Source: an uncultured Gemmataceae bacterium (GTDB lineage: Bacteria; Planctomycetota; Planctomycetia; Gemmatales; Gemmataceae). From it: a DNA stretch of 64,000 nucleotides. Both the position numbers and the translations under genes were made by a program. How positions within the stretch are numbered: position 1 is the first letter of the stretch; every line of letters begins with the position of its first letter. Below the pieces are notes generated by a model. It was not told where the DNA came from. It ran no database searches and worked only from the letters and a program-made list of their open reading frames with translations. The stretch is taken from contig CAVVPN010000004.1 of assembly GCA_963750165.1 (NCBI GenBank), positions 1,120,001 to 1,184,000 of the forward strand, read 5' to 3'. Positions 1-64,000 of the stretch are shown piece after piece.

Positions 1-31
1 CTGAAGGGGGCGAGGGGGGCAAGAACGGGCG

Positions 32-1205
32 TCACGGCTGCGCTTTCTGCTTGCCGACCGTCAGGACCCGCGCCACGTCGCCGCCGGCCTGGCTCACCAC
101 CATCAAACGCTGCTTGCCCGCCGCGGTCGCGCGCACCGTCCAGGTCGCCTCGCCGACATCGCCTTTCACCTTGGACGCCGCCGGCCCCTTCACGAGTTCC
201 AGTCCCGTCGGCAATTTCAGCGTCAGCGTGTCGCCGGCCCCGGCGCCCGCGCAGCGCCACAACCGTCAACTCCCGACCGACCGCCGGCACGCCATCGACG
301 ATCAGGCCGAGGTTGCCCTTGTCATTGGCCGTGAACGCCCCCAGCCCGTAAGCGAAGCCGACGCGCCGCTGCTGCTTCGGCCCCAACTTTTGCTCTGGCC
401 AGTACAGCACCGCGGCGCCATCGTTCAGCGCCTTGATGGAGAACACTGGCACGTTCCAGAGTGTGAGCCCGTCGTTGGCCCCGGGCTGCTTCGACTCCTT
501 CGCCGGCCAGCCGCCGAGCGTGACGCGGCCTGGCGCCTCCACGTCACCACCGAGCTTGAGTTTCAACGTGGCGACGACGCCGGGCTTCTTGAAATCCAGG
601 CTCTCCAGGGCCTGCACGAACGGCGGCACCTGTTCGCCCTTGTAGTCCGCCGAGGTCTCGACCAGCGCCGCCGCCCCCGGCACGATGAACGGAGCGCCGT
701 CGTTGCTGCCGATCATGGTGTCGAGCAGGAAGCGGATGCCGACCTGGTGCGGCTTGGCGCTCTCGTTCTCCAGCACGTACTCGACGCTACAGGTGTCCAG
801 CAACCCGGTCTGTTCACCGCGGACGATCTCCACGAGCTGCGTGACGGTGACGCCTTCCGGGTACTCCCAGACGGAGCGGACGCCGGCGCGGCCCTTGCCG
901 AGCGCTGCTTCCTTGACGCGCCACTTGCCCGGTTGCTCGCCGAACAGGTATTCCTTGCCGTCGATCTTGACGCAGGTGTTGCTGGTCAGGCCGGCGGCGT
1001 GAAAGGTCAATTTCTTGCCGGTGCGCTTGCCCTGGTCGTCGAGGACGTGCAGGCCGAAGCGCATGGAATGCACGTTGCCACCGCCGAAGCCCTTGTCGAA
1101 AAGGATGCCCAGCCGGCCGCTGTCCTTGTCGCCCTGCGGCTGGGCCGCGCCGGCCGCGGCCACGGTCAGACAGAGAGCGATTGCGACGAAACTTCGCCGG
1201 TTCAT
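32..1205 (-). CDS. Secreted hypothetical protein, apparent frameshift near 250-265
   Basis: Read by hand from ATG at 1205: MNRRSFVAIALCLTVAAAGAAQPQ (signal peptide), then ...GIRFLLDTMIGSNDGAPF...; the C-terminus appears to continue in ORF 32..262 in another frame. Confidence 0.65.
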
Positions 1206-1257
1206 GATGGCTCCCTGGTTTACGGAAGAGCGCTAAGCCGCGTCCGCGCTGCATCCT

Positions 1258-1323
1258 ACTGCGGCATCGATTTGCACGCAAGGACCATGTACCTGTGCGT
1301 CCTCGACCCGCACGGCACCATCG
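1258..1323 (+). pseudogene. Small remnant of an IS110-family transposase N-terminus
   Basis: Encodes YCGIDLHARTMYLCVLDPHGTI, matching the first DEDD motif (GID-H) of IS110 transposases; no continuation. Confidence 0.55.
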
Positions 1324-1645
1324 GTGTCGGGAACGAACGAGTATCTGGACCGGCCCGGGATCGAGAAGCCCAGGCACAGCGGACCTTCCTTCGAGGAAGT
1401 GTGAACCGCCAGAGTCCCAAAAGGTGTTGGGCGCAGGAAGTCCTTTCCTCCTCGGAGGAGAAAACCTTGCGCCAGCGACTGATGCACAACAGCAGGTGGT
1501 ACGCAGTGCGCAGTGCAGCACCGCGGTCCCGGACAGACACCGAGCGCCGGAAAAGTCGTCACAGACGGCCCAGCGAAACCTGTCAGGGGACATATTGTCT
1601 CTTGACAGGGAGAGGCGAAGTCGCAAGCGGCAGAAAGCGGGCGGC

Positions 1646-4600
1646 TCATTCGCCCCTGTCGAAGCCCCAGCGGAAGACGCCCATCAAATAGGAGTAGTCG
1701 TCCGTCCAGACGCGGTTGCCCGGCGCTCGCGGCGTGTACCACGTCAGGCCCGGGTTGATGCCTTCGCCGCCGCGCTGGTCCTCGGGCAGGTCGCGCTCGT
1801 CGTCGGCCACCATCACGTACTCCTGCCCAAAATGGCCGATGTGCAGGTAGTCCACGACGGTCATTTCGCCGCGGGCGCGCCGCCGCTCCGTGGGCTGCGT
1901 GCCGTCCTTGCCGACGCGCCACACCTTTTTCAAACTCCGGGCCACGTCCGTGACCGGCTTGACCAGATCAACGTGGCGGTTGGACGTGTGGACGCACAGA
2001 ATGCCGCCGTGCTGATACACCTTCTTGCCCGTCACCGGGTTGACGAACTCGGCGTTGTGCTTGACGAGCTTCGTGAAGTACATCGCGATCGCTTCCCTGG
2101 TGATCAGATGCACGGGGATGGCGTCGGAGCTGAAGGCGTCCACCTCGATGGCCCGGTAATAGTTCTCGCGTTTGGGGAACGATGTGGACTTCTCGTACAC
2201 ATGATGACCCTCCGACTTTTCCCGCGTCCAGGTGTAGGTGGTGTCCGGCTGCAACCGCTCCTCGGTCATCGACAGCCGGGCGTCGCCCATGACGATCTCC
2301 AGCTTGACGCCGCGGTCGATGGCGTCGCGGACATAGGTGAAGTAGGGGTCGTCCTTCAGCGAGTAGCCGCGGATCACCTCGTCGATCTCGTAATAGACGA
2401 CGTGCTGGTATGGCCGGCCATACGAGGCCATGGTGCCGGTGCCCAGGCCGATGGTGGCGTAGGGCGGCTCCGACACACTGGCGAGCACCTGGCCCAGCGG
2501 ATTGCCCGCCCCCAGGCCGATCACCGCCACCGGCAGCCGGGCGTCGGCGCTGTAGTCGTTGAAGGTGCCCTTGTAGTTGACGAATTTCTCCAGCTTGATC
2601 TTGTCCTTGTCCTTCTCGCGCTCCTTCGGGTCCGCGATGACCTTGCCGTCCTTGACCCAGACGCCGTACTGGCCGTCGAACCAGTTCAGCTTCTCCATGA
2701 TGATGCCGGTCGGGCCGAGACGGTGATAGTAGGTCGTGGCCAGGCGGCCGAGCGGCCGGGTATGGCTTTTGTCGAGTTCGTTGCCGTTCACGTCGAAGAC
2801 CGCCACGCGCACCTCCGGCATGTAGTTCAGGCCGTGGTGGGTGGTGCCGTGCATCAGGTAGTGCGACTCGCCGAAGCCGTCCTTCTGTGTCATGACGCGC
2901 AGTACGCCGAAGTAAGTGCGCTCTGCCTGCAGCACATGGCCGCTCTCCGCTGCCGCCTCGTGTCGGGCCACCACCAGCAAGATGCCGGCCAAAGCCAGTC
3001 CGAAGCGCAGCGGCCGCGACATCACCAGCAGCGCCAGGATGAGCGGCAGGCCGTACATCAGGGCCCCGGACATGGTCTGCGTCCAGCCGTGCGCGCTCTT
3101 CGGTGCCATGCCCATGGTGCGGTGGAAGAAGGCGAACAGGCTGTTCTCCTTGTCCATTTCCTTGACGTAGGGGTCGGCGATGCTGTTGTACAGAACCTTC
3201 CAGCCCCAGTGGCCGCTGCCGTTGAAGATCAGCGTGGCCGCGACCACCGTGATGAGCCCGGCGATCACCAGGTCAAACGTGAACCCCATGAGCCAGCCGC
3301 GCGGCGCCTGGACCGCCGGGGCAGGGGTCGGGGCAGGCGTGGTGCCGTCGGCGGCCGCGGTGGGCTGCCCCTTGAACTGACTGTACAGATCGTCGCCGGT
3401 CTTGTTGAACCAGTTGGCCATCTCGGGGAACGTGCTGGCGAGCCAGGTTTCCGACCAACCGCCGCCGCCGAGCCTGGGCCGCAGCAGACCCGCGAAGATG
3501 ATGGCCAGCGGCAGTTCCGCCGTGCCGTAGAACAGCACCGGCGCCACCAGGCCGTTGAACATGCCGCCGAGCATGCCGCCGACCGACATCCACAGATAGA
3601 ACTCGGTCAGATAGCGCGTCGGCGGTCGGTCGCGGGCCAGTTCGCCGTGACAGACCAGTGCCGTGAAGAAGAACGCGACCATGCAGAACAGCACCGAACG
3701 CCAGATCGGACTGACCTGATGCGTCATCAGAATCCACGTCAGGCAGATCAGGCCAAACGGTTGCAGGATCAGCATCAGGCTATGCGGCGCCCCGGTCCAC
3801 ACCACCGGCCAGCGCGTGAACACCAGGATGAACGACAGCAGGTAGATCGCCAGCGGGATCACCCAGAAGTTCGTGATGGCCGAGATGTCCGTACACATGT
3901 AAGTCGTGACGCCGAGCATCAGGCTCGACGGGATGGCGGCCAGCATGACCCAGCGGAAGCGCCGCCAGTTGGTCATCTCGAAGGGGCGCGGGGCGGCGGG
4001 CGTGTGGGTCAGCGGTGCGTGCGCCGCGGCGGTGGCACTGGTGACGGCGACCTTACCGAGTTGTTTCGCGGGCTGTGGCCGGCCGCCGCGCTGCTTGGAG
4101 CCGCGGCGGATGGCGCCGCGCTGCGGCGCGGGTGGGTTCGGCGCAGCGACGGGCTTGATGGCGGTCTCGGCCGCCGGCGCCGGGGCGGGCGCGGGCGCGG
4201 TCTGGACCGGCTCAGGCGCCGGCTGCTCCGCGGTGGAGCCGATGGGGGTGCTGGCCCCGGCCAGCTGCACGCTGGGCGGCGCCTGCAGCACGAAGTAGGC
4301 GCAGCCGGCGACCGCCAGCGCCAGCACGATGTAGCCGAAGGTCCAGATCCACGCCTGCTCGCGCAGGCCGAAGATTGGTTCAACGATGAACGGATACGCA
4401 AGCAGGGCGAGCATACTGCCAAGGTTGCTGGCGCCGTAGAGGAAGTAGGGATCCTTGGCGGCGGGGTGGCCGGTGCTGCCAAACCACTTTTGCAGCAGCG
4501 GAGCGCTGGTGGCCACGACGATGAACGGCACGCCGACCATTGCCAGCAGCAGGCCGAGCGTTTGCGGAATGGGCGGCGCTTCGGGATTGGGGATCCAGCC

Positions 4601-4939
4601 GCGCTCGACCTTGCCGTCCACGACAATGGGCTTGCCGTCCGGGCCGACGGGATCGGCGACGTTGAACGGGCCGTAGGGCCACAGGAACAGCACGAACAGC
4701 GGCAGCACCAGGACGGCACAATGGACGAAAAGTTGGCGGCGTACGCTCAGGCGAGTGCTCACCGTGTGCGTGTAGGCGTAGCCCGCCAGCAGCGCGGTCT
4801 GGAAGAAGACCATGCAGGTGTTCCAGACCTGGGGCGTGCCGCCGAGCTTCGGCAGGATCATCTTGCCGATCATCGGCTGCACCAGGAAGAGCAGGAAGGC
4901 GCTCACGAAGAGCGTGATCGCGAAAAACGGCAGGGCCAA
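1646..4939 (-). CDS. Fused MFS-like membrane / spermidine-synthase-like protein
   Basis: FAITLFVSAFLLFLVQPMIGK, DPYFLYGASNLGS, HGELARDRP, HGTTHHG, IGLGTGT and DAFSSDAIPVHL motifs; TTG start with upstream GGAGGA. Confidence 0.88.
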   Translation of the reverse strand: MALPFFAITLFVSAFLLFLVQPMIGKMILPKLGGTPQVWNTCMVFFQTALLAGYAYTHTVSTRLSVRRQLFVHCAVLVLPLFVLFLWPYGPFNVADPVGPDGKPIVVDGKVERGWIPNPEAPPIPQTLGLLLAMVGVPFIVVATSAPLLQKWFGSTGHPAAKDPYFLYGASNLGSMLALLAYPFIVEPIFGLREQAWIWTFGYIVLALAVAGCAYFVLQAPPSVQLAGASTPIGSTAEQPAPEPVQTAPAPAPAPAAETAIKPVAAPNPPAPQRGAIRRGSKQRGGRPQPAKQLGKVAVTSATAAAHAPLTHTPAAPRPFEMTNWRRFRWVMLAAIPSSLMLGVTTYMCTDISAITNFWVIPLAIYLLSFILVFTRWPVVWTGAPHSLMLILQPFGLICLTWILMTHQVSPIWRSVLFCMVAFFFTALVCHGELARDRPPTRYLTEFYLWMSVGGMLGGMFNGLVAPVLFYGTAELPLAIIFAGLLRPRLGGGGWSETWLASTFPEMANWFNKTGDDLYSQFKGQPTAAADGTTPAPTPAPAVQAPRGWLMGFTFDLVIAGLITVVAATLIFNGSGHWGWKVLYNSIADPYVKEMDKENSLFAFFHRTMGMAPKSAHGWTQTMSGALMYGLPLILALLVMSRPLRFGLALAGILLVVARHEAAAESGHVLQAERTYFGVLRVMTQKDGFGESHYLMHGTTHHGLNYMPEVRVAVFDVNGNELDKSHTRPLGRLATTYYHRLGPTGIIMEKLNWFDGQYGVWVKDGKVIADPKEREKDKDKIKLEKFVNYKGTFNDYSADARLPVAVIGLGAGNPLGQVLASVSEPPYATIGLGTGTMASYGRPYQHVVYYEIDEVIRGYSLKDDPYFTYVRDAIDRGVKLEIVMGDARLSMTEERLQPDTTYTWTREKSEGHHVYEKSTSFPKRENYYRAIEVDAFSSDAIPVHLITREAIAMYFTKLVKHNAEFVNPVTGKKVYQHGGILCVHTSNRHVDLVKPVTDVARSLKKVWRVGKDGTQPTERRRARGEMTVVDYLHIGHFGQEYVMVADDERDLPEDQRGGEGINPGLTWYTPRAPGNRVWTDDYSYLMGVFRWGFDRGE

Positions 4940-5085
4940 GGGACATCCTCCACGGCAAGCGGCGAAAGCGGGCGGCACCAGGTTCCGACCTCTGTAAAGG
5001 GGCAGTGTATGAACGCGGCGGCGCGAAAGCAAACGCTGGCGCAGCCCTGCAGTTGCTACGCCGCTGCGGGGCAAAAGGTTGGCCG

Positions 5086-7866
5086 TCAGCGCGACCAGGT
5101 GACCACGCTGAGCAGGTTCGTGTAGTTGTCGCGCCAGACCCGCCGCTTGCGGTCGCCGAGCAGGACGCGCCAGCCGCGCTCATCCGGGCCGGCGGCCAGC
5201 GTCACTTGCTGCAACAACGTCGGCCACTCCGGATGCTTGTGCGCGGTCGGCCCCGGCAGGCGCTGTTTGACCGTCAGGTGCGCGACCATCGGCGCCGCCA
5301 GCGCCTGGGCCGCCGGTGGCGCCGCCAGCAGCAGCGCCGCCGCGTGCGCCGCCCGCCGCGCATCCCCCCGCGCCGCGGCACCCGGCTGCTTGCGCCAGGG
5401 CCAACCAATCGACGCCGAAGCGCTCGTCGTTGTCGGCGTCGTCGCTCCAGAACAGGCACACCAGATCGCGGGCCAGCGCCTGGTCGGCCAGCACCGGCGG
5501 CAGGTTCACGTAATTGTTCGTCACGTTGTACAGCAGCACACCGTCCGGCGCCAGCTTCTCCAGATACAGTTCCAGCGCTTCCATCGTCAGCAGATGCACC
5601 GGGATGGCGTCCGAGCTGAAGGCGTCGATCACCAGCACCTGGAAGTAGCCCGGCGGCACCACTTCCGGCGGCGCCTTTGGGTCGGGGTTGATCTGGACCT
5701 TGCCGTCGCGCAACCGCAGCCGGCCGTCGCCGATGTCCACCTCCACGCGGGCGCCGCGCTTGCGGGCGTCCACCAGGAAGTAGAAGTACGGCTCGCTGCC
5801 GTCCGGCGGCAGTGACAGGTCGCGCACCGACGGGTCGATCTCGTAGAAGACGACGTGCTGGCCATTCAGCGCATAGGCCGCCAACGTGCCGGTGCCCAGG
5901 CCGATGACGCCGTAGGGCCGCCGCGATTTCGACTCCTTGAACCGGCTGAACAGCTCGCCCACCGGGCCGTCGGGGTGGAAGTAGGTGATCGGCTCGTTGC
6001 GCCGCTCCTTCGGCTCGACGCGCTGACCGCCGTGGTTGATGCCGCCGTGGATCAGGTTGTGATAGACGCGCCGCTCCATCCGGCCGTCGCCGCGGTCGTA
6101 AATCACCTCGTCGCGCTCGACGCTGCGCATCCCGAAGTAGCTGCGGCCGGAGTAAATGTAGGTGGAGTAGTGCGTCGCGCCGGCGCTCCGGTCGTAATAC
6201 TCCGACATCGATTTTTCCATGGCGACCGTGAGGGAGTAGACCACGATCAGAGCGACAATGCCCAGGGCGAAGCGCAGCCGTCGGCCCGCGAAGCCGAAGC
6301 AGATCAGCATCGGTAGGCCGTAGACAATGGCCCCGTTGAGGAGCGTCGCCGTTTGGCGGGCCGTCCCCGCCTTGTAGCCCCGGGCGTTGACCCAGGTGGC
6401 CAGGCTCAGTTCCAGCGAGCCGCCGTTCCAGAGGCTGATCGACTGGCTGATACGGAACAGCGCGAAGCCGAACAGCCCCAGGCAGACCGCGTAGCCGAGG
6501 TCCAGCAGGTACTCCTGCAAACTGCTGTTCGCGTCGGAGGCGCCGAACCAGCGGCTGAAGATTTTGACCGGCGGCCGCAGGGTGAGCGACAGCATGAGCA
6601 CCAGCGGATACTCAATGGCGAACTTGAACAGCACCGGCGCTAGCAGGGCGTTGAACAGCCCGCCGGTGACGCCGCCCACTGACATCCACAGGTAGAACTC
6701 GGTCAGGTGCCGGGTCGAGGGGCGGTCCCTGGCCAGTTCGCCGTGACAGACCATCACGGTCAGGAAGAACGCCGTGGTGTGGGCGGTCAGCATGACCCAG
6801 GTGGGGGCGTATGTTGCAGCAGCACGACCGCGCCCAGCACGGCCAGGGAGACGAGTTGCAACACGAGCATGATGCGGTGTGGCAGGCCCAGCCACTGCAC
6901 CGGCCAGCGCATGAACACGAGGATGAACGACATCAGGTACAGGGCCAGTGGAATGACCCAGAAGAAGGGGACGGCGGCGATGTCGGTGGTGATGAAGGTG
7001 GTCAGGCCGAGCATGAGGCTGCTGGGCACCGCGGCGAGGGCGACCCAGCGCAGGCGGCGCAGGTTGGAGATCGGGGCCACGGCGGGCTCGATGGTCTTCG
7101 GCATCGGGGCGGGGGCGACGGCGACATGCGGGGTTCGGCCGCGGCGGGAGATGATGGTGCGCTTGACGGCGGTGCTGGGGTCAGCCGGCGGCAGGGCGGT
7201 GGTCGTCGGGTCGGCCGGCGGCAGCGCGGCACTGGCGTGCGGCGCCCCGGCCAGCAGAACCTGAGCGGGGCCGCGAAAGACGATCAGGCCGCACAGGACC
7301 GTGAACAGGAAGAACAGGCCGTAGCCGAAGGCCCACAGGGTACTTTGGTAGTCGAGGTCGAAGGATTGTTCGACCCAGAGCGGATAAGCGAGGAGGGCGA
7401 GCATGCTGCCGAGGTTGCTGGCGCCGTAGAGGAAGTAGGGGTCCCTGGCGGCCGCGTGGCCGGTGCTGCCGAACCATTTTTGCAGCAGTGGGGCGCTGGT
7501 GGCGACGACGAAGAACGGCAAGCCGACGACGAGGGTGAGCAGCCAGAGCACGGCGAAGATGGGGTTGGCCTGCGGCGGCGGCTCCCAGGCGCCGATGCTG
7601 AACGGCCCGATGGCCAGGAGCAGGGCCAACGGCAGCAGCAGCACGGCACCGTGGACGGCCAGCTGGCGGCGCAGCGGCAGGTAGGTGCTGACGGAATGGG
7701 TGTAGCCGTAGCCGGCGAGCAGTGCGGCCTGGAAGAATAGCATGCAGGTGTTCCAGACGGCAGGGGTGCCGCCGAGGCGCGGCAGGATCATCTTGCCGAT
7801 CATCGGCTGCACCAAAAACAGCAGGAACGCGCTGACGAACAGCGTGATCGCGAACAGCAACGGCAC
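5086..7866 (-). CDS. Second fused MFS/spermidine-synthase-like paralog (two frameshifts)
   Basis: Same motifs split over ORFs 6787..7866, 5180..6895 and 5086..5289 (VWRDNYTNLL). Confidence 0.8.
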
Positions 7867-7930
7867 GGCAGCTCTCCCCGGATAGCGCGGAACGGCACCC
7901 CCTTGTGCGGGTAAAGGATACGGAAAACGC

Positions 7931-8049
7931 GGTCAGAGGTCAGAGGTCAGAGGTCAGAAGTCAGAAGTCAGAGGTCAGCGCAGTCGTTCTGTCGCTTGCG
8001 GCCTGTGCTCTGCCTGACCTCTGATCTCTGACTTCTGGCTTCTGGCTCT
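7931..8049. repeat. Inverted heptamer repeat tract, (GTCAGAR)n ... (YTCTGAC)n
   Basis: About 7 tandem GTCAGAG/GTCAGAA units at 7931-7978 and reverse-complement units at 8014-8049. Confidence 0.85.
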
Positions 8050-8077
8050 TGACATTCGCGCATGACTCCCCTAAAGT
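8049..8077 (+). promoter_or_regulatory. Sigma70 promoter of the feo operon
   Basis: TTGACA (8049-8054), 17 bp spacer, TAAAGT (8072-8077). Confidence 0.7.
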
Positions 8078-8081
8078 AGAC

Positions 8082-8096
8082 TGAGATTCAGTCTCA
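8082..8096. promoter_or_regulatory. Fur-box-like palindrome
   Basis: TGAGATT-C-AGTCTCA, 7-1-7 form, at the predicted start site upstream of feoA. Confidence 0.6.
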
Positions 8097-8125
8097 ATAA
8101 CGCCCTCCTACCTGCGAGGCTGTGC

Positions 8126-8377
8126 GTGGTTACGGATCTGCTCCTGCCGTTGGACGTGTTGTCGCGTGGACAATGGGCTGACGTGGTTGATGTGTCCGGG
8201 GAACCGGGGCACGTGTGCCGGCTGGCGGAACTCGGCTTGCGCTGCGGCAGTCGCGTGTGTGTGCTGCAACCGGGCAGTCCGTGTCTGGTGCAGGTCGGCG
8301 GTTGCCGGCTGAGCCTGCGCGGCGACGACGCGCTGTGCGTGCTGGTGCGGCCCGTGGCCAACAGGCGGGGGCATTGA
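8126..8377 (+). CDS. feoA: FeoA family protein
   Basis: RLAELGLRCG...PGSP...LSLR FeoA pattern; upstream of feoB. Confidence 0.8.
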   Translation: MVTDLLLPLDVLSRGQWADVVDVSGEPGHVCRLAELGLRCGSRVCVLQPGSPCLVQVGGCRLSLRGDDALCVLVRPVANRRGH

Positions 8378-8378
8378 G

Positions 8379-8618
8379 ATGCCGTCTCTGGATCAACTGC
8401 GGCCCGGCCAGGCTGGCCGGATTGAGGCGCTGGCCGGCGACGACGCCCTGGTGCAGCGGCTGCTGGAGATGGGCCTGTTCGAGGGCGAAACCGTGGAGGT
8501 CATCGGCGTGGCGCCGCTGGGCGACCCGCTGGAACTGCGGTTACGCGACTACCGCCTGAGCCTGCGCCGCAGCGAGGCCGCCCGCATCCGCGTCGCGCTG
8601 CTGAGCGACGCGCCCTGA
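8379..8618 (+). CDS. feoA: FeoA family protein
   Basis: RLLEMGL..G..V....APLGDP...LSLRRSEA. Confidence 0.93.
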   Translation: MPSLDQLRPGQAGRIEALAGDDALVQRLLEMGLFEGETVEVIGVAPLGDPLELRLRDYRLSLRRSEAARIRVALLSDAP

Positions 8619-8629
8619 ATTTTCGTGGT

Positions 8630-8695
8630 TGGTCGGAGCCCGAGCGCCAGCGCGAGGCCCCGCGCTGGCGCTCGGGCTCCGACCAGAAACAAGAA
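8630..8695. repeat. REP-like GC-rich palindrome
   Basis: GGTCGGAGCCCGAGCGCCAGCGCG...CGCGCTGGCGCTCGGGCTCCGACC; related copy at 21573-21643. Confidence 0.8.
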
Positions 8696-8706
8696 AAGAC
8701 CTGCCG

Positions 8707-10956
8707 ATGGTCCTCCTCCGCACCCCCACCGTGGCCCTGCTCGGCAACCCCAACACGGGCAAAACCACCCTGTTCAACGCCCTGGCCGGCATGAACCAGC
8801 GCGTCGGCAACTACCCCGGCGTCACCGTCGAGACCAAGAAGGGCAAGCTCCGCTGCGGCGCCCAGGCGTTCGAGCTGATCGACCTGCCCGGCACCTACAG
8901 CCTGGCGCCGCGCAGTCCCGATGAGATGGTCGCGGTCGATCTCATCCTCGGCCACCAGGCCGGCGAGGCCCGGCCCGACGTGCTCGTCACCATCGTGGAC
9001 GCTTCCAATCTCGAACGCAACCTGTACCTGACGACGCAGGCCCTGGAGCTCGGCGTGCCCGTCGTCGTGGCGCTGAACATGGTCGATGTGGCGCAGGCCC
9101 AGGGCGTCACCGTGGACGCGGCCCGGCTGGGACGGCAGCTGGGCGTGCCGGTCGTGCCCATCCAGGCCAACCGCCGTCTCGGCCTCGACGCCCTCAAGGG
9201 CGCCATCGCCGCGGCGCTGGAGCAGGGGCCGCCCGGCAAACTGCCGACGTTCCCCGAAGCGTTCGAGCGTGAGGTCGAGGCCCTGCGGCCCACCTTCCCC
9301 GCGGACGTGGAGCCGTTTCTGCTGCGCCGCCTGCTGCTCGACATGGGCGGCTACACCGAACGCCGCCTCGCGGCCCTGACCGCGGACGGGCCGGAGACGC
9401 TGGCGGCGAAGCTGCGAACCGCCCGGCAGCGGTTGACGGAGCAGGGCTGTGCGGTGCCGGCGGTCGAGGCCCGCGTGCGTTACGGCTGGATTCGCCATGC
9501 CGTCGAGGGCTGCGTGCAGCGGCCCGCGCAGCGGCCGGTGTCGTGGACAGACCGGCTCGACCGCGTGCTGACGCACCGTGTCTGGGGCACGCTGATTTTC
9601 CTGGCGCTGATGTTCATCGTCTTCCAGTCGATCTTCACGCTGGCGAAGCCGCTGATGGACGCCATCGGTCTGGGCCGTGACTGGCTGGCCGATCAGGTCG
9701 GCGCTCTGCTGCCCGTCGGCCCGCTGCGGAGCCTGCTGGCCGACGGCGTTATCAAGGGAGTCGGCAGTGTGCTGCAATTTTTGCCGCAGATCGCCATTCT
9801 GTTCGCGTTCATTGCCGTGCTGGAAGACTGCGGCTACATGGCGCGGGCGGCGTTCCTGATGGATCGGCTCATGGCCCGCTGCGGCCTGAGCGGCAAATCG
9901 TTCATCCCGCTGCTGTCGTCGGTGGCGTGTGCGGTGCCGGGCATCATGGCGGCGCGCGTGATCGAGAACCGCCGCGACCGGCTGGCGACCATCGTGGTGG
10001 CGCCGCTGATGAGCTGCTCGGCCCGGTTGCCGGTGTACACGCTGCTGATCGGCGCGTTCCTGAGCGATCCGTGGTGGCTGCCGGGCGTGGTCATGTTCGG
10101 GTTGTATGCGCTCGGCCTGGTGCTGGCGCCGCTGGTGGCCTGGCTGCTGAAGGGGACGCTGCTGCGTGGCGCGACGCCGCTGTTCGTCATGGAGATGCCG
10201 CTGTACAAGGTGCCGTCGTGGCGGACGGTCGGCCGGCGCATGTTCGACAGCGGCTGGATGTTCGTGCGCCGGGCCGGCACGCTGATCCTGGCGACGATGA
10301 TCGTCGTCTGGGCGCTGCTGTACTTCCCTGGCGGCGGCGATTATGACGAGCGCATCGTCGCCCTGGAAGACAGCGCCATCACCTTCGACGGTGAGCCATC
10401 GAGCCTGGACGACCTGCGCAAACAGGCGGAGGAACTGGAACAGGCCGGAGACGAGGAACGGCTGGCGCGTCTGAAAACGGTGCTGGATCCGGTTGAGGAT
10501 CGGTTGAACGAATTGCACCGGAACAGGACGGCGGAGAGTTTTCTCGGTCAGTTCGGCCGCGCCATTGAGCCGGCGGTGCGGCCGCTGGGCTGGGACTGGC
10601 GCATCGGCGTTGCGGCCCTCGCAAGCTTCCCGGCGCACGAGGTCATGGTCGGCACGCTGGGCCTGCTGTTCAGCCAGGGCCGTGGCCAATCGGATGACGA
10701 GCGCTACCGCGAGGGATTGAGTGCGCGGCTGCAGGCGGAGCGTTGGCAGGACGATACTGGGCGGCCGTTGTTCACAGTGCCGGTGGCGCTGTCGGTACTG
10801 GTGTTCTTCGCGCTGTGCTGTCAGTGCGCCTCGACGCTGGCGGTGATCCGGCGCGAGACGCGGACGTGGCGCTGGCCGGCGTTCACGTTCGTGTACATGA
10901 CGGTGCTGGCATATGTTGGGGCGCTGGTGGTGTACACGGTCGGCAGTCTGTTTTGA
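8707..10956 (+). CDS. feoB: Ferrous iron transporter B
   Basis: GNPNTGKT, VGNYPGVTVE, DLPG, NMVD, LEDCGYMAR and SCSARLPVY motifs. Confidence 0.96.
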   Translation: MVLLRTPTVALLGNPNTGKTTLFNALAGMNQRVGNYPGVTVETKKGKLRCGAQAFELIDLPGTYSLAPRSPDEMVAVDLILGHQAGEARPDVLVTIVDASNLERNLYLTTQALELGVPVVVALNMVDVAQAQGVTVDAARLGRQLGVPVVPIQANRRLGLDALKGAIAAALEQGPPGKLPTFPEAFEREVEALRPTFPADVEPFLLRRLLLDMGGYTERRLAALTADGPETLAAKLRTARQRLTEQGCAVPAVEARVRYGWIRHAVEGCVQRPAQRPVSWTDRLDRVLTHRVWGTLIFLALMFIVFQSIFTLAKPLMDAIGLGRDWLADQVGALLPVGPLRSLLADGVIKGVGSVLQFLPQIAILFAFIAVLEDCGYMARAAFLMDRLMARCGLSGKSFIPLLSSVACAVPGIMAARVIENRRDRLATIVVAPLMSCSARLPVYTLLIGAFLSDPWWLPGVVMFGLYALGLVLAPLVAWLLKGTLLRGATPLFVMEMPLYKVPSWRTVGRRMFDSGWMFVRRAGTLILATMIVVWALLYFPGGGDYDERIVALEDSAITFDGEPSSLDDLRKQAEELEQAGDEERLARLKTVLDPVEDRLNELHRNRTAESFLGQFGRAIEPAVRPLGWDWRIGVAALASFPAHEVMVGTLGLLFSQGRGQSDDERYREGLSARLQAERWQDDTGRPLFTVPVALSVLVFFALCCQCASTLAVIRRETRTWRWPAFTFVYMTVLAYVGALVVYTVGSLF

Positions 10957-10991
10957 TGTTCTGCCCCCCGTTCAGAAGAAAGACCCCTGAC

Positions 10992-11213
10992 ATGGACCCG
11001 CAACTGCTGGTGGTCGCCGTGATCGTGAGCGCCGCGGGGGCGTACCTGGGGCGCTCGACCTGGCGCGCCTGGCGCGGCGCACGCAGCGGTTGCGGCAGCA
11101 CTTGCGGCGGTGGTGCCGGTTCGGCCCGGCTCAGCGCCGCGCCTTCGGCGACTACACATATCCCGCTTGAGCAGTTAACCTTGCGCCGTCCGAACGATCT
11201 GGACAGCCGTTGA
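10992..11213 (+). CDS. FeoB-associated Cys-rich small membrane protein
   Basis: N-terminal TM segment then SGCGSTCG, directly after feoB. Confidence 0.65.
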   Translation: MDPQLLVVAVIVSAAGAYLGRSTWRAWRGARSGCGSTCGGGAGSARLSAAPSATTHIPLEQLTLRRPNDLDSR

Positions 11214-11248
11214 GTGCGGAATTTCTCGTACTTTTTACCATTTTCCAC

Positions 11249-11276
11249 TTGACATTCACAACTGGTAGTTTAACAT
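11249..11276 (+). promoter_or_regulatory. Putative sigma70 promoter
   Basis: TTGACA, 16 bp spacer, TAACAT in an AT-rich gap. Confidence 0.5.
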
Positions 11277-11308
11277 CTACCCCAATTACGGCCTCTTCTC
11301 TGTTCCGG

Positions 11309-11356
11309 CCCCGCTGTTCGACCTGCTTGCAGGAAGTTCAGCGGGGTTTTTTCTTT
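11309..11356 (+). terminator. Intrinsic terminator-like hairpin
   Basis: CCCCGCTG...CAGCGGGG followed by TTTTTTCTTT. Confidence 0.65.
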
Positions 11357-11461
11357 ACCCACGTTTTCCTGCGTCGCCGACTTCGGCAAACGAAGTCGTT
11401 CCGGCGGCGTTTTAGAGGATGTGTGCCGATTCCGGCGACCCAGGTTCGGGAGGTCCCATCC

Positions 11462-12175
11462 ATGCGACGATCCATTCAGTTGTCGGCAACGTTCGTGGTC
11501 CTGACCGCCTTGTTCATCGGGGACGGCCTGGTGGTCCGGGCCACCGCCCAGGGCAAGAAGGACGCCGGCCGACCGACGCCAGCGGACGTGCTGGATACGC
11601 TGCAGATCGACATGAAGGAGTTCCAGCAGCCGATGACGCTCAGGGAGGCGCTTGGCCTGGTGAACGAAAAAATTGCCGGCCAGGTGCCGGATTTTCCCAC
11701 CCTGGTGGACGTGAAGGCATTCGAGAACGGCGCCGGGGTGTACGACACACAAATCAAGTTCCCGGTGTTCAACAGGCTGGCGCTGGGCCAGGTGCTGGAC
11801 CTGCTGGTGAACCAGCTTCCCGGACATGATGCCACCTACCGGGTGCGCAAGCACTGGATCGAAATCACCACGGTGGACCAGCTCGTGCCCAACAACCAGA
11901 AGGTGCGGGCCAAGTTCGTCAACGTGCCCCTGGCGGACGCACTGCGGGAGTTGTCCGAGCAAACGGGCATTGGCATCGTGCTGGACGCCCGCGCCGCCAA
12001 CAAGGGTAAGGAGCCGATGACGGCAACGTTTCCGCCGAACACGAACCTGGTGACCGCGGCCGCGCTGCTGGCGGACATGGCGGGGTTGAAATTGCGCGTC
12101 GTGGACCGCATCCTGTATGTGACAACGCCCACCAATCAGGCGGACATTGTGACGGGTGATCCGGCGGGCATGTGA
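11462..12175 (+). CDS. Secreted protein with STN/secretin-N-like domains
   Basis: Signal peptide; FVNVPLADALRELSEQTGIGIVLD; paralog of the next gene. Confidence 0.65.
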   Translation: MRRSIQLSATFVVLTALFIGDGLVVRATAQGKKDAGRPTPADVLDTLQIDMKEFQQPMTLREALGLVNEKIAGQVPDFPTLVDVKAFENGAGVYDTQIKFPVFNRLALGQVLDLLVNQLPGHDATYRVRKHWIEITTVDQLVPNNQKVRAKFVNVPLADALRELSEQTGIGIVLDARAANKGKEPMTATFPPNTNLVTAAALLADMAGLKLRVVDRILYVTTPTNQADIVTGDPAGM

Positions 12176-12202
12176 TTCGGCACGTTCACGAAAGGGAATC
12201 TC

Positions 12203-12946
12203 ATGAAGCGATCCGTTGTGTTGCCGGGCCTGGTGGCGCTCCTGCTGGGCGGCGTGCTGGCGGGTGAGCGGGCAACCGCCCAGGCCAGGGACGGTGACCG
12301 CGAGAAGGCCAAGCCCACCATCGCGGACATCCTGGAAGAACAAATTGAGATGAAGGACTTCCAGCTGCCGATGACGCTGAAGGAGGCGCTGGGGCTGTTC
12401 TACGAGAAGATGGCGACCAGGGGGCTGGAACTGCCCATCCTCGTGGACACCGAGGCGTTCAAGGACGGCAACGCCGACGCCCCCGACATTTACGACACCC
12501 AGGTGAAATTCCCGCCCTTCCCCCGGCGCATGTCCCTGGCCACCGCGCTGCGGATGGCTGTGTCCAGGATCCCGACCGGCAACGCGACCTACCTGATCCG
12601 CGGCGAGCACGTGGAAATCACGACCGAGGCGTTTGCGGCGCCAAAGCGGCAAACGGTCCAGGCCCGGTTCGTCAACCGTCCGCTGGAAGAGGCCCTGCGC
12701 GAGCTGAGCCGGCAATCGGGCATCGCCATCGTGCTGGACCCGCGCACGCAGGAGTCGCGCAAGACGGTCACGGCCACGCTGCCGACGGGGACCAATCTGG
12801 TGGCGGCGACCGCACTGCTGGCCGATATGTCCGGTCTGACGGTGCGGCAGGTGGATCGCATTCTCTACGTCACGGCGCGGAACAACAACGCGCCGCTGCC
12901 GCTGGAGACGAAGGTGAAAAAGCGGAAGAAGAAGCAGACCCCGTAA
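12203..12946 (+). CDS. Secreted STN/secretin-N-like paralog
   Basis: Shares MKDFQ.PMTL.EALGL, YDTQ.KFP, NLV.A.ALLADM.GL and VDRILYVT with the previous gene. Confidence 0.7.
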   Translation: MKRSVVLPGLVALLLGGVLAGERATAQARDGDREKAKPTIADILEEQIEMKDFQLPMTLKEALGLFYEKMATRGLELPILVDTEAFKDGNADAPDIYDTQVKFPPFPRRMSLATALRMAVSRIPTGNATYLIRGEHVEITTEAFAAPKRQTVQARFVNRPLEEALRELSRQSGIAIVLDPRTQESRKTVTATLPTGTNLVAATALLADMSGLTVRQVDRILYVTARNNNAPLPLETKVKKRKKKQTP

Positions 12947-13116
12947 CCCAGGGCGCCGCATCTCGACGTGTGAAAAAGTTGGCGTTCTTGGCGTCCTTGG
13001 CGTTCTTGCTGTGGCAACCCGCGCCGCCGGGCGTCCAGCAATGCCGCGATTGGCGAACCGCCGGCGGGCATGGTAGAATAAAGAAGATTAATACCCACAT
13101 CCCCACGAGGCCCGGC

Positions 13117-14087
13117 ATGATCGCGAACCCCAGTCTCCCGACGCGGCGGCGGCCCACGATGCTGGCGGCGGCCCTCGACGACGGCCAGCTGCTGCAGCGC
13201 TATGTCGAGCATCAGGACGAGACGGCGTTCGCAGCGCTGGTGGCCCGGCACGGGTCGTTGGTGCTCGGCGTCTGCCGCCGGGTGCTGCGGCACCAGCAGG
13301 ACACCGAGGACGCCTTCCAGGCCGCCTTCGTGGTGCTGGCACGCAAGGCTCGCTCCATCAGCCGGCAAGCGTCGCTGGCCGCCTGGCTGTACAAGGTGGC
13401 GTACCGCATCGCCCTGCGCACCGCGCGGACAACGCCCGCCGCCGGCTGCCGGAGCAATACGTTCCGCCGGAGCACGCGCCGTCGCCGCTGGGCGAGGTCG
13501 TGCAGGCCGAGCTGCGCCGCGTCCTCGACGAGGAAGTGCAGCGGCTGCCGGAGAAGTACCGCACTCCGATCCTGCTCTGCTACCTGGAGGGCCAGACCAA
13601 CGAGCAGGCCGCGGCCCAGTTGCACTGCCCGACCGGCACGGTCAAGATTCGCCTGTCGCGCGCCCGCGAACTGCTGCGCAAGCGACTGACGCGCCGCGGC
13701 GTCGGCCTGACGGCGCTGGCGCTGACCGCGGCCCTCGTCCAGGGCGCCCGTGCCGCCGTGGTGCCGGCGAGCCTGGCCAACGCGGCGCTGCAAGGCGTAT
13801 CTGGGAGCGCGCTGCCGCTGGAGGTGACGCACCTGGTCCGTGCGGCGTTCAAGGCGATGTGCTGGACGAAATTGAAGATCGCGGCAGCGGTGCTGCTGAC
13901 GGTGCTGATCGGTTCGCTGGCCGACGGAATGTCGCAGCACGGCCGGGCGGCCGCGGCACAGCCAGTGCGGGTCAAGGAAGCGCAACCGGCCCCCGCGCCG
14001 GAACCGCCGCAGTACCAGCCGGCACCGACGCAGCCGGCGGAGCGGATGCTGCTGTGCAGGGTTTGCCGTCGGGCCGGTGGGGCCTGA
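13117..14087 (+). CDS. ECF sigma factor with C-terminal extension (frameshift near 13440)
   Basis: DGQLLQRY...[19 protein letters not shown]...EDAFQA (region 2) and [16 protein letters not shown]...[11 protein letters not shown] (region 4). Confidence 0.88.
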
Positions 14088-14528
14088 AATCGTGAGCAGC
14101 GATTGTCCTGGTTGCGCCGAAGATGCGTTGGATCGCGAACCTGGGTCAGGATGGCTCCAGGAAATAGGCGAGGCTGGCCGTGGGAAGCGGAAAATCTGAG
14201 GACATTTCCCCAGAAACCGTTGTCCACCGCATCGGCGGGGGCAGTCTGGAGAACTTGCGCTTGTCGCCTTTGGACAGGCAGCCAGAGCGATTTGCGTTTG
14301 GGTGTAGCGGAAGTCGCCAGACTTCCGAAGCCGCTACGGAAGGCTGGCGACTTCCGCTACGAGCAAGCCGCTACACTCGACCGCAAAGTGCTCTAATGCC
14401 GCCAGGAATATCTGTCCTGCTTGGCGGTTCGCTCCAGGAAGCCGCTCGCCAGATGCGCCAGGCGTTCTCGAAATCCAAAAGATGTCAACCTGGAGACACT
14501 GGCCCGAGCCTTTCAGAATACGGAAGGA

Positions 14529-14944
14529 TGCTAACCATGCAACCCGTTCGGGGACCGCTGCTGCTGGACAAACAGCAGCGCCTGCTCGGCCGTTTGACCG
14601 TCGATCAGGTAGAAAGGGACCTACTCTCGGGCACCTTCTCCGCTGAACCGGCTTTTCAGGAGGTCGCCCTCCTGTTCCGCGCCTTCGAGGAAGCCGTGGA
14701 CTTGCAGGCGCTCCGTGTCGTCGATGAACTCGACCACACCATTGCGGCCCTGGGGTTGCACCTGTGGCACCCAACCGACAATACCGCGCGCCCGATCCAC
14801 GACGTTCAAATCTGGAGCGACGGAGGTATGACGTGCCGGTTGACGGACGCTCCCCCCACGCCGGCCAATGGGGTTACTGCGGCAACTACGGAGGGGAGCA
14901 CTACTTGCGCTGCAGTCGATACAAATCCGAACTCATTTTCATGA
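14529..14944 (+). CDS. Hypothetical protein
   Basis: Protein-like 3' part of ORF 14180..14944 (IHDVQIWSDG). Confidence 0.45.
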
Positions 14945-15911
14945 CATACAGCACGTCGTTGCGCGGATCGTAGTCGAACCACGTCAAATTGTTGATGCCC
15001 TTGAGCGCCTTCGGCACCGCGAGCGCGGCGCCCCAGGTGGCGCCGCCGTCCTTGCTCTCGACGATGCCCTTACCGGTCAGCACGAACAGGTGTTTCGCTT
15101 CCTTGCCGAAGACCGGCCCGAACCGGCCGTCCTTGAGCGCGCCGAGCTTCTGCCAGCTGGCGCCCCGGTCGGTGCTGGCGATCAGCGCCCCCTCCACGAC
15201 CCAGTACAGTTTGCCGTCGCGCCAGCGCGGCAGCGCTCGCGCAAAATAGTCGCCGCAGGGCTGGAACGTCTTGCAGCCGTCGGTGGTGCGCAGCAGGCCC
15301 GGCTTCGGCTGCGCCTTGGTTTTCGCGGCGGCGACGACGGCGGTCTGGCGGTCGAACACCCAGGCGGGGCCGTAGCCCTTGCCGACCTCACGGAAGTTTT
15401 TGCCGCCGTCGTCGGAGGCGATGAGCAGGTCGCCGGACTCGTGCTTGAGCGCGAGCACCAACGAACGGTCCGGGGCGGTCCAGTCGATGGCCGCCCAATC
15501 GACGTGGCTCGACTTCGGGCTCATCGGCTTCCAGGTGGCGCCGCTGTCGCTGCTGAGCGAGATCGGGGCGCCGTAGACGAGCGCGACCAGCATGGTCTTG
15601 CTCTTGCCGGTGGGGTCGAGTTGCAGGCAGCCGGGCCATTCGGTGCGGCCCTTGAGCGGCTGTGTGCTCGTGCGCTCGAACGATTTGCCCTGGTCCGTCG
15701 AGCGGTAAATGCCCTTGTCGCTGAGGTCGAGATAGAGCGTGCCGGTGGCGTGATCGACGACGATACCGCACAGGCCGCCATAGCCCGGCTTCTCGGCCTT
15801 GAGCAGTTCCGCGGCCAGCGGCTGCCAGTTGGGCTCGGCGGGCTGCGTGGCCAGCCCCCCGCCGACGCACATCAGGGGCAGCAGGGCAAGGAGGACGCGG
15901 GATCGGGGCAT
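14901..15911 (-). CDS. Secreted BNR/Asp-box repeat protein
   Basis: Signal peptide; repeated S.D.G.(S/T)(W/F) Asp-boxes. Confidence 0.85.
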   Translation of the reverse strand: MPRSRVLLALLPLMCVGGGLATQPAEPNWQPLAAELLKAEKPGYGGLCGIVVDHATGTLYLDLSDKGIYRSTDQGKSFERTSTQPLKGRTEWPGCLQLDPTGKSKTMLVALVYGAPISLSSDSGATWKPMSPKSSHVDWAAIDWTAPDRSLVLALKHESGDLLIASDDGGKNFREVGKGYGPAWVFDRQTAVVAAAKTKAQPKPGLLRTTDGCKTFQPCGDYFARALPRWRDGKLYWVVEGALIASTDRGASWQKLGALKDGRFGPVFGKEAKHLFVLTGKGIVESKDGGATWGAALAVPKALKGINNLTWFDYDPRNDVLYVMKMSSDLYRLQRK

Positions 15912-16048
15912 GAGTGGTTCCTTTCGTGGGAGGGTTGGGGCTCGGGACTATCCTACTCCGACAGGAACCGAGTGGCGATTGCCGCGTCGGCGCCGGGCGA
16001 CTATGACAGCGGTGGCAAGGGCGGGCGGCCGCGGATCAAATCGGACAC

Positions 16049-17176
16049 ATGAGACAATCAGACGAGCCCTGGATGCAGCGGGCGCTGGAGTTGGCGGAGC
16101 GCGGCCGCGGTTTCGTGGAGCCGAACCCACTGGTCGGCGCCGTGCTGGTGCGCGCCGGCAGCGTCGTCGGCGAAGGCTGGCACCAGCGCTTCGGCCAGGC
16201 CCACGCCGAGGTCAACGCTCTCGCGGAAGCTGGCGACGCCGCCCGCGGTGCCACGCTCTACGTCACGCTGGAGCCGTGCTGTCACCATGGCAAGACGCCA
16301 CCCTGCACCGATGCCGTGCTCCGCGCCGGCGTTGCTCGCGTCGTGGCCGCCATGCTGGACCCGTTCCCGCAGGTCGCCGGCCAGGGCGCCGCCCAGCTCC
16401 GCGCCGCTGGCGTGCCGGTCGAGTTCGGCATCTGTGAGGCGGACGCCCGTCGTCTCAACGCACCCTATCTCAAACTGGTGGTCGCCGGCTTACCGTATGT
16501 GCATCTCAAATGGGCGATGACGCTCGACGGCAAGATCGCCACGCGCACCGGCGATTCGCAGTGGATCAGCAACGCGGCGTCACGGCGGCGCGTCCACGAG
16601 CTGCGCGGCCGGATGGATGCCATCGTCGTCGGCATCGGCACCGCTTTGGCCGACGATCCGCAGTTGACCGCCCGCCCGCCTGGGCCGCGGCAGGCGCTGC
16701 GTGTCGTGCTGGACGGCAGTGCCCGGCTGCCGCTCACGTCGCGCCTGGCGACGACCGCGCGCGACACGCCGGTGCTGGTGGCGGCGCGTGCCGGCGCAGA
16801 CGTGGCCCGGGTCGCGGCGCTACGTGGGCTGGGCTGTCAGGTGCTGGAGCTGTCCGGTGATCGGACGTTGGCCCTGGCGGCGCTGATGCAGACGCTGGGC
16901 AAGCAGCGCTTGACAAACGTGCTGGTCGAGGGCGGTTCCGAGGTGCTCGGCGGCTTCGTGGACGCGGGGTTGGTGGACGAGGTCCACGTCTTCGTGGCGC
17001 CGAAGTTGGCGGGCGGTCGGGACGCGCAGGGGCCGGTGGCCGGTGTTGGGGTGGCGAAGATCGCGGAGGCGCTGCGGGTGGCGGACTGGTCGGTGGAGCG
17101 GATCGAGGGGGACGTGTACCTGCACGGCCGGGTAGCCCCGTTTACGTTTCGCGCACTTCCAGCGCGCGAAACGTAA
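16049..17176 (+). CDS. ribD: Riboflavin biosynthesis deaminase/reductase
   Basis: PNPLVG, HAE, TLEPCCHHGKTPPC, AMTLDGKIA and VEGG motifs. Confidence 0.96.
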   Translation: MRQSDEPWMQRALELAERGRGFVEPNPLVGAVLVRAGSVVGEGWHQRFGQAHAEVNALAEAGDAARGATLYVTLEPCCHHGKTPPCTDAVLRAGVARVVAAMLDPFPQVAGQGAAQLRAAGVPVEFGICEADARRLNAPYLKLVVAGLPYVHLKWAMTLDGKIATRTGDSQWISNAASRRRVHELRGRMDAIVVGIGTALADDPQLTARPPGPRQALRVVLDGSARLPLTSRLATTARDTPVLVAARAGADVARVAALRGLGCQVLELSGDRTLALAALMQTLGKQRLTNVLVEGGSEVLGGFVDAGLVDEVHVFVAPKLAGGRDAQGPVAGVGVAKIAEALRVADWSVERIEGDVYLHGRVAPFTFRALPARET

Positions 17177-17183
17177 ACGGGGC
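17134..17183. repeat. Long palindrome between convergent genes (REP/terminator-like)
   Basis: GCCCCGTTTACGTTTCGCGC...GCGCGAAACGTAAACGGGGC. Confidence 0.7.
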
Positions 17184-17203
17184 CAGCGCGGTTCGCGCCG
17201 CGC

Positions 17204-17797
17204 TCACTTCGCGGTGAGCTTCTTGACCAGTTCGATGACGCGCTTGGCGTCGCCGCCGGCGGCCTTCACCTGGTCGATGGCGGCGATGTTGCCCTGCTTG
17301 TCGATAACCACGGTGTAGCGGAGGATGGTCACGCCGCGCGGCATCGACACCTTGTCGCCCTTCTCGTTAATGGCGGGCGAGTTGCCGCCCGCCTTGGTCG
17401 GCACGCCGAACAGCTTGGCCACCGCGCCCTTCTCGTCGGCCAGCAAGGTGAACGGCAGCTTGTGGTGCGCCTTGAACATCATGTGCGTCTTGACGGAGTC
17501 GCCGCTGACGCCGACCACTTCCACGTTCTTGCCGAACTTCTCGATGTCGTCGCGGAAGCCGCAGGCCTGGGCGGTGCAGCCGCCGGTGAAGTCCGCCGGG
17601 TAGAAGTACAGCACGACGACCTTCTTGCCGATGTGGTCGCTCGACTTCCAGGGCTTGCCGTTCTCGTCCACGCTCTTGAACGCCGGCGCCTTGTCGCCGA
17701 CCTTCTTCATGTCGCCCGCCAGCAGTTCGCCCCGCACCAGCAGCGCCAGGCCGGCCAGCAGCGCCGCACCCAGCAGCACCTTCGTTCGCGTATGCAC
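17204..17797 (-). CDS. bcp: Peroxiredoxin (BCP/PrxQ type) with signal peptide
   Basis: YFYPADFTGGCTAQACGFRD. Confidence 0.9.
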   Translation of the reverse strand: MHTRTKVLLGAALLAGLALLVRGELLAGDMKKVGDKAPAFKSVDENGKPWKSSDHIGKKVVVLYFYPADFTGGCTAQACGFRDDIEKFGKNVEVVGVSGDSVKTHMMFKAHHKLPFTLLADEKGAVAKLFGVPTKAGGNSPAINEKGDKVSMPRGVTILRYTVVIDKQGNIAAIDQVKAAGGDAKRVIELVKKLTAK

Positions 17798-17850
17798 GGT
17801 CGTCTCTCCTTGGTTGAGAAGCCATCAACGAACGCCTCTGCCCAGCTAGA

Positions 17851-19086
17851 TTAGGCCGGCCCCGCCGGGCGTTCAACCCCCATAAACTCCAGCAACGTCC
17901 GCGCCGCCGTTTGCGCAAATTCCGGGTCGTTGATGTGCAAATCCAGTTCCACCAGCTTGACCTGCGGCCCCATCCAGTTGCGCAGGCTCTGGAACAGTGC
18001 CGCGTCCGCCTCGGGCCACCAGAACGGTTGGCCCTCGCGGTCGATGGCCGAGACGCCGCGCAGTGGAATCAGCACGGCCGTCGGGCCGCGGGCGGCGCTC
18101 GCCTTCTGCGCGATTTCGCGGCCGAGCCGGTCGTTCTCCTCTGGCGTGGTCCGCATCAGTGTGACGTTGGCGTTGTGCTGGTAAAAGCGCCGGCCCGCGA
18201 ACCGCTCCGGCACCGTCGGCCGCGGCCCAAAATTCACCATGTCCAGCGCCCCCAGCGAGAGCACCTGCGGCACGCCGCACCGCGCCGCCGCCGTCAGCCG
18301 ATCCGGGCCGGCGCTCAAGATGCCGCCGACCAGCTCGTCCGCCAGTTCCGTCGTGGTCAGGTCGAGGACGCCGCGGATGAGGCCGTCGCCGATAAATGAT
18401 TCCATCGTCTGGCCGCCGGTGCCGGTAGCGTGGAACACCAGCACTTCATAGCCCGCCTGCTCCACGACCGCCCGCGCCGCCTCGACGCAGGGCGTGGTGA
18501 CGCCGAACATGGTCGCGCTGATGAGCGGTTTGTCCGCGGCACCGTCCGGCGTGGGTTTTTGCCGGCCCGTGACCATGCCGGCCATCGCCCAGGCGGCGTT
18601 GCTCAGGACGGTACGGCTGACGCGGTTCAGACCGCTAATGTCCACGACGGAGTGCAACATCAGGATGTCGCGGACGCCGACGTACTGCCGCACCTGACCG
18701 CTGGCGAGCGTGCTGACCATCACCTTGGGCACGCCGAACGGCAGCGCCCGCATGGCCGCGGTGCCGATGGTGGTGCCCGCGGAGCCGCCCAGCGCCAGCA
18801 CGCCGTCCACCTGGCCGCGCCCCGCCCGGTCGCGCACCACCGCGCTGACGCCGCGGGTCGCCGCCTCAATGGCCTGGCCGCGGTCGCCGGCCTTCTGCAG
18901 CGCCGCCAGCGTGGTGCCAGCGGCGGCAAACACCTGCTCGCGTGGCACATCCACAGGGAACGCCGGGGCGCCCAGCACGCCGGCGTCGATCACCAGCGTC
19001 CGGACGCCGGCGGTGTGCAGCAGATCGCGGACAAAGGCGATCTCGGTTCCCTTGGTGTCGAGGGTGCCGATCAGCACGACGGGCAC
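17851..19086 (-). CDS. Tm-1-like ATP-binding protein (UPF0261)
   Basis: [26 protein letters not shown] and GALDMVNFG motifs. Confidence 0.92.
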
Positions 19087-19193
19087 AGCGCGGCTCCTTT
19101 CGCTTTTTCTGCCGCAAGCGGCAGACAGAAGATGGATTCATACAATCCCCGCATAGGTTACCCCGCCCCGACACCCCAAACAACCGACAACCC

Positions 19194-20024
19194 ATGAGCT
19201 TTTTCACGCGCGAGCAGTGTCTGGGGCGACTGCGGCAACAGGTGGCGGCTGGCCAGCCGATCATCGGCGGCGGCGCCGGCACCGGCATCAGCGCGAAATG
19301 CGCCGAGGCCGGCGGCATCGACCTCATCATCATCTACAACTCAGGCCGCTTCCGTATGGCCGGCCGCGGCAGCCTCAGCGGCATGATGCCCTACGGCGAC
19401 GCCAACGGCATCGTGCTGGACATGGCTCGCGAGGTGCTGCCGGTGGTGCGGCGCACGCCGGTACTGGCGGGCGTCTGCGGCACCGACCCGTTTCGCATCA
19501 TGAAGCTGTTCCTGCGCGACATCCAGGCGCACGGCTTCAGCGGCGTGCAGAATTTTCCGACGGTCGGCCTGATCGACGGCACCTTTCGCCAGGGGCTGGA
19601 GGAGACGGAGATGGGCTACGGCCTGGAAGTGGACATGATCCGCCAGGCCGGTGAGCTGGGGTTGTTGACGTGTCCCTACGTCTTCAGCGAGGACGAGGCG
19701 AAGGCGATGGCCACGGCGGGCGCGGACGTGCTGATCCCGCACATGGGCCTGACCACCAAGGGCAGCATCGGCGCGAAGTCGGCGTTGACGCTGGCGGAGG
19801 CGGCGCGGCGCGTGCAGGCGCTGCACGACGCCGCCAAAAAGGTGAAGCCGGACATCCTGGTGCTCTGCCACGGCGGCCCCATCTCGGAGCCGGAGGACGC
19901 GCACTACATCCTCACACACACGGAGGGGATCGTGGGCTTCTTCGGAGCGTCGAGCATCGAACGGTTGCCGACCGAGATCGCCATCACGGAGTGCGTGCGC
20001 CGCTTCAAGCAGTTGAAAAAATAA
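19194..20024 (+). CDS. Phosphoenolpyruvate hydrolase-like TIM-barrel protein
   Basis: [35 protein letters not shown] and GASSIERLP motifs. Confidence 0.92.
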
Positions 20025-20059
20025 GAGGAATTCACCGCAGAGAACGAGGTGAATTCCTC

Positions 20060-21308
20060 TTAATACCGGAAGATCACATCGAGCGTGATGCGGAAATTTT
20101 CGAGGTAATGCGGCCCCCAGAGCGGGAACTCAATGGCACCACCCGCCTGGATGCACTCCGTGAACTTGTAGCGGGCGCCGAGGGCCAGGTCGGCGTTGTT
20201 GTGGCCCGCGACGCCGCCGTAGCCGAAGTCGAACAGACCGCCGCCCTCGTAGCCCAGCGGCGCCCGGTCGCCGTTCTGCGTGTAATAGAACCAGTTCAAC
20301 TCGATCAACGGATACAGCTTGCCCCAGCCCATCACGTCATAGTCCAGGTGAAAGCTGGAGTACAGATAGTCCGTCGGCTGGTGGTCCGTCCCGAAGGAGT
20401 AACCAGTCGTGTTCAGGAAGTTAAAGCAGCCGACGAACGTCTTGAAATTCTGACCGAAACTCATGTACGGTCTCAGCGACAGATCGCTGTTGGAATTCGA
20501 CATCGGCGTGAAATTGTTCTGGGTGTTGATGTCAAAACTCAGACCGCCCGCCAGCAGCGTGCCCGTGGCCTCGCTGCGGATGAACGTGTATTTCGGCCCC
20601 AGCCGCAGTTCGCTGAAACCGTTGCGGCTTGTGACCGTCCCGTTTGAGTTATGCACGTTGAAGTCGTACCAGCCCAGCTCGCTCATGACGAGGGACAGCC
20701 GATCCGTCAGAGCCACGCGGCCCTGTAACCCCGCGAACCAGATGTCGCTGCCCGAGAAGTACGGGCTGATCGCCGGCGTGCGCTGGTAGATCAACAGCGG
20801 CTTGACTTCGGTCAGCGCGCGGGTCTTCAAACAGGAATGGGTTGCTCACCGGCGAGACGAACATGTCGAAGGCGTGGTCGCTCTGGAACAGCGCCCGGCC
20901 GTCGCCCGGCACGAAGAAGCCGCCGATGGCCGCTGGCACGTCCTCGAAGAAGCCCTTCTTGACAGTGCGGTTGCCCACGGCACAGTTGTAGGGTTCCTGG
21001 TTCGGCGGCGGGGACGCCGGCGGCGGTGGGGGGGGCGGTGGGGGCGGCGGCGGCGGCGGCACGACCCCGCTCCACGGTTCGGCGCTCTGGCCGCGGGCGA
21101 TGACGCGGAACGCGGGCGGCCCATTGGGGGCGGTCGGCGGCGCTTCCACGGCGTCGTCAGTCAGGGGCGTTGGGCGGCCCAGCTTGACCGCGGCGGCGAC
21201 ACTCGGCGAATTGGATGTCGCCGGTTGCCAGTGAGCCTCCTGGGCGCCGCCGCGCACCGCCGGCCAACACAGGATCACGATCACAGCGCTTATCCAGGTC
21301 GCGCGCAT
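20060..21308 (-). CDS. Exported, possibly outer-membrane protein (frameshift near 20830)
   Basis: Signal peptide, Pro-rich linker, FQSDHAFD.FVSPVSNPF..EDPR, then ORF 20060..20830 ending IFRY. Confidence 0.65.
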
Positions 21309-21572
21309 GGTGGGCCCTCCGCTGGCCGGTCAGCGCGTCCGGGTCGCGCAGGTTGCGCGCTCCTCGACGCTTGCACCTGTGGATTCGACCAACGGGGCGC
21401 CTGGGCAACAGAATGTTGGTCCGGAGGGGGCGACGGTGCCGCGGGGGAAATGAGCATTCCTTGCACAGCCGCCAGGGTTTCACCAGACTCACGACCGCGG
21501 CGCGGCAAGCAGGGGAAGATGCGATGGTTCGCGAAACGCTTCAGCACAACTAACCCGGAAGCGCCTTGATCG

Positions 21573-21643
21573 TTCTTGTTTCGAGAGTCCGAGCCCGAGC
21601 GCCAGCGCGGGGCCTGCTGTGCCCCGCGCTGGCGCTCGGACTC
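21573..21643. repeat. REP-like palindrome, same family as 8630
   Basis: GAGCCCGAGCGCCAGCGCG...CGCGCTGGCGCTCGGACTC with a shared TTCTTGTTTC flank. Confidence 0.75.
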
Positions 21644-21669
21644 GAACACGGGGTCAGCGGGAGCCGGCG

Positions 21670-23607
21670 TCACGGGTTGCCCGCTTTCGCCACCGGCTCG
21701 AACTCCACCCAGCGCGTGCGCACGTTCCGCCCCGTCGGCACCTGCCACGCCGCCGCACCCTGGCCCTCCGTGAAGACGTGTGCCGCACGGTGCGGCCCGG
21801 CGTCATCGGTCCAGTCGAATGTCACCTTCGTGGCGTCCGTTCCGGGGGTGCGGTACACCAGATGCACCTCCGCCCGTGCCACCGGCTTGCCGCCGTTGTT
21901 GCGGAAGCGCACCTGCACTCCTGGCGCGCCGTCCTTGATCTCCGCCGTGCCCCAGCACAGGCTCTGCGACCAGTAGTCGCCGGGTTCGTCGCCGCGGCGC
22001 GGGATCGTCCAGTCCTTGACCAGCGGCTGCCACGTTTTGCCGTAGCTGGTCGAGAACTCAATCTGATACTTGATGTCGGGCCGCGGCGGACTGCCGGACT
22101 GCACGTGAGCCGCCGCGTACACCGCCAGTGCCTTCCTCAAGCCCGGCGTGTGGACTTCCAGGGTGACGCTCGGCGAGCCGAACTTGCCCGCGACCACGTG
22201 GGCCGCCGCCTGTGGCAGATTCGGCCCCGCGGACACCACCGCCCGCCGCGACGCCTCGTACTGTACCGTGCTGCCCTGGTCCTTCAGTCGCGGCAGCACT
22301 GAACCATTGGCCTGACAAACCGTCGTCATGACGAGCCCCGCTTTCGCCAGCGCCTTCGCGCCGGCATTGAACTTCAAGAAATACTGCCGCCGCCCCTTGA
22401 CCTGATCGGTCAGGTCCAGCGCCCCGGCCAGCTTGCCGGCGTCGTGCCAGGTCTTGCCCTGATCGACCGAGACGAACACCTTGCAGTCCGCCTGGCCGCG
22501 CACCACCAACCCATTGCGACAGCCGGCGTCGTAAATGCCCCACGGCTTCGCGTTCGGCGGCGTCGCAGCGATGATGTACGGCGTGTAAAACGTAAAGGTC
22601 ACTTCATTCGGCCCTTCCTCAAGGACGCCGTCCGTGTAGTCATTGCTGGCGAAGTCCGGCCGGTAGGTGTAGACGGCGTTGGCGTAGCGGGCCTGGCCGG
22701 GCTTGTAGCCGGCACCGGTCTTCGAGCCGTGCATCCTGTCCGGCTGGTTGACCCAGGTATGCGACCGCTCCGGCCCCGGCACGCCAGCGGTGTTGTAATT
22801 GCGACCCCAGAACACAAACGTCTTGCCGTCCGCCAGGCCCGGTTCCAGGTAGCGGCGCAGCGTTTCGCCGCGGCGCAGATGCACCAGCGGTGGCGGCCCA
22901 CTGTAGCCGGCCAGGTACTCCGCCACCGCGTAACGGGCGTAGGAGCCGCCGTCGCTCGGGTGCAGACCGCACACCAGCCAGCCGTGCTGCCGGCCCGGCA
23001 AATACTGGCGGTCGGTCAACTTCTTCCAGTCCTTGTAGATTTCGGCCAGCGACAGCAGGGCGGTGCCGTCCTTGTTGTAGATGACCGTGGACAGGTCGTG
23101 ATCGAGGAGCACCCACTTGCCCTTACCATAGGGGCCGCCGGTCAGGAAGACCTCAAAGGCGTTGTGGCCCTCGGTGCCGACGCCGCGGCCACGGCTGTGG
23201 CCGAACAACGCCTGCATCTCCGCGACCCATTGCGAGTGTGTGGTGCCGCACAGGCCGAAGCCGTGGGCAAACAGCCCCGTCCAGTATTCGCGCGCCCGCA
23301 CGTCCGGGCCCTTGCGGAAACCCTGGCCCCACAAATCCTCCGCCCCCTCCTCGCCGTGCCAGTAGTGCGTGTTGCGCCACAGCCAGGCCGCCAGCGCCTT
23401 CTGCTCATCGGTCGTCGGTTTGACGCCGACCACGCGCTGGTACAGCGCCGCCTGGGTGGCGAACAGGCGCTCGAAGGTCGAGCAGGACAGCTCGCCCGGA
23501 TACCAGGGGTGATCGGTGCGCACCTGGGGGTCGCCCACGTCCGCCCACGCCGGGGCCGCCGCCAGCAGTCCGAACGCCACGCCGATGCCGACCAACCAGC
23601 TCCGCAT
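21670..23607 (-). CDS. Secreted hypothetical protein
   Basis: Signal peptide MRSWLVG...AAPAWA; long ORF with protein-like composition. Confidence 0.8.
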   Translation of the reverse strand: MRSWLVGIGVAFGLLAAAPAWADVGDPQVRTDHPWYPGELSCSTFERLFATQAALYQRVVGVKPTTDEQKALAAWLWRNTHYWHGEEGAEDLWGQGFRKGPDVRAREYWTGLFAHGFGLCGTTHSQWVAEMQALFGHSRGRGVGTEGHNAFEVFLTGGPYGKGKWVLLDHDLSTVIYNKDGTALLSLAEIYKDWKKLTDRQYLPGRQHGWLVCGLHPSDGGSYARYAVAEYLAGYSGPPPLVHLRRGETLRRYLEPGLADGKTFVFWGRNYNTAGVPGPERSHTWVNQPDRMHGSKTGAGYKPGQARYANAVYTYRPDFASNDYTDGVLEEGPNEVTFTFYTPYIIAATPPNAKPWGIYDAGCRNGLVVRGQADCKVFVSVDQGKTWHDAGKLAGALDLTDQVKGRRQYFLKFNAGAKALAKAGLVMTTVCQANGSVLPRLKDQGSTVQYEASRRAVVSAGPNLPQAAAHVVAGKFGSPSVTLEVHTPGLRKALAVYAAAHVQSGSPPRPDIKYQIEFSTSYGKTWQPLVKDWTIPRRGDEPGDYWSQSLCWGTAEIKDGAPGVQVRFRNNGGKPVARAEVHLVYRTPGTDATKVTFDWTDDAGPHRAAHVFTEGQGAAAWQVPTGRNVRTRWVEFEPVAKAGNP

Positions 23608-24300
23608 GAAGCACCTCCCACAACAGGTTTTGAAAGGGCGTCTCCCGAACGGGGAACCGGGCGCATACCCGTCCCCCTGCCGCTCTGAATCTGGAGGCGA
23701 GCGGCCCTGTCCGCGGCGGGAAGCCCAGCAGCCGGCCATGAGACATTTTTAACTTAATCCGCCTTTACGACATTTACTGAGATTGATATGTATATGTATG
23801 AGAAAGTAAAAAATCGCCCACGTTGTTTTCACTGACCATATCCCAAAATGGTCTGGTGGAATGGAGCAATGCTGGTTTCACACCAAACCAACCCCTTGAT
23901 GATCGGTCCAGCTATAAAGGAATGCATCATGCGTCACCCGAGCCCAGCCGGTTCGCTGCCACAGCCGTGAGAATTCTTTCCATCCGCTGTCGAGCCATTC
24001 TGCCGTAACACCCCTCAGATAATAACGTAATCGTCGTCTCTCCACGACGACCGCGGCTTGGTTCAGAACACCGGCTCGCGCACCGCTCATCGGGCGTCAC
24101 CGCCGATGGTTCCGCTTGGCCGTCCGCTGGTATCCCGTGGCAAACTCTCCGTGAAGGGCAAGGAGCGAAGCTCACGTCGGGCCGTCCTTCACCGAACCAT
24201 CAAACCTCCAACCACCGCGCTGGCGACGCGCGGAGGGGGATGGCGTTGCGCCGTCCAGGTCGAGTTGATTGAATCTCTCCAGGAACCAGCAGGCCCAACC

Positions 24301-25533
24301 ATGAAGACAACCCTTGCCCCTCCGGCGTTTCGCCCCGCACCTGCCCCGCGCCTCGCAATGGCGCACGGCGTTGCCGCCGGAGCCTCGAGGTCGCAACCCG
24401 CCCCAGACGGGGCGGACACGGCGCCCCGCCCGCGCACCCGGTGGAAGCCACCCTGACCACCTTGTGGCAAGCGATCCTTCAGGTCCCGGCGGTCGGCCCC
24501 CGGGATGACTTTTTCGCCCTGGGGGGCGATTCGATGGCCGCCGTTGAGTTGTTTCATGAAATCCACAAGGTATTCGGCGAGCGCTTCCCCTTGGAGACGA
24601 TCTTCCAGGCATCGACGGTGGAGCAACTCGGCCGGTTGATCGGCCGGCACACCCCGACTCCGGCCCAGCGCCTGGTGCCGATCCAACCGGCCGGCACGCG
24701 GCCGCCCTTCTTCTGCGTCCACGGCGTGGGCGGCGAGGTCGTCAACCTGCACCGGTTGGCCCACCACCTGGGGGGCGACCGCCCCTTCATCGCCATCCAG
24801 TCGCTGGCCCTGCGCACGGGCACGCCGCCGGGACGAATCGAGGACATCGCCGCCGCCTACCTGCAAGAGCTGCTGGCTTTCCGGCCGACCGGCCCGTACT
24901 ACCTCGGCGGCTACTCCTTCGGCGCCACGGTCGCCTACGAGATGGCGCAGCAGCTCCGCCGGGACGGCCGGGACGTGGCCTGCGTGGCCCTCCTCGACCG
25001 TCGGCGCCGGCAGGTCTCCGCGGACAACGCCTGGGACCTGCCGGTGCTGGCCCGCTGTCTGGGGAACGTGCCGCAGTGGCTCCGGGACGACGGGCACCGC
25101 CTGCGGCCCGGCAGCCTGTCCGTGCGCGTGGGGCGGCGGGCGAGCGGCCTGGCGCGGCGCTGGCTGTCGTGGGCGTGGCCCGGCCGCCGCGCCGACGCGG
25201 CGCCGGACGTGCCGGACTGCTTCGACCTGGACCGCCTGTCGGACGACTCCCTGGCTCTGCTGCAGGCGCACTACCCGGGCGCTGCGGGAGTACGAGCCGC
25301 AGCCCTACCCGGGCCGCGTGTTCCTGTTCCGGGCGCGCACGCAGCCGCTGCTGCCGGGCGACTGGCACCGGCTCGACATGGGCTGGGGCGGCCTGGCGGG
25401 AGGCGGGCTGTGCGTCGTCCCCGTCCCGGGCAACCACGCCACCCTCCTCGAAGAGCCGCACGTCGCCGTGCTGGCACGCAAGCTCCGGGCGGCCCTCGCT
25501 TCCGCCCCCAGCGGGTCGCGCACCGCGAATTGA
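24301..25533 (+). CDS. Carrier protein (PCP)-thioesterase didomain protein (frameshifts near 24440 and 25280)
   Basis: [11 protein letters not shown] (PCP), [18 protein letters not shown] (TE), then VPGNHATLL in a shifted frame. Confidence 0.8.
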
Positions 25534-25670
25534 TCAAATTTGCACATTTCTTCCCATTATTATTCCTTTGGCCGCCGGTTCTTCCGAGTGCCGGCGGCCG
25601 GGCTGGCGCCGCACGCCGGCACCGACGGGACCGCGGCGCGGGCGAGGTCGCCTTGCGTGATCTGGCAACT

Positions 25671-25679
25671 TGTTATAAT
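25671..25679 (+). promoter_or_regulatory. Extended -10 promoter of guaB
   Basis: TGtTATAAT about 36 bp before the guaB ATG; GGAGA RBS. Confidence 0.55.
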
Positions 25680-25715
25680 GGGCAAGAAAGCCTCTCGTCA
25701 GGAGACTTCCCCATC

Positions 25716-27200
25716 ATGCAAGACCGCATCGCGTATCAGGGCATCACGTTTGACGACGTGCTGCTGGAGCCCGCCTACAGCGACGTGTTGCCCCGGGACG
25801 CGGACGTCCGCACGCTGCTGACGCGCACCATCCGCCTGAACCTCCCCATCGTTTCCTCGCCGATGGACACCGTCACCGAGAGCGACCTGGCCATCGCCCT
25901 GGCGCAGGAGGGCGGCATCGGCATCATCCACAAGAACATGTCGATCGCCCACCAGACGCGCGAGGTCGATAAGGCCAAGCGCAGCGAGAACGGCATCATC
26001 ACCGACCCGGTGACGCTGCCGCCCGACGAGACGGTCGGCACCGCCAAGCGGCTCATGGACACGCACAAGGTGAGCGGCGTGCCCATCACGGTCAACGGCT
26101 ATCTGCGCGGCATCCTCACGCGCCGCGACCTGCGCTTCCTGCGCGACAACAACCAGAAAATCGCCGAGGTCATGACCCGCGACAACCTGGTAACCGCCGC
26201 GGAGAATACGACGCTGGAAGCGGCTGAGCGGATTTTGACGGAAAATAAAGTGGAGAAACTCTTGCTGGTGGACGAAAAATATAAACTGAAGGGCCTGATC
26301 ACCATCAAGGACATCGACAAGTTGACGAACTTCCCCGCTGCGTGCAAGGACGAGCGCGGCCGGCTGCGCGTTGGGGCGGCTCTGGGCATCCACGACTACG
26401 AGCGTGCCGAGTCGCTCATCAAGGCGGGTGTCGATGTGCTGGTGGTCGATTCGGCGCACGGCCACTCGAAAAACGTTGTCGAGACGGTGCGCAAGCTCAA
26501 GCAGCAGCACGACATCGCGGTCATCGCCGGCAACATCGCCACCAGCGAGGGCGCCCGCGCCCTGGTGGACGCCGGCGCGGACGGCGTGAAGGCTGGTCTT
26601 GGCCCCGGGTCCATTTGCACAACGCGGATCGTTTCGGGGGTTGGCGTGCCGCAGATCACCGCCGTGTACCAGGCGGTCCAGGGCATCAAGGGCAGCGGCG
26701 TGCCGGTCATCGCCGACGGCGGCATCCGCTACTCGGGCGATCTGGTGAAGGCGCTGGCGGCAGGGGCGCACAGTGTCATGCTTGGCGGCCTGCTGGCGGG
26801 CCTGGCGGAGAGCCCCGGGCAGACGATCATTTACAAGGGACGCAGTTTCAAGACGTATCGCGGCATGGGCTCCATCGGGGCCATGGTGGCCGGGTCGAGC
26901 GATCGCTACCGACAGCCGGACGCGCCGCCGGGCAGCGGTAAACTGGTGCCGGAGGGGGTCGAGGGTCGCGTACCCTACAAGGGCAATCTGGCTCCGTTCG
27001 TCTACCAGCTGGTCGGTGGGCTGCGGGCCGGCATGGGCTACTGTGGCACGAGGAATATCGAGGAATTGCGCACGCGTTCCCGCTTCATCCTGGTGAGCGG
27101 CGCGTCGGTGCAGGAGAGCCACCCACATGACATCGCCATTACGCAGGAAGCGCCGAACTACAGTTCACGGAACGAGCTGGCGAGCACGGACGGCGGCTAG
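25716..27200 (+). CDS. guaB: IMP dehydrogenase
   Basis: [18 protein letters not shown] pair, [15 protein letters not shown] and VPEGVEG motifs. Confidence 0.97.
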
Positions 27201-28158
27201 CCTCCTGGTTCTGGGCGGCCTGCTCGGCGGCCGTGCCGCCGCGCAGCAGGTCGCGCTGCCTGTGCGACCGGTTACGCCGGCCGCCCTGGCCGACAACCTG
27301 CCCGCTCCGCCCGCGAACATCACTAACCTGCCGCCGCTGCCCAACCTCGCCCCGCCCACGCCGCCGGTGCCGCCCGTACCCAACGGCCGCCGGCAGCCCC
27401 CGGCGCACCTGCCGCCGCCCGCGCCGGCCGCGCCTCCAAGCACGACCCTGCACTTCAGCCGTGACCCGGTGGGGCCGACTCCGCTGGGGCAGTACCTGGC
27501 CCCGTTCACACCGCCCGAGGGGCCGATGAACCAGGCGCTGCTGGCCCTGGGTACGGTCCAGGTCAGCCCGGCGTACACCGGGCCGGTGGCCATGCCGACG
27601 ACGCAACCGCCCAACTTCGGCCTGGGTCTGGCGCCGCTGTCGCCGCGGCAGCGCCGGGTGCTGGAGGAGAATCTGGATTACAGTATCCAGCTGGAAATCC
27701 CGAGCATCTACAAGTTGACGCGCCTGGAGTCCGAGGCCGCGCTGAAGGAGCGTATGCGGAACGAATTTCGGCTCCGCGGCGACCGCATCGTCTTCCCGGA
27801 GGAGCAGCCCCTGTCGCGCGCGCCGTACCAGGGCCGGCAGTGGCCGCCGTCGATCGAGATCGTCGAGCCGGCCTACGTCTGCCACCACCGCCTCTACTTC
27901 GAGCAGATCAACAGCGAACGCCTGGGTTGGTCGGTGGGATTTTTGCAGCCGGCGGTCAGCGCCCTGCACTTCTACTGGGATGCGTTCCTGCTGCCGTACC
28001 ATCTCGCCACGCTGCCGGGCAAGGAGTTTGATTGCAGTGCCGGCAAGTGCTTCCCGGGCGACCCGGCGCCGCTGGCCCTGTATCCGCCGATGCTGAGCGT
28101 GACCGGCGTGCTCGCCGAGACAGCCGTGCTCACGACTGGGTTCTTTGTCTTCCCGTAG
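27127..28158 (+). CDS. Pro-rich hypothetical exported protein
   Basis: Hydrophobic N-terminus; CHHRLYFEQ...ERLG C-terminal region; start uncertain. Confidence 0.65.
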
Positions 28159-28444
28159 GCACCGGGCATTGGAAGCGGCGGCGGGAAGAAGTGTCCTCCG
28201 GATGCTGCGTTCGTAGTACCGCCTTCAGAGAGCGTCCAGCTTTGCAAGTGTTGGAAAATGATGGACGGCGCGGCGGCGGCGCCATTCCAATTCGGCTGCC
28301 GTTCCTTTGGTTCTCATACCCTTATTCTACTCGCCGCGTCGCATGTGATGTCTTTAGAAAAGTCGGACGCAGTAGATGCCCCGGCATATATTACCCCGGC
28401 AGGAAAGATCTTCATAAGCACGACGAGCCAAAGACGAGATTCGG

Positions 28445-29305
28445 CTACTGGTACTTCGGGCCTGTATGACCTTCTTTCGTGCGGCGGTAATACTCACGCA
28501 GCGGGAGACTTACCAAGCCGGACCTACGGCACGCATCGAGAACCTTCGCCCGCCCGCCGTCGGACGCACTGAGAATGTAACTGTTTGCAGGCAACTCGGG
28601 AAATCGGTCGGCAAATCCTGGCATGAGGTCTTTCAGTTCCGAATACCGAGGATCGTCCTTGCGAACAAATCCTCGGGGCACGGTATTCGGACTGATCCAA
28701 ACCCACTCAGGATTCTGAGATTGATCCGCCCCGAGGCGGGCGCGATATGTTGGATAGCCGTGGGCCCACGTATCCGGAGGTTCAAATTGGACGCCGAGCT
28801 GCACGGACAAACCGGCTTTCACGTTTTCGATGTCGGCGACGGCTTCCAAGACGTATTCATCATCGACGCGGATTTGGAGCATGTCGAGGTAGTCAGCGAA
28901 CGAACTCGCAATAGGAAGCTCCTCGTCGCATTCGATATCCGCAAGGGTGATCGCCGGAGCCTGTTGGTTCTTCCGATAATCCAGACAAAGGTGCCAATGC
29001 CCGTCGCCATCGAAGGGGATCAGTCCCTCAAGCGGGAAACCGACGTACGCCTGCGCTTCGTCCCAATCGAACCTGGTGAGAGATGGGAAAAACGGACCGA
29101 TGCCAGCGATCGTGTTATGGACATTCTCCGGTAGCTCATACCGAAGGTAGCCCCCATTCTGTTTCCGCAGCAGGGTCAGGTACTCGCTTGGAAGCCTGCA
29201 GCCGAGCGCCTTTTCAGCTGATGCAACGGCTTCGTCCGTCAAAGAAGGCTGAAGGTACGGCAAATAAGCCGGAACGCGCCAAATGGTGTCTGCGGTTGCG
29301 CCCAC
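28445..29305 (-). CDS. SMI1/KNR4 family protein (distal cassette)
   Basis: AEKALGCRLPSEY..LL..QNGG, GDGHWHLCLDYR, IASSFADYL. Confidence 0.85.
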   Translation of the reverse strand: MGATADTIWRVPAYLPYLQPSLTDEAVASAEKALGCRLPSEYLTLLRKQNGGYLRYELPENVHNTIAGIGPFFPSLTRFDWDEAQAYVGFPLEGLIPFDGDGHWHLCLDYRKNQQAPAITLADIECDEELPIASSFADYLDMLQIRVDDEYVLEAVADIENVKAGLSVQLGVQFEPPDTWAHGYPTYRARLGADQSQNPEWVWISPNTVPRGFVRKDDPRYSELKDLMPGFADRFPELPANSYILSASDGGRAKVLDACRRSGLVSLPLREYYRRTKEGHTGPKYQ

Positions 29306-29323
29306 GAGTAACGCTCCGTTGGC

Positions 29324-29419
29324 ATCTAACGGGCAAGCTCAGCGGCTGCGGGGGCCGGAGAGCCGTTGAACTCGGAAAGCCGCAATGCCCCCGCAGTCCG
29401 CTGAAGCGGGTGGTTCGAG
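29324..29419 (-). repeat. attC site
   Basis: Plus strand ATCTAAC...GTTCGAG; canonical GTTAGAT R' on the minus strand. Confidence 0.85.
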
Positions 29420-29522
29420 CCCCCACTACCTGACACCGAAACCCACTGACCGCAGGACTGGCCCCACTACCTTTGACCACGCCCGAGCAGCGGGACTCGG
29501 GGACCTGTGAGGTCCCGAACGC

Positions 29523-30083
29523 TTACGTCCCCCGCCGGTCAGAGGCGCTATCAGGTTCGGACAGACCACCGGACTCCGCTAGAGCTTCCGCCTTATCATA
29601 GCAGAACGCCTGCTTGATGAGTGCGGCCGATACCCGCGGCCCGGCCTCGATCGACTCCAGCGCCGCGTCGATCTCTGAGAAGACACAGTCGTAATCCCCA
29701 TCCGGCGGCAACTCACTGAGCCGGAACCGAGGGCCGTCGAGAACCAACCCGCCGTTTTCGCCATACGGGACCCACCAGGCGTCGCCGGCACCGAACTCGC
29801 GGACCCGCCTGCCGCCCGAGTAACGCACGCCGATACGGACGCAGCAACTATTATCGTAGAATAGGGCAACGGCCTGCCCAGTCACGGCCGACACCCGCCG
29901 TGCGACGCGCTCAACAGCCGGCTGGTCGAACAGATCGTGCCGGCCAGCTACACGGTGCACACCGTATATCCCGCGGGCCAAACGCACCAACCGCAACCGC
30001 AGCCTGGAGGAGAGCAAGCCGAAGGCACGGCGGGCGGTGCGCTCGTCGGAGCGGAACACCACCCCCTCGTACATCTCGCTCAT
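29523..30083 (-). CDS. Cassette hypothetical protein
   Basis: Full ORF after a GGAGG RBS; ends in a degenerate attC arm. Confidence 0.7.
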   Translation of the reverse strand: MSEMYEGVVFRSDERTARRAFGLLSSRLRLRLVRLARGIYGVHRVAGRHDLFDQPAVERVARRVSAVTGQAVALFYDNSCCVRIGVRYSGGRRVREFGAGDAWWVPYGENGGLVLDGPRFRLSELPPDGDYDCVFSEIDAALESIEAGPRVSAALIKQAFCYDKAEALAESGGLSEPDSASDRRGT

Positions 30084-30100
30084 CCTGTGCGCCTCCGGTA

Positions 30101-30196
30101 TTCAAACGACGAAGCTCAGCAGCGGCGGGGGCTGCAGAGCCGTAAACCTCAGAAAGCCTACATGCCCCCGCCGTCTGCTGTAGCGCCTGGTTCGGC
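30101..30196 (-). repeat. attC site
   Basis: TTCAAAC..GCTCAGCAGCGGCGGGGGC...GCCCCCGCCGTCTGCTGTAGC..GTTCGGC. Confidence 0.85.
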
Positions 30197-30808
30197 GTCC
30201 CACGGGACCGGCCGAAACCACGACGCGCCGATAAGCCGGCAGTGGGTGACCGTGTCGTCGCCGCTCACCTCGAGCTTATCCAAAAAACAGCGAGCCGGTG
30301 GGAACCGCTTTACTTCCCAGAGCTTGGAGATGCACAACAATCGCTCACGATTCGCCGCTCGAGTCCGGGATAGTTCGAGGCGACCAATCGCCGTCGAAAA
30401 CTGCCGATAAAAGTCTGCGGGATCCGGCGTCCATAGGCCGGCAATTTCCTCCATTTCAATGGTCACGAACCTCCCTGGTGCGTCGGCGACTGCGGTACGC
30501 AAAAGCTCGGCGTACCCGTCCAGCGGTCCCTCGGCCCTGAACATCCGATTGAGTGTTGGAAGGGCGCGGGCTAATTGCTCAAAGGCGAGGGCCTTTCGAG
30601 TAATTGGCGCTGTGGTGGTCACCTGTTGGCCTTCTACCTCAAAGACCTGGGTCCGCATGTCTGCCGGCCGAAACATCGCAAGCCAGACGAGGGGAACGCA
30701 GTAGGCATCGAAAGCCACTGTCTGCACCCTGCTGTCGTAGTTGGGATCCCCGATGTTTGGGTAGATGGTTTCCACATCTGAGACGCAAAGGTAGGAGCGA
30801 TTCGCCAT
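30158..30808 (-). CDS. Cassette hypothetical protein (reads into attC)
   Basis: ORF MANRSYL...; tail AEPGATADGGGM encoded by the attC. Confidence 0.75.
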   Translation of the reverse strand: MANRSYLCVSDVETIYPNIGDPNYDSRVQTVAFDAYCVPLVWLAMFRPADMRTQVFEVEGQQVTTTAPITRKALAFEQLARALPTLNRMFRAEGPLDGYAELLRTAVADAPGRFVTIEMEEIAGLWTPDPADFYRQFSTAIGRLELSRTRAANRERLLCISKLWEVKRFPPARCFLDKLEVSGDDTVTHCRLIGASWFRPVPWDAEPGATADGGGM

Positions 30809-30834
30809 CGGAATAGTCTCCTCGGCGTCCTGTA

Positions 30835-30923
30835 GCCGAACAACTCAGTTCACGTGCGGGCCACTCGACTCAATGCTCAGCTGCAACCTCAGTTGGCCCG
30901 TCACGTGCAACCGCTGGTTCGGG
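30835..30923 (-). repeat. attC site (family A)
   Basis: GCCGAAC..TTCACGTGCGGGCC...GGCCCGTCACGTGCAA..GTTCGGG. Confidence 0.9.
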
Positions 30924-30979
30924 TCGGTTTTCTCTCGACTTCGACCCTTTTGCCTCGGCCTGCTCTCGCGCTCACCCTC

Positions 30980-31531
30980 TTACTCGTTCTTTCCGAAAAT
31001 CGTGACACCGATGTTGTGCAAGCCAGCGTATTTGATTGCCAGGCCGAGGAGGATATACTCGTCCTTTTGGTAACCAGCAGCAAAAGCATCCTGATGCAGC
31101 AACATCGTCGGTTGGTTCTCTTGGCCGGACTGTGTTGCTTCTATCGCTGCTTTTTTTACACCCTTCGCAAATTCAGGAAGGTAGTGTTCAACAGTTGCAA
31201 CCACCGTATCCACTCGCCTCTTTTTTTCGGCAGCGGTAGGTGATTCCTGCTCGACACCTGGCACCAGCTTCATTACTCCGTCTTCTTGGAAGTTGAACTC
31301 GCCACGCCGGACTCGATCCAAGGCCCGGTTGATCTCGTCTTCGCGGCCCCGGTAGGACTGCAGAAACGTACTCACAGGAAAAGACGGGTCAACATCATAA
31401 AAGCCGACGACCGGGCCTGGCGGTGCTTTATCAAGGAGAAGCAACAGTTCGGCCTGACAATACTTTTCGTCAGCACAACGAGTGTACAAGGCTGCACTTT
31501 TTCCTTCGCCTTGCCGCATGATAAATGCCAT
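30980..31531 (-). CDS. Cassette hypothetical protein
   Basis: ORF fills the inter-attC space; GGAGA RBS. Confidence 0.7.
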   Translation of the reverse strand: MAFIMRQGEGKSAALYTRCADEKYCQAELLLLLDKAPPGPVVGFYDVDPSFPVSTFLQSYRGREDEINRALDRVRRGEFNFQEDGVMKLVPGVEQESPTAAEKKRRVDTVVATVEHYLPEFAKGVKKAAIEATQSGQENQPTMLLHQDAFAAGYQKDEYILLGLAIKYAGLHNIGVTIFGKNE

Positions 31532-31621
31532 TGTGTGGTCTCCTTTCCCGGACCAAGCTCAGCCTGGAGGATGCCTTTAGTATTCCACGCTCCGCGACCG
31601 ACGGCTACCGCTCTACGCGTG

Positions 31622-31722
31622 CCCGAACGACCAAGCTCAGCAGCAGCCTCACGCGGACCAAACCGCCACAACTCGCTCGACCGCCTATCGCGTGGGCTGT
31701 CTGCTGCAGCGACTGGTTCGGC
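31622..31722 (-). repeat. attC site
   Basis: CCCGAAC..GCTCAGCAGC...GTCTGCTGCAGC..GTTCGGC. Confidence 0.85.
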
Positions 31723-31734
31723 CTGTTGCCTATT

Positions 31735-32261
31735 CTACTTGCAGGCCGACACGTCTTGGTTGACGACCTCGCGAACCCGCGCCGCCTCCTCTTCATGCTT
31801 TACAACGACCCTCAATATCTCTAATGGCGCCCAATCCTGTGCCAAGGCCGGGCGAAGCGCAACCGCGAAGTCCTCCATCGACAGCGGGCCGAAGCCGGTC
31901 GCGAGTGCCGCGAGGTTGACCGTCCGGCGCGCAGCTCCCGCGCCTTGGACAAAGCCGTGAGGATCGTGTCTCTGACAAGCTCTATCGAGGAGTCGTAAGA
32001 CGGGTCGATCAAGACCGCGTGCAAGATCCTCTTGACCGGCAACGATCCCGGGCCGGTGCAAACCACCGTCCCGGGATCGACCGTTCTGCGGCCCCCGTCG
32101 CGCAGGTAGCGCTGAAGCTCCTCGTAAACGTCCTCGCCCTTAGGGCGTACGATGATCCCCAGGTTGACGCCGCCGGTCATCTGTAACCACGGGTTGGCGG
32201 TCGCCACCAACACGTCGGCAGGGACGTCGAGGATATTCCCAGCAAGGATCTCAAGCCTCAT
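31735..32261 (-). CDS. Macro-domain protein (frameshift near 31930)
   Basis: GNILDVPADVLV.TANPWLQMTGGV, GSLPVKRILHAV, then LAALATGFG in a shifted frame. Confidence 0.75.
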
Positions 32262-32292
32262 CTCCAGCCCCCAGAATGCGCTGCCTCTTGTG

Positions 32293-32382
32293 GCCGAACG
32301 ACCCAACTCTGCGGCGGGCCACTCGACGCAATGTTTCCAGATTGACCTCAGATGGCCCGTCCGCAGCAGCGTCTGGTTCGGC
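32293..32382 (-). repeat. attC site (family A)
   Basis: GCCGAAC..CTCTGCGGCGGGCC...GGCCCGTCCGCAGCAGC..GTTCGGC. Confidence 0.9.
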
Positions 32383-32793
32383 CAGTTACTTCATGCCGAC
32401 GCCGTTTCTTCTGGCTAATCTCACGTCGTAATTAGCGGCCGACTTTCACATTATTGAGGATCAGAGGCACCTCGTTATCCATTCCGATGAAACCACGAAG
32501 AAGTTCAATCCTTGCGACTTCTTTGACTCTGTCCGCCACACGTCCCATGTTCAGCTTAATCTGAATCTTGACGCCTTCAGGAAGCTTAACGGGTTGGGGC
32601 ATGAGTGGCATCGTGGGTTTGCCGAGCGCATAGGTTTTGCCGTCTTCGAGGATTGCCCTGCACCGGCCGAAAAAAACTAGGACGGCAATCCTGACTGGAG
32701 CCGTGGAGTTCCCCAGGGAATAATGGCGGTGCTCATTAGTCCATCTGTCTGAATACACAGGGAATTCTGTCCACTCCAGTCAGGATTGCTGTC

Positions 32794-33138
32794 CTAGAAA
32801 AAAACCATCTTGTCGCCATCTTCACTGAGTGCGGTCAGGGTCAACTCCCAATTCGGCCCATTCATCTGCGTCTTGGTCACCTCATACGTCACGCCGTCAA
32901 GAGTGCCCTTCACGGTCGTAGTACCCTTCGCAGACTTCTCCTTTTTGCCTCCACCCTTCTTGAGAAGTTCATTCTCCCGCTTGAGGAGATCGTTCTCCCG
33001 CTTCAAGAGTTCGATCTCCCGCTTGAGGAGTTCGATCTCTTTCTTGTACTGCCCTTCTTGACCCGATTGAGCATCCGCAACTCGTGGGAGTGCCAAGGAC
33101 ACGCAAGCAACACAGATGAGAGCAAAGCAACGGGCCAT
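32794..33138 (-). CDS. Secreted coiled-coil hypothetical protein (may continue to 32432)
   Basis: Signal peptide; EIELLKRE heptad repeats. Confidence 0.6.
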   Translation of the reverse strand: MARCFALICVACVSLALPRVADAQSGQEGQYKKEIELLKREIELLKRENDLLKRENELLKKGGGKKEKSAKGTTTVKGTLDGVTYEVTKTQMNGPNWELTLTALSEDGDKMVFF

Positions 33139-33232
33139 CTGAACCTCCCCCATTAGGAAATTCCGATCGAGCTTCGCCGAAAGGCCAGGGGCTCGCACCC
33201 TGTCCCGCCCACCCTCGACTCCGAAGGCGGCC

Positions 33233-33321
33233 GCCGAACAACCTAGCTCTGCGGCGGGCCACTCGACTCAATGTGTCCGAATAGACTCAGATGGCCCGTC
33301 CGCAGCAGCATCTGGTTCGGG
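33233..33321 (-). repeat. attC site (family A)
   Basis: Same arms as 32293. Confidence 0.9.
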
Positions 33322-33372
33322 TCTGATGTTTTCCAGATTCGACTCCCGACCCTCTTAGTTTTTCCGGCAAAG

Positions 33373-34290
33373 TCACCCGAACAATCGCCATTTCGGACGC
33401 CTCGCACTGAAATTCCGAAGCTCCGACGCCAACTCCAGGCCGCTTGAATAACGTCGGGCAGGATCTTTGTTCAGGCATTTCAGACAGATTGCCTCCAGAT
33501 TGCGGTCTATGTGCGAATTGAACCGTCGGGGCGGCTCGGGATCACTGTCGATTGCTTGCTTCAGTGTCTCAAGGACCGTTTCCCCTCGGTACGGCGGACG
33601 GCCGGTCAACAGCTCATAGAGAATCGCTCCCAGGCCGTGGATGTCGGTGGCTGGTCCGATGGCGTCCAGACGCGCTTGGGCTTGTTCAGGAGCCATGTAT
33701 GCCGGAGTTCCACGAATCGTTCCCTCAGACAACTCTGCGATTTCATCATGTCGCAGCGCAAGCTCAAAGCCGGCAACCTTCGGGATGCCGAAGACTTCTT
33801 CATACCCTACTGCGTCCGGGTCGCTCATAGTCTCGGTTGAAGGTGGCACGGCCAACCAGATTCGGCTCGGCTTCAAGTCACAGTGCAGGATGCCGCGCTC
33901 ATGGATGTAGGCAACCGTGCGAGCCAGGCGTTCCACCAAGCCCGCACTTGGTCTACAGAACTGTCCAAGTTTTTGGATTCGTAGACCCAGGCTTCCTCCA
34001 TCCACAGCCTCGAGTACGAGGTATACCCGGCCCTGGTGTTGGACACGATCATGTATCTGGACGACATGCGGATGTCGGAACGAAGCGAGAACCTCGCCTT
34101 CCCGCTCAACGTATCGTTGGCTGTCCACCCCGGCAGTCGTCAGGATTGTGTAGAGGGTTACAATTCGGTCCAAGCTGTGCTGGCGAGCGCGATAGTAGAC
34201 GCCCATGCCATCTCTAAGCTCCGCCAAGACGTCATAGCCAGGGAGCTTTTTCGAGTCGTCATCGTTCCAAGTAGATGTCGCGACGCTCAT
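33373..34290 (-). CDS. Ser/Thr protein kinase-like cassette
   Basis: ILHCDLKPS, GTPAYMAPEQ, DIHGLGAILYELLTG and CLNKDPARRY motifs. Confidence 0.88.
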   Translation of the reverse strand: MSVATSTWNDDDSKKLPGYDVLAELRDGMGVYYRARQHSLDRIVTLYTILTTAGVDSQRYVEREGEVLASFRHPHVVQIHDRVQHQGRVYLVLEAVDGGSLGLRIQKLGQFCRPSAGLVERLARTVAYIHERGILHCDLKPSRIWLAVPPSTETMSDPDAVGYEEVFGIPKVAGFELALRHDEIAELSEGTIRGTPAYMAPEQAQARLDAIGPATDIHGLGAILYELLTGRPPYRGETVLETLKQAIDSDPEPPRRFNSHIDRNLEAICLKCLNKDPARRYSSGLELASELRNFSARRPKWRLFG

Positions 34291-34312
34291 GGTAGCATTT
34301 CGTACTTTGCGT

Positions 34313-34403
34313 GCCGAACGACATAGCTCTGCGGCGGGCCACTTGACTTAATGTTATCCGATTGATCTCAGATGGCCCGTCCGCAGCAGCACCTTGGTTC
34401 GGC
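34313..34403 (-). repeat. attC site (family A)
   Basis: Same arms as 32293. Confidence 0.9.
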
Positions 34404-34503
34404 TCTGATGTTTTCAGGAATCGACTCCCGACCCCTTTGATTTTCCTTTCCGACTTCCGACCCCTTTTCTGTTCTCTCTCCCAGTCTCTGTCCTCTCGTC
34501 TAT

Positions 34504-36017
34504 CTTGGCAGTCGCACTTTTCCGAGTGCTCAAACCGCGAGATTTACGCAGTTTTTCAGCGCTCGATGAGTTTCAGGAGTTCCGTTGCATCGGCCGACTT
34601 GGGTTTAATTAGGGCGTTCAAAGTCGCCCGCCGCAACACGGCAACCATATGACGCAACGACCATTCACTCTCCCAGGGTCCCATCACTTGGCGCAATTCC
34701 TCCGCCTCCGGCAACTGCCGACCGGCGGTAAGATACCACACCATCACGACGCTCTGCAACGACCACACCCACGGCGCCACCTTCTCCACCGCTTCCCGAC
34801 TGTAGTGTTGTGGCGCCTCGAGGTCCAGCACCTGTTTGCTCGCCCGGAACAGTACCTCAATGGACCAGCCCAGGCGAACTGCGTAATCACCCACCCCACG
34901 TCCGCACGCACGTCGGTCGTGAACAGGTAGGCATCGTCCAACTTCCCGTCCGGGTCGCGCACCACCACCACCTGCACCGGCCGCAACCCCAACACCCGCG
35001 GCCACACCGCCCGGTAGGCGAACGCCCGCAGGACGCGCTGCTCCCCGTAGACGGTCACCGTCACCGCCTGCCACACCCAGTCCCCGGTGGCCACGCGCTT
35101 ACGGTCGGCCTTGGCGGCGGCTGCTTTGGGGTTGGGCAGACGCGGCCCCTTCTGCGCCTTGCGGCCGCGCCGGCCGGGCTTGGCCTGAGGCAGACGCGGG
35201 TCGTACACGGCCGCGTCGCCGCGCAACCGGCCGACGAAGGTCACGCGCTCGTCCAGGTCCGCCAGCAGCGCTTGGGCCGCGTAAGCGCCGTCGGCCACCA
35301 GGGTAAAGCGCCGGCCGGGGAACCAGGCCAGCACTTCGGCGAGCACCCACGCAGCAGTGGGCAGGACGGCTGCGCCTGGCCGGGCCGGTGCAACCGGGCC
35401 AGCAAGGGCAACGCCAGGATCGGGGCGTTCGCGAAGGGCAGGCAGACGGCGACGGCGACGACCACCCAGTTGTGCCCCGCGGCCGTGGCGGTGCGTTTGC
35501 GGGTCGAGGCGACGGCATCGCGGAACCAGCCGAGGCCCCAGACGTGCTTGCCGCGCTTGTGGGCCAGGGTGTCGTCCACCAACAGCGTGATGGTGCCGCC
35601 CAGGTGGAGGCGCGTCAGGATGAGGACGGCGACGTGGTAGGCCAACCCGGTCACGGTCCAGGCGGAGCGCGCAAAGAAGTTGTAGGTGGTGTCCAGGCCG
35701 TGGCGCCGGGAATGGTCCCGCAAGTCTTGGGGTTGGGCGGTGTCGGCGACGCGACAGAGGCGGTGCTGGCCCAGGCACATCACCCAGCCGAGCACGAGTT
35801 GGCAGTGGGTGTGGAACGAGGGCAGGGTGAAGGCCGGGGCGAGGGCTTGGACGATGGGCTGGAGAGAAGCTATCATCAGCCACATGAGGGGCTCCTTCCG
35901 GCGAGTGCATGGCTTGAGAACCTATGCACAAACTTAGGAGGAACCCCTCTCTCTTTCTGCGACAGCCCCGTGACACTATCGGTGTTCGTCTGTTCATGGA
36001 AGCGTGCGACAGTTCAG
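34504..36017 (-). mobile_element. IS701-like IS, copy 1 (transposase 34556..35885, frameshifted)
   Basis: LLVDDTLAHKRG, GHNWVV and ADGAY motifs; imperfect TIRs CTTGGCAGTCGCAC / CTGAACTGTCGCAC; CTAT duplication at 34500-34503 and 36018-36021. Confidence 0.85.
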
Positions 36018-36020
36018 CTA

Positions 36021-37848
36021 TCATGGACCCTTATTATTGCCTTGTGGGGTTGCGGTCCCCTTTCCCTTACGAGCAGGGTAGAGCATGATCCCCCACGTGT
36101 CATCAATCGTGTAAACTGCGCCGACGTGATCGACAATCGAATCCAAAAACCTCTGGTAAGTCATCCCCTTTCTCGCGACGACGCTGATCCTCAATTCCTT
36201 AATATTCTTGCCGTCTTTGTCGAAAATCTCTTCTTCAAAACAGAAAAACACCTCAATCTGGTTGTGAATCCACAGCAGGATTTCCTCAAAACTCTCACGT
36301 TCAAACTTCTTTTCGGCCTGAATCCTGTTAGGAAGTTTTGACTTTGCAACCGCCCCAAGACCCTTTGGAAGGTTTTCTTCGGATTGCAATTTCTTGTCAT
36401 CAGCAGGGCTAAGGCAGCCGTTCAAAATTAGTCCGCAGCTTACACCTGGGTGCTGATGTTAGAATATTGTCCAACGTGGCTTGATGGTGTAATTCCAACT
36501 GGGGCAGACGGCATGCCTTTGGAGGCGCCACGTCTGCATTTCTGCGTCCGGCACCTTGACCCCCTTCGCGTACTCCGCGTCCAGCAACGTCGCACGTACC
36601 GCCCAACCGGCGTCCGTCTCCGTGCCCCGGATGCAGGCCAACAGCGTCTCCACGGTTCGCAGCGGCTCCCCCGCCCAGTTGACGCTGATGCGGCTGAACA
36701 GCCGGTGCTCCACCGGGTTCCACTTCGACGCCCCCCGCGGGTAATGGCACACCGTCACCCACAGCCCCCAGCGGTCGGCCAACTCCTCCTGGAGGCGCTG
36801 TTTCCACAACCGCACGCGGCAACTGTTGCTCCCGCCCGCGTCGCACAGGATCAGCAACTCGTCGGCCTGCGGGTACCACAGCCGTCCCTCGCCGCGCCAC
36901 CACCGGCCGATCACGTCCCCCGCGAACGCCGCGGTGTCGGCGGACAACCCCACGTAGACATGGCCGCGGTCCTGGCGCACGTCGTAGACCCCGTAGGGGA
37001 CGGCCCGGCCCAAGGCGTCGTCCAGGAAGTCGTGGGCGTTGACCTCCGTCCGCGCCGGCACCACTGCCGCCCTGCATTCTTGAAGTTGCCGATCAACTCC
37101 TTTTTCTTGCTGTCCACGCTGATCACCGGCTGGCCGAGGATGGCGAAGCGGCGCCGCTGCCCGGCGATGTACGCGAACTGCCGGTCCCGGTCTGGGTGAG
37201 GCGGGCCGGTGAAGCGCTTGCGGTTGGCCTTGAGCGAATAGCCCAGGTCGTCCAACAGGCGATAGACCGTGGCGGGGCTGACGGCGAAGCCTTGGCCTTG
37301 CAACCGCGTGCTCAGGTAGGCGACGCTGTGGCGCACCCACTTCTGACAGGTTTGCGGGCTGCCGGCGGTCTGCTCCTGGACCAAGCTGCCTCAAAGCGTT
37401 CATGAGGCCCGGCACTTTTTTTTCACAGCGGGCCGTCCTGCCCCGGGCCGGCGGATGCGATCCGGGGGGCAGTCCCGCAGGGAGTCCTCGAGTTCCCGGC
37501 GACCGCGCCGGATGGTTTCCACGTTCAGGCCGGTGATGAGGGACAGTAGGCGGTCGCCGCCGCGGCCGACCTTCTGGGACTCCCAGGCTGCCAACCACCG
37601 GCGTTGGTGCTCATCCAACCGGCTCAGGAGAAGGTTGAGCCGGTAATGGAGGGCGCGTTCGGGGTGGTCCGCACCTTGTCGGCAGTGAGGGCATTGGCAT
37701 TGGTGGATGTCCACGGCTCTGCCTCCCTTCCAAACCAGGCCCCCGGTTGGGCCAGGGTTATTGTAGAAGGGAACTGCGGATTAATTTTGAAACGTTGCCT
37801 AATGGCAAGCGCCATCAAGACGACGATGGTTGGCATCTGGTTTCTCAC
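36021..37848 (-). pseudogene. Secreted cassette gene split by an ISAzo13-like element
   Basis: Removing the IS and one TAA rejoins MRNQMPTIVVLMALAI to SPADDKKLQ... in frame. Confidence 0.8.
36413..37799 (-). mobile_element. ISAzo13-family IS
   Basis: LDEHQRRW, GAGRP, ISVDSKKKELIGNF and GASKWNPVEHRLFS motifs; TIRs GGCAGCCGTTCAAAATTAGTCCGCAG / GGCAACGTTTCAAAATTAATCCGCAG; TAA duplication. Confidence 0.92.
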
Positions 37849-37918
37849 TTCTTAGGAATGGGAATAAAAATCATCGGGTTCCCATTATCGAACGGGAATT
37901 GTTCGGAGTAAAGAGATA

Positions 37919-37985
37919 AGAAAAGGGGTCGGGAGTCGATATTACGAATCTGAAAAACGTGTTATCGACTCCCGACCCCTTTTCT
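37919..37985. repeat. 67-bp REP/MITE-like hairpin
   Basis: AGAAAAGGGGTCGGGAGTCGAT...ATCGACTCCCGACCCCTTTTCT; identical copy at 48956. Confidence 0.88.
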
Positions 37986-38147
37986 GTCCCAGCTTTCGCC
38001 ACCCCGAAGCCCTCCGGTGGCGGAACAAAGGACGAAGCGCACCGAGTGTAACCACCACGCCATTGGATTTCAAGCGGTGCTCAGGGTTCAGAAAAACCCA
38101 TCGACGGAGTCTCTTGAACGGGCGCCGCTCGGGCGCCCTCCGGCGCG

Positions 38148-38236
38148 TCCGAACGATAAGCTCAGCAGCGGCCCCCAGAGCTGTTCTGATTCTACGAGGG
38201 CGTGCTGGGGCCGTCTGCTGGAGCACCTGGTTCGGC
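38148..38236 (-). repeat. attC site
   Basis: TCCGAAC..GCTCAGCAGCGGCCCC...GGGGCCGTCTGCTGGAGC..GTTCGGC. Confidence 0.85.
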
Positions 38237-38243
38237 CCTTGAA

Positions 38244-38972
38244 CTACTTGCTCCCGAACTTTCGACAGAACTCCAAAGCATCTCGGGCCATCTTGGCGAA
38301 GTGCTTGTCGGGGCTCTCGGCAATCTGCTTCAACACAGCCTCGGCCTTCGCACGGTTGAAACCAGGCTCTGCCAACCGCGCAATGGCCAGCGGGCGATAG
38401 TCGGCTGACTCCGTCAGGGGGATGAACTCGCCGGACGCCACCTTACTCAACAGATCGAAGTCGGTCGTCTTCGACACCAGAAGATAACTGAGATCATCGT
38501 GACTGACCATCCCTTTGCCCGCGTTGGACAGGGGTAGGCTTTCGCCATCAATTCGATAGCGCACCTTCGCCTTGAATCCGGCCGCAGCCACATAGCCATG
38601 TACGATCAGGTAGGTTTCGTCAGGCACCTTCACAAGTCTCAGGTCGTTGCCACATAAGGGGCAGTCGAGCACCCGCGCGGCTTTCCACTTGCCAGGTTCG
38701 GCCTCATATTCCACGGCGATGAGCGGTTGCCCCTGATTGGTGACAAACTCTACGGGCTTGCCGGTCCGATTGATAAGGTAGAGTGGAACGCCGATACGGT
38801 CCTTGTTCTTGAAATCGGCGAACAACGAAAGTTGGCCGCGCGGCGCCGGGACGTGAGCGGGTAACTTCGTCGTCCGGATGCCAGGGCCCACTTTGGCCTT
38901 AGGCGGATCGGTGGCACTCACCAATCCGAAGGAGAACGACAAAGCCACAACGAAACTCACAGGGCCTCTCAT
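38244..38972 (-). CDS. Secreted hypothetical cassette protein
   Basis: Signal peptide; LINRTG and CPLCGN. Confidence 0.7.
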   Translation of the reverse strand: MRGPVSFVVALSFSFGLVSATDPPKAKVGPGIRTTKLPAHVPAPRGQLSLFADFKNKDRIGVPLYLINRTGKPVEFVTNQGQPLIAVEYEAEPGKWKAARVLDCPLCGNDLRLVKVPDETYLIVHGYVAAAGFKAKVRYRIDGESLPLSNAGKGMVSHDDLSYLLVSKTTDFDLLSKVASGEFIPLTESADYRPLAIARLAEPGFNRAKAEAVLKQIAESPDKHFAKMARDALEFCRKFGSK

Positions 38973-38990
38973 CTGCACTCCTCTTCTGTG

Positions 38991-39079
38991 GCCGAACGAC
39001 ATAGCTCTGCGGCGGGCCACTCGACTCAATGTGTCCGAGTAGACTTAGATGGCCCGTCCGCAGCAGCACCTGGTTCGGC
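38991..39079 (-). repeat. attC site (family A)
   Basis: Same arms as 32293. Confidence 0.9.
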
Positions 39080-39117
39080 TCTGTACTTTTCTCTTCCAAC
39101 TCGGACCCTGCAATACC

Positions 39118-39633
39118 TCAGTTGCCTGAGCGACCTGCTGCGCCAGGTTCAGGGCATCTCTGCCCTTCGGGGGAGAACTCCGCAAACCAGGGTGTTGCAT
39201 CCGCGAATCCGCTGCTCGCACTGACAACCCGCTCTCCCGTCGCGGGGTGGGCGAACTCGCCACTCCCGGGGATCGGAACAACCTCAGTCGAACCGCACTC
39301 AAGGCAATGTGGCGGGCTGACGCGGTGGCGTCGCCAGCGCAAACGCCTCTGGAGTTCTGCCAATGACTCCTCCGCTTTCTTTCGTTGTCCGGCCTTCCTC
39401 GGCTGCCGCTCGTTCAGCCAAGACTCCAACTGGCCAATCTCGACCTCAAGCGCTTCGCAAGGCCGGAGCAGTTCCGCTGTCACGAAGGAACCGCAGGCCC
39501 GACACCAAGCCGGCTGTTGCTCGACGTGCAACTTCGAGCCGTCTTCCAAGCGGTAGTCAAGGAATGCGGAGTACAACACCCAGGCGTTGCCCCCAGAATC
39601 GGGCAAGTCGTATTCGACGTACCCACGCCCCAT
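39118..39633 (-). CDS. Cassette protein with CxxC pairs
   Basis: WCRAC and CLECGS motifs. Confidence 0.7.
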   Translation of the reverse strand: MGRGYVEYDLPDSGGNAWVLYSAFLDYRLEDGSKLHVEQQPAWCRACGSFVTAELLRPCEALEVEIGQLESWLNERQPRKAGQRKKAEESLAELQRRLRWRRHRVSPPHCLECGSTEVVPIPGSGEFAHPATGERVVSASSGFADATPWFAEFSPEGQRCPEPGAAGRSGN

Positions 39634-39648
39634 GCCAAACTCCGTGAA

Positions 39649-39743
39649 GCCGAACGCCGAAGCTCTGCGGCGTTGGGGCCTGGGAGCCCTTGACTCGGAG
39701 TAGCCCGAAAGGCCCCAACGTCCGCAGCAGCAGCTTGTTCGCG
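39649..39743 (-). repeat. attC site
   Basis: GCCGAAC..CTCTGCGGCGTTGGGGCC...GGCCCCAACGTCCGCAGCAGC..GTTCGCG. Confidence 0.85.
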
Positions 39744-39746
39744 CGA

Positions 39747-40184
39747 TTACGTCGATCCGTACAGCAACTCAATCGAAGCCGGGGATTGCTGTGCCACGGC
39801 CTTGAGCGCGGCAGACCTGGTGATGAACTTACGGAACGCCGCCAGCTCGTCCAGCGACCAGCACCAACGATTACTCTCCCCCGCCTCCGCCCCCACTGAG
39901 GGCTCAAACCGGAAAACGAGCCGTAGCTGCCAGATTTCCTTTTCCTTGGTGTCGGTTCTGATCAACTGCCGGGTTATATCAAACTCGAAGGCGGGTCCTT
40001 TCCCCCAGTCGTAGGTGCCCCATTGAAAGAGGAGGCTGTCCCTATCCCCCTTGAAGGGGCACCCCTCGGCACGCTCCTCAACGTAGTATGCCAGCATGGC
40101 CTCAACACCAGTGTTCGGGGTCAGGGTGTCAAGCGATAAGACCAGCCGCCTCCAGCCGTTTGAGGAACCGCGTCTTGGCCGCAC
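39747..40184 (-). CDS. Cassette hypothetical protein
   Basis: D.LLFQWGTYDWG.G..FEFDITRQ; start uncertain. Confidence 0.65.
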   Translation of the reverse strand: MRPRRGSSNGWRRLVLSLDTLTPNTGVEAMLAYYVEERAEGCPFKGDRDSLLFQWGTYDWGKGPAFEFDITRQLIRTDTKEKEIWQLRLVFRFEPSVGAEAGESNRWCWSLDELAAFRKFITRSAALKAVAQQSPASIELLYGST

Positions 40185-40216
40185 GGGGCTTCATAGGTTG
40201 ACACCGTGTCTCTTTC

Positions 40217-40317
40217 TGCGAACGACCATGCTCAGCAGCCGGCTCACGCGGGCGCGACTAGCGAACCGCGACGAACCGGGTGTCGCGTGGCCGGTCGGCT
40301 GCAGCGACTGGTTCGGC
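40217..40317 (-). repeat. attC site
   Basis: TGCGAAC..GCTCAGCAGCCGGC...GCCGGTCGGCTGCAGC..GTTCGGC. Confidence 0.82.
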
Positions 40318-40361
40318 CTCAATGGTCTTTCATTCGACTCCCGACTCCTTTCTCTTCACCA

Positions 40362-41258
40362 CTAGGTTTCCGTCAAATTGACAAACACCTGAAACTGATC
40401 AGTCATCGTAATGTGGTTGATCTTGATTTTTCCGTCCACGGAACTAGGAGTTGACCACAAAGTGTGAGGGTCAGCAGTTGTGTTAATAATGTTCACGCCA
40501 ACATTAAATGGAGGTGCTGGTAATTCAATGATTACCCCGGCTGGAGTGATCCGGCATTCAGGCCCGCGTTGTTGGAACAGCTGCCAGAACTGTGGATTTC
40601 CCTCCGTATACCAGTACCAAGTCCCACCCGGTTGAAGCGTGATACTCTTGGAGGCGTCGTTCAGGTGCCATGTAAAGTTTAGCACCTGATTATGATTGGA
40701 CTGATTGATAAAGCGGGCGACGACGTATTCTGTTGGCGTCGAAGGGTGTGGTGGGGGAATTGTTTGAACAACACGAACCGCCACATATGGGCAGTACGAC
40801 AGAGTAGTGGTGCTAGTCTGCCAGAAGCCTCCGTCTGGGCTGAAATTTGGCACCCAAAACTGATTCTGACCATTGTATTCGGAGACGCCAGCCTTGAACT
40901 CAAAGCCCTCGGACTGAAGTGATTGCACGCCCTCTTGAGGATTCCCGCCCAGCAATCCCTTCAGCGTAGTCATCGCCAATTGGATCGCCTGCTGTAGGAC
41001 AATCTGTGTAAAGACGGTCTGGACGTTCTGCTCAAAAACAGCGATTGATTGATCGATCAGATCATCGAGCCATGCCTCAAATGGCGCATGGGTCATCGAT
41101 AAAGATTGAGACGCCAGCCGCAACGGCACCTTGGATAGCGTCTGTCTCGATCAGTTCCCGGCCGTAAGCAACGCTCCACGGTGGGGTGCCAGATTGCACT
41201 TGGTTGATCTTGTCCCCCTTGTTCGTCACAAACTGTGTATCTCCCGGAGCTGGCATGG
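40362..41258 (-). CDS. Lower-GC cassette hypothetical protein (probable frameshift near 41125)
   Basis: ORFs 41077..41262 and 40362..41129 overlap in different frames. Confidence 0.6.
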
Positions 41259-41310
41259 ACATCCCCTCTTTCTTACAAACAGCATGTACTGACGTACCGA
41301 CCGCTCGTCA

Positions 41311-41409
41311 GCTGAACGACATAGCTGTCCAGCGGGGTGGGCCGCCGTTGACAGCGTACCCCCGGGAACCGCCACGGCCCGTTCCGTCTGCTGTAGCGAC
41401 TGGTTCAGC
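41311..41409 (-). repeat. attC site
   Basis: GCTGAAC...GTTCAGC with complementary arms. Confidence 0.75.
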
Positions 41410-41447
41410 CGCCCCATTGGAGGCGTCTCACCAAGAGCGGGATCGGC

Positions 41448-41788
41448 TCAAGCGAGACGTAGCGTGAACTCTTCATTGCCCGTGCCGTCATGGTCAACGC
41501 GATCAGCATCCGAACTGATGGTGATGTTGGCCGCAGCGTTGCAGATGCCGGTCAGCGTGTTGGACTCACTTTCCAGGCACACGACGACCGTGGTCTCGGA
41601 CCCCATCCCCGAGCCGTTTAGGTGTTCGACGTTCAAGACGCGCTTGTCCAGTCGCATCCTGATACCGAAGGTTGCTGCCGGGTCATTCTCCACCAAGATC
41701 CCGTCACCGATCGCCCAGACTCCGGAGCCGGGCCGGATAAGAAACCACGCCGCGGGCTGGTTTTGATCTGGATCTTGTACGTTTTCAT
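41448..41788 (-). CDS. Small cassette protein (probable frameshift)
   Basis: AAGGAG RBS plus MKTYKIQ..., continuing in ORF 41448..41696. Confidence 0.45.
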
Positions 41789-41839
41789 AATATCTCCTTG
41801 ATTGGACATCGAGCCATCTGAGTGACTTCGGTCTTCGCC

Positions 41840-41929
41840 GCCGAACAACATAGCTCAGGTGCGGGCCGAGTGACCTCGGCGTGTCCGGTTGACCTCAGTT
41901 GGCCCGTCACCTGCAGCGGCTGGTTCGGG
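41840..41929 (-). repeat. attC site (family A)
   Basis: GCCGAAC..CTCAGGTGCGGGCC...GGCCCGTCACCTGCAG..GTTCGGG. Confidence 0.88.
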
Positions 41930-42024
41930 GAAGTTCTTCTTTAACTTCGGCCCTTCTTCCTTCAGCGCGGATAGTGCCTTCAGGGGACAACCCTGTGATC
42001 GAGCCCCCTATCAATTCCGCGCTG

Positions 42025-42494
42025 CTACTCCTCCCATTGCACCGACGGATCAAGTTCCCCGCGCTCGGCGTAATGGCGGGCCACCTGTAAGACCAACTCC
42101 AATTCATAGGTGACATACCGCTCGCTTGGGTAGAACCCCTGGTCGCTGGTCCATACTGGCACTTCGCCGCCAGTGTGGCTCGGGTCGCAGTACTGGAGCC
42201 AAGCCCCGCGCTTGTCGGCGGCGGTGATCGCATAGCCCTTCGGGCCGCCAAGCACGCTCAGGCAATCCTCCCCGTGGCATTCCTCCTGCAAGCCGATGAA
42301 GATGAACGGCAAGCAGTAGTGGTTGAGTGCGCGGATCGCCGACTCCACTTGCGCCACGTCGGGTTCGGTACGACTTGAGTGTCGTACCCGTGGCCCGTAG
42401 GCGGGTATTCGGTGATCTCAAGCACTTTGATGGCCAACGACTTTTGCACAGATCGCCTCTGCTTTGCCGAACCGCGCCCCTTGACCAGAGCCAC
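42025..42494 (-). CDS. Imm1-like immunity protein (frameshift near 42355)
   Basis: NPTW..VESAIRAL, LSVLGG, ARHYAERGELDPSVQW. Confidence 0.5.
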
Positions 42495-42692
42495 TTCATG
42501 GGCTCCACCTCGGTCTGGAAGGCGCCAAGCATTTGCGCCGCTTGGACGCGCTTTATTTGGGCTCTTCCGTTTTTAGGTGCGAAACACTGGATTTTCTGTG
42601 AACGGACGATCACGTGCCCCACGATTTTTCCAGGGAAAATTGAGAATCGGGCCGATAACCCGCACCTAAAAACGGAAGAGCCTTTATTTGTC

Positions 42693-42782
42693 CCCGAACG
42701 ACCAAGCTCAGCAGCGGCCCCAAGAGCCATGCTTATTCTACAAAGACATGTTGGGGCCGTCTGCTGAAGCTTTTGGTTCGGT
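42693..42782 (-). repeat. attC site
   Basis: CCCGAAC..GCTCAGCAGCGGCCCC...GGGGCCGTCTGCTGAAGC..GTTCGGT. Confidence 0.85.
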
Positions 42783-42790
42783 CCGGTTGC

Positions 42791-43222
42791 TCACTCGGCA
42801 CGCCGACACGAGGGACCAGCCATACGTCTCACGGTCATCCTGCGCGGTCCAATCGTATCCGTATGCTGTCCAGACCGCATACGCGGAGGCGACCGCAGCA
42901 CCCGTCCCGGCACGGGAATCAACCTGACCCTGGACGGGCGCAACTCGACGCACCAACCGACCCGGCCGGCGGCCCGGCTGGCAAAACTGGCGCCCGACCA
43001 AGCCCCGGCCCGGCAAGCGTCGAACATGCTGGTCCCGTCCCAGTCGAGGACGTCGTGCTCGTAATCCCACTGGCTCGGCAGGTAAACGACGTCGAACCCA
43101 TCGGTCGGCAAACATTCCCTCATGCCGCACACCTGGGAAGCGGCGAGGTCAACGCACACGCGCACGGTCATGCGGTGGTCTGTGCCGCGCTTCTCGACGG
43201 TTGCTTCTGCCTCGACCAGCAA
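42791..43222 (-). CDS. Cassette hypothetical protein
   Basis: ORF between attCs; 3' end may be frameshifted. Confidence 0.5.
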   Translation of the reverse strand: MLVEAEATVEKRGTDHRMTVRVCVDLAASQVCGMRECLPTDGFDVVYLPSQWDYEHDVLDWDGTSMFDACRAGAWSGASFASRAAGRVGWCVELRPSRVRLIPVPGRVLRSPPRMRSGQHTDTIGPRRMTVRRMAGPSCRRAE

Positions 43223-43238
43223 CTTTCACCCCTCACCA

Positions 43239-43335
43239 CCCGAACGACTGCGTTCACCTGCCGGGCCGCCTGCAACGGCGTGGTGTCGCGCAAAACCAAA
43301 ATGGCGGCCCGGTCAGGTGCAACGCTTGGTTCGCC
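43239..43335 (-). repeat. attC site
   Basis: CCCGAAC..TTCACCTGCCGGGCCGCC...GGCGGCCCGGTCAGGTGCAA..GTTCGCC. Confidence 0.87.
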
Positions 43336-43349
43336 GGCGTCGCATTCGG

Positions 43350-43892
43350 CTACGAGTGGGCCAGTTCCAATTGCCGGCCGCGTTCCTCGAACACTGACAA
43401 CTCTCGTCTTGTAATTCGGGACTCATCAGCCACGGCCCACTCTTCGCTCTTCCGAAACGATGCGTACCACGAATAACCCTCTGCGCCCGACAGGTAGAGC
43501 ATCAAGCTGCCGATCTTGTTGGTCGCCGTGTTCCCGCTGTACCAAATGAAAGCGGCAGATTCCGAAAACCGGTCGATCGGCTGCGCGAGCCACGGGCGAC
43601 CCGGCTGGCGAATGTGGAGCGGCTTTTGCAACTCAACGCTATCCCACACCGAGGTCTCCGCATTCCAGACGAAGTGCTTTTCCGAAAGGACGCGGTTGGG
43701 CGTGAATGTGGGAACCCGTAGTTCCTCGTCCTTCCTGCTCCACCAGCCGAGCCACTTGTGATCGAACCAGTTATCGACATGCACAAGGAAGACTTCGCGC
43801 ATTCGCAGTTCGGCGACGGCACCGTTCATGAGCCGCTGGGCCAGCGCCAGGAATGTCACGTCGTCATGCTCTGTCGGAACAAGCTCGATCAC
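43350..43892 (-). CDS. Cassette hypothetical protein
   Basis: VDNWFDHKWLG, VPTFTPNRV, WYSG. Confidence 0.7.
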   Translation of the reverse strand: MIELVPTEHDDVTFLALAQRLMNGAVAELRMREVFLVHVDNWFDHKWLGWWSRKDEELRVPTFTPNRVLSEKHFVWNAETSVWDSVELQKPLHIRQPGRPWLAQPIDRFSESAAFIWYSGNTATNKIGSLMLYLSGAEGYSWYASFRKSEEWAVADESRITRRELSVFEERGRQLELAHS

Positions 43893-43928
43893 CGCATCAC
43901 CTCGATAGGTAGCCACGAGAACCTTGCC

Positions 43929-44017
43929 GGCGAACAACCCAGCTCTGCTGCGGGCCACTGGACTGGGCGTGCCTACTTGCCCTCGGTCGGCCCGTCAGCA
44001 GCAGCGGCCGGTTCGAG
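43929..44017 (-). repeat. attC site (family A)
   Basis: GGCGAAC..CTCTGCTGCGGGCC...GGCCCGTCAGCAGCAGC..GTTCGAG. Confidence 0.87.
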
Positions 44018-44071
44018 AAAGTTCTCTCTTGCCTTCGATCCTGCTTCCTCGGCCACTCTCTGGCGCTCAGC

Positions 44072-44830
44072 TTACTCCTTGCCGAGTAGCAAGTCCACCG
44101 CCCAGCAGCCACGGACGTGCGGGCCGGGGTCGCGGCAGTGGCCGAGGATGGCGGCGTCGGCGCAGCCGGCTTCTTCCAGGGCGCCGGCCAAGAGAGCGAG
44201 GTTGGTAGGGTTGAGGGTGCCATCAGGCAGGGACCGCTCGGCATAAGCCTTCTCGGCCAGCGACCGAACTCGCGCATTTACCCAGCCGGGGTCAAGGCAA
44301 CTGCGGCGAAACGGATTGCCTCGAACGTCTTGCAACAGCCCGCACTGCGCGCGCCATTCCTCGCCAAGGTAGTCGGTGGGGAATTCCTCGACGTTGGCGA
44401 ATTCCTCCACGGTCGGGGGGCCGGGGCAAGCAAGCCGGGCCGCTTCGTCGCGGGCGAGGGCGGCGCAGCCGGAGCAAGTGTCTTCGTCCGGGGCTTCCAG
44501 ATTACAGCAGTTGGCAATCGCGCAACAGTAATGATCAAAGAGGAGGTATCGATCTTCCTCTACCTCTGCCCCCTCCTCAGGGTCGTCAAGCACCGCCATC
44601 GAGGCCTCGTCTGCGGATGTCAGTTCGTCATCGGTCGCGAGCCCATCGGCATGCCTCTCGGCAACCTCGATAGCTGCTCTGGCCTCTGGGTAGAGCGACT
44701 GCCAGATACGCCGACAACAGGCACAGCAGAATAACCGGCCTTTGCGCACCGAAAGGGTTGCACCTTGCGCACGCAAGCATGCAAACATCTGCTCCGGCAC
44801 GGTACACGTCAGCCATTCCGCCTCGGTCAT
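44072..44830 (-). CDS. Planctomycete 'MTEAEWL...HCR..GPHVRGCW' family protein
   Basis: MTEAEWL, RLFCCACCR, GNPFR, ALEEAGC, HCRDPGPHVRGCWAVDLLLGKE. Confidence 0.85.
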   Translation of the reverse strand: MTEAEWLTCTVPEQMFACLRAQGATLSVRKGRLFCCACCRRIWQSLYPEARAAIEVAERHADGLATDDELTSADEASMAVLDDPEEGAEVEEDRYLLFDHYCCAIANCCNLEAPDEDTCSGCAALARDEAARLACPGPPTVEEFANVEEFPTDYLGEEWRAQCGLLQDVRGNPFRRSCLDPGWVNARVRSLAEKAYAERSLPDGTLNPTNLALLAGALEEAGCADAAILGHCRDPGPHVRGCWAVDLLLGKE

Positions 44831-44987
44831 GCGCCCGCCCTCCGGTACTTCGCCTGTGCCCCCTACGTAATTATGGCGGTGAAATCTGCCAAAATGAGTG
44901 CCGGAATTCGCAACCGATTCCGGCCTCGAAGGGCACTTCTCCCGACCGGACCGCGCCAATACGCCGCCATCACCACCGTGCATCCTG

Positions 44988-45084
44988 CCCGAACGAAATA
45001 GCTCAGCAGCGGACCGGCCTCGCGCGACGTTGACCCACGAGAAGCCGTAACGGCCGGTCCGTCTGCTGCAGCGACTGGTTCGGC
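44988..45084 (-). repeat. attC site
   Basis: CCCGAAC..GCTCAGCAGCGGACCGGCC...GGCCGGTCCGTCTGCTGCAGC..GTTCGGC. Confidence 0.87.
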
Positions 45085-45091
45085 GCTCGCC

Positions 45092-45610
45092 TCACGGGTT
45101 CGCGTCGTCAGACTTCCCAAGCGCGGGGTCCAGCTCCGTTGCCTTCTGCCGATCCGCCTGGGCCTGTGCGGCATCGCCCTTCTTGGCGTAGACCCAGCCT
45201 CGCGCGCGATACGCTCGTGCGTAGGCTGGGTTGAGGCGAATCGCTTCCCCGAAGTCCGTCAGCGCCCGGTCATAATCCCCCGCCCGGGAGTAGGCCACGC
45301 CCCGGTCATACGGGGTGCGGGCGTCGGTCGGGTCGAGCCGAATCGCCTCACTGAAGTCCGCAATGGCTCGGTCCAACTCCCCCTGATTAAAGTGGGCCAC
45401 TCCCCGTCCGTGGTAGGCCGGCGCATACTCCGCGTCGATCTCGATGGCCCGGTTGAAGGAGTCGATCGCCTGGGTGTAATCCTTGCTGTTAACCAAGGCC
45501 CTCCCGCGCTGGGTGAGGGCTTCCGGCGCCCGGCGATCGACGTAGAAGATCGCGATCGCTCCTAGAAGGAGGATCCCAACCAGTACCCAGCGCCAAGGAA
45601 ACCGCCTCAT
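45092..45610 (-). CDS. Membrane-anchored TPR protein
   Basis: TM segment plus repeated AIADF.EAIRL.P TPR units. Confidence 0.88.
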   Translation of the reverse strand: MRRFPWRWVLVGILLLGAIAIFYVDRRAPEALTQRGRALVNSKDYTQAIDSFNRAIEIDAEYAPAYHGRGVAHFNQGELDRAIADFSEAIRLDPTDARTPYDRGVAYSRAGDYDRALTDFGEAIRLNPAYARAYRARGWVYAKKGDAAQAQADRQKATELDPALGKSDDANP

Positions 45611-45635
45611 TGGGACCACGCTCTCGCGACTGTCC

Positions 45636-45729
45636 GCCGAACGCCATAGCTCAGCAGCCGGCCCCCTGAGTGACCTGCAAATCTCTTGCACCTCAAGGGG
45701 GGCCGGTCTGCTGCAGCGGTTGGTTCGAG
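45636..45729 (-). repeat. attC site
   Basis: GCCGAAC..CAGCAGCCGGCCCCC...GGGGGCCGGTCTGCTG..GTTCGAG. Confidence 0.87.
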
Positions 45730-45782
45730 ATTGTAACCTACGATTTCCGCTTTTCTTGTCTTTTGTCAACCTAAAAAACGAG

Positions 45783-46397
45783 CTAGGTCCCCTTTGATTT
45801 CTCAATACCAGCTGCGTCACCTTTGTTTTTTGCGGCTTCGTGGCCCTTGTTCAATTCGACTCCCGACCCCTTTTGTCTTGCTCCCGCTTCGTCCCCCTTC
45901 CGCGCGTTTGCCATGCGCTCCCGCAGGAACTGGTGGATCTCGTCGAAGGCAACCCGCGACGGTAACAGGTAGGACCGAATAGTTACCAGGCCGCCGGAAT
46001 GGCAGACGTGCAAGTCGCGGAAGTGTCGGATCTGGTGGAGTTCAATTTTGGTAATCGACCCGAATGGCACAGCCAACTCGTCGGCAGACCAGCGCGACCG
46101 GGGCACGAGCAGCGCCGTGCGCGTGAAGGCGATGCGCTGAGAACGCATCAACCGGTGGACGGCGAGACTGCCAACGAAGACGAAAAAGCAACCGAAGAAG
46201 GCGGCGAGTACCCAGAAGAATATGGCCGCCCCGCGCGGCGACAACTCGATAATGGGGGCGGGGTGGCCGATGATGAGTCCGCCTCGATTGGTCAAGGCGA
46301 ACAGCACGCACGCCAGGAGCAGCATCCCGAAGAAGAATCCTCCCCCGAGGATGAGTCTCCACCTTGCCCGGTAAGGGACTTCCCATACGTCTGCCAT
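45783..46397 (-). CDS. Two-TM membrane cassette protein
   Basis: Two hydrophobic segments followed by a soluble domain. Confidence 0.7.
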   Translation of the reverse strand: MADVWEVPYRARWRLILGGGFFFGMLLLACVLFALTNRGGLIIGHPAPIIELSPRGAAIFFWVLAAFFGCFFVFVGSLAVHRLMRSQRIAFTRTALLVPRSRWSADELAVPFGSITKIELHQIRHFRDLHVCHSGGLVTIRSYLLPSRVAFDEIHQFLRERMANARKGDEAGARQKGSGVELNKGHEAAKNKGDAAGIEKSKGT

Positions 46398-46498
46398 CCG
46401 AGTCTCCCGTCAGCAGCCGAGACCCACCAAAGTATCAGGAACCATTTTCACCCAAACGGACCGGAAACGGCTCCTGACACCCGCCCGCTCATCTCGCC

Positions 46499-46597
46499 GC
46501 CGAACGATAAGGATAAGCTGCCGGGGCCGCCTGCAATACCTAGATACCGCGCGAAACCAGGATGGCGGCCCCGGTCAGCTTCATCCGTTGGTTCGCC
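46499..46597 (-). repeat. attC site (duplicate of 62003)
   Basis: GCCGAAC..AAGCTGCCGGGGCCGCC...GGCGGCCCCGGTCAGCTT..GTTCGCC. Confidence 0.87.
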
Positions 46598-46628
46598 GAC
46601 GGCCCTCTCGCACCCGCCGCCGCGCCGC

Positions 46629-48541
46629 TCATTTTCGCTTCTTCAAGGATGCGCAATAGCTGTCATACGCGGTTCGAACATCAGAATCCGACAAAGTCAC
46701 CGTTGCCGACTGGAGGGGCTCAGTGCCCGTTTTTTTGAGCCATTTCAGACACTTGTCAACATTGCTAATTCTACTGTGCTACTTTCCTCTTTTCGGTCGG
46801 CCGCGCGGCCGCGGCCGACGCGGCGGGAACTGCCCGGTCGCGTTGTGCCAGTGGTAGATGCGTGCCTCCTCGTTACGCCGCAGCACTTGGCTCACCATCT
46901 CCGCGATCCCGGGCCGCGCTGGGGCGCGGCTCGCCGCAGCAGTTCCGTGAAGATCTGCCGCACCTGCGGCACCGTCACCGGCGGCGTTTTTTCCCCCCAA
47001 CCGCAGCTTCTCGGTCTGCAAGAACCACAGGGCCAACAGCGACAGCGTCATGTGGTGGTGCCAGCCCGCCCAGCTGCGCACCTCGTAGTGGCTCAGGCCC
47101 ACCTCCGCCCTTGCCTCCGCCAATAACTCCTCGACCCCGTGCCGCGCCCCGTGTACCCGCACCACCTCGCCCGCGGCGCGTCCGGTGCGGCGTTGCTCAG
47201 CGTGTACCACGTCTGCGGCTTCGTCTCGCAACTCTTGCGGATCGCCAGACGTTCGCGTGGCCCCACGCAGCCGTCCTCGTCCTTGGTCTGCACCGCCGCC
47301 AACAGCACCTTGCACCCCCTGCGGCCCCTTGTCTCCGTCGCGCAGCTTCACCTTGCGCCACCGCCCCGCCGGCTGCCGCGCCGCCCACCTCGACCCGCTC
47401 GAACGCCGGCAACCGCTGCCGGCCGCCGGCCCGCGCCGGCGGTCGACCGCTCGGCCAGGTCGCGCACCAGGGTGTTGCAGGGCACGTCCAGCACGTACGC
47501 TGCCGCCGCTGCCGCAGGGCCGCCCGCAGTTCCGTGCAGCGGCCGAACTCGTCGTCGCCGGCCACCCAGCCGCCCGGCAAGTCGGCCGGGCGCGGTCGAA
47601 GCAACTCCAGGCCGATCCGCCAGCTTCTCTGCGAAGGCCACCGTCCTCGGGCACATAGCGTCGGCGGCGGTGGCGGCCGGGTCGTCGGCCCAGTCCTGGT
47701 CCAGGTAGAGGCTGGGCGTCGAGCAGGGTCTGGCCGCGCGGGGCGACGTAGGCCAGGAAGACGCCGACCTGACAGTTCTCGATCTTGCCCAGGCGGCCGC
47801 ACCACTGGCGGGCCACGCCGCACGAGGCCTCCCCCTTCTTGGGGAACGCCGAGGGGTCCAGGACCAAGACGGCGTCGGGGTCGGCCAATTCCTCGGCGAC
47901 GTGGCGGCGGAGTTCGTCCAGGACGGCCTGGTCGTCCCAGCCGCCGGCGCCGACGAAGAGCTGCAGGGGGCGGCGTTCGGCCGGCCTGGGTGGCGATGGG
48001 CTCGGTGGTCTTGCGCTGCAGGCCGGTGAGCTTGCCGCGCAGCATGGTCAGGGCGTGGCCGCGCTGCTCCTCGCGGTAGAACCGGGGAGGTAGCGCTGGA
48101 CGAAGGCGGTCAACTGGTCCGCGCAGGAGCGGACGGCGGCAGCGGAGAGTTCGGCGTCGTTCAGCAGGGCCTGCGCGTCGGGGTGGTCGAGGATGTCCAT
48201 GGCGGCCTCCAGAAAGATACCGCCGTTCAGTGTAGCCACCGCGTCAGCTGCCGGCTAGAATCATGTTGCACAGTAGAACTAAACAAGCCACCCTTCCCCC
48301 CAAGAGCCTTCCTTACTGCGCGCGACCGATTACGAGCCAAAAGATATCGGTCATTCTTCACTTGGACGATGCCACAGTCAACGAGCCTGGAGAACGCCCG
48401 CGATAGCTCTCCGGCCGTTGGGATCGCATGGTTGATCACGTCGGCGGCACCAATGATCTCGGCGAGCGTCGCCCCGCCCCTTTTGTGCATGAGCGACGTG
48501 ACCGTTAGGATCCAGGCATCATTCCAGGCCCATTGCGACAT
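46629..48541 (-). pseudogene. IS701-disrupted copy of cassette gene 62133..62531
   Basis: Both flanks of the IS match the intact copy. Confidence 0.9.
46769..48278 (-). mobile_element. IS701-family IS (transposase 46779..48200, frameshifted)
   Basis: FPKKG..SCGVARQWCGRLGKIENCQVGVF and GLSHYEVRSW.GWHHH motifs; TIR TTCTACTGTGC/GCACAGTAGAA; CTAA duplication. Confidence 0.93.
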
Positions 48542-48554
48542 AGTTTGTTTAGTT

Positions 48555-48649
48555 GGCGAACGCCACAGCTCAGCAGCCGGCGGCCCCGGAAGACGTTGAA
48601 CCGCGCGAAACCGTATGGGCCGCCGGTCTGCTGTAGCACGTGGTTCGGC
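48555..48649 (-). repeat. attC site
   Basis: GGCGAAC..CAGCAGCCGGCGGCCC...GGGCCGCCGGTCTGCTG..GTTCGGC. Confidence 0.87.
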
Positions 48650-48955
48650 CTAGCTCACCTTCTGCCAGAGTATCGTGGCGTTGGGCTTGTCGCCCTCGTC
48701 CCGGACCACCACCTTCAGCCAGTGCCAGGCGAGGTTGCCGATCGCCACCTCCACGTAGTACACCCGACCGCCGGGCTCGCCCTTGTTCCGGACCTCGTTC
48801 TCGGCCGGCTCTTCCAACGACGAGCGGACGATCAACACGGCCGGGGAAGCCATGCGCCCTCGTTTGATTTGCTGCATCCGGGCGTGAACGAACTCGTAGT
48901 TGGCGGCCTTCATGCTGGCCGGGGTCTTGACCCCGGGAATATCGGTATACAAATA
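48650..48955 (-). pseudogene. Cassette gene whose 5' end abuts the hairpin element
   Basis: Protein-like 3' part of ORF 48650..49114; no own RBS or attC upstream. Confidence 0.4.
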
Positions 48956-49022
48956 AGAAAAGGGGTCGGGAGTCGATATTACGAATCTGAAAAACGTGTT
49001 ATCGACTCCCGACCCCTTTTCT
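48956..49022. repeat. 67-bp REP/MITE-like hairpin (copy 2)
   Basis: Identical to 37919-37985 including the loop. Confidence 0.88.
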
Positions 49023-49037
49023 GTTCTTTTCTGTTCC

Positions 49038-49083
49038 AGAAAGCCTACATGCCCCCGCCGTCTGCTGCAGCGTCTGGTTCGGC
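49038..49083 (-). repeat. Half attC (R'' arm only)
   Basis: AGAAAGCCTACATGCCCCCGCCGTCTGCTG..GTTCGGC matches the right half of attC 30101; left arm missing. Confidence 0.8.
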
Positions 49084-49407
49084 CTCTGGTGCCTTCTCCT
49101 CCAGCCACGGCCAATCTTCTGGGAACGGCTGGCCCGGCGCGAAGCGCTCGTGACTGACGGTGGAGTAGATCCGCAGCCGCCGATCTTGGCCGGACTCATC
49201 GTACCCGGCGCGGGCCAGGGCTTGGTCGAAGTACCCCCACATCATCCCGGGGTGGTAAAGGATGTCCAGCCCCTCATCAAGAAATCGCGTGATGACCGCC
49301 GCAATCACGTCCCGGTCCTCGCCCGCGGCCCGGAGGGCGGCGGACGTCCGCTCGACGAGAGACCCCATCCGGCGGCGGACGTCGGCTTGCCCTTCCTCTT
49401 CCTCCAC
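49045..49407 (-). CDS. Cassette hypothetical protein (reads into attC)
   Basis: Tail AEPDAAADGGGM; start uncertain. Confidence 0.55.
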   Translation of the reverse strand: MEEEEGQADVRRRMGSLVERTSAALRAAGEDRDVIAAVITRFLDEGLDILYHPGMMWGYFDQALARAGYDESGQDRRLRIYSTVSHERFAPGQPFPEDWPWLEEKAPEAEPDAAADGGGM

Positions 49408-49431
49408 GTTCAAGCCCGAAGCCCTCCGGTG

Positions 49432-49521
49432 GCCGAACGCCATAGCTCACGTGCGGGCCGAGTGGACTGGGCGTGTCCGTGTAGACTGCGATGGCCCGTC
49501 ACGTGCAGCGGTTGGTTCGGG
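49432..49521 (-). repeat. attC site (family A)
   Basis: CTCACGTGCGGGCC...GGCCCGTCACGTGCAG. Confidence 0.9.
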
Positions 49522-49611
49522 CTGGTCTTCACTCGGCTTCGACCCCTTCATCCACTGCAGTGCGACCTCGGCCGCAACTCTCCCGCCCCAATCCCGAGCC
49601 CCAAGCCGCGC

Positions 49612-50094
49612 TCAGGTTAGTTCTCGAGGCCGCCGTTTGCTGTTGTGTACCTCCAAGCCGCAAGGAGAGCCGTACACAGACAGCAACTTCTCCACGTCCC
49701 GTATGTGCCACGAATGGTCGTCGGTCGGATCAGCCACAAACGTTCTGACCAGATATTCGCCCCCAACCGTAAGGGTCAGGTCGTTCGAGCGCTCGTCAAG
49801 TTCGATGGCTGTAACTGGTAGCCCAATTAGGGATTTCAGCGGTACTCCGACTCGGTCCAACTCTTCTTTGGTTGCTCCCGCCTCACCTGTTCCTTGAGCC
49901 TGGCGAGAGCCGACCAACACACCCTTGAACGAGGACATATGCCAGGTGGGCTCGAACCAGACGGCAAACCCGCGTTCGTCGCTGGGCTGGCCATCAATGT
50001 AGAGGATCAGGGAGTTTGCTGCCAACCGCGTGAACGTGATACGGCGCCCTATCAGCGCCTGGCGAAACTCCTTAAACAGTTTGTGTGCATCCAT
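49612..50094 (-). CDS. Cassette hypothetical protein
   Basis: GAGGAGG RBS; complete ORF. Confidence 0.72.
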   Translation of the reverse strand: MDAHKLFKEFRQALIGRRITFTRLAANSLILYIDGQPSDERGFAVWFEPTWHMSSFKGVLVGSRQAQGTGEAGATKEELDRVGVPLKSLIGLPVTAIELDERSNDLTLTVGGEYLVRTFVADPTDDHSWHIRDVEKLLSVYGSPCGLEVHNSKRRPRELT

Positions 50095-50110
50095 CGACCC
50101 TCCTCGGGTG

Positions 50111-50199
50111 ACCGAACAACATAGTTCACGTGCGGGCCGCTCGACTTAATGTGTCCGTGCAGACTCAGTTGGCCCGTCACGTGCAACGCCTGGTTCGGA
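50111..50199 (-). repeat. attC site (family A)
   Basis: TTCACGTGCGGGCC...GGCCCGTCACGTGCAA. Confidence 0.9.
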
Positions 50200-50298
50200 C
50201 GGTTCTCTCTCGACTCTGACCCTTCCGCTCAGACCCAGTTAAGACCTCGGTGGCAACCGACTAATTCGAGTTCCGCTGCCAGAGTGGCTCACCCGAAC

Positions 50299-50661
50299 TC
50301 AAGCTAGCCCATCTGTAGTAGAGCTTGGCTCGGCACCTGCCTTTCTCCCCTTTCGGATGCACCACTTCAATTTGGCAACTACCTGCGGGGAGAGTTCCGC
50401 CTCGGGCACGACCTCGCCCGTTCCGGTGAGCATCTCCACCTCGCCAAGGCGGTTCAAGCGCAGGGCATAATCCCCATTGCACCGGGCGAGCTGATGCCGA
50501 GTGGACCGCCAGGCCACGAGGAACGGCCCTTTCCGGAAAAATGCCAGGGCGAGGCACGAACAACTCGGGGCGTAGAGACATTCCCTGCGGAAGAACCCCC
50601 GGCCGAGCAACTGGTAAAGCCGGATGCACATGACGGCGGCCCAGCATGCGACTCTATCCAT
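50299..50661 (-). CDS. YidD-like (membrane protein insertion efficiency factor) protein
   Basis: IRLYQ...ECLYAPSCS...LARCNG. Confidence 0.6.
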   Translation of the reverse strand: MDRVACWAAVMCIRLYQLLGRGFFRRECLYAPSCSCLALAFFRKGPFLVAWRSTRHQLARCNGDYALRLNRLGEVEMLTGTGEVVPEAELSPQVVAKLKWCIRKGRKAGAEPSSTTDGLA

Positions 50662-50947
50662 GGCCTCTGACCCACTGCACGGCGGTCCCCCAGGCGAACA
50701 CCTCGAACACCTGCTTCGCGGTGCCGCAGCCCTGTGCGCTAGCCACGCGACTCTGAAAGCTCACGAACAAGAGCCCGTCGGCGTCGAGAGCGCTGGCGCC
50801 TTCCTCCAGCCGTTCGAGCGCTTTGCGGTAGACGGACTCCACCTTGATCGTCCCCTGGCAGCCCTCCGTTTTGCTCGCGAACCCCACGACGAGATCGAGA
50901 ACCTTGAACGGGCGACCTGCATCGCCTGAGCTTACGAGCAACGAGCA
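50654..50947 (-). CDS. Small YbjQ-like protein, overlapping the YidD-like gene
   Basis: GGAGG RBS plus GTG; LLVSSGD..RPFKVLDLV, ADGL, AWGTAV. Confidence 0.5.
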   Translation of the reverse strand, partial: CSLLVSSGDAGRPFKVLDLVVGFASKTEGCQGTIKVESVYRKALERLEEGASALDADGLLFVSFQSRVASAQGCGTAKQVFEVFAWGTAVQWVRGHG

Positions 50948-50960
50948 CCTCCCTCGCGAG

Positions 50961-51050
50961 TCCGAACAACAAAGCTCTGCGGCGGGCCGCTCGACCTGGG
51001 CGTATTCTACTAACCTCAGATGGCCCGTCCGCAGCAGCGCCTGGTTCGGG
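50961..51050 (-). repeat. attC site (family A)
   Basis: CTCTGCGGCGGGCC...GGCCCGTCCGCAGCAGC. Confidence 0.9.
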
Positions 51051-51146
51051 TCGGTTTCTTCTCGACTTCGACCCTGATTTCTCAGCCCGGTTGCGACCAC
51101 GGCGGTGGTGCTGAAGACTTGGCCTCGGCCCGCCCAACTCGGCCTC

Positions 51147-51647
51147 CTACCCGCGAAACAACCGCGCCACCATCTCTCGCAACCCCGCAGACTGAACTCC
51201 GCTCAGGTCAGACCACACAGCCGGGGGCTCGGGCAACCGCAACAACTCTCGGCCCGTGTCCGCAAACGCCCACTCGCAGGACCAACTCGCCGCCCCGATG
51301 ACCCATGCCACTCTGGACCGGGGTCTGAGCCACGGCTCGAACGCCTCCGGGCCGAACGGGAAGTGGGACGCAATGGTTTGGATGCCCTCGACAATTCCGA
51401 TTGTGGTGACTTCCCGTGCCTGCTCGTCCCCTTCTGCCAGGCACTTCTCGAGCGCCGCGAAGGCGGCAGGGAACTCGGCGTGGTCCCCCGCCGCGTACCG
51501 CTCCACCAGGAAATCCGCGATGACCGCCGTGTCGTTGTAGACGCCGCGGTCGGTGTGGCCCTCCCAGGAGGTCAAGTACTCCGCCCAGGGGGCGGACAGC
51601 CCGGGGCAAGCAGCGAGGAATGCAGGGACGATGTCATCGGCGGTCAT
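51147..51647 (-). CDS. Cassette hypothetical protein
   Basis: F.ALE.CL.EGD..ARE..TIGIVEGIQ. Confidence 0.7.
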   Translation of the reverse strand: MTADDIVPAFLAACPGLSAPWAEYLTSWEGHTDRGVYNDTAVIADFLVERYAAGDHAEFPAAFAALEKCLAEGDEQAREVTTIGIVEGIQTIASHFPFGPEAFEPWLRPRSRVAWVIGAASWSCEWAFADTGRELLRLPEPPAVWSDLSGVQSAGLREMVARLFRG

Positions 51648-51749
51648 GCGTCAGCGCCCGGCGGCCGAACAACGGATAAGGCGCGGCTTTCTCATACACC
51701 CACTGCCGGAGTCACTTGGACGTGGGCGGTTGGGGCGCCCTCCGGCGCG

Positions 51750-51839
51750 TCCGAACGACCCAGTTCACGTGCGGGCCACTCGACTCAATGTTTTCCGATT
51801 GACCTCAGATGGCCCGTCACGTGCAACACCTGGTTCGGC
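51750..51839 (-). repeat. attC site (family A)
   Basis: TTCACGTGCGGGCC...GGCCCGTCACGTGCAA. Confidence 0.9.
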
Positions 51840-51906
51840 TGGTCTCACCCGCCTGATGTCGAATCGAGTTGCTTCCTCTTTTCTTTCCCTTTTCTTTCCC
51901 GGATCG

Positions 51907-52245
51907 CTATTTGTGCCCCTTGGAATGAGCCTGCATAGCCGCCTCGCGCGAGAACCCTTCGGCCCGAGACCCTCGCAGCGTCACGACGATGTGGCCCTTC
52001 ATGAAGCTCATGTGCGGCAAGCAGAAGTACTCGAAGCCAATCGCGTCGCTGGCCTGGCTGAACTCCACGGGGTCCGACGTTTCATTCTGACCGAGTAACT
52101 GGGTCATGAACGCCGGCGCGTCGTTGCGCTGGGCGTTGTGCATTGCCGGGTCGAGGTTCTGCCACTGGATCGAGTCACCGACCGCTATCACGACCGTCTC
52201 GGGCACGAACGCGAAACCCTGCATCTTCACGACGACGGTGGCCAT
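51907..52245 (-). CDS. Cupredoxin (amicyanin/plastocyanin-like)
   Basis: FVPETV.I.VGD...W.N.D...HN ... YFCLPH..M copper ligands. Confidence 0.88.
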   Translation of the reverse strand: MATVVVKMQGFAFVPETVVIAVGDSIQWQNLDPAMHNAQRNDAPAFMTQLLGQNETSDPVEFSQASDAIGFEYFCLPHMSFMKGHIVVTLRGSRAEGFSREAAMQAHSKGHK

Positions 52246-52291
52246 GCCACTCCCTCCATAATCAGGAAACATCAACCTTTGGCTTCATTTC

Positions 52292-52388
52292 GCCGAACGA
52301 ACCAGTTAAGCTGCCGGGCCGGCTGCCACGACTTCAATCCGCGAGAGACCGTGGTGCCGGCCCGGTCAGCTTCAACGCTGGATTCGGC
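52292..52388 (-). repeat. attC site with mutated R'' core
   Basis: GCCGAAC..AAGCTGCCGGGCCGGC...GCCGGCCCGGTCAGCTT..ATTCGGC (A replaces G). Confidence 0.78.
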
Positions 52389-52409
52389 TGGCCTATCTTA
52401 ATCCCCATT

Positions 52410-53372
52410 TCAAGGCTGGTAGGAAAATTGTGGAAGGATGCCCGCCTTGATCAATGCGACCCCGGCTGTGCGTAACTGGAACATCGTCGAAAAAATGACG
52501 GATTTGATATCAAATCCGCTCGTCCAGCAGTCTTGCAACTGTTTGAGCACGGCTGTCAACGCCTGGATGAACGCGGTCTGGTCAGCTCCCGGCACAGCTT
52601 GGAAGGGAAACACCGTTGGCATCTGGATGGGGTGCGCGTCAGAATACTGGAACCCACCTCCTTGAACCGGAACCAGTTGTTTACCGAAGTAGATTGTGCT
52701 GAAGGCATAGTAGTGAGCCAACTCAGCCAGATCGACCGTCCCTTCTTCAGGAGTTCCGGAGGCGCCTTCTCCTTGGGCCTTGATGACGTTTTTCATGGCG
52801 TTGACGGCGTCCTGCACGTTAGTGATGGCCGTCAGGGAATCTCTATCCACCGACGCCGTAACCTGATGGGCCGGTGGGCTTGGAAACTGGCCCGTTGGAA
52901 ATAGTGCAACGAATGCGTCGGCAATCTTGTCGTAAAACTCTCCAATGGTCGGCGGTTGAGGGCCTGGGGGTGGCGGCGGCTGCGGAATGATGCTGCCATT
53001 TTCCGGGTATTCAATCTGAAGAAAGGTACCAAGCGAAGGCAATCCCAATGGCAACAGATCAACCACCAGACCAGGATGCACACCACCAGGCAGAGGGCCG
53101 GGATAGGTCGGAATAAAGTGAGGATTGGCAAAGTTTGGAACGCCGCCGATCGCCGTAAGCAAGTTACAGGCAAACCCAAAGTGCAGCATTTCCTGAATCA
53201 CGACACCGTGGACGATAGATCCAGCGCCACTTGGATCACTGTTGATCGACCATTCGGCGCACAAGTAAGGCGGAATGGTGGAGAACTCGAGCTGAATGGC
53301 CGTGTGCAATGCGTCCTGTAACTCCGCGACCGTGTTGATGCCGGTCGCCAGGGTGTCCCGCACGGTTCGCAT
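52410..53372 (-). CDS. Ferritin-like domain protein (VioB C-terminal type)
   Basis: AIQLEFSTIPPYL, EMLH...NLL.AIGG, F..IE.P, TIGEFY, QGEG and HYY.F motifs. Confidence 0.85.
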   Translation of the reverse strand: MRTVRDTLATGINTVAELQDALHTAIQLEFSTIPPYLCAEWSINSDPSGAGSIVHGVVIQEMLHFGFACNLLTAIGGVPNFANPHFIPTYPGPLPGGVHPGLVVDLLPLGLPSLGTFLQIEYPENGSIIPQPPPPPGPQPPTIGEFYDKIADAFVALFPTGQFPSPPAHQVTASVDRDSLTAITNVQDAVNAMKNVIKAQGEGASGTPEEGTVDLAELAHYYAFSTIYFGKQLVPVQGGGFQYSDAHPIQMPTVFPFQAVPGADQTAFIQALTAVLKQLQDCWTSGFDIKSVIFSTMFQLRTAGVALIKAGILPQFSYQP

Positions 53373-53392
53373 GAGCGTGCTCCTTGGTTGAA

Positions 53393-53482
53393 GCCGAACT
53401 ACCCAGTTCATGTGCGGGCCGAGTGACCTGGGCGTGTCCATGTAGACTCAGTTGGCCCGTCACGTGCAACACCTGGTTCGGG
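53393..53482 (-). repeat. attC site (family A)
   Basis: TTCATGTGCGGGCC...GGCCCGTCACGTGCAA. Confidence 0.9.
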
Positions 53483-53660
53483 GCTGTTAATCTTGAATGT
53501 CCCCTTTTCTTTTCCGAGAATGGTTTCTCCGTTGGCCTCCACCTCGGATTCCTGGACTTGGTGTGCGTTTGGGACTGCCACTCCTCTGACTCCCCCGCGC
53601 GCGACGGCTGCGCCCCTGCTGCCTGCGACCAAGCCAGTGCCTTCCGCGACCGCATGGGCT

Positions 53661-53981
53661 TCACGCCTGCGGGTCAGCGGTCACTGACGACACCAATTGA
53701 AACTCGCCGTCGGCGTAGGCAACCTTGATGGATCGAAAAACCTTGGGGGACACATCAAAGGTCTTCGTGTACGGATCCGAGTGATTGGGGTCATCGGCGA
53801 AAGCGGAAAAATACACCGCCGAACAATTAGGAACGTTGGGGAGCCCGATTGGGAGGTTCTGCCCGGGACTCACTCGGTTGTCCTTTGCTTGCAGGGTACC
53901 AGGGGGAGCTTCGATCGTGACTAGCACGTCGAAGACAGTTTCGTCGTTCCGGAAATCGACCTCGGTAAAGGGAACGCTCAT
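53661..53981 (-). CDS. Cassette hypothetical protein
   Basis: AAGGAG RBS; 106 aa. Confidence 0.65.
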   Translation of the reverse strand: MSVPFTEVDFRNDETVFDVLVTIEAPPGTLQAKDNRVSPGQNLPIGLPNVPNCSAVYFSAFADDPNHSDPYTKTFDVSPKVFRSIKVAYADGEFQLVSSVTADPQA

Positions 53982-54009
53982 GTGGGACTCCTTGTAAATC
54001 TCGGTATTC

Positions 54010-54109
54010 GCCGAACATGGAGTTCACGTGCTGGAGGCGCGCTTGACCGACTGGCAATTTGCAACGACAGAAGGGCGCGCCTCCAGTCATGTGCAACGCA
54101 GGGTTCGGC
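54010..54109 (-). repeat. attC site (duplicate of 55721)
   Basis: TTCACGTGCTGGAGGCGCGC...GCGCGCCTCCAGTCATGTGCAA. Confidence 0.87.
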
Positions 54110-54555
54110 TTGGCGGCCGCAGCAACGTGAGACTCCATGTTCCAAGTGGCTAGCCGGTTGCCCTTTGACGAACCGGAGGTGGGCTGGCGGCAACCACGAT
54201 CCAGTGCCCACCCGCTAGCGTCGGGGGCGCGCGGCCTGCGCGTAACGCCAGGCCCGAGACTGACAACCATCGGCCGGGGCGCGCCGGTCAGGCCGGGACA
54301 GCTGGGACGAGGCGGGCGACGGCTGGGTGCCGCTGGCGCCTGCTATCCTGGATTCGGACGACAACGCGCGGGGCGACGGCCTGGGGTGCAGCCTCGGTCG
54401 CTGCGGACGCAAGGCACCCCGACGCTCTCGGACTGGACGCCACAGCCGGTGGACCTCGGTCGCCGCCGCTGCACCGCCGCGCGTCTATAGCCTCGCGGCC
54501 GCAATCGTCGTAAACCTATGGTACTACACAACTTATGACGCCAGCCAAGCCGAAC
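54110..54555. other. Apparently ORF-less cassette, copy 1
   Basis: No protein-like ORF; duplicated at 55821-56266. Confidence 0.65.
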
Positions 54556-54645
54556 GACAAAGCTCAGCAGCCGGGGCCGCTGAGGAAATATTGTACCGCG
54601 CGAAACCGTAATGCGGCCCCGGTCTGCTGAAGCGACTGGTTCGGC
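54549..54645 (-). repeat. attC site
   Basis: CAGCAGCCGGGGCCGC...GCGGCCCCGGTCTGCTG. Confidence 0.87.
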
Positions 54646-54703
54646 GGCTACTCGCAGACAACACAAACCGACAGCAACGCCGCGCCATGTTCCTCGTCCA
54701 CCC

Positions 54704-55027
54704 TCACGCCTCAGCGATGAACTCGATGCATACGGAACCGGCGTAGTGGCTGCGTTTCTCGATCAAAACTTCGCCGGTTTGGTCGCTGAACAGTTGCTCG
54801 GACGCTTGATTCGCCATTGTGCCGGTCACTCCCATGTATACCGTTGCATGTTCGATTATCCGCTTACCTTCGGGCGATGTCGGCTTCGGGATCCGTGGGG
54901 TGCCTCGTATTTGAAGGCAATACGTTCCATAGTACGGATAACCGTTCTTGCTACGCTGGACGATCGCGCTGACAAGGTTGTCCGCCGCTCGCTTCAGATT
55001 TTGCATGGAGAACCTACCAACGCCCAA
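54704..55027 (-). CDS. Cassette hypothetical protein
   Basis: Only ORF filling the cassette. Confidence 0.5.
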   Translation of the reverse strand: MGVGRFSMQNLKRAADNLVSAIVQRSKNGYPYYGTYCLQIRGTPRIPKPTSPEGKRIIEHATVYMGVTGTMANQASEQLFSDQTGEVLIEKRSHYAGSVCIEFIAEA

Positions 55028-55037
55028 TCACCAAGCC

Positions 55038-55150
55038 GCCGAACGACTTTGCTCAGTGGCCCCGCCGGAAACATCCGACGCGAATCGAGCAAGCCACTGA
55101 GCGCCGTAATCGATCAAGCTGGCGGGGTCCACTGCAGCATCTGGTTCGGC
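55038..55150 (-). repeat. attC site
   Basis: GCTCAGTGGCCCCGCC...GGCGGGGTCCACTGCAGC. Confidence 0.82.
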
Positions 55151-55286
55151 TCGCCTTGCCGAAGAACCAGCCACCTCACGCGCCAGTGCCAAGCATGACC
55201 GCGACGGCACGTCTCTGACAGTGCGGCAGTGTCAACGCATTGTCACTGAGCCGACTCTTCCGCTGCGAACGCCCGGAACCTTCCAA

Positions 55287-55379
55287 GCCGAACGACAAGC
55301 TCGCCTGCCGGCGGGCGGGAGAGCCGCGGACATTGTAGGGCCGTCAAGCCCGCCGGTCAGGTGTAGCAACTGGTTCGGC
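55287..55379 (-). repeat. attC site
   Basis: GCTCGCCTGCCGGCGGGC...GCCCGCCGGTCAGGTGTAGC. Confidence 0.82.
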
Positions 55380-55423
55380 CGCCTCTGCCGTCGGCTCGCT
55401 CTCGCGGCCATCTCCCAGCCGGG

Positions 55424-55705
55424 TCACGACCGGCGGAACGACTGGAGGAGAATGCGCAGCAGCCGGTCGTGTTGGGCGTCTTTGCCCTTCTTTGTCGTGC
55501 CGATCTTACCCGACACCTTGCGCCCGGTCGGCCGGTGGGTCACCGACATCCAGACGATCCGCTGGTGTGCAATGAACGCCAGGCCGAACCCGGATTGCAC
55601 CTCGAATTCGTGAGCGTTCAGCCCGAACTCGGCGAACACGTCCGGCCCGGCCGGCGGCACCCCGGTCGGTGACCTTGCTCGCCTCCTTGGCTGCCGATCC
55701 CCCAT
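55424..55705 (-). CDS. Small cassette hypothetical protein
   Basis: GGAGG RBS; 93 aa. Confidence 0.55.
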   Translation of the reverse strand: MGDRQPRRRARSPTGVPPAGPDVFAEFGLNAHEFEVQSGFGLAFIAHQRIVWMSVTHRPTGRKVSGKIGTTKKGKDAQHDRLLRILLQSFRRS

Positions 55706-55720
55706 CGGAAGCCTCCCCTA

Positions 55721-55820
55721 GCCGAACATGGAGTTCACGTGCTGGAGGCGCGCTTGACCGACTGGCAATTTGCAACGACAGAAGGGCGCGCCTCCAGTCA
55801 TGTGCAACGCAGGGTTCGGC
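55721..55820 (-). repeat. attC site (duplicate of 54010)
   Basis: Identical to 54010-54109. Confidence 0.87.
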
Positions 55821-56266
55821 TTGGCGGCCGCAGCAACGTGAGACTCCATGTTCCAAGTGGCTAGCCGGTTGCCCTTTGACGAACCGGAGGTGGGCTGGCG
55901 GCAACCACGATCCAGTGCCCACCCGCTAGCGTCGGGGGCGCGCGGCCTGCGCGTAACGCCAGGCCCGAGACTGACAACCATCGGCCGGGGCGCGCCGGTC
56001 AGGCCGGGACAGCTGGGACGAGGCGGGCGACGGCTGGGTGCCGCTGGCGCCTGCTATCCTGGATTCGGACGACAACGCGCGGGGCGACGGCCTGGGGTGC
56101 AGCCTCGGTCGCTGCGGACGCAAGGCACCCCGACGCTCTCGGACTGGACGCCACAGCCGGTGGACCTCGGTCGCCGCCGCTGCACCGCCGCGCGTCTATA
56201 GCCTCGCGGCCGCAATCGTCGTAAACCTATGGTACTACACAACTTATGACGCCAGCCAAGCCGAAC
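55821..56266. other. Apparently ORF-less cassette, copy 2
   Basis: Direct repeat of 54110-54555, offset 1711 bp. Confidence 0.65.
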
Positions 56267-56349
56267 TACCAAGTTCACGTGCGGGCCACTTGACGTAAAC
56301 GATTCGCTGCAACCGTAGTTGGCCCGTCATGTGCAACGACTGGTTCGAG
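56260..56349 (-). repeat. attC site (family A)
   Basis: TTCACGTGCGGGCC...GGCCCGTCATGTGCAA. Confidence 0.9.
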
Positions 56350-56451
56350 AAAGTTCTCTCTCGACTTCGACCCTTCTGTCTGCCGCGCTGGAAGCGCTCC
56401 AGCCGGACAACTCGAAGTCCTCAAACCCAGCCGCAGGTTGCTCGGCCCACT

Positions 56452-57051
56452 TCATTGATTACTTCGCAGAGCCAACTCTGCCGCCGCCATTTCCGCGGCT
56501 TGACGCCAATTCCCGACAGTTGCATCAACAATGGCCTCTGGGTGCCGTCCCGTATACTCAATGAACCACGAAAGCATACCATCCCACTCCGAGATGTTGC
56601 CGGGACTGACGAGTTGCCAGCCAAGTTCCTCAATGGTCCAGTTCGATTTCGCGCTGTTACGTGCCCAAGATGTCGTCACCCAGTTCGTCTGGTCATCGGC
56701 GCCTCCTCGCGTAACCGGGACCACGTGATCCAGCGTAGTGCTCAATTCCCAGTATGCGGGATGCGTCTGATCCGTCTTCCAATTGGGATGGTACGGAAAT
56801 GCCTCCGGGAGTGCGAATGACAGCACTCGAAAGACCGGCGTGTAGACCAGCCGCGCTCCGGAGTAGCGGTCGATAAACCCATCACGTATGAATACCCGGG
56901 TGTAGTCGATCATGCTGAAGCGGCGTGGCGTGGCCTTCACTGGGGCAAACGGGTAATCCCGTCGGATGATGGCTTCGGCAGCGGCTCTACCTTCGTCCAT
57001 CAGAGCCCGGCAAACAGCGGTGAGCGCCGAACTCTTGTCGTGAAGTTTCAT
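56452..57051 (-). CDS. HNH endonuclease
   Basis: VFIRDGF, TLDHVVPVTRGG....TNWVT.....NSAK. Confidence 0.85.
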   Translation of the reverse strand: MKLHDKSSALTAVCRALMDEGRAAAEAIIRRDYPFAPVKATPRRFSMIDYTRVFIRDGFIDRYSGARLVYTPVFRVLSFALPEAFPYHPNWKTDQTHPAYWELSTTLDHVVPVTRGGADDQTNWVTTSWARNSAKSNWTIEELGWQLVSPGNISEWDGMLSWFIEYTGRHPEAIVDATVGNWRQAAEMAAAELALRSNQ

Positions 57052-57067
57052 AGTCGCCCTCCGCGCG

Positions 57068-57166
57068 CTCGAACGCAACAGCTCTGCGGCTTTCGGGGGC
57101 CGAGCTGCCGCTGAAGTTTGACTGACGGAATGGCCCCCGAAAGTCCGCAGCAGCGTTTTGTTCGGT
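57068..57166 (-). repeat. attC site
   Basis: CTCTGCGGCTTTCGGGGGCC...GGCCCCCGAAAGTCCGCAGCAGC. Confidence 0.87.
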
Positions 57167-57193
57167 GTTCTTCTGCTTGGCGACCTACCGGAC

Positions 57194-57763
57194 CTACTTT
57201 GGCGGGCCTTTTCGTTGTGGACCGGAACGAGTTTCAATGATCTCGCGAAGCAGCTCGGCTTGGGCGGCGCGCTCGCGGGTTCTGGTTCCCGGGACTTCGT
57301 CGCTGCTGCGGGCGACCGCCTCAGCCGCGAACCGGGAGGCGATATCTGCATGGGTCCGGTCGGAGAGGCACCGAACCGCAAAGGCTGCCGCCTGGGCTGC
57401 ATTGTATGCGGGGTCGTGGGCGGCCATCATCTCGAAGGGATCAGGCCCTGACCGCATTATTCGTATTTGCCGCGCGAACTCCTGCTCCCCGAGAATGGGA
57501 ACGCAAACGGCTACCACAGCCTGCGCTACCGCAGCATCCGCCTCGCGGATGGCGTGTTCAATCTCCTCGCGCCTGGCTCCCCCCTGGACAGCACCACGCA
57601 ACAGCTCCACGGCACGCATGCTTCTCGGGTCCTGCATCAGCCGCCGGATGCGGTCGCAACAAGCACATGCAAAGAGGCAGAGGTCGGAGGAGCCGGCATT
57701 CTCAGGCAGGGAGCGCAGCATCGGGGTCGGATCAATTGCAACCCTCCACTCCACCTCAGTCAT
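57194..57763 (-). CDS. 'MTE.EW...LFACAC' family protein, short form
   Basis: MTEVEW, DP..ML, LFACACC, ERAAQAELLREI. Confidence 0.75.
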   Translation of the reverse strand: MTEVEWRVAIDPTPMLRSLPENAGSSDLCLFACACCDRIRRLMQDPRSMRAVELLRGAVQGGARREEIEHAIREADAAVAQAVVAVCVPILGEQEFARQIRIMRSGPDPFEMMAAHDPAYNAAQAAAFAVRCLSDRTHADIASRFAAEAVARSSDEVPGTRTRERAAQAELLREIIETRSGPQRKGPPK

Positions 57764-57778
57764 GGATCACCTCGGCAC

Positions 57779-57868
57779 ACCGAACTACCCAGTTCACGTG
57801 CGGGCCACTCGACGTAAACGATTCGCTGCAACCGTAGTCGGCCCGTCACGTGCAACACCTGGTTCGGA
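57779..57868 (-). repeat. attC site (family A)
   Basis: Near-identical to 56260. Confidence 0.9.
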
Positions 57869-57874
57869 CTGAGT

Positions 57875-58627
57875 TTACTCTTTTCCGAGCAACAAATCCA
57901 CTATCCAGCAGCCGCGGACGTGAGGCCCTGAGCCGCGACAGTGGGCAAGCATTTCGGCATTTGCACACCCCGCCTCCTCCAGCGCGTCAGCCAAGATCGG
58001 GAGTAGGCCGAACCCCCGCTCCTCGTAGATTCTCTCGGCCATCGCGACCACCGTGGGCGTACGCCAACCCGGATCGAAGTTCGGCGGGCGGAACGGGTTG
58101 CCGAAGATGTCGTGCAACATTAGTAACTGCTGGCCTATCTCGTCGTCCGAACCGGGAACGCCCGCCGCGACAGCGACCATCTCCGCGGCCCAACCCCCGA
58201 CCAGGTATCTGACTCTGGCCCCCAGTTGTTCGGGCTGGGCGAGCTTCGCTGCCAGTTCCAGACCGGCGTTCGTCAGCGGGTCGGGCGGTGGGCGAGGCAG
58301 GAAGTCGGGAGGTGGGCCATATTGGTCCATCTCCGCTGAAAGCTCGTAGAGTGTCGGCAGGGGGGTGACCGCAAGCGGGCCACCTGCCGCGTCGGCCGCG
58401 GCCTCGGCGAGATCAACCGTGCGGCGGCACAGGTTGCTGGGCAGCAGGTGGGCGACGCGGCGGGCGCACGCGACCTCGAACAGATAGACCTTGCGGTCCG
58501 TGAGCCAGGCGCAGCCATCGAGCACAAGACCTTGCAGACCACTGCCAAGGGCGTACGAATCCTTGCAGGTGAGCCACACCTCCTCGGTGAACCACTCAGC
58601 GTAACGGCGCGGCCTTTTCCTCGCCAT
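57875..58627 (-). CDS. 'HCR..GPHVRGCW' family protein
   Basis: DIFGNPFRP, LPILADALEEAGC, HCRGSGPHVRGCWIVDLLLGKE. Confidence 0.85.
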   Translation of the reverse strand: MARKRPRRYAEWFTEEVWLTCKDSYALGSGLQGLVLDGCAWLTDRKVYLFEVACARRVAHLLPSNLCRRTVDLAEAAADAAGGPLAVTPLPTLYELSAEMDQYGPPPDFLPRPPPDPLTNAGLELAAKLAQPEQLGARVRYLVGGWAAEMVAVAAGVPGSDDEIGQQLLMLHDIFGNPFRPPNFDPGWRTPTVVAMAERIYEERGFGLLPILADALEEAGCANAEMLAHCRGSGPHVRGCWIVDLLLGKE

Positions 58628-58646
58628 CCGATACGCCCTCCGCGTG

Positions 58647-58735
58647 TCCGAACACCCCAGCTCACGTGCGGGCCACTCGACTCAAGTTCTTACTACAGCC
58701 TCAGTTGGCCCGTCATGTGCAGCGGCTGGTTCGAG
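58647..58735 (-). repeat. attC site (family A)
   Basis: CTCACGTGCGGGCC...GGCCCGTCATGTGCAG. Confidence 0.9.
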
Positions 58736-58844
58736 CTGGTCCTCTCTTACTTTCGACCCTTCTTCCCTCACACCGCTGGAGCCTGCAAGGGCACTCCCGC
58801 GCCTCCGCCAAGGTGACTCACCCGCCGCGGGTCGCTCCCCTTAT

Positions 58845-59318
58845 CTACTCGTCGCCTGGATCACCCGGCGACGCCGAACGCTCTTTCTCGCCTCGCGCCG
58901 CGAAAACCAGCGCCCTGGCGCCCCCGGCTAGCAACGCCTTGAAGTAGCTGGCCGTACTCAATTCCGGGCAACCCAGCACCGCCTGGCAGAACTCCTGCGG
59001 CGGGGCGTAGCCGTGCGCGTTCATGTAGTGGGCGACCAGCTCCGGGCAGACGTACACGACCCCGTCGCCGGGGAGGAACAGGTTCCTCCGGCCGCTGCGC
59101 CCGGGCTCGTAATGGCACAACTGGCAGCCGTGGGTGCCGAGGAGCAGGAACGGCTCCCAGGGTGACTGTAGCAACTCCACCAGCCGGCGGTAGATGAGGA
59201 CGTCAACCGGCCCCGTGGCGAAGGCGTGCCCGCGCTCCAGCCAGCCGACCGCACGCAGGAAGCTGGCGAACTCCTGCCCGAAATACGTACATGGGGACAG
59301 GTCGGCGAACCACGCCAT
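58845..59318 (-). CDS. Cassette hypothetical protein
   Basis: DLSPC.Y, AVGWL, G.H.C.LC, P.L..HY...H.Y.PP.EF..AV. Confidence 0.75.
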   Translation of the reverse strand: MAWFADLSPCTYFGQEFASFLRAVGWLERGHAFATGPVDVLIYRRLVELLQSPWEPFLLLGTHGCQLCHYEPGRSGRRNLFLPGDGVVYVCPELVAHYMNAHGYAPPQEFCQAVLGCPELSTASYFKALLAGGARALVFAARGEKERSASPGDPGDE

Positions 59319-59333
59319 AGCCCCTCCGGCGCG

Positions 59334-59430
59334 ATCGAACGGACCAGTTCACCTGCTGCGGCGGCAGGCGAGACGTCGAACCCTGATTTCACGTAGTGCC
59401 GCCGCAGTCAGGTGCAACATTTGGTTCGGC
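59334..59430 (-). repeat. attC site
   Basis: TTCACCTGCTGCGGCGGCA...TGCCGCCGCAGTCAGGTGCAA. Confidence 0.87.
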
Positions 59431-59814
59431 GATATCGCAAGTTCCGACAGGCCGCAATTTTCTGATGTCCGGAAGCAATGTCGCGTCACCCAGGCCATCT
59501 TGCGACCAAACTTCCAACCCGGCAAGCAGACCGCTGCGCTCGAACACAAATACCCCAAATAGCTCACCGCCAGCGGCCCGCCATTCGTAGTCGGCCAAAA
59601 TGCTGATGGCATTTCCGCGAGCGGGAACAACACCTTCGATCGCGAAGTCGATGCTGGCACAACCGCAGTAGCAGCGGGAGGCGATGCGTGCTTGATCAAG
59701 CTGGGGCAGGTAACGCGACGCCTGCGCACTGCCATGCTGCAACAACCATCGTACGAGTGTCACTTCGGCAACAGTCAGCGGCCGGTCCTCCGGAATTGCT
59801 GTCGTAGTCGTCAT
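59389..59814 (-). CDS. Cassette hypothetical protein (reads into attC)
   Basis: RPLT..E, C.CGCASIDF, L..LEVWS. Confidence 0.75.
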   Translation of the reverse strand: MTTTTAIPEDRPLTVAEVTLVRWLLQHGSAQASRYLPQLDQARIASRCYCGCASIDFAIEGVVPARGNAISILADYEWRAAGGELFGVFVFERSGLLAGLEVWSQDGLGDATLLPDIRKLRPVGTCDIAEPNVAPDCGGTT

Positions 59815-59901
59815 GCACCCTCGCCGCCGAACGACTCAGCTCCCACGAAAATGTATTTCTGGGACTGTGTCCACCGAGGGGACCGTCGTGGGTGGTCCTG
59901 C

Positions 59902-61149
59902 TCAGGCCGCCGGTTCCGCCACGGTCACCTCATAGCCCATTCTCTGCAGCCGCCGCACCAGCCTCTCCTTCAGCCGGTCCTTGTCTGCCGTCCGGTAATA
60001 GTCCGGCCCCTCTTCCTGGTACGGCCGGCGCTTGCTCAGTAGTGTGTAGGCCATCCGCAAGATCCGGTGCCCCACCGCCAGGCAGGCCCGCTTGTCCCCG
60101 CGGCGTGCCTTGATCCGATGGTACGTCGCCCGCAGACTGCTCTCCTTGGTGTTCGCCGCTCCCCGCGCCGCCTCCACCAGCGCCTGCCGCAGCCAGCGGT
60201 TGCCCTTGCGCGTCTTGCCGCTCTTCTGCTTGCCAGCGCTCTCGTGGTTGCCTGGACACATCCCCGCCCACGACGCCAACTGCCCCTCCGATTGAAAGCG
60301 GCTCATGTCCAGGCCGACCTCCGCCACGATCACCTGCGCCGTCCGCTGGTTCACCCCGGGAATCTGGTCCAACAGCGCTAGCGCCTGCGCGAACGGGAGG
60401 CACACCTCGGCGATCTTCGCATCCAAGCGGACGATGGCGTCGTCCAGGTCGCTCACCTTCTGTAATTGCTCCCGCAGCAACCAGCGCTGCGTCGCGCTCA
60501 TCACCCCGCGCAGCGCTTCCTCCAATTCCGGGATCTTCGCACGCAGCTGGCCCCGCGCCAGGTTGGCCAGTACGGCGGGGCTGTCCACGCCCTCGGCCAG
60601 GCTGCGTAACATGTCTCGGCCACTGGCTCCCAGTACGTCGCTGGCCACGCCGGCCAACTTGATGTTGCAGTTCTCCAGCAACTTCTGGATACGGTTGCTC
60701 TCGTCGGCGCGCTGGCGGATCACTTGCGTGCGGTAGCGCGTCAAGTCCCGCAGTTCCCGGATTTCCTTGGGGGGCACGAAACTACTGCGCAACAGGCCCA
60801 CACGCAACAGGGTGGCGAGCCACTCGGCATCCTTGACATCGGTCTTGCGTCCGGGCACGTTCTTGACGTGCTGGGCGTTGACCAGGACGACCTCAATGCC
60901 GGCCTGCTCCAGGATGTTGAACACCGGCTTCCAATACACGCCGGTGCTCTCGATGGCCACGTGCCGACAGTCCGCCTGCACCAACCACTGCGCCAACTCC
61001 TGCAAGGCGCTGGTCATGGTCCGAAAGACCCGGCGCTCGACGAGCGCATCGCCCGAGGCACCCGACTTCAAGAGGCAGGCGGTCAGGGTCTTCTTGTGGA
61101 CATCAATGCCGCAGCAAATGGTCAGCACGACAGGGAGCAGCGCGTCCAT
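59902..61149 (-). CDS. IS110-family DEDD recombinase/transposase
   Basis: GIDVHK, IESTGVYW, GRKTDVKDA, IPGV, HESAG (catalytic Ser) and GNRWLR motifs; frame intact. Confidence 0.95.
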   Translation of the reverse strand: MDALLPVVLTICCGIDVHKKTLTACLLKSGASGDALVERRVFRTMTSALQELAQWLVQADCRHVAIESTGVYWKPVFNILEQAGIEVVLVNAQHVKNVPGRKTDVKDAEWLATLLRVGLLRSSFVPPKEIRELRDLTRYRTQVIRQRADESNRIQKLLENCNIKLAGVASDVLGASGRDMLRSLAEGVDSPAVLANLARGQLRAKIPELEEALRGVMSATQRWLLREQLQKVSDLDDAIVRLDAKIAEVCLPFAQALALLDQIPGVNQRTAQVIVAEVGLDMSRFQSEGQLASWAGMCPGNHESAGKQKSGKTRKGNRWLRQALVEAARGAANTKESSLRATYHRIKARRGDKRACLAVGHRILRMAYTLLSKRRPYQEEGPDYYRTADKDRLKERLVRRLQRMGYEVTVAEPAA

Positions 61150-61151
61150 CG

Positions 61152-61330
61152 GAGTTCTCCAGACGCCCAGGGAGCATGCAGACGCCGGCGGTGGTGGAGT
61201 CTCCCACACGGGCATATGGGCGCTGCGCCCAAATCAGGGTGCCTCGCGGCGTCCGGGTCCAACTCTGCGTCGGGCACGATGCACCAGCTAAGTCACGACC
61301 ACAGCACGTCCCCAGACGCCCTCTATCCTA
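61152..61330 (-). ncRNA. Putative bridge RNA of the IS110 element (ends approximate)
   Basis: Four segments match target-left (8/9), target-right (12/13), donor-right (7/7) and donor-left (10/10), each including the CT core. Confidence 0.75.
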
Positions 61331-61719
61331 GCTCGCCTCCTTTTCATCGATCAGGGGGAAATTGGTTTCATGGAGAACTCTGCGGCGGGCCACTCGGCTC
61401 AATGCTATCCGATTGACCTCATATGGCCCGTCCGCAGCAGCACCTGGTTCGGTTTGTTTTTTCTCTTGGCCTCAATCTCTCTTTGCTGGACGCCGTCTGC
61501 GTTTCAGACTCCAACTCCGCTTCGGCCAGCGCTGACTCCAGTCTGACCTGCTGCTCCCCCAGAACCCAACCACTCACCGCCGCCCAACCTCTGAATCGCC
61601 AACTTGCTCACAACCCGGCACCCCTCCGGGCACGAACCCCAACGCTCCCCGAATGCGCCAAGCCAGCGCTGCCGCACGGGAGCACCCCTCACCCTGCCGA
61701 AGCGCCACCGCGGCCGGGG

Positions 61720-61984
61720 TCAGCTGCACTTGATGGTTCGGCCCGCCTTCCGTTGGGCCGCCTTGTGCTCCTGCGCACGCTCCTTTCGTTCGGCCAGGTC
61801 TCGGAGCCGTTTGGCACGCCGCCGCAGCCACCGCGGATCGTCGGCGGGGTCGGAGTAACCGGAGCGGCGATCCAATCGGTCAGCCCAGGCGTGCAATTCC
61901 TCGGCGGGGTGCGCGTCCATTCCCGCAAACCCACCGAACCGAGGTCGGAGAACGACGATCCGTCCCCGAAACAGTTTCGCCATT
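61720..61984 (-). CDS. Small basic cassette protein
   Basis: AGGAGG RBS; MAKLFRGR...DPADDPRWL..RA; ends in a partial attC arm (61715-61742). Confidence 0.55.
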
Positions 61985-62002
61985 GCATGCCCCTCCTGTG
62001 CA

Positions 62003-62101
62003 TCCGAACGATAAGGATAAGCTGCCGGGGCCGCCTGCAATACCTAGATACCGCGCGAAACCAGGATGGCGGCCCCGGTCAGCTTCATCCGTTGGTTCGC
62101 C
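62003..62101 (-). repeat. attC site (duplicate of 46499)
   Basis: Same sequence as 46499-46597 after the first base. Confidence 0.87.
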
Positions 62102-62132
62102 GACGGCCCTCTCGCACCCGCCGCCGCGCCGC

Positions 62133-62531
62133 TCATTTTCGCTTCTTCAAGGATGCGCAATAGCTGTCATACGCGGTTCGAACATCAGAATCCGACAAAG
62201 TCACCGTTGCCGACTGGAGGGGCTCAGTGCCCGTTTTTTTGAGCCATTTCAGACACTTGTCAACATTGCTAAACAAGCCACCCTTCCCCCCAAGAGCCTT
62301 CCTTACTGCGCGCGACCGATTACGAGCCAAAAGATATCGGTCATTCTTCACTTGGACGATGCCACAGTCAACGAGCCTGGAGAACGCCCGCGATAGCTCT
62401 CCGGCCGTTGGGATCGCATGGTTGATCACGTCGGCGGCACCAATGATCTCGGCGAGCGTCGCCCCGCCCCTTTTGTGCATGAGCGACGTGGCCGTTAGGA
62501 TCCAGGCATCATTCCAGGCCCATTGCGACAT
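62133..62531 (-). CDS. Cassette hypothetical protein (intact copy)
   Basis: DAWIL, L.EIIGAAD.INHAIPT..EL, L...G. Confidence 0.78.
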   Translation of the reverse strand: MSQWAWNDAWILTATSLMHKRGGATLAEIIGAADVINHAIPTAGELSRAFSRLVDCGIVQVKNDRYLLARNRSRAVRKALGGKGGLFSNVDKCLKWLKKTGTEPLQSATVTLSDSDVRTAYDSYCASLKKRK

Positions 62532-62544
62532 AGTTTGTTTAGTT

Positions 62545-62633
62545 GGCGAACGACAAAGTTCACGTGCGGGCCGCTCGACTTAATGTGTCCGTGTGGACTC
62601 AGTTGGCCCGTCACGTGCAACGCCTGGTTCGGA
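62545..62633 (-). repeat. attC site (family A)
   Basis: Near-identical to 50111. Confidence 0.9.
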
Positions 62634-62728
62634 AATGTTTTCTCCCGGCTTTATCTCTTATTTCGTGGAGCTAATTCAAGCTGCGTCCTCTTTTCCGTTT
62701 CAACTGAGCGGCATGAGGATCCCTTTCT

Positions 62729-63009
62729 TTATTTCGTTCCACGTTTAGTTTTTGCTTCTTCAAGGAGGTATTCTGCTTCAAGGCGATCCGAGGTGGCCAA
62801 AAAAAGCGCACGATCCGCCGCCAACCTCTTTGAATGTAATTTCTTGACCAATCCCTCAAATTCAGTCATGCGGTTGAGGTGCCCCTTGTAGGCTTCTTGC
62901 TCCTTTTGAGGCGAATCCGCAAGAACAAGCTGCGCTTTCAACATCCTCTCGGAAAGATTGTAAAGTCCTTCTCCCGCGCTTCTCGCATCCTTCACCTCAC
63001 GGTACATAG
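62729..63009 (-). pseudogene. 3' part of a cassette gene interrupted by an IS
   Basis: Helical protein-like ORF that abuts the IS end. Confidence 0.55.
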
Positions 63010-64000
63010 CTGAACTGTCGCACGCTTCCATGAACAGACGAACACCGATAGTGTCACGGGGCTGTCGCAGAAAGAGAGAGGGGTTCCTCCTAAGTTTGTG
63101 CATAGGTTCTCAAGCCATGCACTCGCCGGAAGGAGCCCCTCATGTGGCTGATGATAGCTTCTCTCCAGCCCATCGTCCAAGCCCTCGCCCCGGCCTTCAC
63201 CCTGCCCTCGTTCCACACCCACTGCCAACTCGTGCTCGGCTGGGTGATGTGCCTGGGCCAGCACCGCCTCTGTCGCGTCGCCGACACCGCCCAACCCCAA
63301 GACTTGCGGGACCATTCCCGGCGCCACGGCCTGGACACCACCTACAACTTCTTTGCGCGCTCCGCCTGGACCGTGACCGGGTTGGCCTACCACGTCGCCG
63401 TCCTCATCCTGACGCGCCTCCACCTGGGCGGCACCATCACGCTGTTGGTGGACGACACCCTGGCCCACAAGCGCGGCAAGCACGTCTGGGGCCTCGGCTG
63501 GTTCCGCGATGCCGTCGCCTCGACCCGCAAACGCACCGCCACGGCCGCGGGGCACAACTGGGTGGTCGTCGCCGTCGCCGTCTGCCTGCCCTTCGCGAAC
63601 GCCCCGATCCTGGCGTTGCCCTTGCTGGCCCGGTTGCACCGGCCCGGCCAGGCGCAGCCGTCCTGCCCACTGCTGGCGCGCGCGCTGCTCGCCGAAGTGC
63701 TGGCCTGGTTCCCCGGCCGGCGCTTTACCCTGGTGGCCGACGGCGCTTACGCGGCCCAAGCGCTGCTGGCGGACCTGGACGAGCGCGTGACCTTCGTCGG
63801 CCGGTTGCGCGGCGACGCGGCCGTGTACGACCCGCGTCTGCCTCAGGCCAAGCCCGGCCGGCGCGGCCGCAAGGCGCAGAAGGGGCCGCGTCTGCCCAAC
63901 CCCAAAGCAGCCGCCGCCAAGGCCGACCGTAAGCGCGTGGCCACCGGGGACTGGGTGTGGCAGGCGGTGACGGTGACCGTCTACGGGGAGCAGCGCGTCC
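63010..64000 (+). mobile_element. IS701-like IS, copy 2 (CDS from 63142; cut by the window end)
   Basis: Near-identical reverse complement of the right part of 34504-36017; preceded by ATAG (reverse complement of CTAT). Confidence 0.88.

Follow-up and report, generated by a model that had tools for sequence, protein, structure and literature searches.

In the integron of this Gemmataceae genome, a short motif lies repeatedly beside the attC sites. The window, the whole stretch of 64,000 nucleotides analyzed here, carries a cassette array in its right half (Table 1). The array is part of a complete integron, with IntI at G000:C4:1198898-1199845 (426 bits; the cut-off is 265); intI is located about 15 kb past the window end. 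The sites show R''/R' and L''/L' pairing and extrahelical bases on the bottom strand, and they stand in an array with intI, as expected of integron attC sites. The site at 30835-30923 folds with a z of −3.7, and an Rfam search of positions 28000-64000 gave no match. Genome-wide, 110 candidates were collected and 10 were removed by eye as false positives before counting, which left 44 family-A sites and 56 others. The distance from stop codon to attC had a median of 95 nt in family A versus 34.5 nt (p 0.03, with crude gene calls).

A preliminary description of this DNA had placed the motif beside attC sites, in all but one case beside family A. Both statements hold: an arm of the motif occurs ≤75 nt upstream of 13 of the 44 family-A sites and 4 of the 56 others, and the copy at 40334 is the sole listed one outside family A. 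Among the controls, arms were present in 3 of 1500 windows placed after stop codons, in 3 of 566 windows rich in A and in 2 of 440 shuffled sequences. The motif is real, at a frequency well in excess of chance; the copies are related by descent, and p-values on these counts overstate their independence. The reversed arm preceded none of the 100 sites.

The strong copies are single terminal inverted repeats (TIRs) of TIRYT elements, a little-studied group of single-strand transposons that encode a Y1-HUH transposase, and are not classical REPs. At locus L036 of another genome, the 18-mer stands on both sides of an intact gene for a 223-residue Y1-HUH transposase (PF01797), and it is present at 26 of 80 related TIRYT loci, on both sides at 14. 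TIR type tracks transposase clade (5 changes versus a shuffled mean of 26.6 in a quick tree of 73 rows). HWH and YVERN in the L036 protein and the T2-ended L001 protein are the HuH and the class 2 Y motif of TnpA-Y1 subclass 2.1, and the last residue of YVERN is unlike the Y---NP signature. Where subclass 2.1 has a C-terminal extension similar to a helix-turn-helix, about 95 residues lie beyond the transposase core, and Pfam matched Y1_Tnp only. TIRYT probably corresponds to TnpA-Y1 subclass 2.1 as set out in the main text of Quentin 2018 (PMC6006769). Types T1 and T5 match the consensus GGGGWSAS at seven of eight positions and T6 at all eight. A GTAG/CGTC-type REP was ruled out, as the arm is not self-palindromic and its copies have no tetranucleotide foot; in folding, a lone arm is largely unpaired, and pairing takes place only when another arm is present. 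The HUH connection suggested earlier is upheld, and the REP family gives way to a TIRYT TIR.

A transposase gene flanked by the motif, where the preliminary description had proposed to look for a RAYT/TnpA gene, exists at L036; this genome (93% complete) yielded no TIRYT gene with T1 ends. Of its four PF01797 matches, one is an intact TIRYT gene bounded by T2 ends, two are broken copies with T6 ends and one is flanked by REPs. An arm of type T2 precedes just one attC. No T5 flank was seen at any of the 80 TIRYT loci.

Table 1. Array, TIR arms, TIR dimers and class I tail motifs in the window
Feature	Position	Strand	Remarks
Integron cassette array	29324..62633	-	Right half of window; 41 attC-like sites, 17 family A
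T1 arm (18-mer, 2 mismatches)	33339..33356	-	17 nt before family-A attC 33233-33321
Exact T1 arm (34421-34438) and partial repeat (34450-34467)	34421..34467	-	Upstream of family-A attC 34313-34403
T1 arm (1 mismatch)	40334..40351	-	16 nt before non-family-A attC 40217-40317
Three stacked arms: two T3, one exact T1 (45856-45873)	45780..45873	-	Upstream of non-A attC 45636-45729
T3 arm (3 edits)	51866..51881	-	Upstream of family-A attC 51750-51839
T5 arm	53492..53509	-	Starts 25-27 nt before family-A attC 53393-53482
T3 arm	62678..62693	-	Upstream of family-A attC 62545-62633
T1 dimer, head-to-head hairpin	37919..37985	.	One of four with same arms and loop in integron
T1 dimer	48956..49022	.	Joined to loop of half attC (R'' 49083); other half missing
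Class I decayed tail motif	30935..30949	-	11 nt before family-A attC 30835-30923
Class I tail motif	41941..41955	-	Before family-A attC 41840-41929
Class I tail motif	44029..44043	-	Before family-A attC 43929-44017; tail begins directly after stop codon
Class I tail motif	49533..49547	-	Before family-A attC 49432-49521
Class I tail motif	50210..50224	-	Before family-A attC 50111-50199
Class I tail motif	51062..51076	-	Before family-A attC 50961-51050
Class I tail motif	56361..56375	-	Before family-A attC 56260-56349
Class I tail motif	58747..58761	-	Before family-A attC 58647-58735

The motif copies listed in the preliminary description, as 18-mer or 15-mer, end 9-17 nt from R'' and merge two kinds of sequence. 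Three, at 33339, 34421 (0 mismatches) and 40334, are genuine TIR arms; the others belong to a tail of family-A attC (class I), in which the 15-mer variant has no mismatch at 30935 and 56361, one at 51062, two at 49533 and 50210, three at 41941 and four at 44029 and 58747. Two of the copies described as weaker (41941 and 44029) are among them; the one at ~39098 takes 5 edits to match and cannot be told from chance in this comparison, in which several non-A sites had sequence just as similar beside them. The list lacked the exact arm at 45856, the partial repeat at 34450 and the arms of other TIR types at ~45780-45824, 51866, 53492 and 62678. The decayed class I tail measures about 55 nt, and in three cassettes it begins at the stop codon or close to it. 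Its likeness to T1 was reached by 259 of 5000 shuffles (p ~0.05). Its copies form an older, inherited 5' tail of family-A attC for which a TIR origin is borderline; the tail is possibly a decayed product of the same TIRYT process. The earlier idea that the motif may be a scar fits the true arms, given their fixed orientation, their several types and the occurrence of the same unit behind unrelated DNA, and is unproven for class I, the majority of the listed copies.

TIRs of several types (T1, T3, T4, T5 and T6) stand in one orientation just upstream of R'', at a distance fixed per type across attC families, and their outer ends also truncate attCs and intI. All nine T1 arms outside dimers (≤2 mismatches) lie upstream of an attC, and ten T1 dimers with both arms accounted for are also present. 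TIR-spacer-attC units of T1, T3, T4 and T5 are common to unrelated contexts, and their homology stops within about 12 nt of the outer foot of the arm. One T5 unit (C12:1093816) adjoins the apparent cut end of an opposite-strand gene, as read by eye. Another (C3:1722054) follows a conserved host gene at a distance of 20 nt, and the two are not separated by a cassette gene; the TIR is lacking at 29 of 29 orthologue loci, one of which has just 10 nt of downstream DNA, and the attC behind the gene is decayed (z −1.1). Among the 13 broken attCs, the break coincides with a TIR foot in six. Folding confirmed the hairpins described earlier at 37919 and 48956 (near −29 kcal/mol, with z near −10), and of the four matching dimers in the integron, two are at attC breakpoints. 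Full dimers are found at two cassette starts, a dimer marks the point where a second intI copy stops, and 63 arms in dimers are spread across the genome. An attC carried between two TIRs was also considered; the right-hand arm was found downstream in 1 of 88 cases (≤2 edits), and this arrangement is unsupported. No whole TIRtron was found beside an attC: a pattern search within 3 kb of the 80 TIRYT loci detected none.

Beyond this genome, the TIR-attC arrangement, with several TIR types, was found at 27 metagenome loci and in 6 of 120 relatives, and the search for the reversed arrangement returned no TIR arm across 185,579 genomes. The fusion is rare elsewhere, with 4 matches in the 120 relatives against 614 attC half-sites, counted with slightly different patterns. 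A looser pattern matched mostly non-attC sequence in these relatives, and 2 of 28 other-genome loci contained TIR and attC by eye. A phylum sample of 400 genomes contained the fusion in neither orientation and is thus uninformative on orientation. The metagenome loci L196 and L208 are alike in gene, TIR and spacer and differ in the attC core, which means that cores are exchangeable behind R'' without new TIR joints.

On balance, we favor a model in which rearrangements join DNA at TIRYT ends and thereby allow TIR-attC modules to move between contexts, the class I tail being older and inherited. TIRYT would act in trans on single-stranded DNA, cutting and rejoining near its own TIRs, and would prefer folded attC hairpins. 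The inner TIR end would be joined at the attC foot. The outer end would be the breakpoint, where adjacent deletion or one-ended transfer would attach the module to different upstream DNA. The array would mainly be remodeled and eroded in this way, and occasionally a non-cassette gene would be left with an attC behind it. Several observations weigh against the model: no T1-ended TIRYT gene was found in this genome, T2 arms precede just one attC, the 80 TIRYT loci showed neither T5 flanks nor a nearby attC by the pattern used, attC cores are exchanged between L196 and L208, the fusion is rare elsewhere, and the attC behind the host gene is decayed. A possible, if doubtful, extension is that TIRYT is an attC-delivery system that works on single-stranded DNA, placing TIR-tagged attC sites behind arbitrary genes and thereby creating new cassettes, which would explain the expansion of the genome's own family A. 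The elements might instead be selfish, TIRtrons or TIR dimers inserting at or into attC hairpins in the manner of IS1111-attC elements and group IIC-attC introns and later shedding the inner part and the far arm, with no attC gained by genes. We consider this unlikely: the TIR ends that cut attC loops, the different types stacked before one attC (45780-45873), the dimers at cassette starts and the known elements that insert near the attC 5' end (PMC3001079, in the text available) are in its favor, but random loss should give some upstream dimers or reversed arms, which precede 0 of 100 sites, and a shared TIR and spacer behind unrelated DNA requires new outer-end joints.

It is similarly improbable that a few old TIR-attC fusions were inherited within the attC repeat unit and spread by ordinary integron processes, namely attC core exchange and an unspecified tail-copying pathway of cassette making, with no further part for TIRYT. 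The decayed class I tail with its borderline T1 likeness would fit such inheritance, as would the fixed distance to R'' across attC families, the core exchange seen in L196 and L208 and the lack of a T1-type transposase found in this genome; against it stand at least five TIR types with near-perfect arms, homology that ends at the TIR foot, and the matching dimers in the integron, of which two coincide with attC breakpoints. Capture of cassettes next to ordinary genomic repeats, or assembly artifacts at strong hairpins, we regard as very improbable. TIR dimers are indeed spread through the genome, and sequencing runs matched ≤9% of words, in kinase and IS parts only, and hence provided no assembly check. 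Single T1 arms are found only before attCs, however, in one cassette gene family the 18 paralogues that lack an attC have no motif past the stop (by eye), and the orthologue loci also speak against capture. The earlier proposal of cassette capture beside genomic REPs is not supported. The same arrangement recurs across many independent assemblies, which argues against an artifact.

TIRtrons and TIRYT were described by Di Nocera 2013 (PMC3733652). As in the main text of that work, a Y1-HUH gene lies between TIRs near GGGGWSAS and free TIRs occur as singles and dimers; unlike in those descriptions, single arms are fused one way to attC here and mark integron breakpoints. The word "integron" does not occur in the main text of PMC3733652 or PMC6006769, and the present types may be among the TIRs listed in Figure 9 and in the additional files of these papers. 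REP/RAYT systems (REPtron, REPIN) share the enzyme superfamily and the non-autonomous hairpin dimers moved in trans, but the arm here is non-palindromic, without a GTAG foot, and two related proteins scored 75 and 54 bits, both below the NCBIfam RAYT cut-off of 80. Group IIC-attC introns and IS1111-attC elements likewise occupy the attC 5' end, and a role in recruiting genes and attC sites and linking them has been proposed for the introns (PMC3001079, in the text available); they differ in chemistry, and what is found here is one TIR arm, of several types, and no whole element. SALIN / attG insertion explains single attC sites scattered in chromosomes (bioRxiv 10.1101/2022.09.11.507474, in the text available), which are present here too; attG insertion delivers a cassette gene with its attC, whereas the unit at C3:1722054 has none after the host gene.

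We found no report of a TIRYT-attC link, and the cited papers, in their available text, describe no reaction for TIRYT enzymes. The native mechanism of attC acquisition is left unspecified in PMC8352920. TIR-attC fusion may be a route for new genes to acquire cassette sites. The finding connects cassette origin with TIRYT through an enzyme family, DNA ends and junction positions specific for each TIR type, and the host gene at C3:1722054 is a candidate for an acquired attC. Delivery by TIRYT, if true, would be a second concrete route of cassette genesis beside group IIC-attC introns. On a weaker reading, TIRYT elements would be a third class of mobile DNA acting at attC sites, and the junctions would also show where TIRYT ends break and join DNA.

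The T1 arm at 33339-33356 lies 16 nt past the stop of a gene with only a kinase domain (33373-34290, Pkinase). This cassette ends where host kinases continue, for a median of 362 further residues (5 of 95 end within 30), and at ~43% identity it is not a recent capture. IS110-family copies break up three family-A attCs in this genome.

The window spans C4:1120001-1184000 of a 9.6-Mb genome; most named database matches to its repeats come from Planctomycetota, the presumed phylum. The copies of the half-motif listed in the preliminary description were found in the sequence, ending 9–17 nt from R'' of the attC, and by edit distance all are above chance except the copy near 39098. On the cassette strand, the motif follows the stop codon and precedes the attC, toward which it points. 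Two classes can be distinguished. Class II comprises near-perfect arms, i.e., single copies of the terminal inverted repeat (TIR) of TIRYT elements, which fall into five types or more (T1, T3, T4, T5, and T6; T1 is our name for the 18-mer first described) and are located 24–68 nt upstream of R''. Class I, which makes up most of the original list, is a decayed motif in a ~55-nt tail common to sites of family A, the homogeneous attC family (89–91 nt) to which 17 attC-like sites of the window belong; in three cassettes, the tail begins at the stop codon or within 2 nt of it. Because the match of the class I consensus to T1 (14 of 17 aligned positions) was equalled by 259 of 5000 shuffles, T1 is a plausible, though unproven, ancestor of class I.

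A REP/HUH-type origin had been suggested for the motif; the HUH link held, and the REP identity did not. At L036, a locus extracted for comparison, T1 lies on both sides of a 223-residue PF01797 gene as an inverted pair. T1 was found at 26 of 80 loci related to the intact Y1 gene of this genome (on both sides at 14), and the sister types T2, T3, T4, and T7 flank the others. In a quick tree of 73 proteins from these loci, TIR type tracks transposase clade (5 changes versus a shuffled mean of 26.6). The T1-flanked Y1 genes match the TIRtron/TIRYT elements of PMC3733652 (excerpts), and TIRYT are mostly assigned to TnpA-Y1 subclass 2.1 in excerpts of PMC6006769. These sequence comparisons make the motif the end of a HUH-superfamily transposon rather than a GTAG REP. 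The genome encodes a single intact TIRYT, which has T2 ends, along with two broken copies whose ends are T6; a search of it found no TIRYT with T1 ends. No T5 was found beside a transposase among the loci examined, and T5 is provisionally counted as a TIR type by its dimers (head-to-head arm pairs) and likeness only. Since some T4 arms fused to attC retain the T-run and −35-like box that follow the left TIRs of TIRYT genes, they look like true left ends of elements. Short tandem duplications of flank and first TIR letters recur at outer TIR ends, where they may indicate the position of cleavage. A perfect 82-nt hairpin contains the REP-like repeat that flanks the Y1 gene of L004, and its enclosing arms resemble attC R boxes.

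The co-occurrence of motif and attC was assessed genome-wide. Using a TIR library drawn solely from transposase flanks, we scored 100 attC-like sites (10 of 110 candidates were removed by eye beforehand) for an arm at ≤2 edits within 75 nt upstream. Such an arm preceded 13 of 44 family A sites and 4 of 56 other attCs, versus 3 of 1500 post-stop, 3 of 566 A-rich, and 2 of 440 shuffled controls; given the relatedness of the copies, the effective sample is a handful of independent fusions rather than the raw count. The reversed orientation occurred at none of the 100 sites. Thirty-five places lie within 3 mismatches of T1: 21 dimer arms, 9 single arms upstream of attC, and 5 weak 3-mismatch matches. 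In one cassette gene family of 21 paralogues, three carry a family A attC, and the other 18, inspected by eye as homologues lacking attC, have no motif after the stop codon.

The TIR–spacer–attC unit recurs behind unrelated DNA, and in pairs of T1, T3, T4, and T5 units homology stops within ~12 nt of the outer foot of the arm. Among 13 broken attCs (12 from a scan and one added by hand), six end at a TIR foot, three at an IS110-family element, and two at other hairpin repeats, and two are merely degenerate. The IS110-family element occupies an identical position in three family A attCs, like IS1111-attC elements. One T5 unit follows a host gene, presumably SMP-30/gluconolactonase-like, that is present in 63 of 120 relatives; a TIR was found at none of 29 orthologue loci. 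A loose attC pattern picked up one of these loci, which shows none on visual inspection, and one of the loci has only 10 nt downstream. Nearby, the 3' end of a host kinase gene occurs twice, on either side of a small gene pair that we take to be toxin–antitoxin-like, a site-duplicating insertion.

In a metagenome scan, a TIR arm preceded attCs outside family A at 27 loci, a few being duplicates; the pattern required the first ten letters of the arm and thus gives recurrence, not frequency. The arm–R'' distance is type-specific (T5, 24–26 nt at 10 loci; T1, 33–35 nt at 4 loci). A strict pattern matched 4 times in the 120 relatives versus 6 times in this genome, for 614 versus 47 attC half-sites. 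No match to the TIR–attC pattern occurred in 400 genomes of the phylum, and the reversed arrangement gave 3 matches in 185,579 genomes, none a TIR arm. From these counts, the TIR–attC fusion is evidently real, directional, generally rare, and amplified here.

Enzymes of the Y1-HUH type act on single-stranded DNA, which they cleave and religate close to the sites they bind; an attC site likewise folds as a single strand. Excerpts of PMC8266576 compare the two, purely by way of analogy. Here, we propose that TIRYT ends act as rearrangement joints, an account that we modestly favor and for which we infer the order of events, the trans action of the enzyme, and what its products do. TIRYT would attach its inner TIR end to the foot of the attC; later, the outer end would link the TIR–attC module to new upstream DNA. 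Everything beyond R' is exchanged by IntI, and any far TIR arm would thereby be removed. Two metagenome loci, L196 and L208, have different attC cores behind an identical cassette gene, TIR, and spacer, which speaks against repeated targeting and suggests that the attC interior beyond R'' was swapped. Accordingly, the constancy of the TIR–R'' spacing may in part go back to early fusions whose cores were later exchanged. Alternatively, TIR elements may selfishly target attCs, which is unlikely. Hitchhiking, in which old TIR–attC fusions are simply inherited with the attC repeat, is about equally improbable as the whole explanation. Capture beside genomic repeats, the other origin initially considered, or an assembly artefact is very improbable; the units recur in the metagenomes.

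The individual parts are already known. A literature search, with most subscription journals and supplements outside its scope, found no publication in which TIRYT or REP ends are connected with attC sites. The closest earlier idea, cited in excerpts of PMC3001079, is that group IIC-attC introns join genes to attC sites, which was put forward as a proposal. That TIRYT–attC fusion truly generates cassettes is a possibility, but an unlikely one.

Features of the integron and of TIR–attC junctions (C3, C4, C11, and C12, contigs of the genome; L-numbers, extracted loci)
Feature	Location	Strand	Remark
Cassette array	window ~29300 onward	−	41 attC-like sites
IntI	C4:1198898-1199845		score well above curated cut-off
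Duplicate attI, promoter region, and intI 5' half	C4:1189700-1190790 (L010 ~6700-7790)		within array, own cassettes after; intI stops at C4:1190728
T5 arm and decayed family A attC	C3:1722029		20 nt after host gene
Small gene pair	C3:1722280-1722900 (L127 ~2775-3410)
IS110-family element in attC	window 59902-61215; C4:1187910; C3:2408181
T4 arms fused to attC	C12:1093103; C12:1304462; L043
Outer-foot duplications	window 34450-34467; C12:315553; L070; L076; L088; L091
82-nt hairpin	C4:501810-501891; C11:2244163
~540-nt cassette	window 54010-54549, 55721-56260		no clear gene; relative in another small array at C12:347900
Two-copy cassette	window 46500-48578, 62004-62568		first copy interrupted by insertion sequence-like element
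attI-like site with direct repeats	C11:841000-843400		two class I-tailed cassettes

The second attI/intI copy is cut at a T1 dimer, giving two integron platforms in tandem; one dimer connects a half attC with the truncated intI. In the C11 stretch, which has no intI within it, another hairpin repeat replaces the second attC.

What the first reader, a model, noticed from the sequence alone, without database searches (positions are those of the whole stretch)
59826..61453. IS110 element with a readable bridge RNA programmed against integron attC sites
Seen: an intact IS110-family recombinase sits inside a family-A attC, with junctions GACTCAG-CT-CCCACG (59833-) and TGGAGAA-CT-CTGCGGCGGGC (61371-). 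The ~230-bp non-coding end upstream of the CDS, read 5'->3' on the minus strand, contains four matches. (1) GACTTAGCT at 61294-61286 matches target-left plus core at 8/9. (2) GCCCGACGCAGAG at 61275-61263 is complementary to core plus target-right at 12/13. (3) GTGGGAG at 61207-61201 is complementary to core plus donor-right at 7/7. (4) TGGAGAACTC at 61161-61152 matches donor-left plus core at 10/10. Each pair is separated by a foldable stem (GGUGC-AUC-GUGCC; GGCGUCU...GGGCGUC). Established: IS110 elements use a non-coding bridge/seek RNA with target- and donor-binding loops, and attC-targeting IS1111 elements are known in Proteobacteria. Inference: this is a natural RNA-guided recombinase aimed at this host's own attC family.
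Basis: partly seen in the sequence, partly recalled or inferred. Interest (0 to 1): 0.93.

Follow-up and report, generated by a model that had tools for sequence, protein, structure and literature searches.

The report
attC-targeting IS110 element with bridge RNA
This is a mobile element whose own small RNA appears to steer it into one subfamily of integron recombination sites; both the RNA-guided mechanism and this kind of target are already known, though this version is wired somewhat differently.

Summary
The sequence facts hold. A 1,536-bp IS110-family element sits in an attC site, flanked by a CT (AG on its own strand) core. It has three near-identical copies in the genome, all at the same position of the same attC subfamily.

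The attC array has 37 sites, next to an integron integrase 15 kb beyond the window.

The 231-nt region upstream of the transposase gene matches a conserved two-loop RNA. A covariance model built from 44 homologues, excluding this element, scores it at 57.7 bits.

These are (1) right target, (2) left target and (3) the element's far end. Two bases after (2) read the element's own first two bases, like an IS621 "handshake" guide.

Two points fail:
- Guide (4) lies outside the conserved fold, overlaps the ribosome-binding site, and does not follow the element end in relatives at 89, 75, 74 and 71% identity.

The order of guides within each loop is that reported for IS1111 seekRNAs, not that of IS621, although the RNA lies upstream of the gene.

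RNA-guided attC targeting is already published for IS1111 elements. No RNA data were available. I rate it a new member of a known kind, of moderate interest.

The parts
59842..61377 (-). IS110-family insertion sequence proper, 1,536 bp. One of the two flanking CT/AG cores (59840-59841, 61378-61379) belongs to it.
   Evidence: Three copies in the genome, at 100% identity over 1,537-1,538 bases. Identity ends at the same bases in all three. Empty sites read GCCGCAG-AG-CTnnGTC with a single AG.
59902..61149 (-). Transposase/recombinase gene, 415 aa, start ATG 61149-61147, stop 59904-59902.
   Evidence: Pfam PF01548 (E 4e-37) and PF02371 (E 6.5e-23). NCBIfam NF033542 'IS110 family RNA-guided transposase', 285.2 bits against a cut-off of 140. 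IS621 transposase 8wt6, E 2.3e-15, with the GID, IExTG, KTDxxDA and ES motifs aligned.
61162..61320 (-). Predicted bridge RNA, including the outer stem 61320-61309 with 61173-61162. The covariance-model match is 61305-61179.
   Evidence: Model R1, built from 44 homologues without this element, scores 57.7 bits, E about 5e-13, over the full model. The next-best hit in the window scores 10.9 bits. On A1 the helices are 87% paired against 30-50% for slid controls, and 20 of 26 pairs show changes on both sides.
61286..61294 (-). It pairs with the transposase-sense strand of core plus right target.
   Evidence: 8/9 to this site, and 9/9 if rU:dG pairs count. In homologues, 3.69/7 cognate against 1.71/7 non-cognate, p 4e-10. 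L092 matches 7/7.
61273..61285 (-). Conserved distal hairpin of the target loop (GGUGC-AUC-GUGCC).
   Evidence: Motif GGTGC..G.GCCCG found upstream of 67 of 84 homologous genes. Helix 3 is 98.7% paired.
61261..61269 (-). It is followed by UU, a handshake-like pair that reads the first two bases of the element.
   Evidence: 9/9 identity to the left junction (2 of 5,000 shuffles). Alignment columns match LT-5..-1 in 83-97% of 29 loci, and RD+1/+2 in 97% and 90%. L164 (89% aa) has AGGTG+AG+TT, which matches its own flank.
61201..61207 (-). It is identical to the last bases of the element's transposase-distal end plus core.
   Evidence: 7/7. An exact match of at least 7 nt downstream of the stop codon in 56 of 66 homologues, against 45 of 660 non-cognate pairings. 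Columns 137-140 identical to LD-5..-2 in 97-100%.
61180..61254 (-). Donor loop: basal stem 61254-61247 with 61187-61180, 5' strand 61246-61231, distal hairpin about 61232-61209.
   Evidence: By alignment to homologues (helix 4 at 68% paired, 5 of 6 pairs with changes on both sides) and by reading the sequence.
61151..61161 (-). It is complementary to the element's first 9 bases, overlaps the Shine-Dalgarno GGAG (61160-61157), and starts one base after the outer stem.
   Evidence: Exact 9-mer in 5 of 5,000 shuffles. No counterpart longer than 6 nt in the 30 other IS species examined. Absent in L164, L007, L006 and L092.
61378..61458 (-). Left part of the interrupted attC (R'' box, L'' and L' arms), in cassette orientation.
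   Evidence: nhmmer attC model hit at C4:1181375-1181458, model positions 5-88. Intact sister sites fold as attC hairpins, z -3.4 to -4.3.
59826..59841 (-). Right part of the interrupted attC: core, 7-nt spacer and R' box (GTTCGGC on the minus strand).
   Evidence: The same 16 bases follow ...GCAGAG in empty sites.

Best explanation
The element is an intact IS110-family insertion sequence. Its DEDD/serine recombinase is most likely directed by a bridge RNA of about 160 nt, encoded between the element's upstream end and the gene (window 61320-61162, minus strand).

Predicted RNA structure: an outer stem encloses two internal loops.

Target loop:
- The 5' strand (GACUUAG+CU) pairs with the transposase-sense strand of core plus right target.
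- The 3' strand (CGCAG+AG) pairs with the opposite strand of left target plus core.
- Two further bases (UU) match the element's own first two bases, as the IS621 handshake guide does after strand exchange.

Donor loop:
- The 3' strand (GUGGG+AG) matches the element's transposase-distal end plus core.
- No contiguous guide for the transposase-proximal end is evident in this family.

Target: the guides spell the foot of the L' arm and the spacer before the R' box of one attC subfamily of the host's chromosomal integron. Insertion is therefore site- and orientation-specific, and it splits the attC.

Shown here: the anatomy, the copy pattern, the conserved fold, and guide/flank covariation.

Inferred: transcription, RNA-protein binding, a circular intermediate, and the chemistry.
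For: Protein: Pfam, NCBIfam and IS621 homology.

Copies: 3 copies with the same junctions, and empty sites that restore one AG.

RNA family:
- R1, built without this element, scores 57.7 bits.
- Structure counts: 87% paired, 20 of 26 pairs compensatory, 0 of 500 shuffles as high.

Guides:
- g2, at least 7 nt exact in the expected place: 46/66 cognate against 29/660 non-cognate.
- g3: 56/66 against 45/660.
- g1: 3.69/7 against 1.71/7 over 25 IS species. At least 5/7 in 36% against 1.6%.
- Column-wise identity to LT, LD and RD+1/+2 of 83-100% in 29 loci.
- Natural retargeting: L164 (89% aa) changes g2 from CGCAG to AGGTG together with its flank.

Target choice: the exact left-target word is present in 10 of 72 attC-like sites, and these include all 3 occupied ones. 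Hypergeometric p is about 0.002, my own arithmetic.

Integron context:
- IntI at 426.5 bits against a cut-off of 265.
- 37 co-oriented attC sites.
- attC folds.

Mechanistic frame: read in passages of PMC11208160, PMC11208158 and PMC11187229.
Against: - No RNA evidence. No RNA run holds the stretch, and the contigs laid are fragments only.
- No sigma-70-like promoter in the linear form.
- The single-sequence MFE fold is not unusual, z -0.82.
- No Rfam family matches.
- g1 has 1-2 non-Watson-Crick positions against each of the three occupied sites.
- In homologues the g1 signal is noisy. L006 and L007 match poorly by eye. 8 of 37 loci were dropped from the g1 count because no core complement was in register.
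- 20 of 66 loci had no g2 match of at least 7 nt, and 10 of 66 had no g3 match.
- Only 37 of 66 loci could be given both boundaries.
- A guide for the element's proximal end was not found.
- The loci are related to one another, so the counts are not independent.
Confidence: 0.85

Rival explanations
1. One reading: (3) and (4) are the left and right donor guides of one loop, so the RNA carries four readable guides.
For: (4) is a perfect 9-nt complement of the element's first bases, and 11 nt against the inferred circle junction. It appeared in only 5 of 5,000 shuffles. Its format, 7 nt plus CU, is that of a canonical 5'-type guide.
Against: - (4) lies 3' of the outer stem, outside the fold conserved in 47 homologues.
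- The sequence between (3) and (4) contains the 3' strands of two helices, not a hairpin.
- None of the 30 other IS species has a complement of its end longer than 6 nt anywhere in the non-coding end.
- In L164 (89% aa) the end changed from TTCTCCA to TTCCGCA while the tail stayed TGGAGGATCT.
Confidence: 0.1
2. (4) is a translational control element. In transcripts that read in from the upstream cassette, the element's first bases (AGUUCUCCA) pair with the Shine-Dalgarno region and block transposase translation. Transcripts that start inside the element escape the block.
For: - (4) contains GGAG 7 nt before the ATG.
- The MFE fold pairs positions 1-8 with it.
- The element lies in the same orientation as the cassette ORFs, so read-through is plausible.
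- Masking of the ribosome-binding site by an end-proximal repeat is known in other IS families. This point is recalled and comes from no call.
Against: Not conserved in relatives. No transcript data. The MFE fold is not better than shuffles.
Confidence: 0.4
3. Insertion into attC is directed by protein recognition of the folded attC hairpin, and the RNA matches are incidental.
For: attC sites are strongly structured. The homologues L164 and L021 also sit at the foot of palindromes.
Against: - Only the attC subfamily with the exact guide word is occupied, 3 of 10 against 0 of 62.
- Homologues insert in unrelated, non-attC flanks that match their own guides.
Confidence: 0.04
4. The matches in the non-coding end are remnants of captured target DNA from imprecise excision, not guides.
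For: (2) matches the target over 12 of 13 bases.
Against: - The two target halves lie on opposite strands, separated by a conserved hairpin.
- The same scaffold carries different words in homologues.
- GCCCG is scaffold, not target.
Confidence: 0.02

Closest known systems
IS621 and its bridge RNA (Durrant et al. 2024, PMC11208160; Hiraizumi et al. 2024, PMC11208158; passages read)
   Same: - DEDD plus serine recombinase (8wt6, E 2.3e-15).
- RNA in the long non-coding end upstream of the gene.
- Two internal loops, each with a distal hairpin.
- The 5' strand ends in CU and the 3' strand in AG.
- A 7+2 guide on the 5' strand of the target loop.
- A 2-nt handshake position directly 3' of the 3'-strand target guide.
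- One donor half read by a long guide and the other barely at all.
   Different: - The guide placement is reversed relative to gene orientation. Here the 5' strand pairs with the transposase-sense strand on the right, and the 3' strand pairs with the other strand on the left. In the RNA's own frame, the end next to the RNA gene therefore corresponds to IS621's LD, not RD.
- The core reads AG on the gene strand.
- The recombinase is 415 aa, against a 328-residue IS621 chain.
- The long donor guide is on the 3' strand.
- No Rfam family matches, and the sequences are not alignable to IS621 by these tools.
IS1111-attC group (ISKpn4, ISPst6, ISPa25) and their seekRNAs (Siddiquee et al. 2024, PMC11187229, sections read; Post & Hall 2009 and Tetu & Holmes 2008 seen only as references)
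   Same: - Targets one end of attC sites in one orientation.
- The insertion point lies a few bases before the R' box. The printed ISKpn4 target has 6 nt between the mark and GTTAG; here 7 nt lie between core and GTTCGG.
- The segment complementary to the top strand lies 5' of the segment complementary to the bottom strand.
   Different: - The non-coding RNA region is upstream, not downstream, of the gene.
- The recombinase is 415 aa, not 330-350 aa.
- Subterminal repeats are short and asymmetric.
- The host is not a proteobacterium, judging by the nearest homologues (Isosphaera and Planctomycetaceae MAGs).
- The attC family is different.
ISEc21, an IS110-type element with an upstream seekRNA (PMC11187229, section 12 read)
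   Same: Upstream non-coding region that encodes the guide RNA. Natural retargeting between relatives through a few changed bases.
   Different: [quoted passage not shown] Here it is 5'.

Membership tests
IS110-family DEDD recombinase | DEDD_Tnp_IS110 (RuvC-like) domain plus Transposase_20 domain | tested here: met
   PF01548 E 4e-37 and PF02371 E 6.5e-23. NF033542 at 285.2 bits against a cut-off of 140.
IS110-family DEDD recombinase | Catalytic acidic residues and the conserved serine | tested here: met
   In the alignment to IS621 chain 8wt6, GID, IE(S/A)TG, KTDxxDA and ES are aligned. The residue roles come from PMC11208158.
IS110-family DEDD recombinase | No terminal inverted repeats; site-specific insertion with a 2-bp core and no longer duplication | tested here: met
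   Three copies and empty sites compared.
Bridge RNA (IS621 type) | Structured RNA in the long non-coding end, with two internal loops | tested here: met
   Upstream end 231 nt against 60 nt downstream. Helices supported by compensatory changes. R1 hit at 57.7 bits.
Bridge RNA (IS621 type) | Target loop pairs with both strands of the target, overlapping at the core | tested here: met
Bridge RNA (IS621 type) | Donor loop pairs with both donor halves | tested here: inconclusive
   The 3' strand reads the distal end. No column tracks RD+3..+10, and the conserved ACU before the distal hairpin does not change with RD+1.
Bridge RNA (IS621 type) | Handshake guide 3' of the 3'-strand target guide that reads the donor | tested here: met
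   Columns 66 and 67 match the element's first two bases in 97% and 90% of 29 loci. Definition taken.
Bridge RNA (IS621 type) | [quoted passage not shown] | tested here: not met
   The reverse holds here and across the homologues.
Bridge RNA (IS621 type) | The RNA is transcribed and bound by the recombinase | not testable with these tools
   No RNA holder listed.
IS1111 group | Long non-coding region downstream of the gene; recombinase 330-350 aa | tested here: not met
   The region is upstream and the protein is 415 aa. Criteria.
IS1111 group | Subterminal inverted repeats of 7-17 bp | tested here: inconclusive
   The homologues have GATGAAAATGG about 30 nt inside the upstream end, against CATTTTCA 6-8 nt inside the other end. 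In this element only TTTTC/GAAAA is shared.
Integron attC site | Array of co-oriented imperfect palindromes next to an integron integrase | tested here: met
   TIGR02249 at 426.5 bits (cut-off 265) at C4:1198898-1199845. 37 co-oriented hits at C4:1150099-1196498.
Integron attC site | Single-strand fold with paired R and L boxes, an unpaired spacer and a bulged base | tested here: met
   Three intact sites fold this way, z -4.24, -4.32 and -3.39.

The most novel reading that the evidence does not exclude
The long-recombinase IS110 relatives, including this element, would be a third wiring of the IS110/IS1111 guide-RNA system.

- The RNA gene is upstream of the recombinase gene, as in IS110 types.
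- Guide polarity is as in IS1111 seekRNAs.
- Consequently the whole gene module is inverted relative to the recombination frame of IS621, and the long donor guide sits on the 3' strand.

Within this group, one lineage (this element and L164) would have specialised on attC sites of chromosomal integrons outside Proteobacteria, independently of the IS1111-attC group. It would move between attC families by rewriting only the five-base left-target word.
Probability: 0.35. Interest if true: 0.55.

Novelty: new member of a known kind. Interest (0 to 1): 0.42.

Why it matters
It gives a clean natural example in which a bridge RNA can be read directly from sequence. The example has three occupied and seven unoccupied predicted targets in one genome, and a close relative retargeted by a five-base change.

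It also yields an alignment and covariance model for a large group that has no Rfam family. In that group, 555 of 606 matched stretches in reference genomes and 576 of 600 in metagenomes encode a relative.

The reversed guide polarity with an upstream RNA gene bears on how the RNA gene moved between element ends during the IS110/IS1111 split.

For integron biology, insertion between the L' arm and the R' box should disable that attC and lock the neighbouring cassettes together.

None of this changes the known mechanism.

Tried and rejected
- **Rfam.** No hit at gathering score in the window. Only three chance-level lncRNA hits around the element.
- **Single-sequence RNA fold.** z -0.82, uninformative.
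- **Promoter scan of 59700-61600.** No sigma-70-like site.
- **Sequencing runs.** No RNA holder listed. There were 5 small-share holders from 4 studies.
- **Laying four runs.** This gave only short contig fragments. Two were identical to parts of the gene and its start region in two soil runs. There were no joints and no cover of the target loop.
- **A contiguous guide for the element's proximal end.** Searched by longest common words and by column-by-position agreement. None was found. By eye, the 5' strand of the donor loop shares only ACU with the core plus the first base.
- **Earlier findings of this scan.** Nothing to show.
- **Tetu & Holmes 2008 (PMC2447020).** Not held, so the exact IS1111-attC insertion position rests on one table of a 2026 review.
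- **Plasmid protein search.** 4,426 records, best 54% identity, all annotated simply 'IS110 family transposase'. No named IS was obtained.
- **First Pfam call.** It failed on a wrong frame end. Corrected.
Full report
**What is in the sequence**

On the + strand the left junction reads GACTCAG (59833-59839), CT (59840-59841), CCCACG (59842-). The right junction reads TGGAGAA (61371-61377), CT (61378-61379), CTGCGGCGGG (61380-).

The only long ORF inside is on the minus strand. I take ATG 61149 as its start. Homologues align from residues 1-15 of that reading, and GGAG lies 7 nt upstream.

The 415-aa product has these matches:
- Pfam DEDD_Tnp_IS110 and Transposase_20.
- NCBIfam NF033542 'IS110 family RNA-guided transposase', 285 bits against a cut-off of 140.
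- IS621 transposase 8wt6, E 2.3e-15, with the acidic motifs and the ES serine aligned.

**Copies and target**

The genome (9.6 Mb, 12 contigs) gave 5 matches to the element. Three are full-length at 100% identity and two are distant partial relatives.

The three full copies have the same ends. In gene orientation each lies between ...GGCCCGCCGCAG-AG and AG-CTnnGTCGTTCGG. Empty sites carry a single AG.

The window copy and the C3 copy differ at one base. The third copy, outside the window, has a 1-bp deletion that truncates the protein at residue 216.

**The target is an attC**

- An integron integrase lies at C4:1198898-1199845 (TIGR02249, 426.5 bits, cut-off 265). That is 15 kb past the window end and divergent from the cassettes.
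- An nhmmer model built from eight sites finds 72 hits genome-wide. Of these, 37 form one co-oriented array at C4:1150099-1196498, and 29 of those 37 lie in the window.
- Three intact sites fold as DNA with paired R boxes, an unpaired spacer, L arms with one bulged base and a variable tip, z -3.4 to -4.3.

The element sits at the foot of the L' arm, 7 nt before the R' box. It has the same orientation as the cassette ORFs.

All four are present. Each is uncommon in 5,000 dinucleotide shuffles of the non-coding end:

| Match | Shuffles with a hit |
|---|---|
| (1), at most 1 mismatch | 117 |
| 7-mer of (2) | 107 |
| 13-mer of (2), at most 1 mismatch | 4 |
| (3) | 246 |
| (4) | 5 |

**Homologues**

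A scan of reference genomes returned 606 pattern matches, of which 555 encode relatives. The best 80 loci (41-75% identity) were kept. With the five loci from this genome's own scan that made 85 loci held, and tblastn with the window protein matched 84 of them.

Multi-copy elements gave independent boundaries.

Upstream of the gene, 67 of the 84 loci carry the motif GGTGC..G.GCCCG about 140 nt before the start. A second motif, GAGCACG, lies about 85 nt before the start.

Variable words flank both motifs:

It recurs as an exact match of at least 7 nt at the expected distance upstream in 46 of 66 loci. The figure is 29 of 660 when guides are swapped between loci.
It recurs just downstream of the stop codon in 56 of 66 loci, against 45 of 660.
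  - Both boundaries could be placed in 37 of 66 loci. I dropped 8 of those 37 because no core complement lay in register, leaving 29 loci in 25 IS species.
  - g1 is complementary to the 7 bases after the core on the far side at 3.69/7 cognate, against 1.71/7 in 796 non-cognate pairs.
  - At least 5/7 was reached in 36% against 1.6%. Mann-Whitney p is 4e-10.

Column by column in 29 loci:
- The five columns before the core in g2 equal LT-5..-1 in 83-97%.
- The two columns after the core equal the element's own first two bases in 97% and 90%.
- Four g3 columns equal LD-5..-2 in 97-100%.
- No column follows the element's bases +3 to +10.

The loci are related to each other, so these are not independent trials.

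**Fold**

RNAalifold on 47 sequences predicted 20 pairs, 15 of them with compensatory changes.

I added the donor-loop basal stem by hand. The resulting 26-pair structure is 87% paired, against 30-50% when partners are slid. Twenty pairs change on both sides, and 0 of 500 shuffles reach any of the five measures.

A covariance model was built from 44 homologues, excluding this element, L006 and L007. It matches window 61305-61179 at 57.7 bits over its whole length. The next hit in the 64-kb window scores 10.9 bits.

In this element the parts are:

| Part | Window coordinates |
|---|---|
| Outer stem | 61320-61309 with 61173-61162 |
| Target-loop basal stem | 61300-61297 with 61259-61256 |
| g1 | 61294-61286 |
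| Target-loop distal hairpin | 61285-61273 |
| g2 | 61269-61263 |
| UU (handshake-like) | 61262-61261 |
| Donor-loop basal stem | 61254-61247 with 61187-61180 |
| g3 | 61207-61201 |

**Close relatives**

A metagenome scan returned 600 pattern matches, of which 576 encode relatives; 79 loci were kept.

- **L164** is 89% identical over residues 1-171.
  - It keeps g3 and nearly keeps g1 (GACTAAGCT).
  - Its g2 is AGGTG+AG+TT, and its left flank ends ...GCAGGTG-AG before TTCCGC.
  - That flank is the foot of a 16-17-bp hairpin with one bulged base. The same contig has an attC-model hit about 510-610 nt upstream of the insertion point (E 8.5e-9). A different attC family is therefore likely, though not proven.
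- **L092** (71%) matches its right flank with g1 at 7/7, and its left flank at 8/9.

**Guide (4)**

(4) starts one base after the outer stem and covers the Shine-Dalgarno GGAG.

- Among the 31 IS species examined, only this one has a complement of its own end longer than 6 nt anywhere in the non-coding end.
- In L164 the end changed (TTCTCCA to TTCCGCA) while the tail did not follow.
- L007, L006 and L092 also lack it.

I therefore do not count it as a guide of the family. It may mask the ribosome-binding site in read-through transcripts, or it may be a lineage-specific extra, or chance.

It is a direct repeat.

**Target choice**

Of the 72 attC-like sites, 7 empty sites and the 3 occupied ones carry the exact word CGCAG+AG. 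The most frequent other word is TGCTG+AG.

All three insertions fall within those ten sites. Hypergeometric p is about 0.002 (my arithmetic).

The right-target words of the occupied sites (CTGAGTC, CTATGTC, CTGGGTC) differ from the guide's CTAAGTC at one or two positions. Most of these differences become rU:dG pairs.

**Comparison with what is known**

[quoted passage not shown] Hiraizumi et al. place two handshake bases directly 3' of the right-target guide. These bases pair with the last bases of the left donor after exchange.

At the RNA level this family is the same:
- The 5' strand ends in CU.
- The 3' strand ends in AG.
- The handshake bases follow the 3' guide.

Relative to the gene, however, the strands and sides are swapped. 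The end next to the RNA gene therefore behaves as IS621's LD.

Siddiquee et al. report that in IS1111 elements the segment complementary to the top strand is 5' of the one complementary to the bottom strand. They report the opposite order for ISEc21, and a 2026 review table repeats this.

This family has the IS1111 order but an upstream RNA region and a 415-aa recombinase. I did not find this combination described in what I read. My reading was limited to text passages, without figures or supplements, so this is a lead and not a claim of priority.

RNA-guided targeting of attC itself is published. ISKpn4 and ISPst6 target one end of attC sites, and their seekRNAs carry the matches.

Three literature searches were run:
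- IS110/attC/seekRNA: 71 papers, 15 listed.
- IS1111-attC terms: 232 papers, 12 listed.
- Bridge RNA plus integron: 8 papers.

Judging from titles and abstract starts only, none listed an upstream-RNA IS110-type element in attC sites.

**Verdict**

This is a real, intact element. Three of the four proposed guides are supported by covariation, and one plus a stem are rejected. The mechanism is inferred by homology and is not shown for this element. It is a new member of a known kind, with a possibly undescribed wiring.

Noticed in passing
window 30099-62640 and beyond, to G000:C4:1196498; intI at C4:1198898-1199845: Large chromosomal integron: 37 co-oriented attC-like sites over about 46 kb, 29 of them in the window, with small minus-strand cassette ORFs. 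A full integron integrase lies just past the window. Further attC clusters without a nearby integrase hit lie on C3, C11 and C12.
   Followed up: partly
G000:C4:1190279-1190728 (outside the window): A second, partial integron-integrase match inside the cassette array. It covers model positions 1-148 only, at 175 bits, below the cut-off. It is a duplicated or broken intI fragment.
   Followed up: no
G000:C4:1186330-1187866 (outside the window): The third copy of the element has a 1-bp deletion at element position 822 and further differences. Its recombinase frame stops at residue 216. This is either a decaying copy or an assembly error.
   Followed up: partly
window 61338-61349 and 59848-59855; homologues L008, L016, L021, L051, L063: Conserved inverted repeat between the upstream end (GATGAAAATGG, about 30 nt in) and the other end (CATTTTCA, 6-8 nt in). 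The variants seem to change together: GAGAATC with GATTCAC in one clade, and three A's with three T's in L006. It may be a subterminal repeat or an extra RNA-DNA contact.
   Followed up: partly
L004 = G000:C3:525951-529912: A diverged relative in the same genome (53% aa). Its upstream region matches the RNA model at 63.8 bits but carries different guide words.
   Followed up: no
L066, L085, L054, L079: A subclade in which the core is not AG. Both junctions and both guides share ACACC, so the core cannot be placed from sequence alone. L012 and L034 use AC, and L048 uses AA.
   Followed up: no
window 63142-64000 (+): An open-ended ORF of 286 aa that runs off the window. It lies beside the array and may belong to another mobile element. 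It was not searched.
   Followed up: no
L041 and L042 (one contig, CAWBJU010000015.1): Two copies of one homologous element lie about 2.9 kb apart on the same contig. Both are in targets ending TTTATATG-AG / GCAACGAAT.
   Followed up: no

What the first reader, a model, noticed from the sequence alone, without database searches (positions are those of the whole stretch)
61152..61294. Unusual guide order and end architecture in this IS110 element
Seen: with CT as the core, the segments run target-left, target-right, donor-right, donor-left. The element is transcribed antisense to the CT-core strand. It combines subterminal IRs (CCACGAAA/CCATGAAA) with a long upstream non-coding end and only ~60 bp downstream. 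The last donor guide overlaps the transposase RBS (GGAGA). Established: IS621 runs LTG-RTG-LDG-RDG, and subterminal IRs usually go with a long downstream end in IS1111. Inference: a distinct bridge-RNA topology, possibly with translational autoregulation.
Basis: partly seen in the sequence, partly recalled or inferred. Interest (0 to 1): 0.7.

Follow-up and report, generated by a model that had tools for sequence, protein, structure and literature searches.

The report
Bridge RNA reading a folded donor
This jumping gene carries a guide RNA of a known kind, but one of its guides appears to recognise the element's own end only after that DNA strand folds back on itself into a hairpin, which would be a new way for these RNA-guided recombinases to grip their cargo.

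Summary
An intact IS110-group element (59842-61377; three copies, all in integron attC sites). Loop order is ordinary (target, then donor), and the reversed polarity is known from IS1111 and ISPpu9. The real oddity: the donor loop's 5' guide (61231-61239) does not match the element end next to the core. It copies, in the same sense, a site about 25 nt inside the left end (61350-61356), behind a DNA hairpin and beside an internal inverted repeat. This covaries in 80 elements (5.5 vs 3.8 of 7; sister pairs 20:1) and in 14 held-out plasmid elements. Best reading (0.62): the donor is one strand folded into hairpin-bubble-stem, suiting single-strand circles. Against: the window's hairpin is weak, a sister-group test was inconclusive, and mutating ISPpu9's palindrome still gave circles. 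Not found in ten literature searches; figures unseen. Earlier scan notes on other genomes report reversed or mixed guide layouts; their listings do not mention a fold-back.

The parts
59840..59841 (+). CT core, downstream (right-end) junction
   Evidence: three copies versus empty attC sites
59842..59846 (+). right donor arm (5 nt), read by the donor loop's 3' guide
   Evidence: exact complement of 61203-61207; own-versus-swapped sister pairs 24:0 (this match was used in parsing)
59847..59852 (+). right-end half of the conserved hexamer inverted repeat
59902..61149 (-). IS110-family recombinase, 415 aa; D16, E67, D104, D107, S304 invariant in 30 aligned proteins
   Evidence: Pfam PF01548 + PF02371; alignment; IS621 is the top solved relative by sequence and fold
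61161..61173 (-). 3' arm of the closing helix of the RNA, ending next to the RBS
   Evidence: single-sequence fold; similar arms seen by eye in homologs; not recovered in the alignment consensus
61201..61207 (-). donor loop 3' guide (RDG): core + right donor
61231..61239 (-). donor loop 5' guide (LDG position); its first 7 nt equal 61356-61350 in the same sense
61261..61269 (-). target loop 3' guide (RTG, 7 nt) plus 2-nt handshake that equals the first two bases of the left end
   Evidence: handshake equality 76 of 80 (used in parsing)
61286..61294 (-). target loop 5' guide (LTG, 7 nt + core)
   Evidence: 8 of 9 to each of the three occupied sites; covaries with the flank, 2.61 vs 1.80 of 7, n=71
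61309..61321 (-). 5' arm of the closing helix; probable start of the RNA
   Evidence: fold; inference
61325..61330 (-). -10-like hexamer inside the left end, downstream of the hairpin module
   Evidence: seen in sequence; a TAnnnT occurs within 40 nt in 54 of 80 at scattered offsets; not tested
61340..61347 (-). internal left-end inverted repeat (partner of 59847-59852; 5 of 6 here)
61350..61356 (+). fold-back donor arm: the + strand here is complementary to the donor loop's 5' guide (7 of 7)
61358..61369 (+). left-end DNA hairpin (4-bp stem here; 5-7 bp in 67 of 80 elements)
61370..61377 (+). outer left end next to the core; variable, not matched by the donor loop
   Evidence: 1.60 vs 1.68 of 7
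61378..61379 (+). CT core, upstream (left-end) junction
59827..59839 (+). one part of the interrupted attC-like site
61380..61452 (+). other part of the interrupted attC-like site
   Evidence: integron integrase over the TIGR02249 cut-off about 15 kb beyond the window

Best explanation
An RNA-guided IS110-group insertion sequence aimed at integron attC sites, belonging to a wide clade in which the donor is read as one folded DNA strand. Shown: ends, cores, two-loop RNA, target guides on opposite strands of the target, right donor guide on the CT-core strand, and a donor-loop 5' guide that tracks a site 20-30 nt inside the left end such that it too can pair only with the CT-core strand. Inferred: the CT-core strand folds back at the left-end hairpin, so that the internal site takes the place of the missing bottom strand opposite the outer left end; in the circle junction the hexamer repeats close the other side, giving hairpin - open bubble with the core - short stem. 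The recombinase-RNA complex binds this pre-opened bubble, cuts and exchanges the top strand only (the stand-in bottom strand has no core), helped by the target-loop handshake with the first two left-end bases. The fold would form in a single-stranded copy-out circle or by local extrusion from supercoiled or replicating DNA.
For: Guide versus internal site, same sense: 5.52 vs 3.76 of 7, 0 of 5000 permutations; variable 5 nt alone 3.78 vs 2.30; sister pairs own>swapped 20, own<swapped 1, ties 19 (first run with the window's guide shifted by one base gave 19:2). Held-out plasmid elements n=14: 5.64 vs 4.08, 0 of 20000. 28 elements rescued from the failed parse: 4.21 vs 2.98, 0 of 20000. Canonical partner: no signal (1.60 vs 1.68). 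Geometry: core-to-stem 6-8 nt in 73 of 80, stem-to-repeat 9-12 nt in 70 of 80; 76 different hairpin sequences among 80; first mismatch outside the stem is G.T on the CT-core strand in 50 of 80 against 11 on the other strand. Independent copies stay identical through the hairpin to the core, so the module is inside the element. In ISPpu9 the same end plan lies upstream of the mapped transcription start, so it is a DNA feature. IS621 and CazIS110-1 excise a single top strand, and top-strand ssDNA circles integrate (preprints).
Against: No experiment here. Whole-junction folding energy does not prefer the CT-core strand (37 vs 39 of 80) and only 26 of 80 hairpins beat 95% of their shuffles. The window's own hairpin is weak (4 bp; junction -2.5 kcal/mol, not folding as modelled). 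In ten elements of a sister group (31-34% identity) the end plan is visible but my automatic test was not significant (4.9 vs 4.6, 1913 of 20000; one mis-parsed). Mutating the ISPpu9 left-end palindrome still gave correct minicircles by end-point PCR. CazIS110-1 prefers dsDNA donors about 20-fold at one junction. A small excess of guide complement inside the own RNA exists (5.36 vs 5.24, 122 of 5000). 17 of 125 non-redundant loci could not be parsed at all.
Confidence: 0.62

Rival explanations
1. The guide does pair with the internal site, but in double-stranded DNA bent or looped by the protein, or as a separate anchoring contact; the hairpin only spaces or helps melting and the donor never folds into a bubble.
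For: ISPpu9 palindrome mutant still circularises; energies do not favour one strand; weak hairpin in the window; target-side stem-loop of ISPpu10 only enhances (44% left when removed).
Against: Pairing polarity requires the strand to reverse direction between the two guides, which the hairpin supplies at a fixed distance; G.T bias 50:11; stems vary in sequence yet stay paired.
Confidence: 0.18
2. The donor is recognised by a half match only (right donor guide plus handshake plus protein-read repeats); the likeness of the 5' guide to the internal site has an RNA-level or historical cause (shared partner in a read-through transcript, duplication, conversion).
For: Half-match excision and insertion are reported for IS621; read-through transcripts feed IS621 excision; slight excess complement of the guide within the own RNA; matches are imperfect (7 of 7 in only 8 of 80).
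Against: Concerted change in 20 of 21 informative sister pairs and in held-out sets needs continuing selection; no third covarying segment of comparable strength was found; module lies upstream of the ISPpu9 start site.
Confidence: 0.13
3. One reading: order LTG-RTG-RDG-LDG with the last guide over the RBS, classical subterminal repeats, and translational autoregulation; possibly true only for this lineage, which has a weak hairpin.
For: 10-11 nt perfect match in all three copies; 9 of 9 in only 1 of 6320 cross pairs; duplex -13.4 kcal/mol against a mean of -7.4; sister pairs 13:6, p=0.08.
Against: 1 of 80 elements; absent from the 89% relative; outside both loops; the window keeps a 7 of 7 match at the clade's internal site.
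Confidence: 0.07

Closest known systems
IS621 / IS622 (ISCro4) bridge recombinase (PMC11208160, PMC11208158, 10.1101/2025.05.14.653916; passages and one section read)
   Same: DEDD plus serine recombinase; upstream two-loop RNA, target loop first; 7+2+5 geometry; core with invariant second T; handshake bases after the 3' guide.
   Different: IS621's left donor guide pairs with the bottom strand beside the core; here that position shows no such match and tracks an internal site on the top strand. Element is inverted relative to the CT strand. Protein 415 aa against 328, 22-24% identity.
ISPpu9 of Pseudomonas putida (PMC12288879: sections 4, 13, 17, first part of 18, supplement part 2; PMC8450116: passages)
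   Same: AG cores on the transposase strand; 43-bp left 'A box' = core, 6 nt, 6-bp hairpin, 11 nt, then a hexamer that is the exact complement of the hexamer 5 nt before the right core (my reading of their tables); promoter inside the left end, no junction promoter; structured 5' UTR damps translation.
   Different: In what I read, the authors noted the palindrome without assigning a role, state that the group lacks inverted repeats and do not map guides. Target is REP. Protein seems by eye to belong to a sister group.
IS1111 group, including attC-targeting ISKpn4 and ISPst6 (PMC11187229 section 6 and passages; preprint passages)
   Same: Guide order relative to the transposase strand (top-strand match first); attC as target.
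   Different: RNA upstream, not downstream; 415 aa against 330-350; repeat is a hexamer placed 5 nt and about 30 nt from the cores, not a long symmetric subterminal repeat.
ISPpu10 target stem-loop (10.64898/2026.03.19.712850; first part and passages)
   Same: A DNA hairpin next to a left arm contributes to recognition.
   Different: There it is on the target, is complementary to the arm and adds to ordinary pairing; here it is on the donor and the guide matches only the folded-back segment.
ISArsp3 (ISfinder name in plasmid annotation, 43% identity)
   Same: Named member of this clade; hairpin, internal repeat and 6 of 7 guide match present (L180).
   Different: No mechanism found described; listed only in a tree table.
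IS200/IS605 ends and integron attC sites (recalled, no call)
   Same: Recombination on folded single strands.
   Different: Read by protein and DNA-DNA guide contacts, different enzymes, no bridge RNA.

Membership tests
IS110 family | RuvC-like DEDD domain plus Tnp domain with conserved serine | tested here: met
IS110 family | Site-specific insertion around a short core shared by both ends | tested here: met
   3 of 3 copies at one position of attC-like repeats; cores AG 64, AC 8, AA 8 of 80 on the transposase strand
IS110 group | Long upstream end holding the RNA, short downstream end | tested here: met
   228 / 60 nt here; medians about 224 / 22 nt in 80
IS621-type bridge RNA | Two internal loops, target loop then donor loop | tested here: met
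   consensus of 80 sequences
IS621-type bridge RNA | Target guides pair with opposite strands around the core | tested here: met
IS621-type bridge RNA | Right donor guide pairs with top strand core + right donor | tested here: met
   (used in parsing)
IS621-type bridge RNA | Left donor guide pairs with the bottom strand beside the core | tested here: not met
   1.60 vs 1.68 of 7; with shifts 2.28 vs 2.37
IS621-type bridge RNA | Promoter formed across the circle junction | tested here: inconclusive
   -10-like box lies inside the left end; no RNA data
IS621-type bridge RNA | RNA is expressed and bound by the recombinase; circle forms | not testable with these tools
   needs small-RNA sequencing and junction PCR
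IS1111 group | Subterminal inverted repeats of 7-17 bp close to both ends | tested here: not met
   core-proximal repeat not conserved; conserved one is a hexamer about 30 nt inside
IS1111 group | RNA downstream of a 330-350 aa transposase | tested here: not met
IS1111 group | Top-strand target match precedes bottom-strand match (transposase orientation) | tested here: met
IS1111 group | Phylogenetic placement among IS1111 transposases | not tested
   the tree held only this clade, no IS1111 references
ISPpu9-like elements | AG cores, left box with hairpin, short right box | tested here: met
ISPpu9-like elements | Antisense and sense small RNAs (Asr9, Ssr9) | not tested
   no RNA data

The most novel reading that the evidence does not exclude
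A large, multi-phylum branch of IS110 bridge recombinases uses a folded single-stranded donor: both donor guides read the same DNA strand, a hairpin supplies a stand-in bottom strand, and the single-stranded copy-out circle is itself the natural insertion substrate, making this an RNA-guided counterpart of attC or IS200/IS605 hairpin recombination and a possible tool for inserting single-stranded DNA.
Probability: 0.45. Interest if true: 0.88.

Novelty: new variant of a known kind. Interest (0 to 1): 0.72.

Why it matters
All bridge-RNA models that I read assume that each loop reads both strands of a duplex next to the core. A natural clade whose left donor guide ignores that position and follows a fold-back site would show a second donor chemistry and bears directly on the open dispute over single- versus double-stranded IS110 circles and top-strand-only transfer. 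It also explains an unassigned feature of ISPpu9 (the left-end palindrome), predicts why donor guides are under-called or donors built too short (14-25 nt) for such orthologs in screens, and gives design rules (about 42 nt of left end, 13 nt of right end) for a 400-aa recombinase family found in Actinomycetota, Chloroflexota, Acidobacteriota, Planctomycetota, Bacillota and Proteobacteria. It is testable with a few compensatory mutations.

Tried and rejected
Rfam: no match in 58000-64000. Single-sequence folding of the upstream end was no better than shuffles (z -0.19) and buries the guides, so structure was taken from the alignment, which recovered both loops but not the long arms or closing helix. 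Left-end/RBS pairing as a clade-wide control of translation: not supported (-7.35 vs -7.15 kcal/mol, 869 of 5000). Strand preference by folding energy: no discrimination. Sister-group guide test: inconclusive, not re-tuned. Last two bases of either 5' guide versus core: no signal in both loops, so this cannot be used as support. Structure prediction (pLDDT 87) and fold search gave IS621 as top match and nothing for the extra helices (about 175-212 and 384-403). ISPpu9's RNA sequence could not be obtained, so its guide was not tested. Earlier-findings searches by sequence and by three further word sets returned nothing. Two supplementary PDF files of PMC11208160 were not searchable, all figures and bioRxiv supplements were unseen; Fig. 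6d / Extended Data Fig. 10c of that paper and Fig. S12 of 10.64898/2026.10.21.760802 could show this clade.

Full report
The element. The flagged stretch is the non-coding region upstream of a 415-aa IS110-family recombinase on the minus strand (61149..59902; PF01548 and PF02371; D16, E67, D104, D107 and S304 invariant in 30 aligned proteins). The genome holds three copies of a 1536-bp element, 99.5-100% identical; one has a one-base deletion that splits the frame. Comparison with empty sites puts CT cores at 59840-59841 and 61378-61379 on the plus strand. All three sit at the same position of an 87-95 bp imperfect palindrome; 16 uninterrupted repeats of this kind were listed in the window, and an integron integrase above the curated cut-off lies about 15 kb beyond it, so these are attC sites (inference from structure and context). 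All three occupied sites have the right arm that the target guide spells; four empty repeats in the window have the same core and arm. The nearest relatives come from planctomycete assemblies; the host was not determined.

The four matches and the 8-bp repeat are in the sequence. To test them I collected 179 loci; 164 had a near-complete gene, 125 remained after removing near-duplicates and short flanks, 95 gave a right-end match, 84 a left end, and 80 had equal cores at both ends. The alignment of these 80 folds into two capped internal loops, target loop first, with about ten unpaired bases on each side. The fourth (61152-61161) lies 3' of both, over the RBS. Its match is complete only in the window's element; the mean equals that of permuted pairs (5.35 vs 5.25 of 9), and the 89%-identical L154 keeps the RBS but not the match. 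It is still a rare event (1 of 6320 cross pairs) and could hide the RBS in transcripts that run in from the cassette array, but this is not a clade trait (869 of 5000). The antisense polarity is shared by the whole set (cores AG, AC, AA on the transposase strand) and equals the order reported for IS1111 seekRNAs and the AG cores of ISPpu9.

What is unusual. The 5' side of the donor loop (61231-61239 here) should complement the first seven bases of the left end. It does not (1.60 vs 1.68 of 7; with shifts 2.28 vs 2.37). The left ends share a plan: core, 6-8 nt, a hairpin of free sequence (5-7 bp stem in 67 of 80; 76 different sequences), 9-12 nt, then a hexamer complementary to the hexamer five bases before the right core. 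Fourteen plasmid elements not used before gave 5.64 vs 4.08, 0 of 20000; 28 of the 45 loci outside the main set, re-parsed with a looser rule and several visibly mis-parsed, gave 4.21 vs 2.98, 0 of 20000; 17 stayed unparsed. In the window the match is 7 of 7 (61350-61356). Independent copies of five other elements stay alike through the hairpin up to and just past the core, so the module is inside the element. The hexamer pair changes together in several lineages (the parse required near-complementarity, so this is weak support).

Mechanism. Same sense as the RNA means the guide can pair only with the CT-core strand, the strand that the right donor guide also binds. In IS621 the two guides of a loop bind opposite strands and run antiparallel around the core. 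For one strand to serve both it must turn back, and the hairpin sits where the turn is needed. The model is therefore a donor made of one strand: hairpin, then an open bubble whose top holds the outer left end, core and right arm and whose bottom is the internal site, closed in the circle by the hexamer stem. The outer left end need not be complementary to anything, as seen; its first two bases are read by the target-loop handshake (76 of 80, partly built into the parse). The stand-in bottom strand has no core, which suggests top-strand-only exchange (inference). The first mismatch outside the stem is G.T on the CT-core strand in 50 of 80 against 11 on the other (relatives are not independent). 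Two preprints report top-strand copy-out, single-stranded circles and integration of top-strand ssDNA for other IS110 elements. The target, by contrast, appears to be read as a duplex: the left target guide matches the true opposite strand.

Against. Folding energies do not choose a strand (37 vs 39), only 26 of 80 hairpins are individually significant, and the window's own is weak. In ten elements of a sister group at 31-34% identity the same end plan is visible but the guide test was not significant (4.9 vs 4.6; 1913 of 20000). ISPpu9, which by my reading of its published end boxes has this plan, with the box upstream of the mapped transcription start, still formed correct circles when its palindrome was mutated, by end-point PCR; deleting the box abolished them, and the authors left a role in efficiency or integration open. 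Nothing here shows expression or pairing.

Relation to known systems. It is a member of the IS110 family and group and works like IS621 at three of four guides; it fails the IS621 test at the left donor guide and the IS1111 tests of repeat and RNA position, while sharing IS1111 polarity and an attC target. Ten library searches and reading of passages or sections of eleven papers (PMC11208160, PMC11208158, PMC11187229 and its preprint, PMC13626964, PMC12288879, PMC8450116, and preprints 2025.10.25.684509, 2026.08.31.748434, 2026.03.19.712850, 2026.08.14.744561, 2025.05.14.653916, 2026.10.21.760802; none read whole) found no description of a same-strand donor guide. Figures, bioRxiv supplements and most subscription papers were not visible, and one survey analysed only 25 nt on each side of the core, which would cut through the internal site. 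Earlier notes of this scan on other genomes mention reversed or mixed layouts and, in one, guides for target and right end only; I saw only their short listings.

Verdict. New variant of a known kind; interest 0.72; fold-back donor 0.62; single-stranded circle as the natural substrate 0.45.

Noticed in passing
window 30836-62600 and G000 C4 to 1199845: A long integron cassette array: 16 uninterrupted attC-like repeats listed in the window, short minus-strand ORFs between them, a full integrase at C4:1198898-1199845 and a partial one at C4:1190003-1190728.
   Followed up: partly
G000 C4:1186330-1187864: Second copy of the element with a one-base deletion in the transposase and six substitutions clustered in about 45 nt.
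   Followed up: partly
G000 C3:527327-528550 (L177): A 53% paralog with the same left-end plan but a different target.
   Followed up: partly
L194:1417-2960 (G000 C3:536916 onward): A 29% IS110 paralog of the sister group with no obvious RNA upstream, followed downstream by a core-hairpin module and RNA-like stretch, perhaps a non-autonomous element like MITEPpu9.
   Followed up: no
ISPpu9 end boxes (PMC12288879 supplement): The last six bases of the A box are the exact complement of the hexamer five bases before the right core, an inverted repeat not remarked on in the parts I read.
   Followed up: partly
L096, L150, L191, L197, L198: A right end followed directly by another left end or element of the same kind (tandem or end-targeted insertions), in line with donor-like half matches.
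   Followed up: no
L003, L004, L010, L062: Relatives whose left flank plus core reads as a ribosome-binding site (AGGAG), so the target is a translation start region.
   Followed up: no
window 63142-64000: Start of another transposase-like ORF (plus strand, open at the window end), not identified by a search.
   Followed up: no
protein residues about 175-212 and 384-403: Extra helices relative to IS621 (variable region and C-terminal tail), conserved in the clade; candidates for hairpin contact, no evidence.
   Followed up: partly
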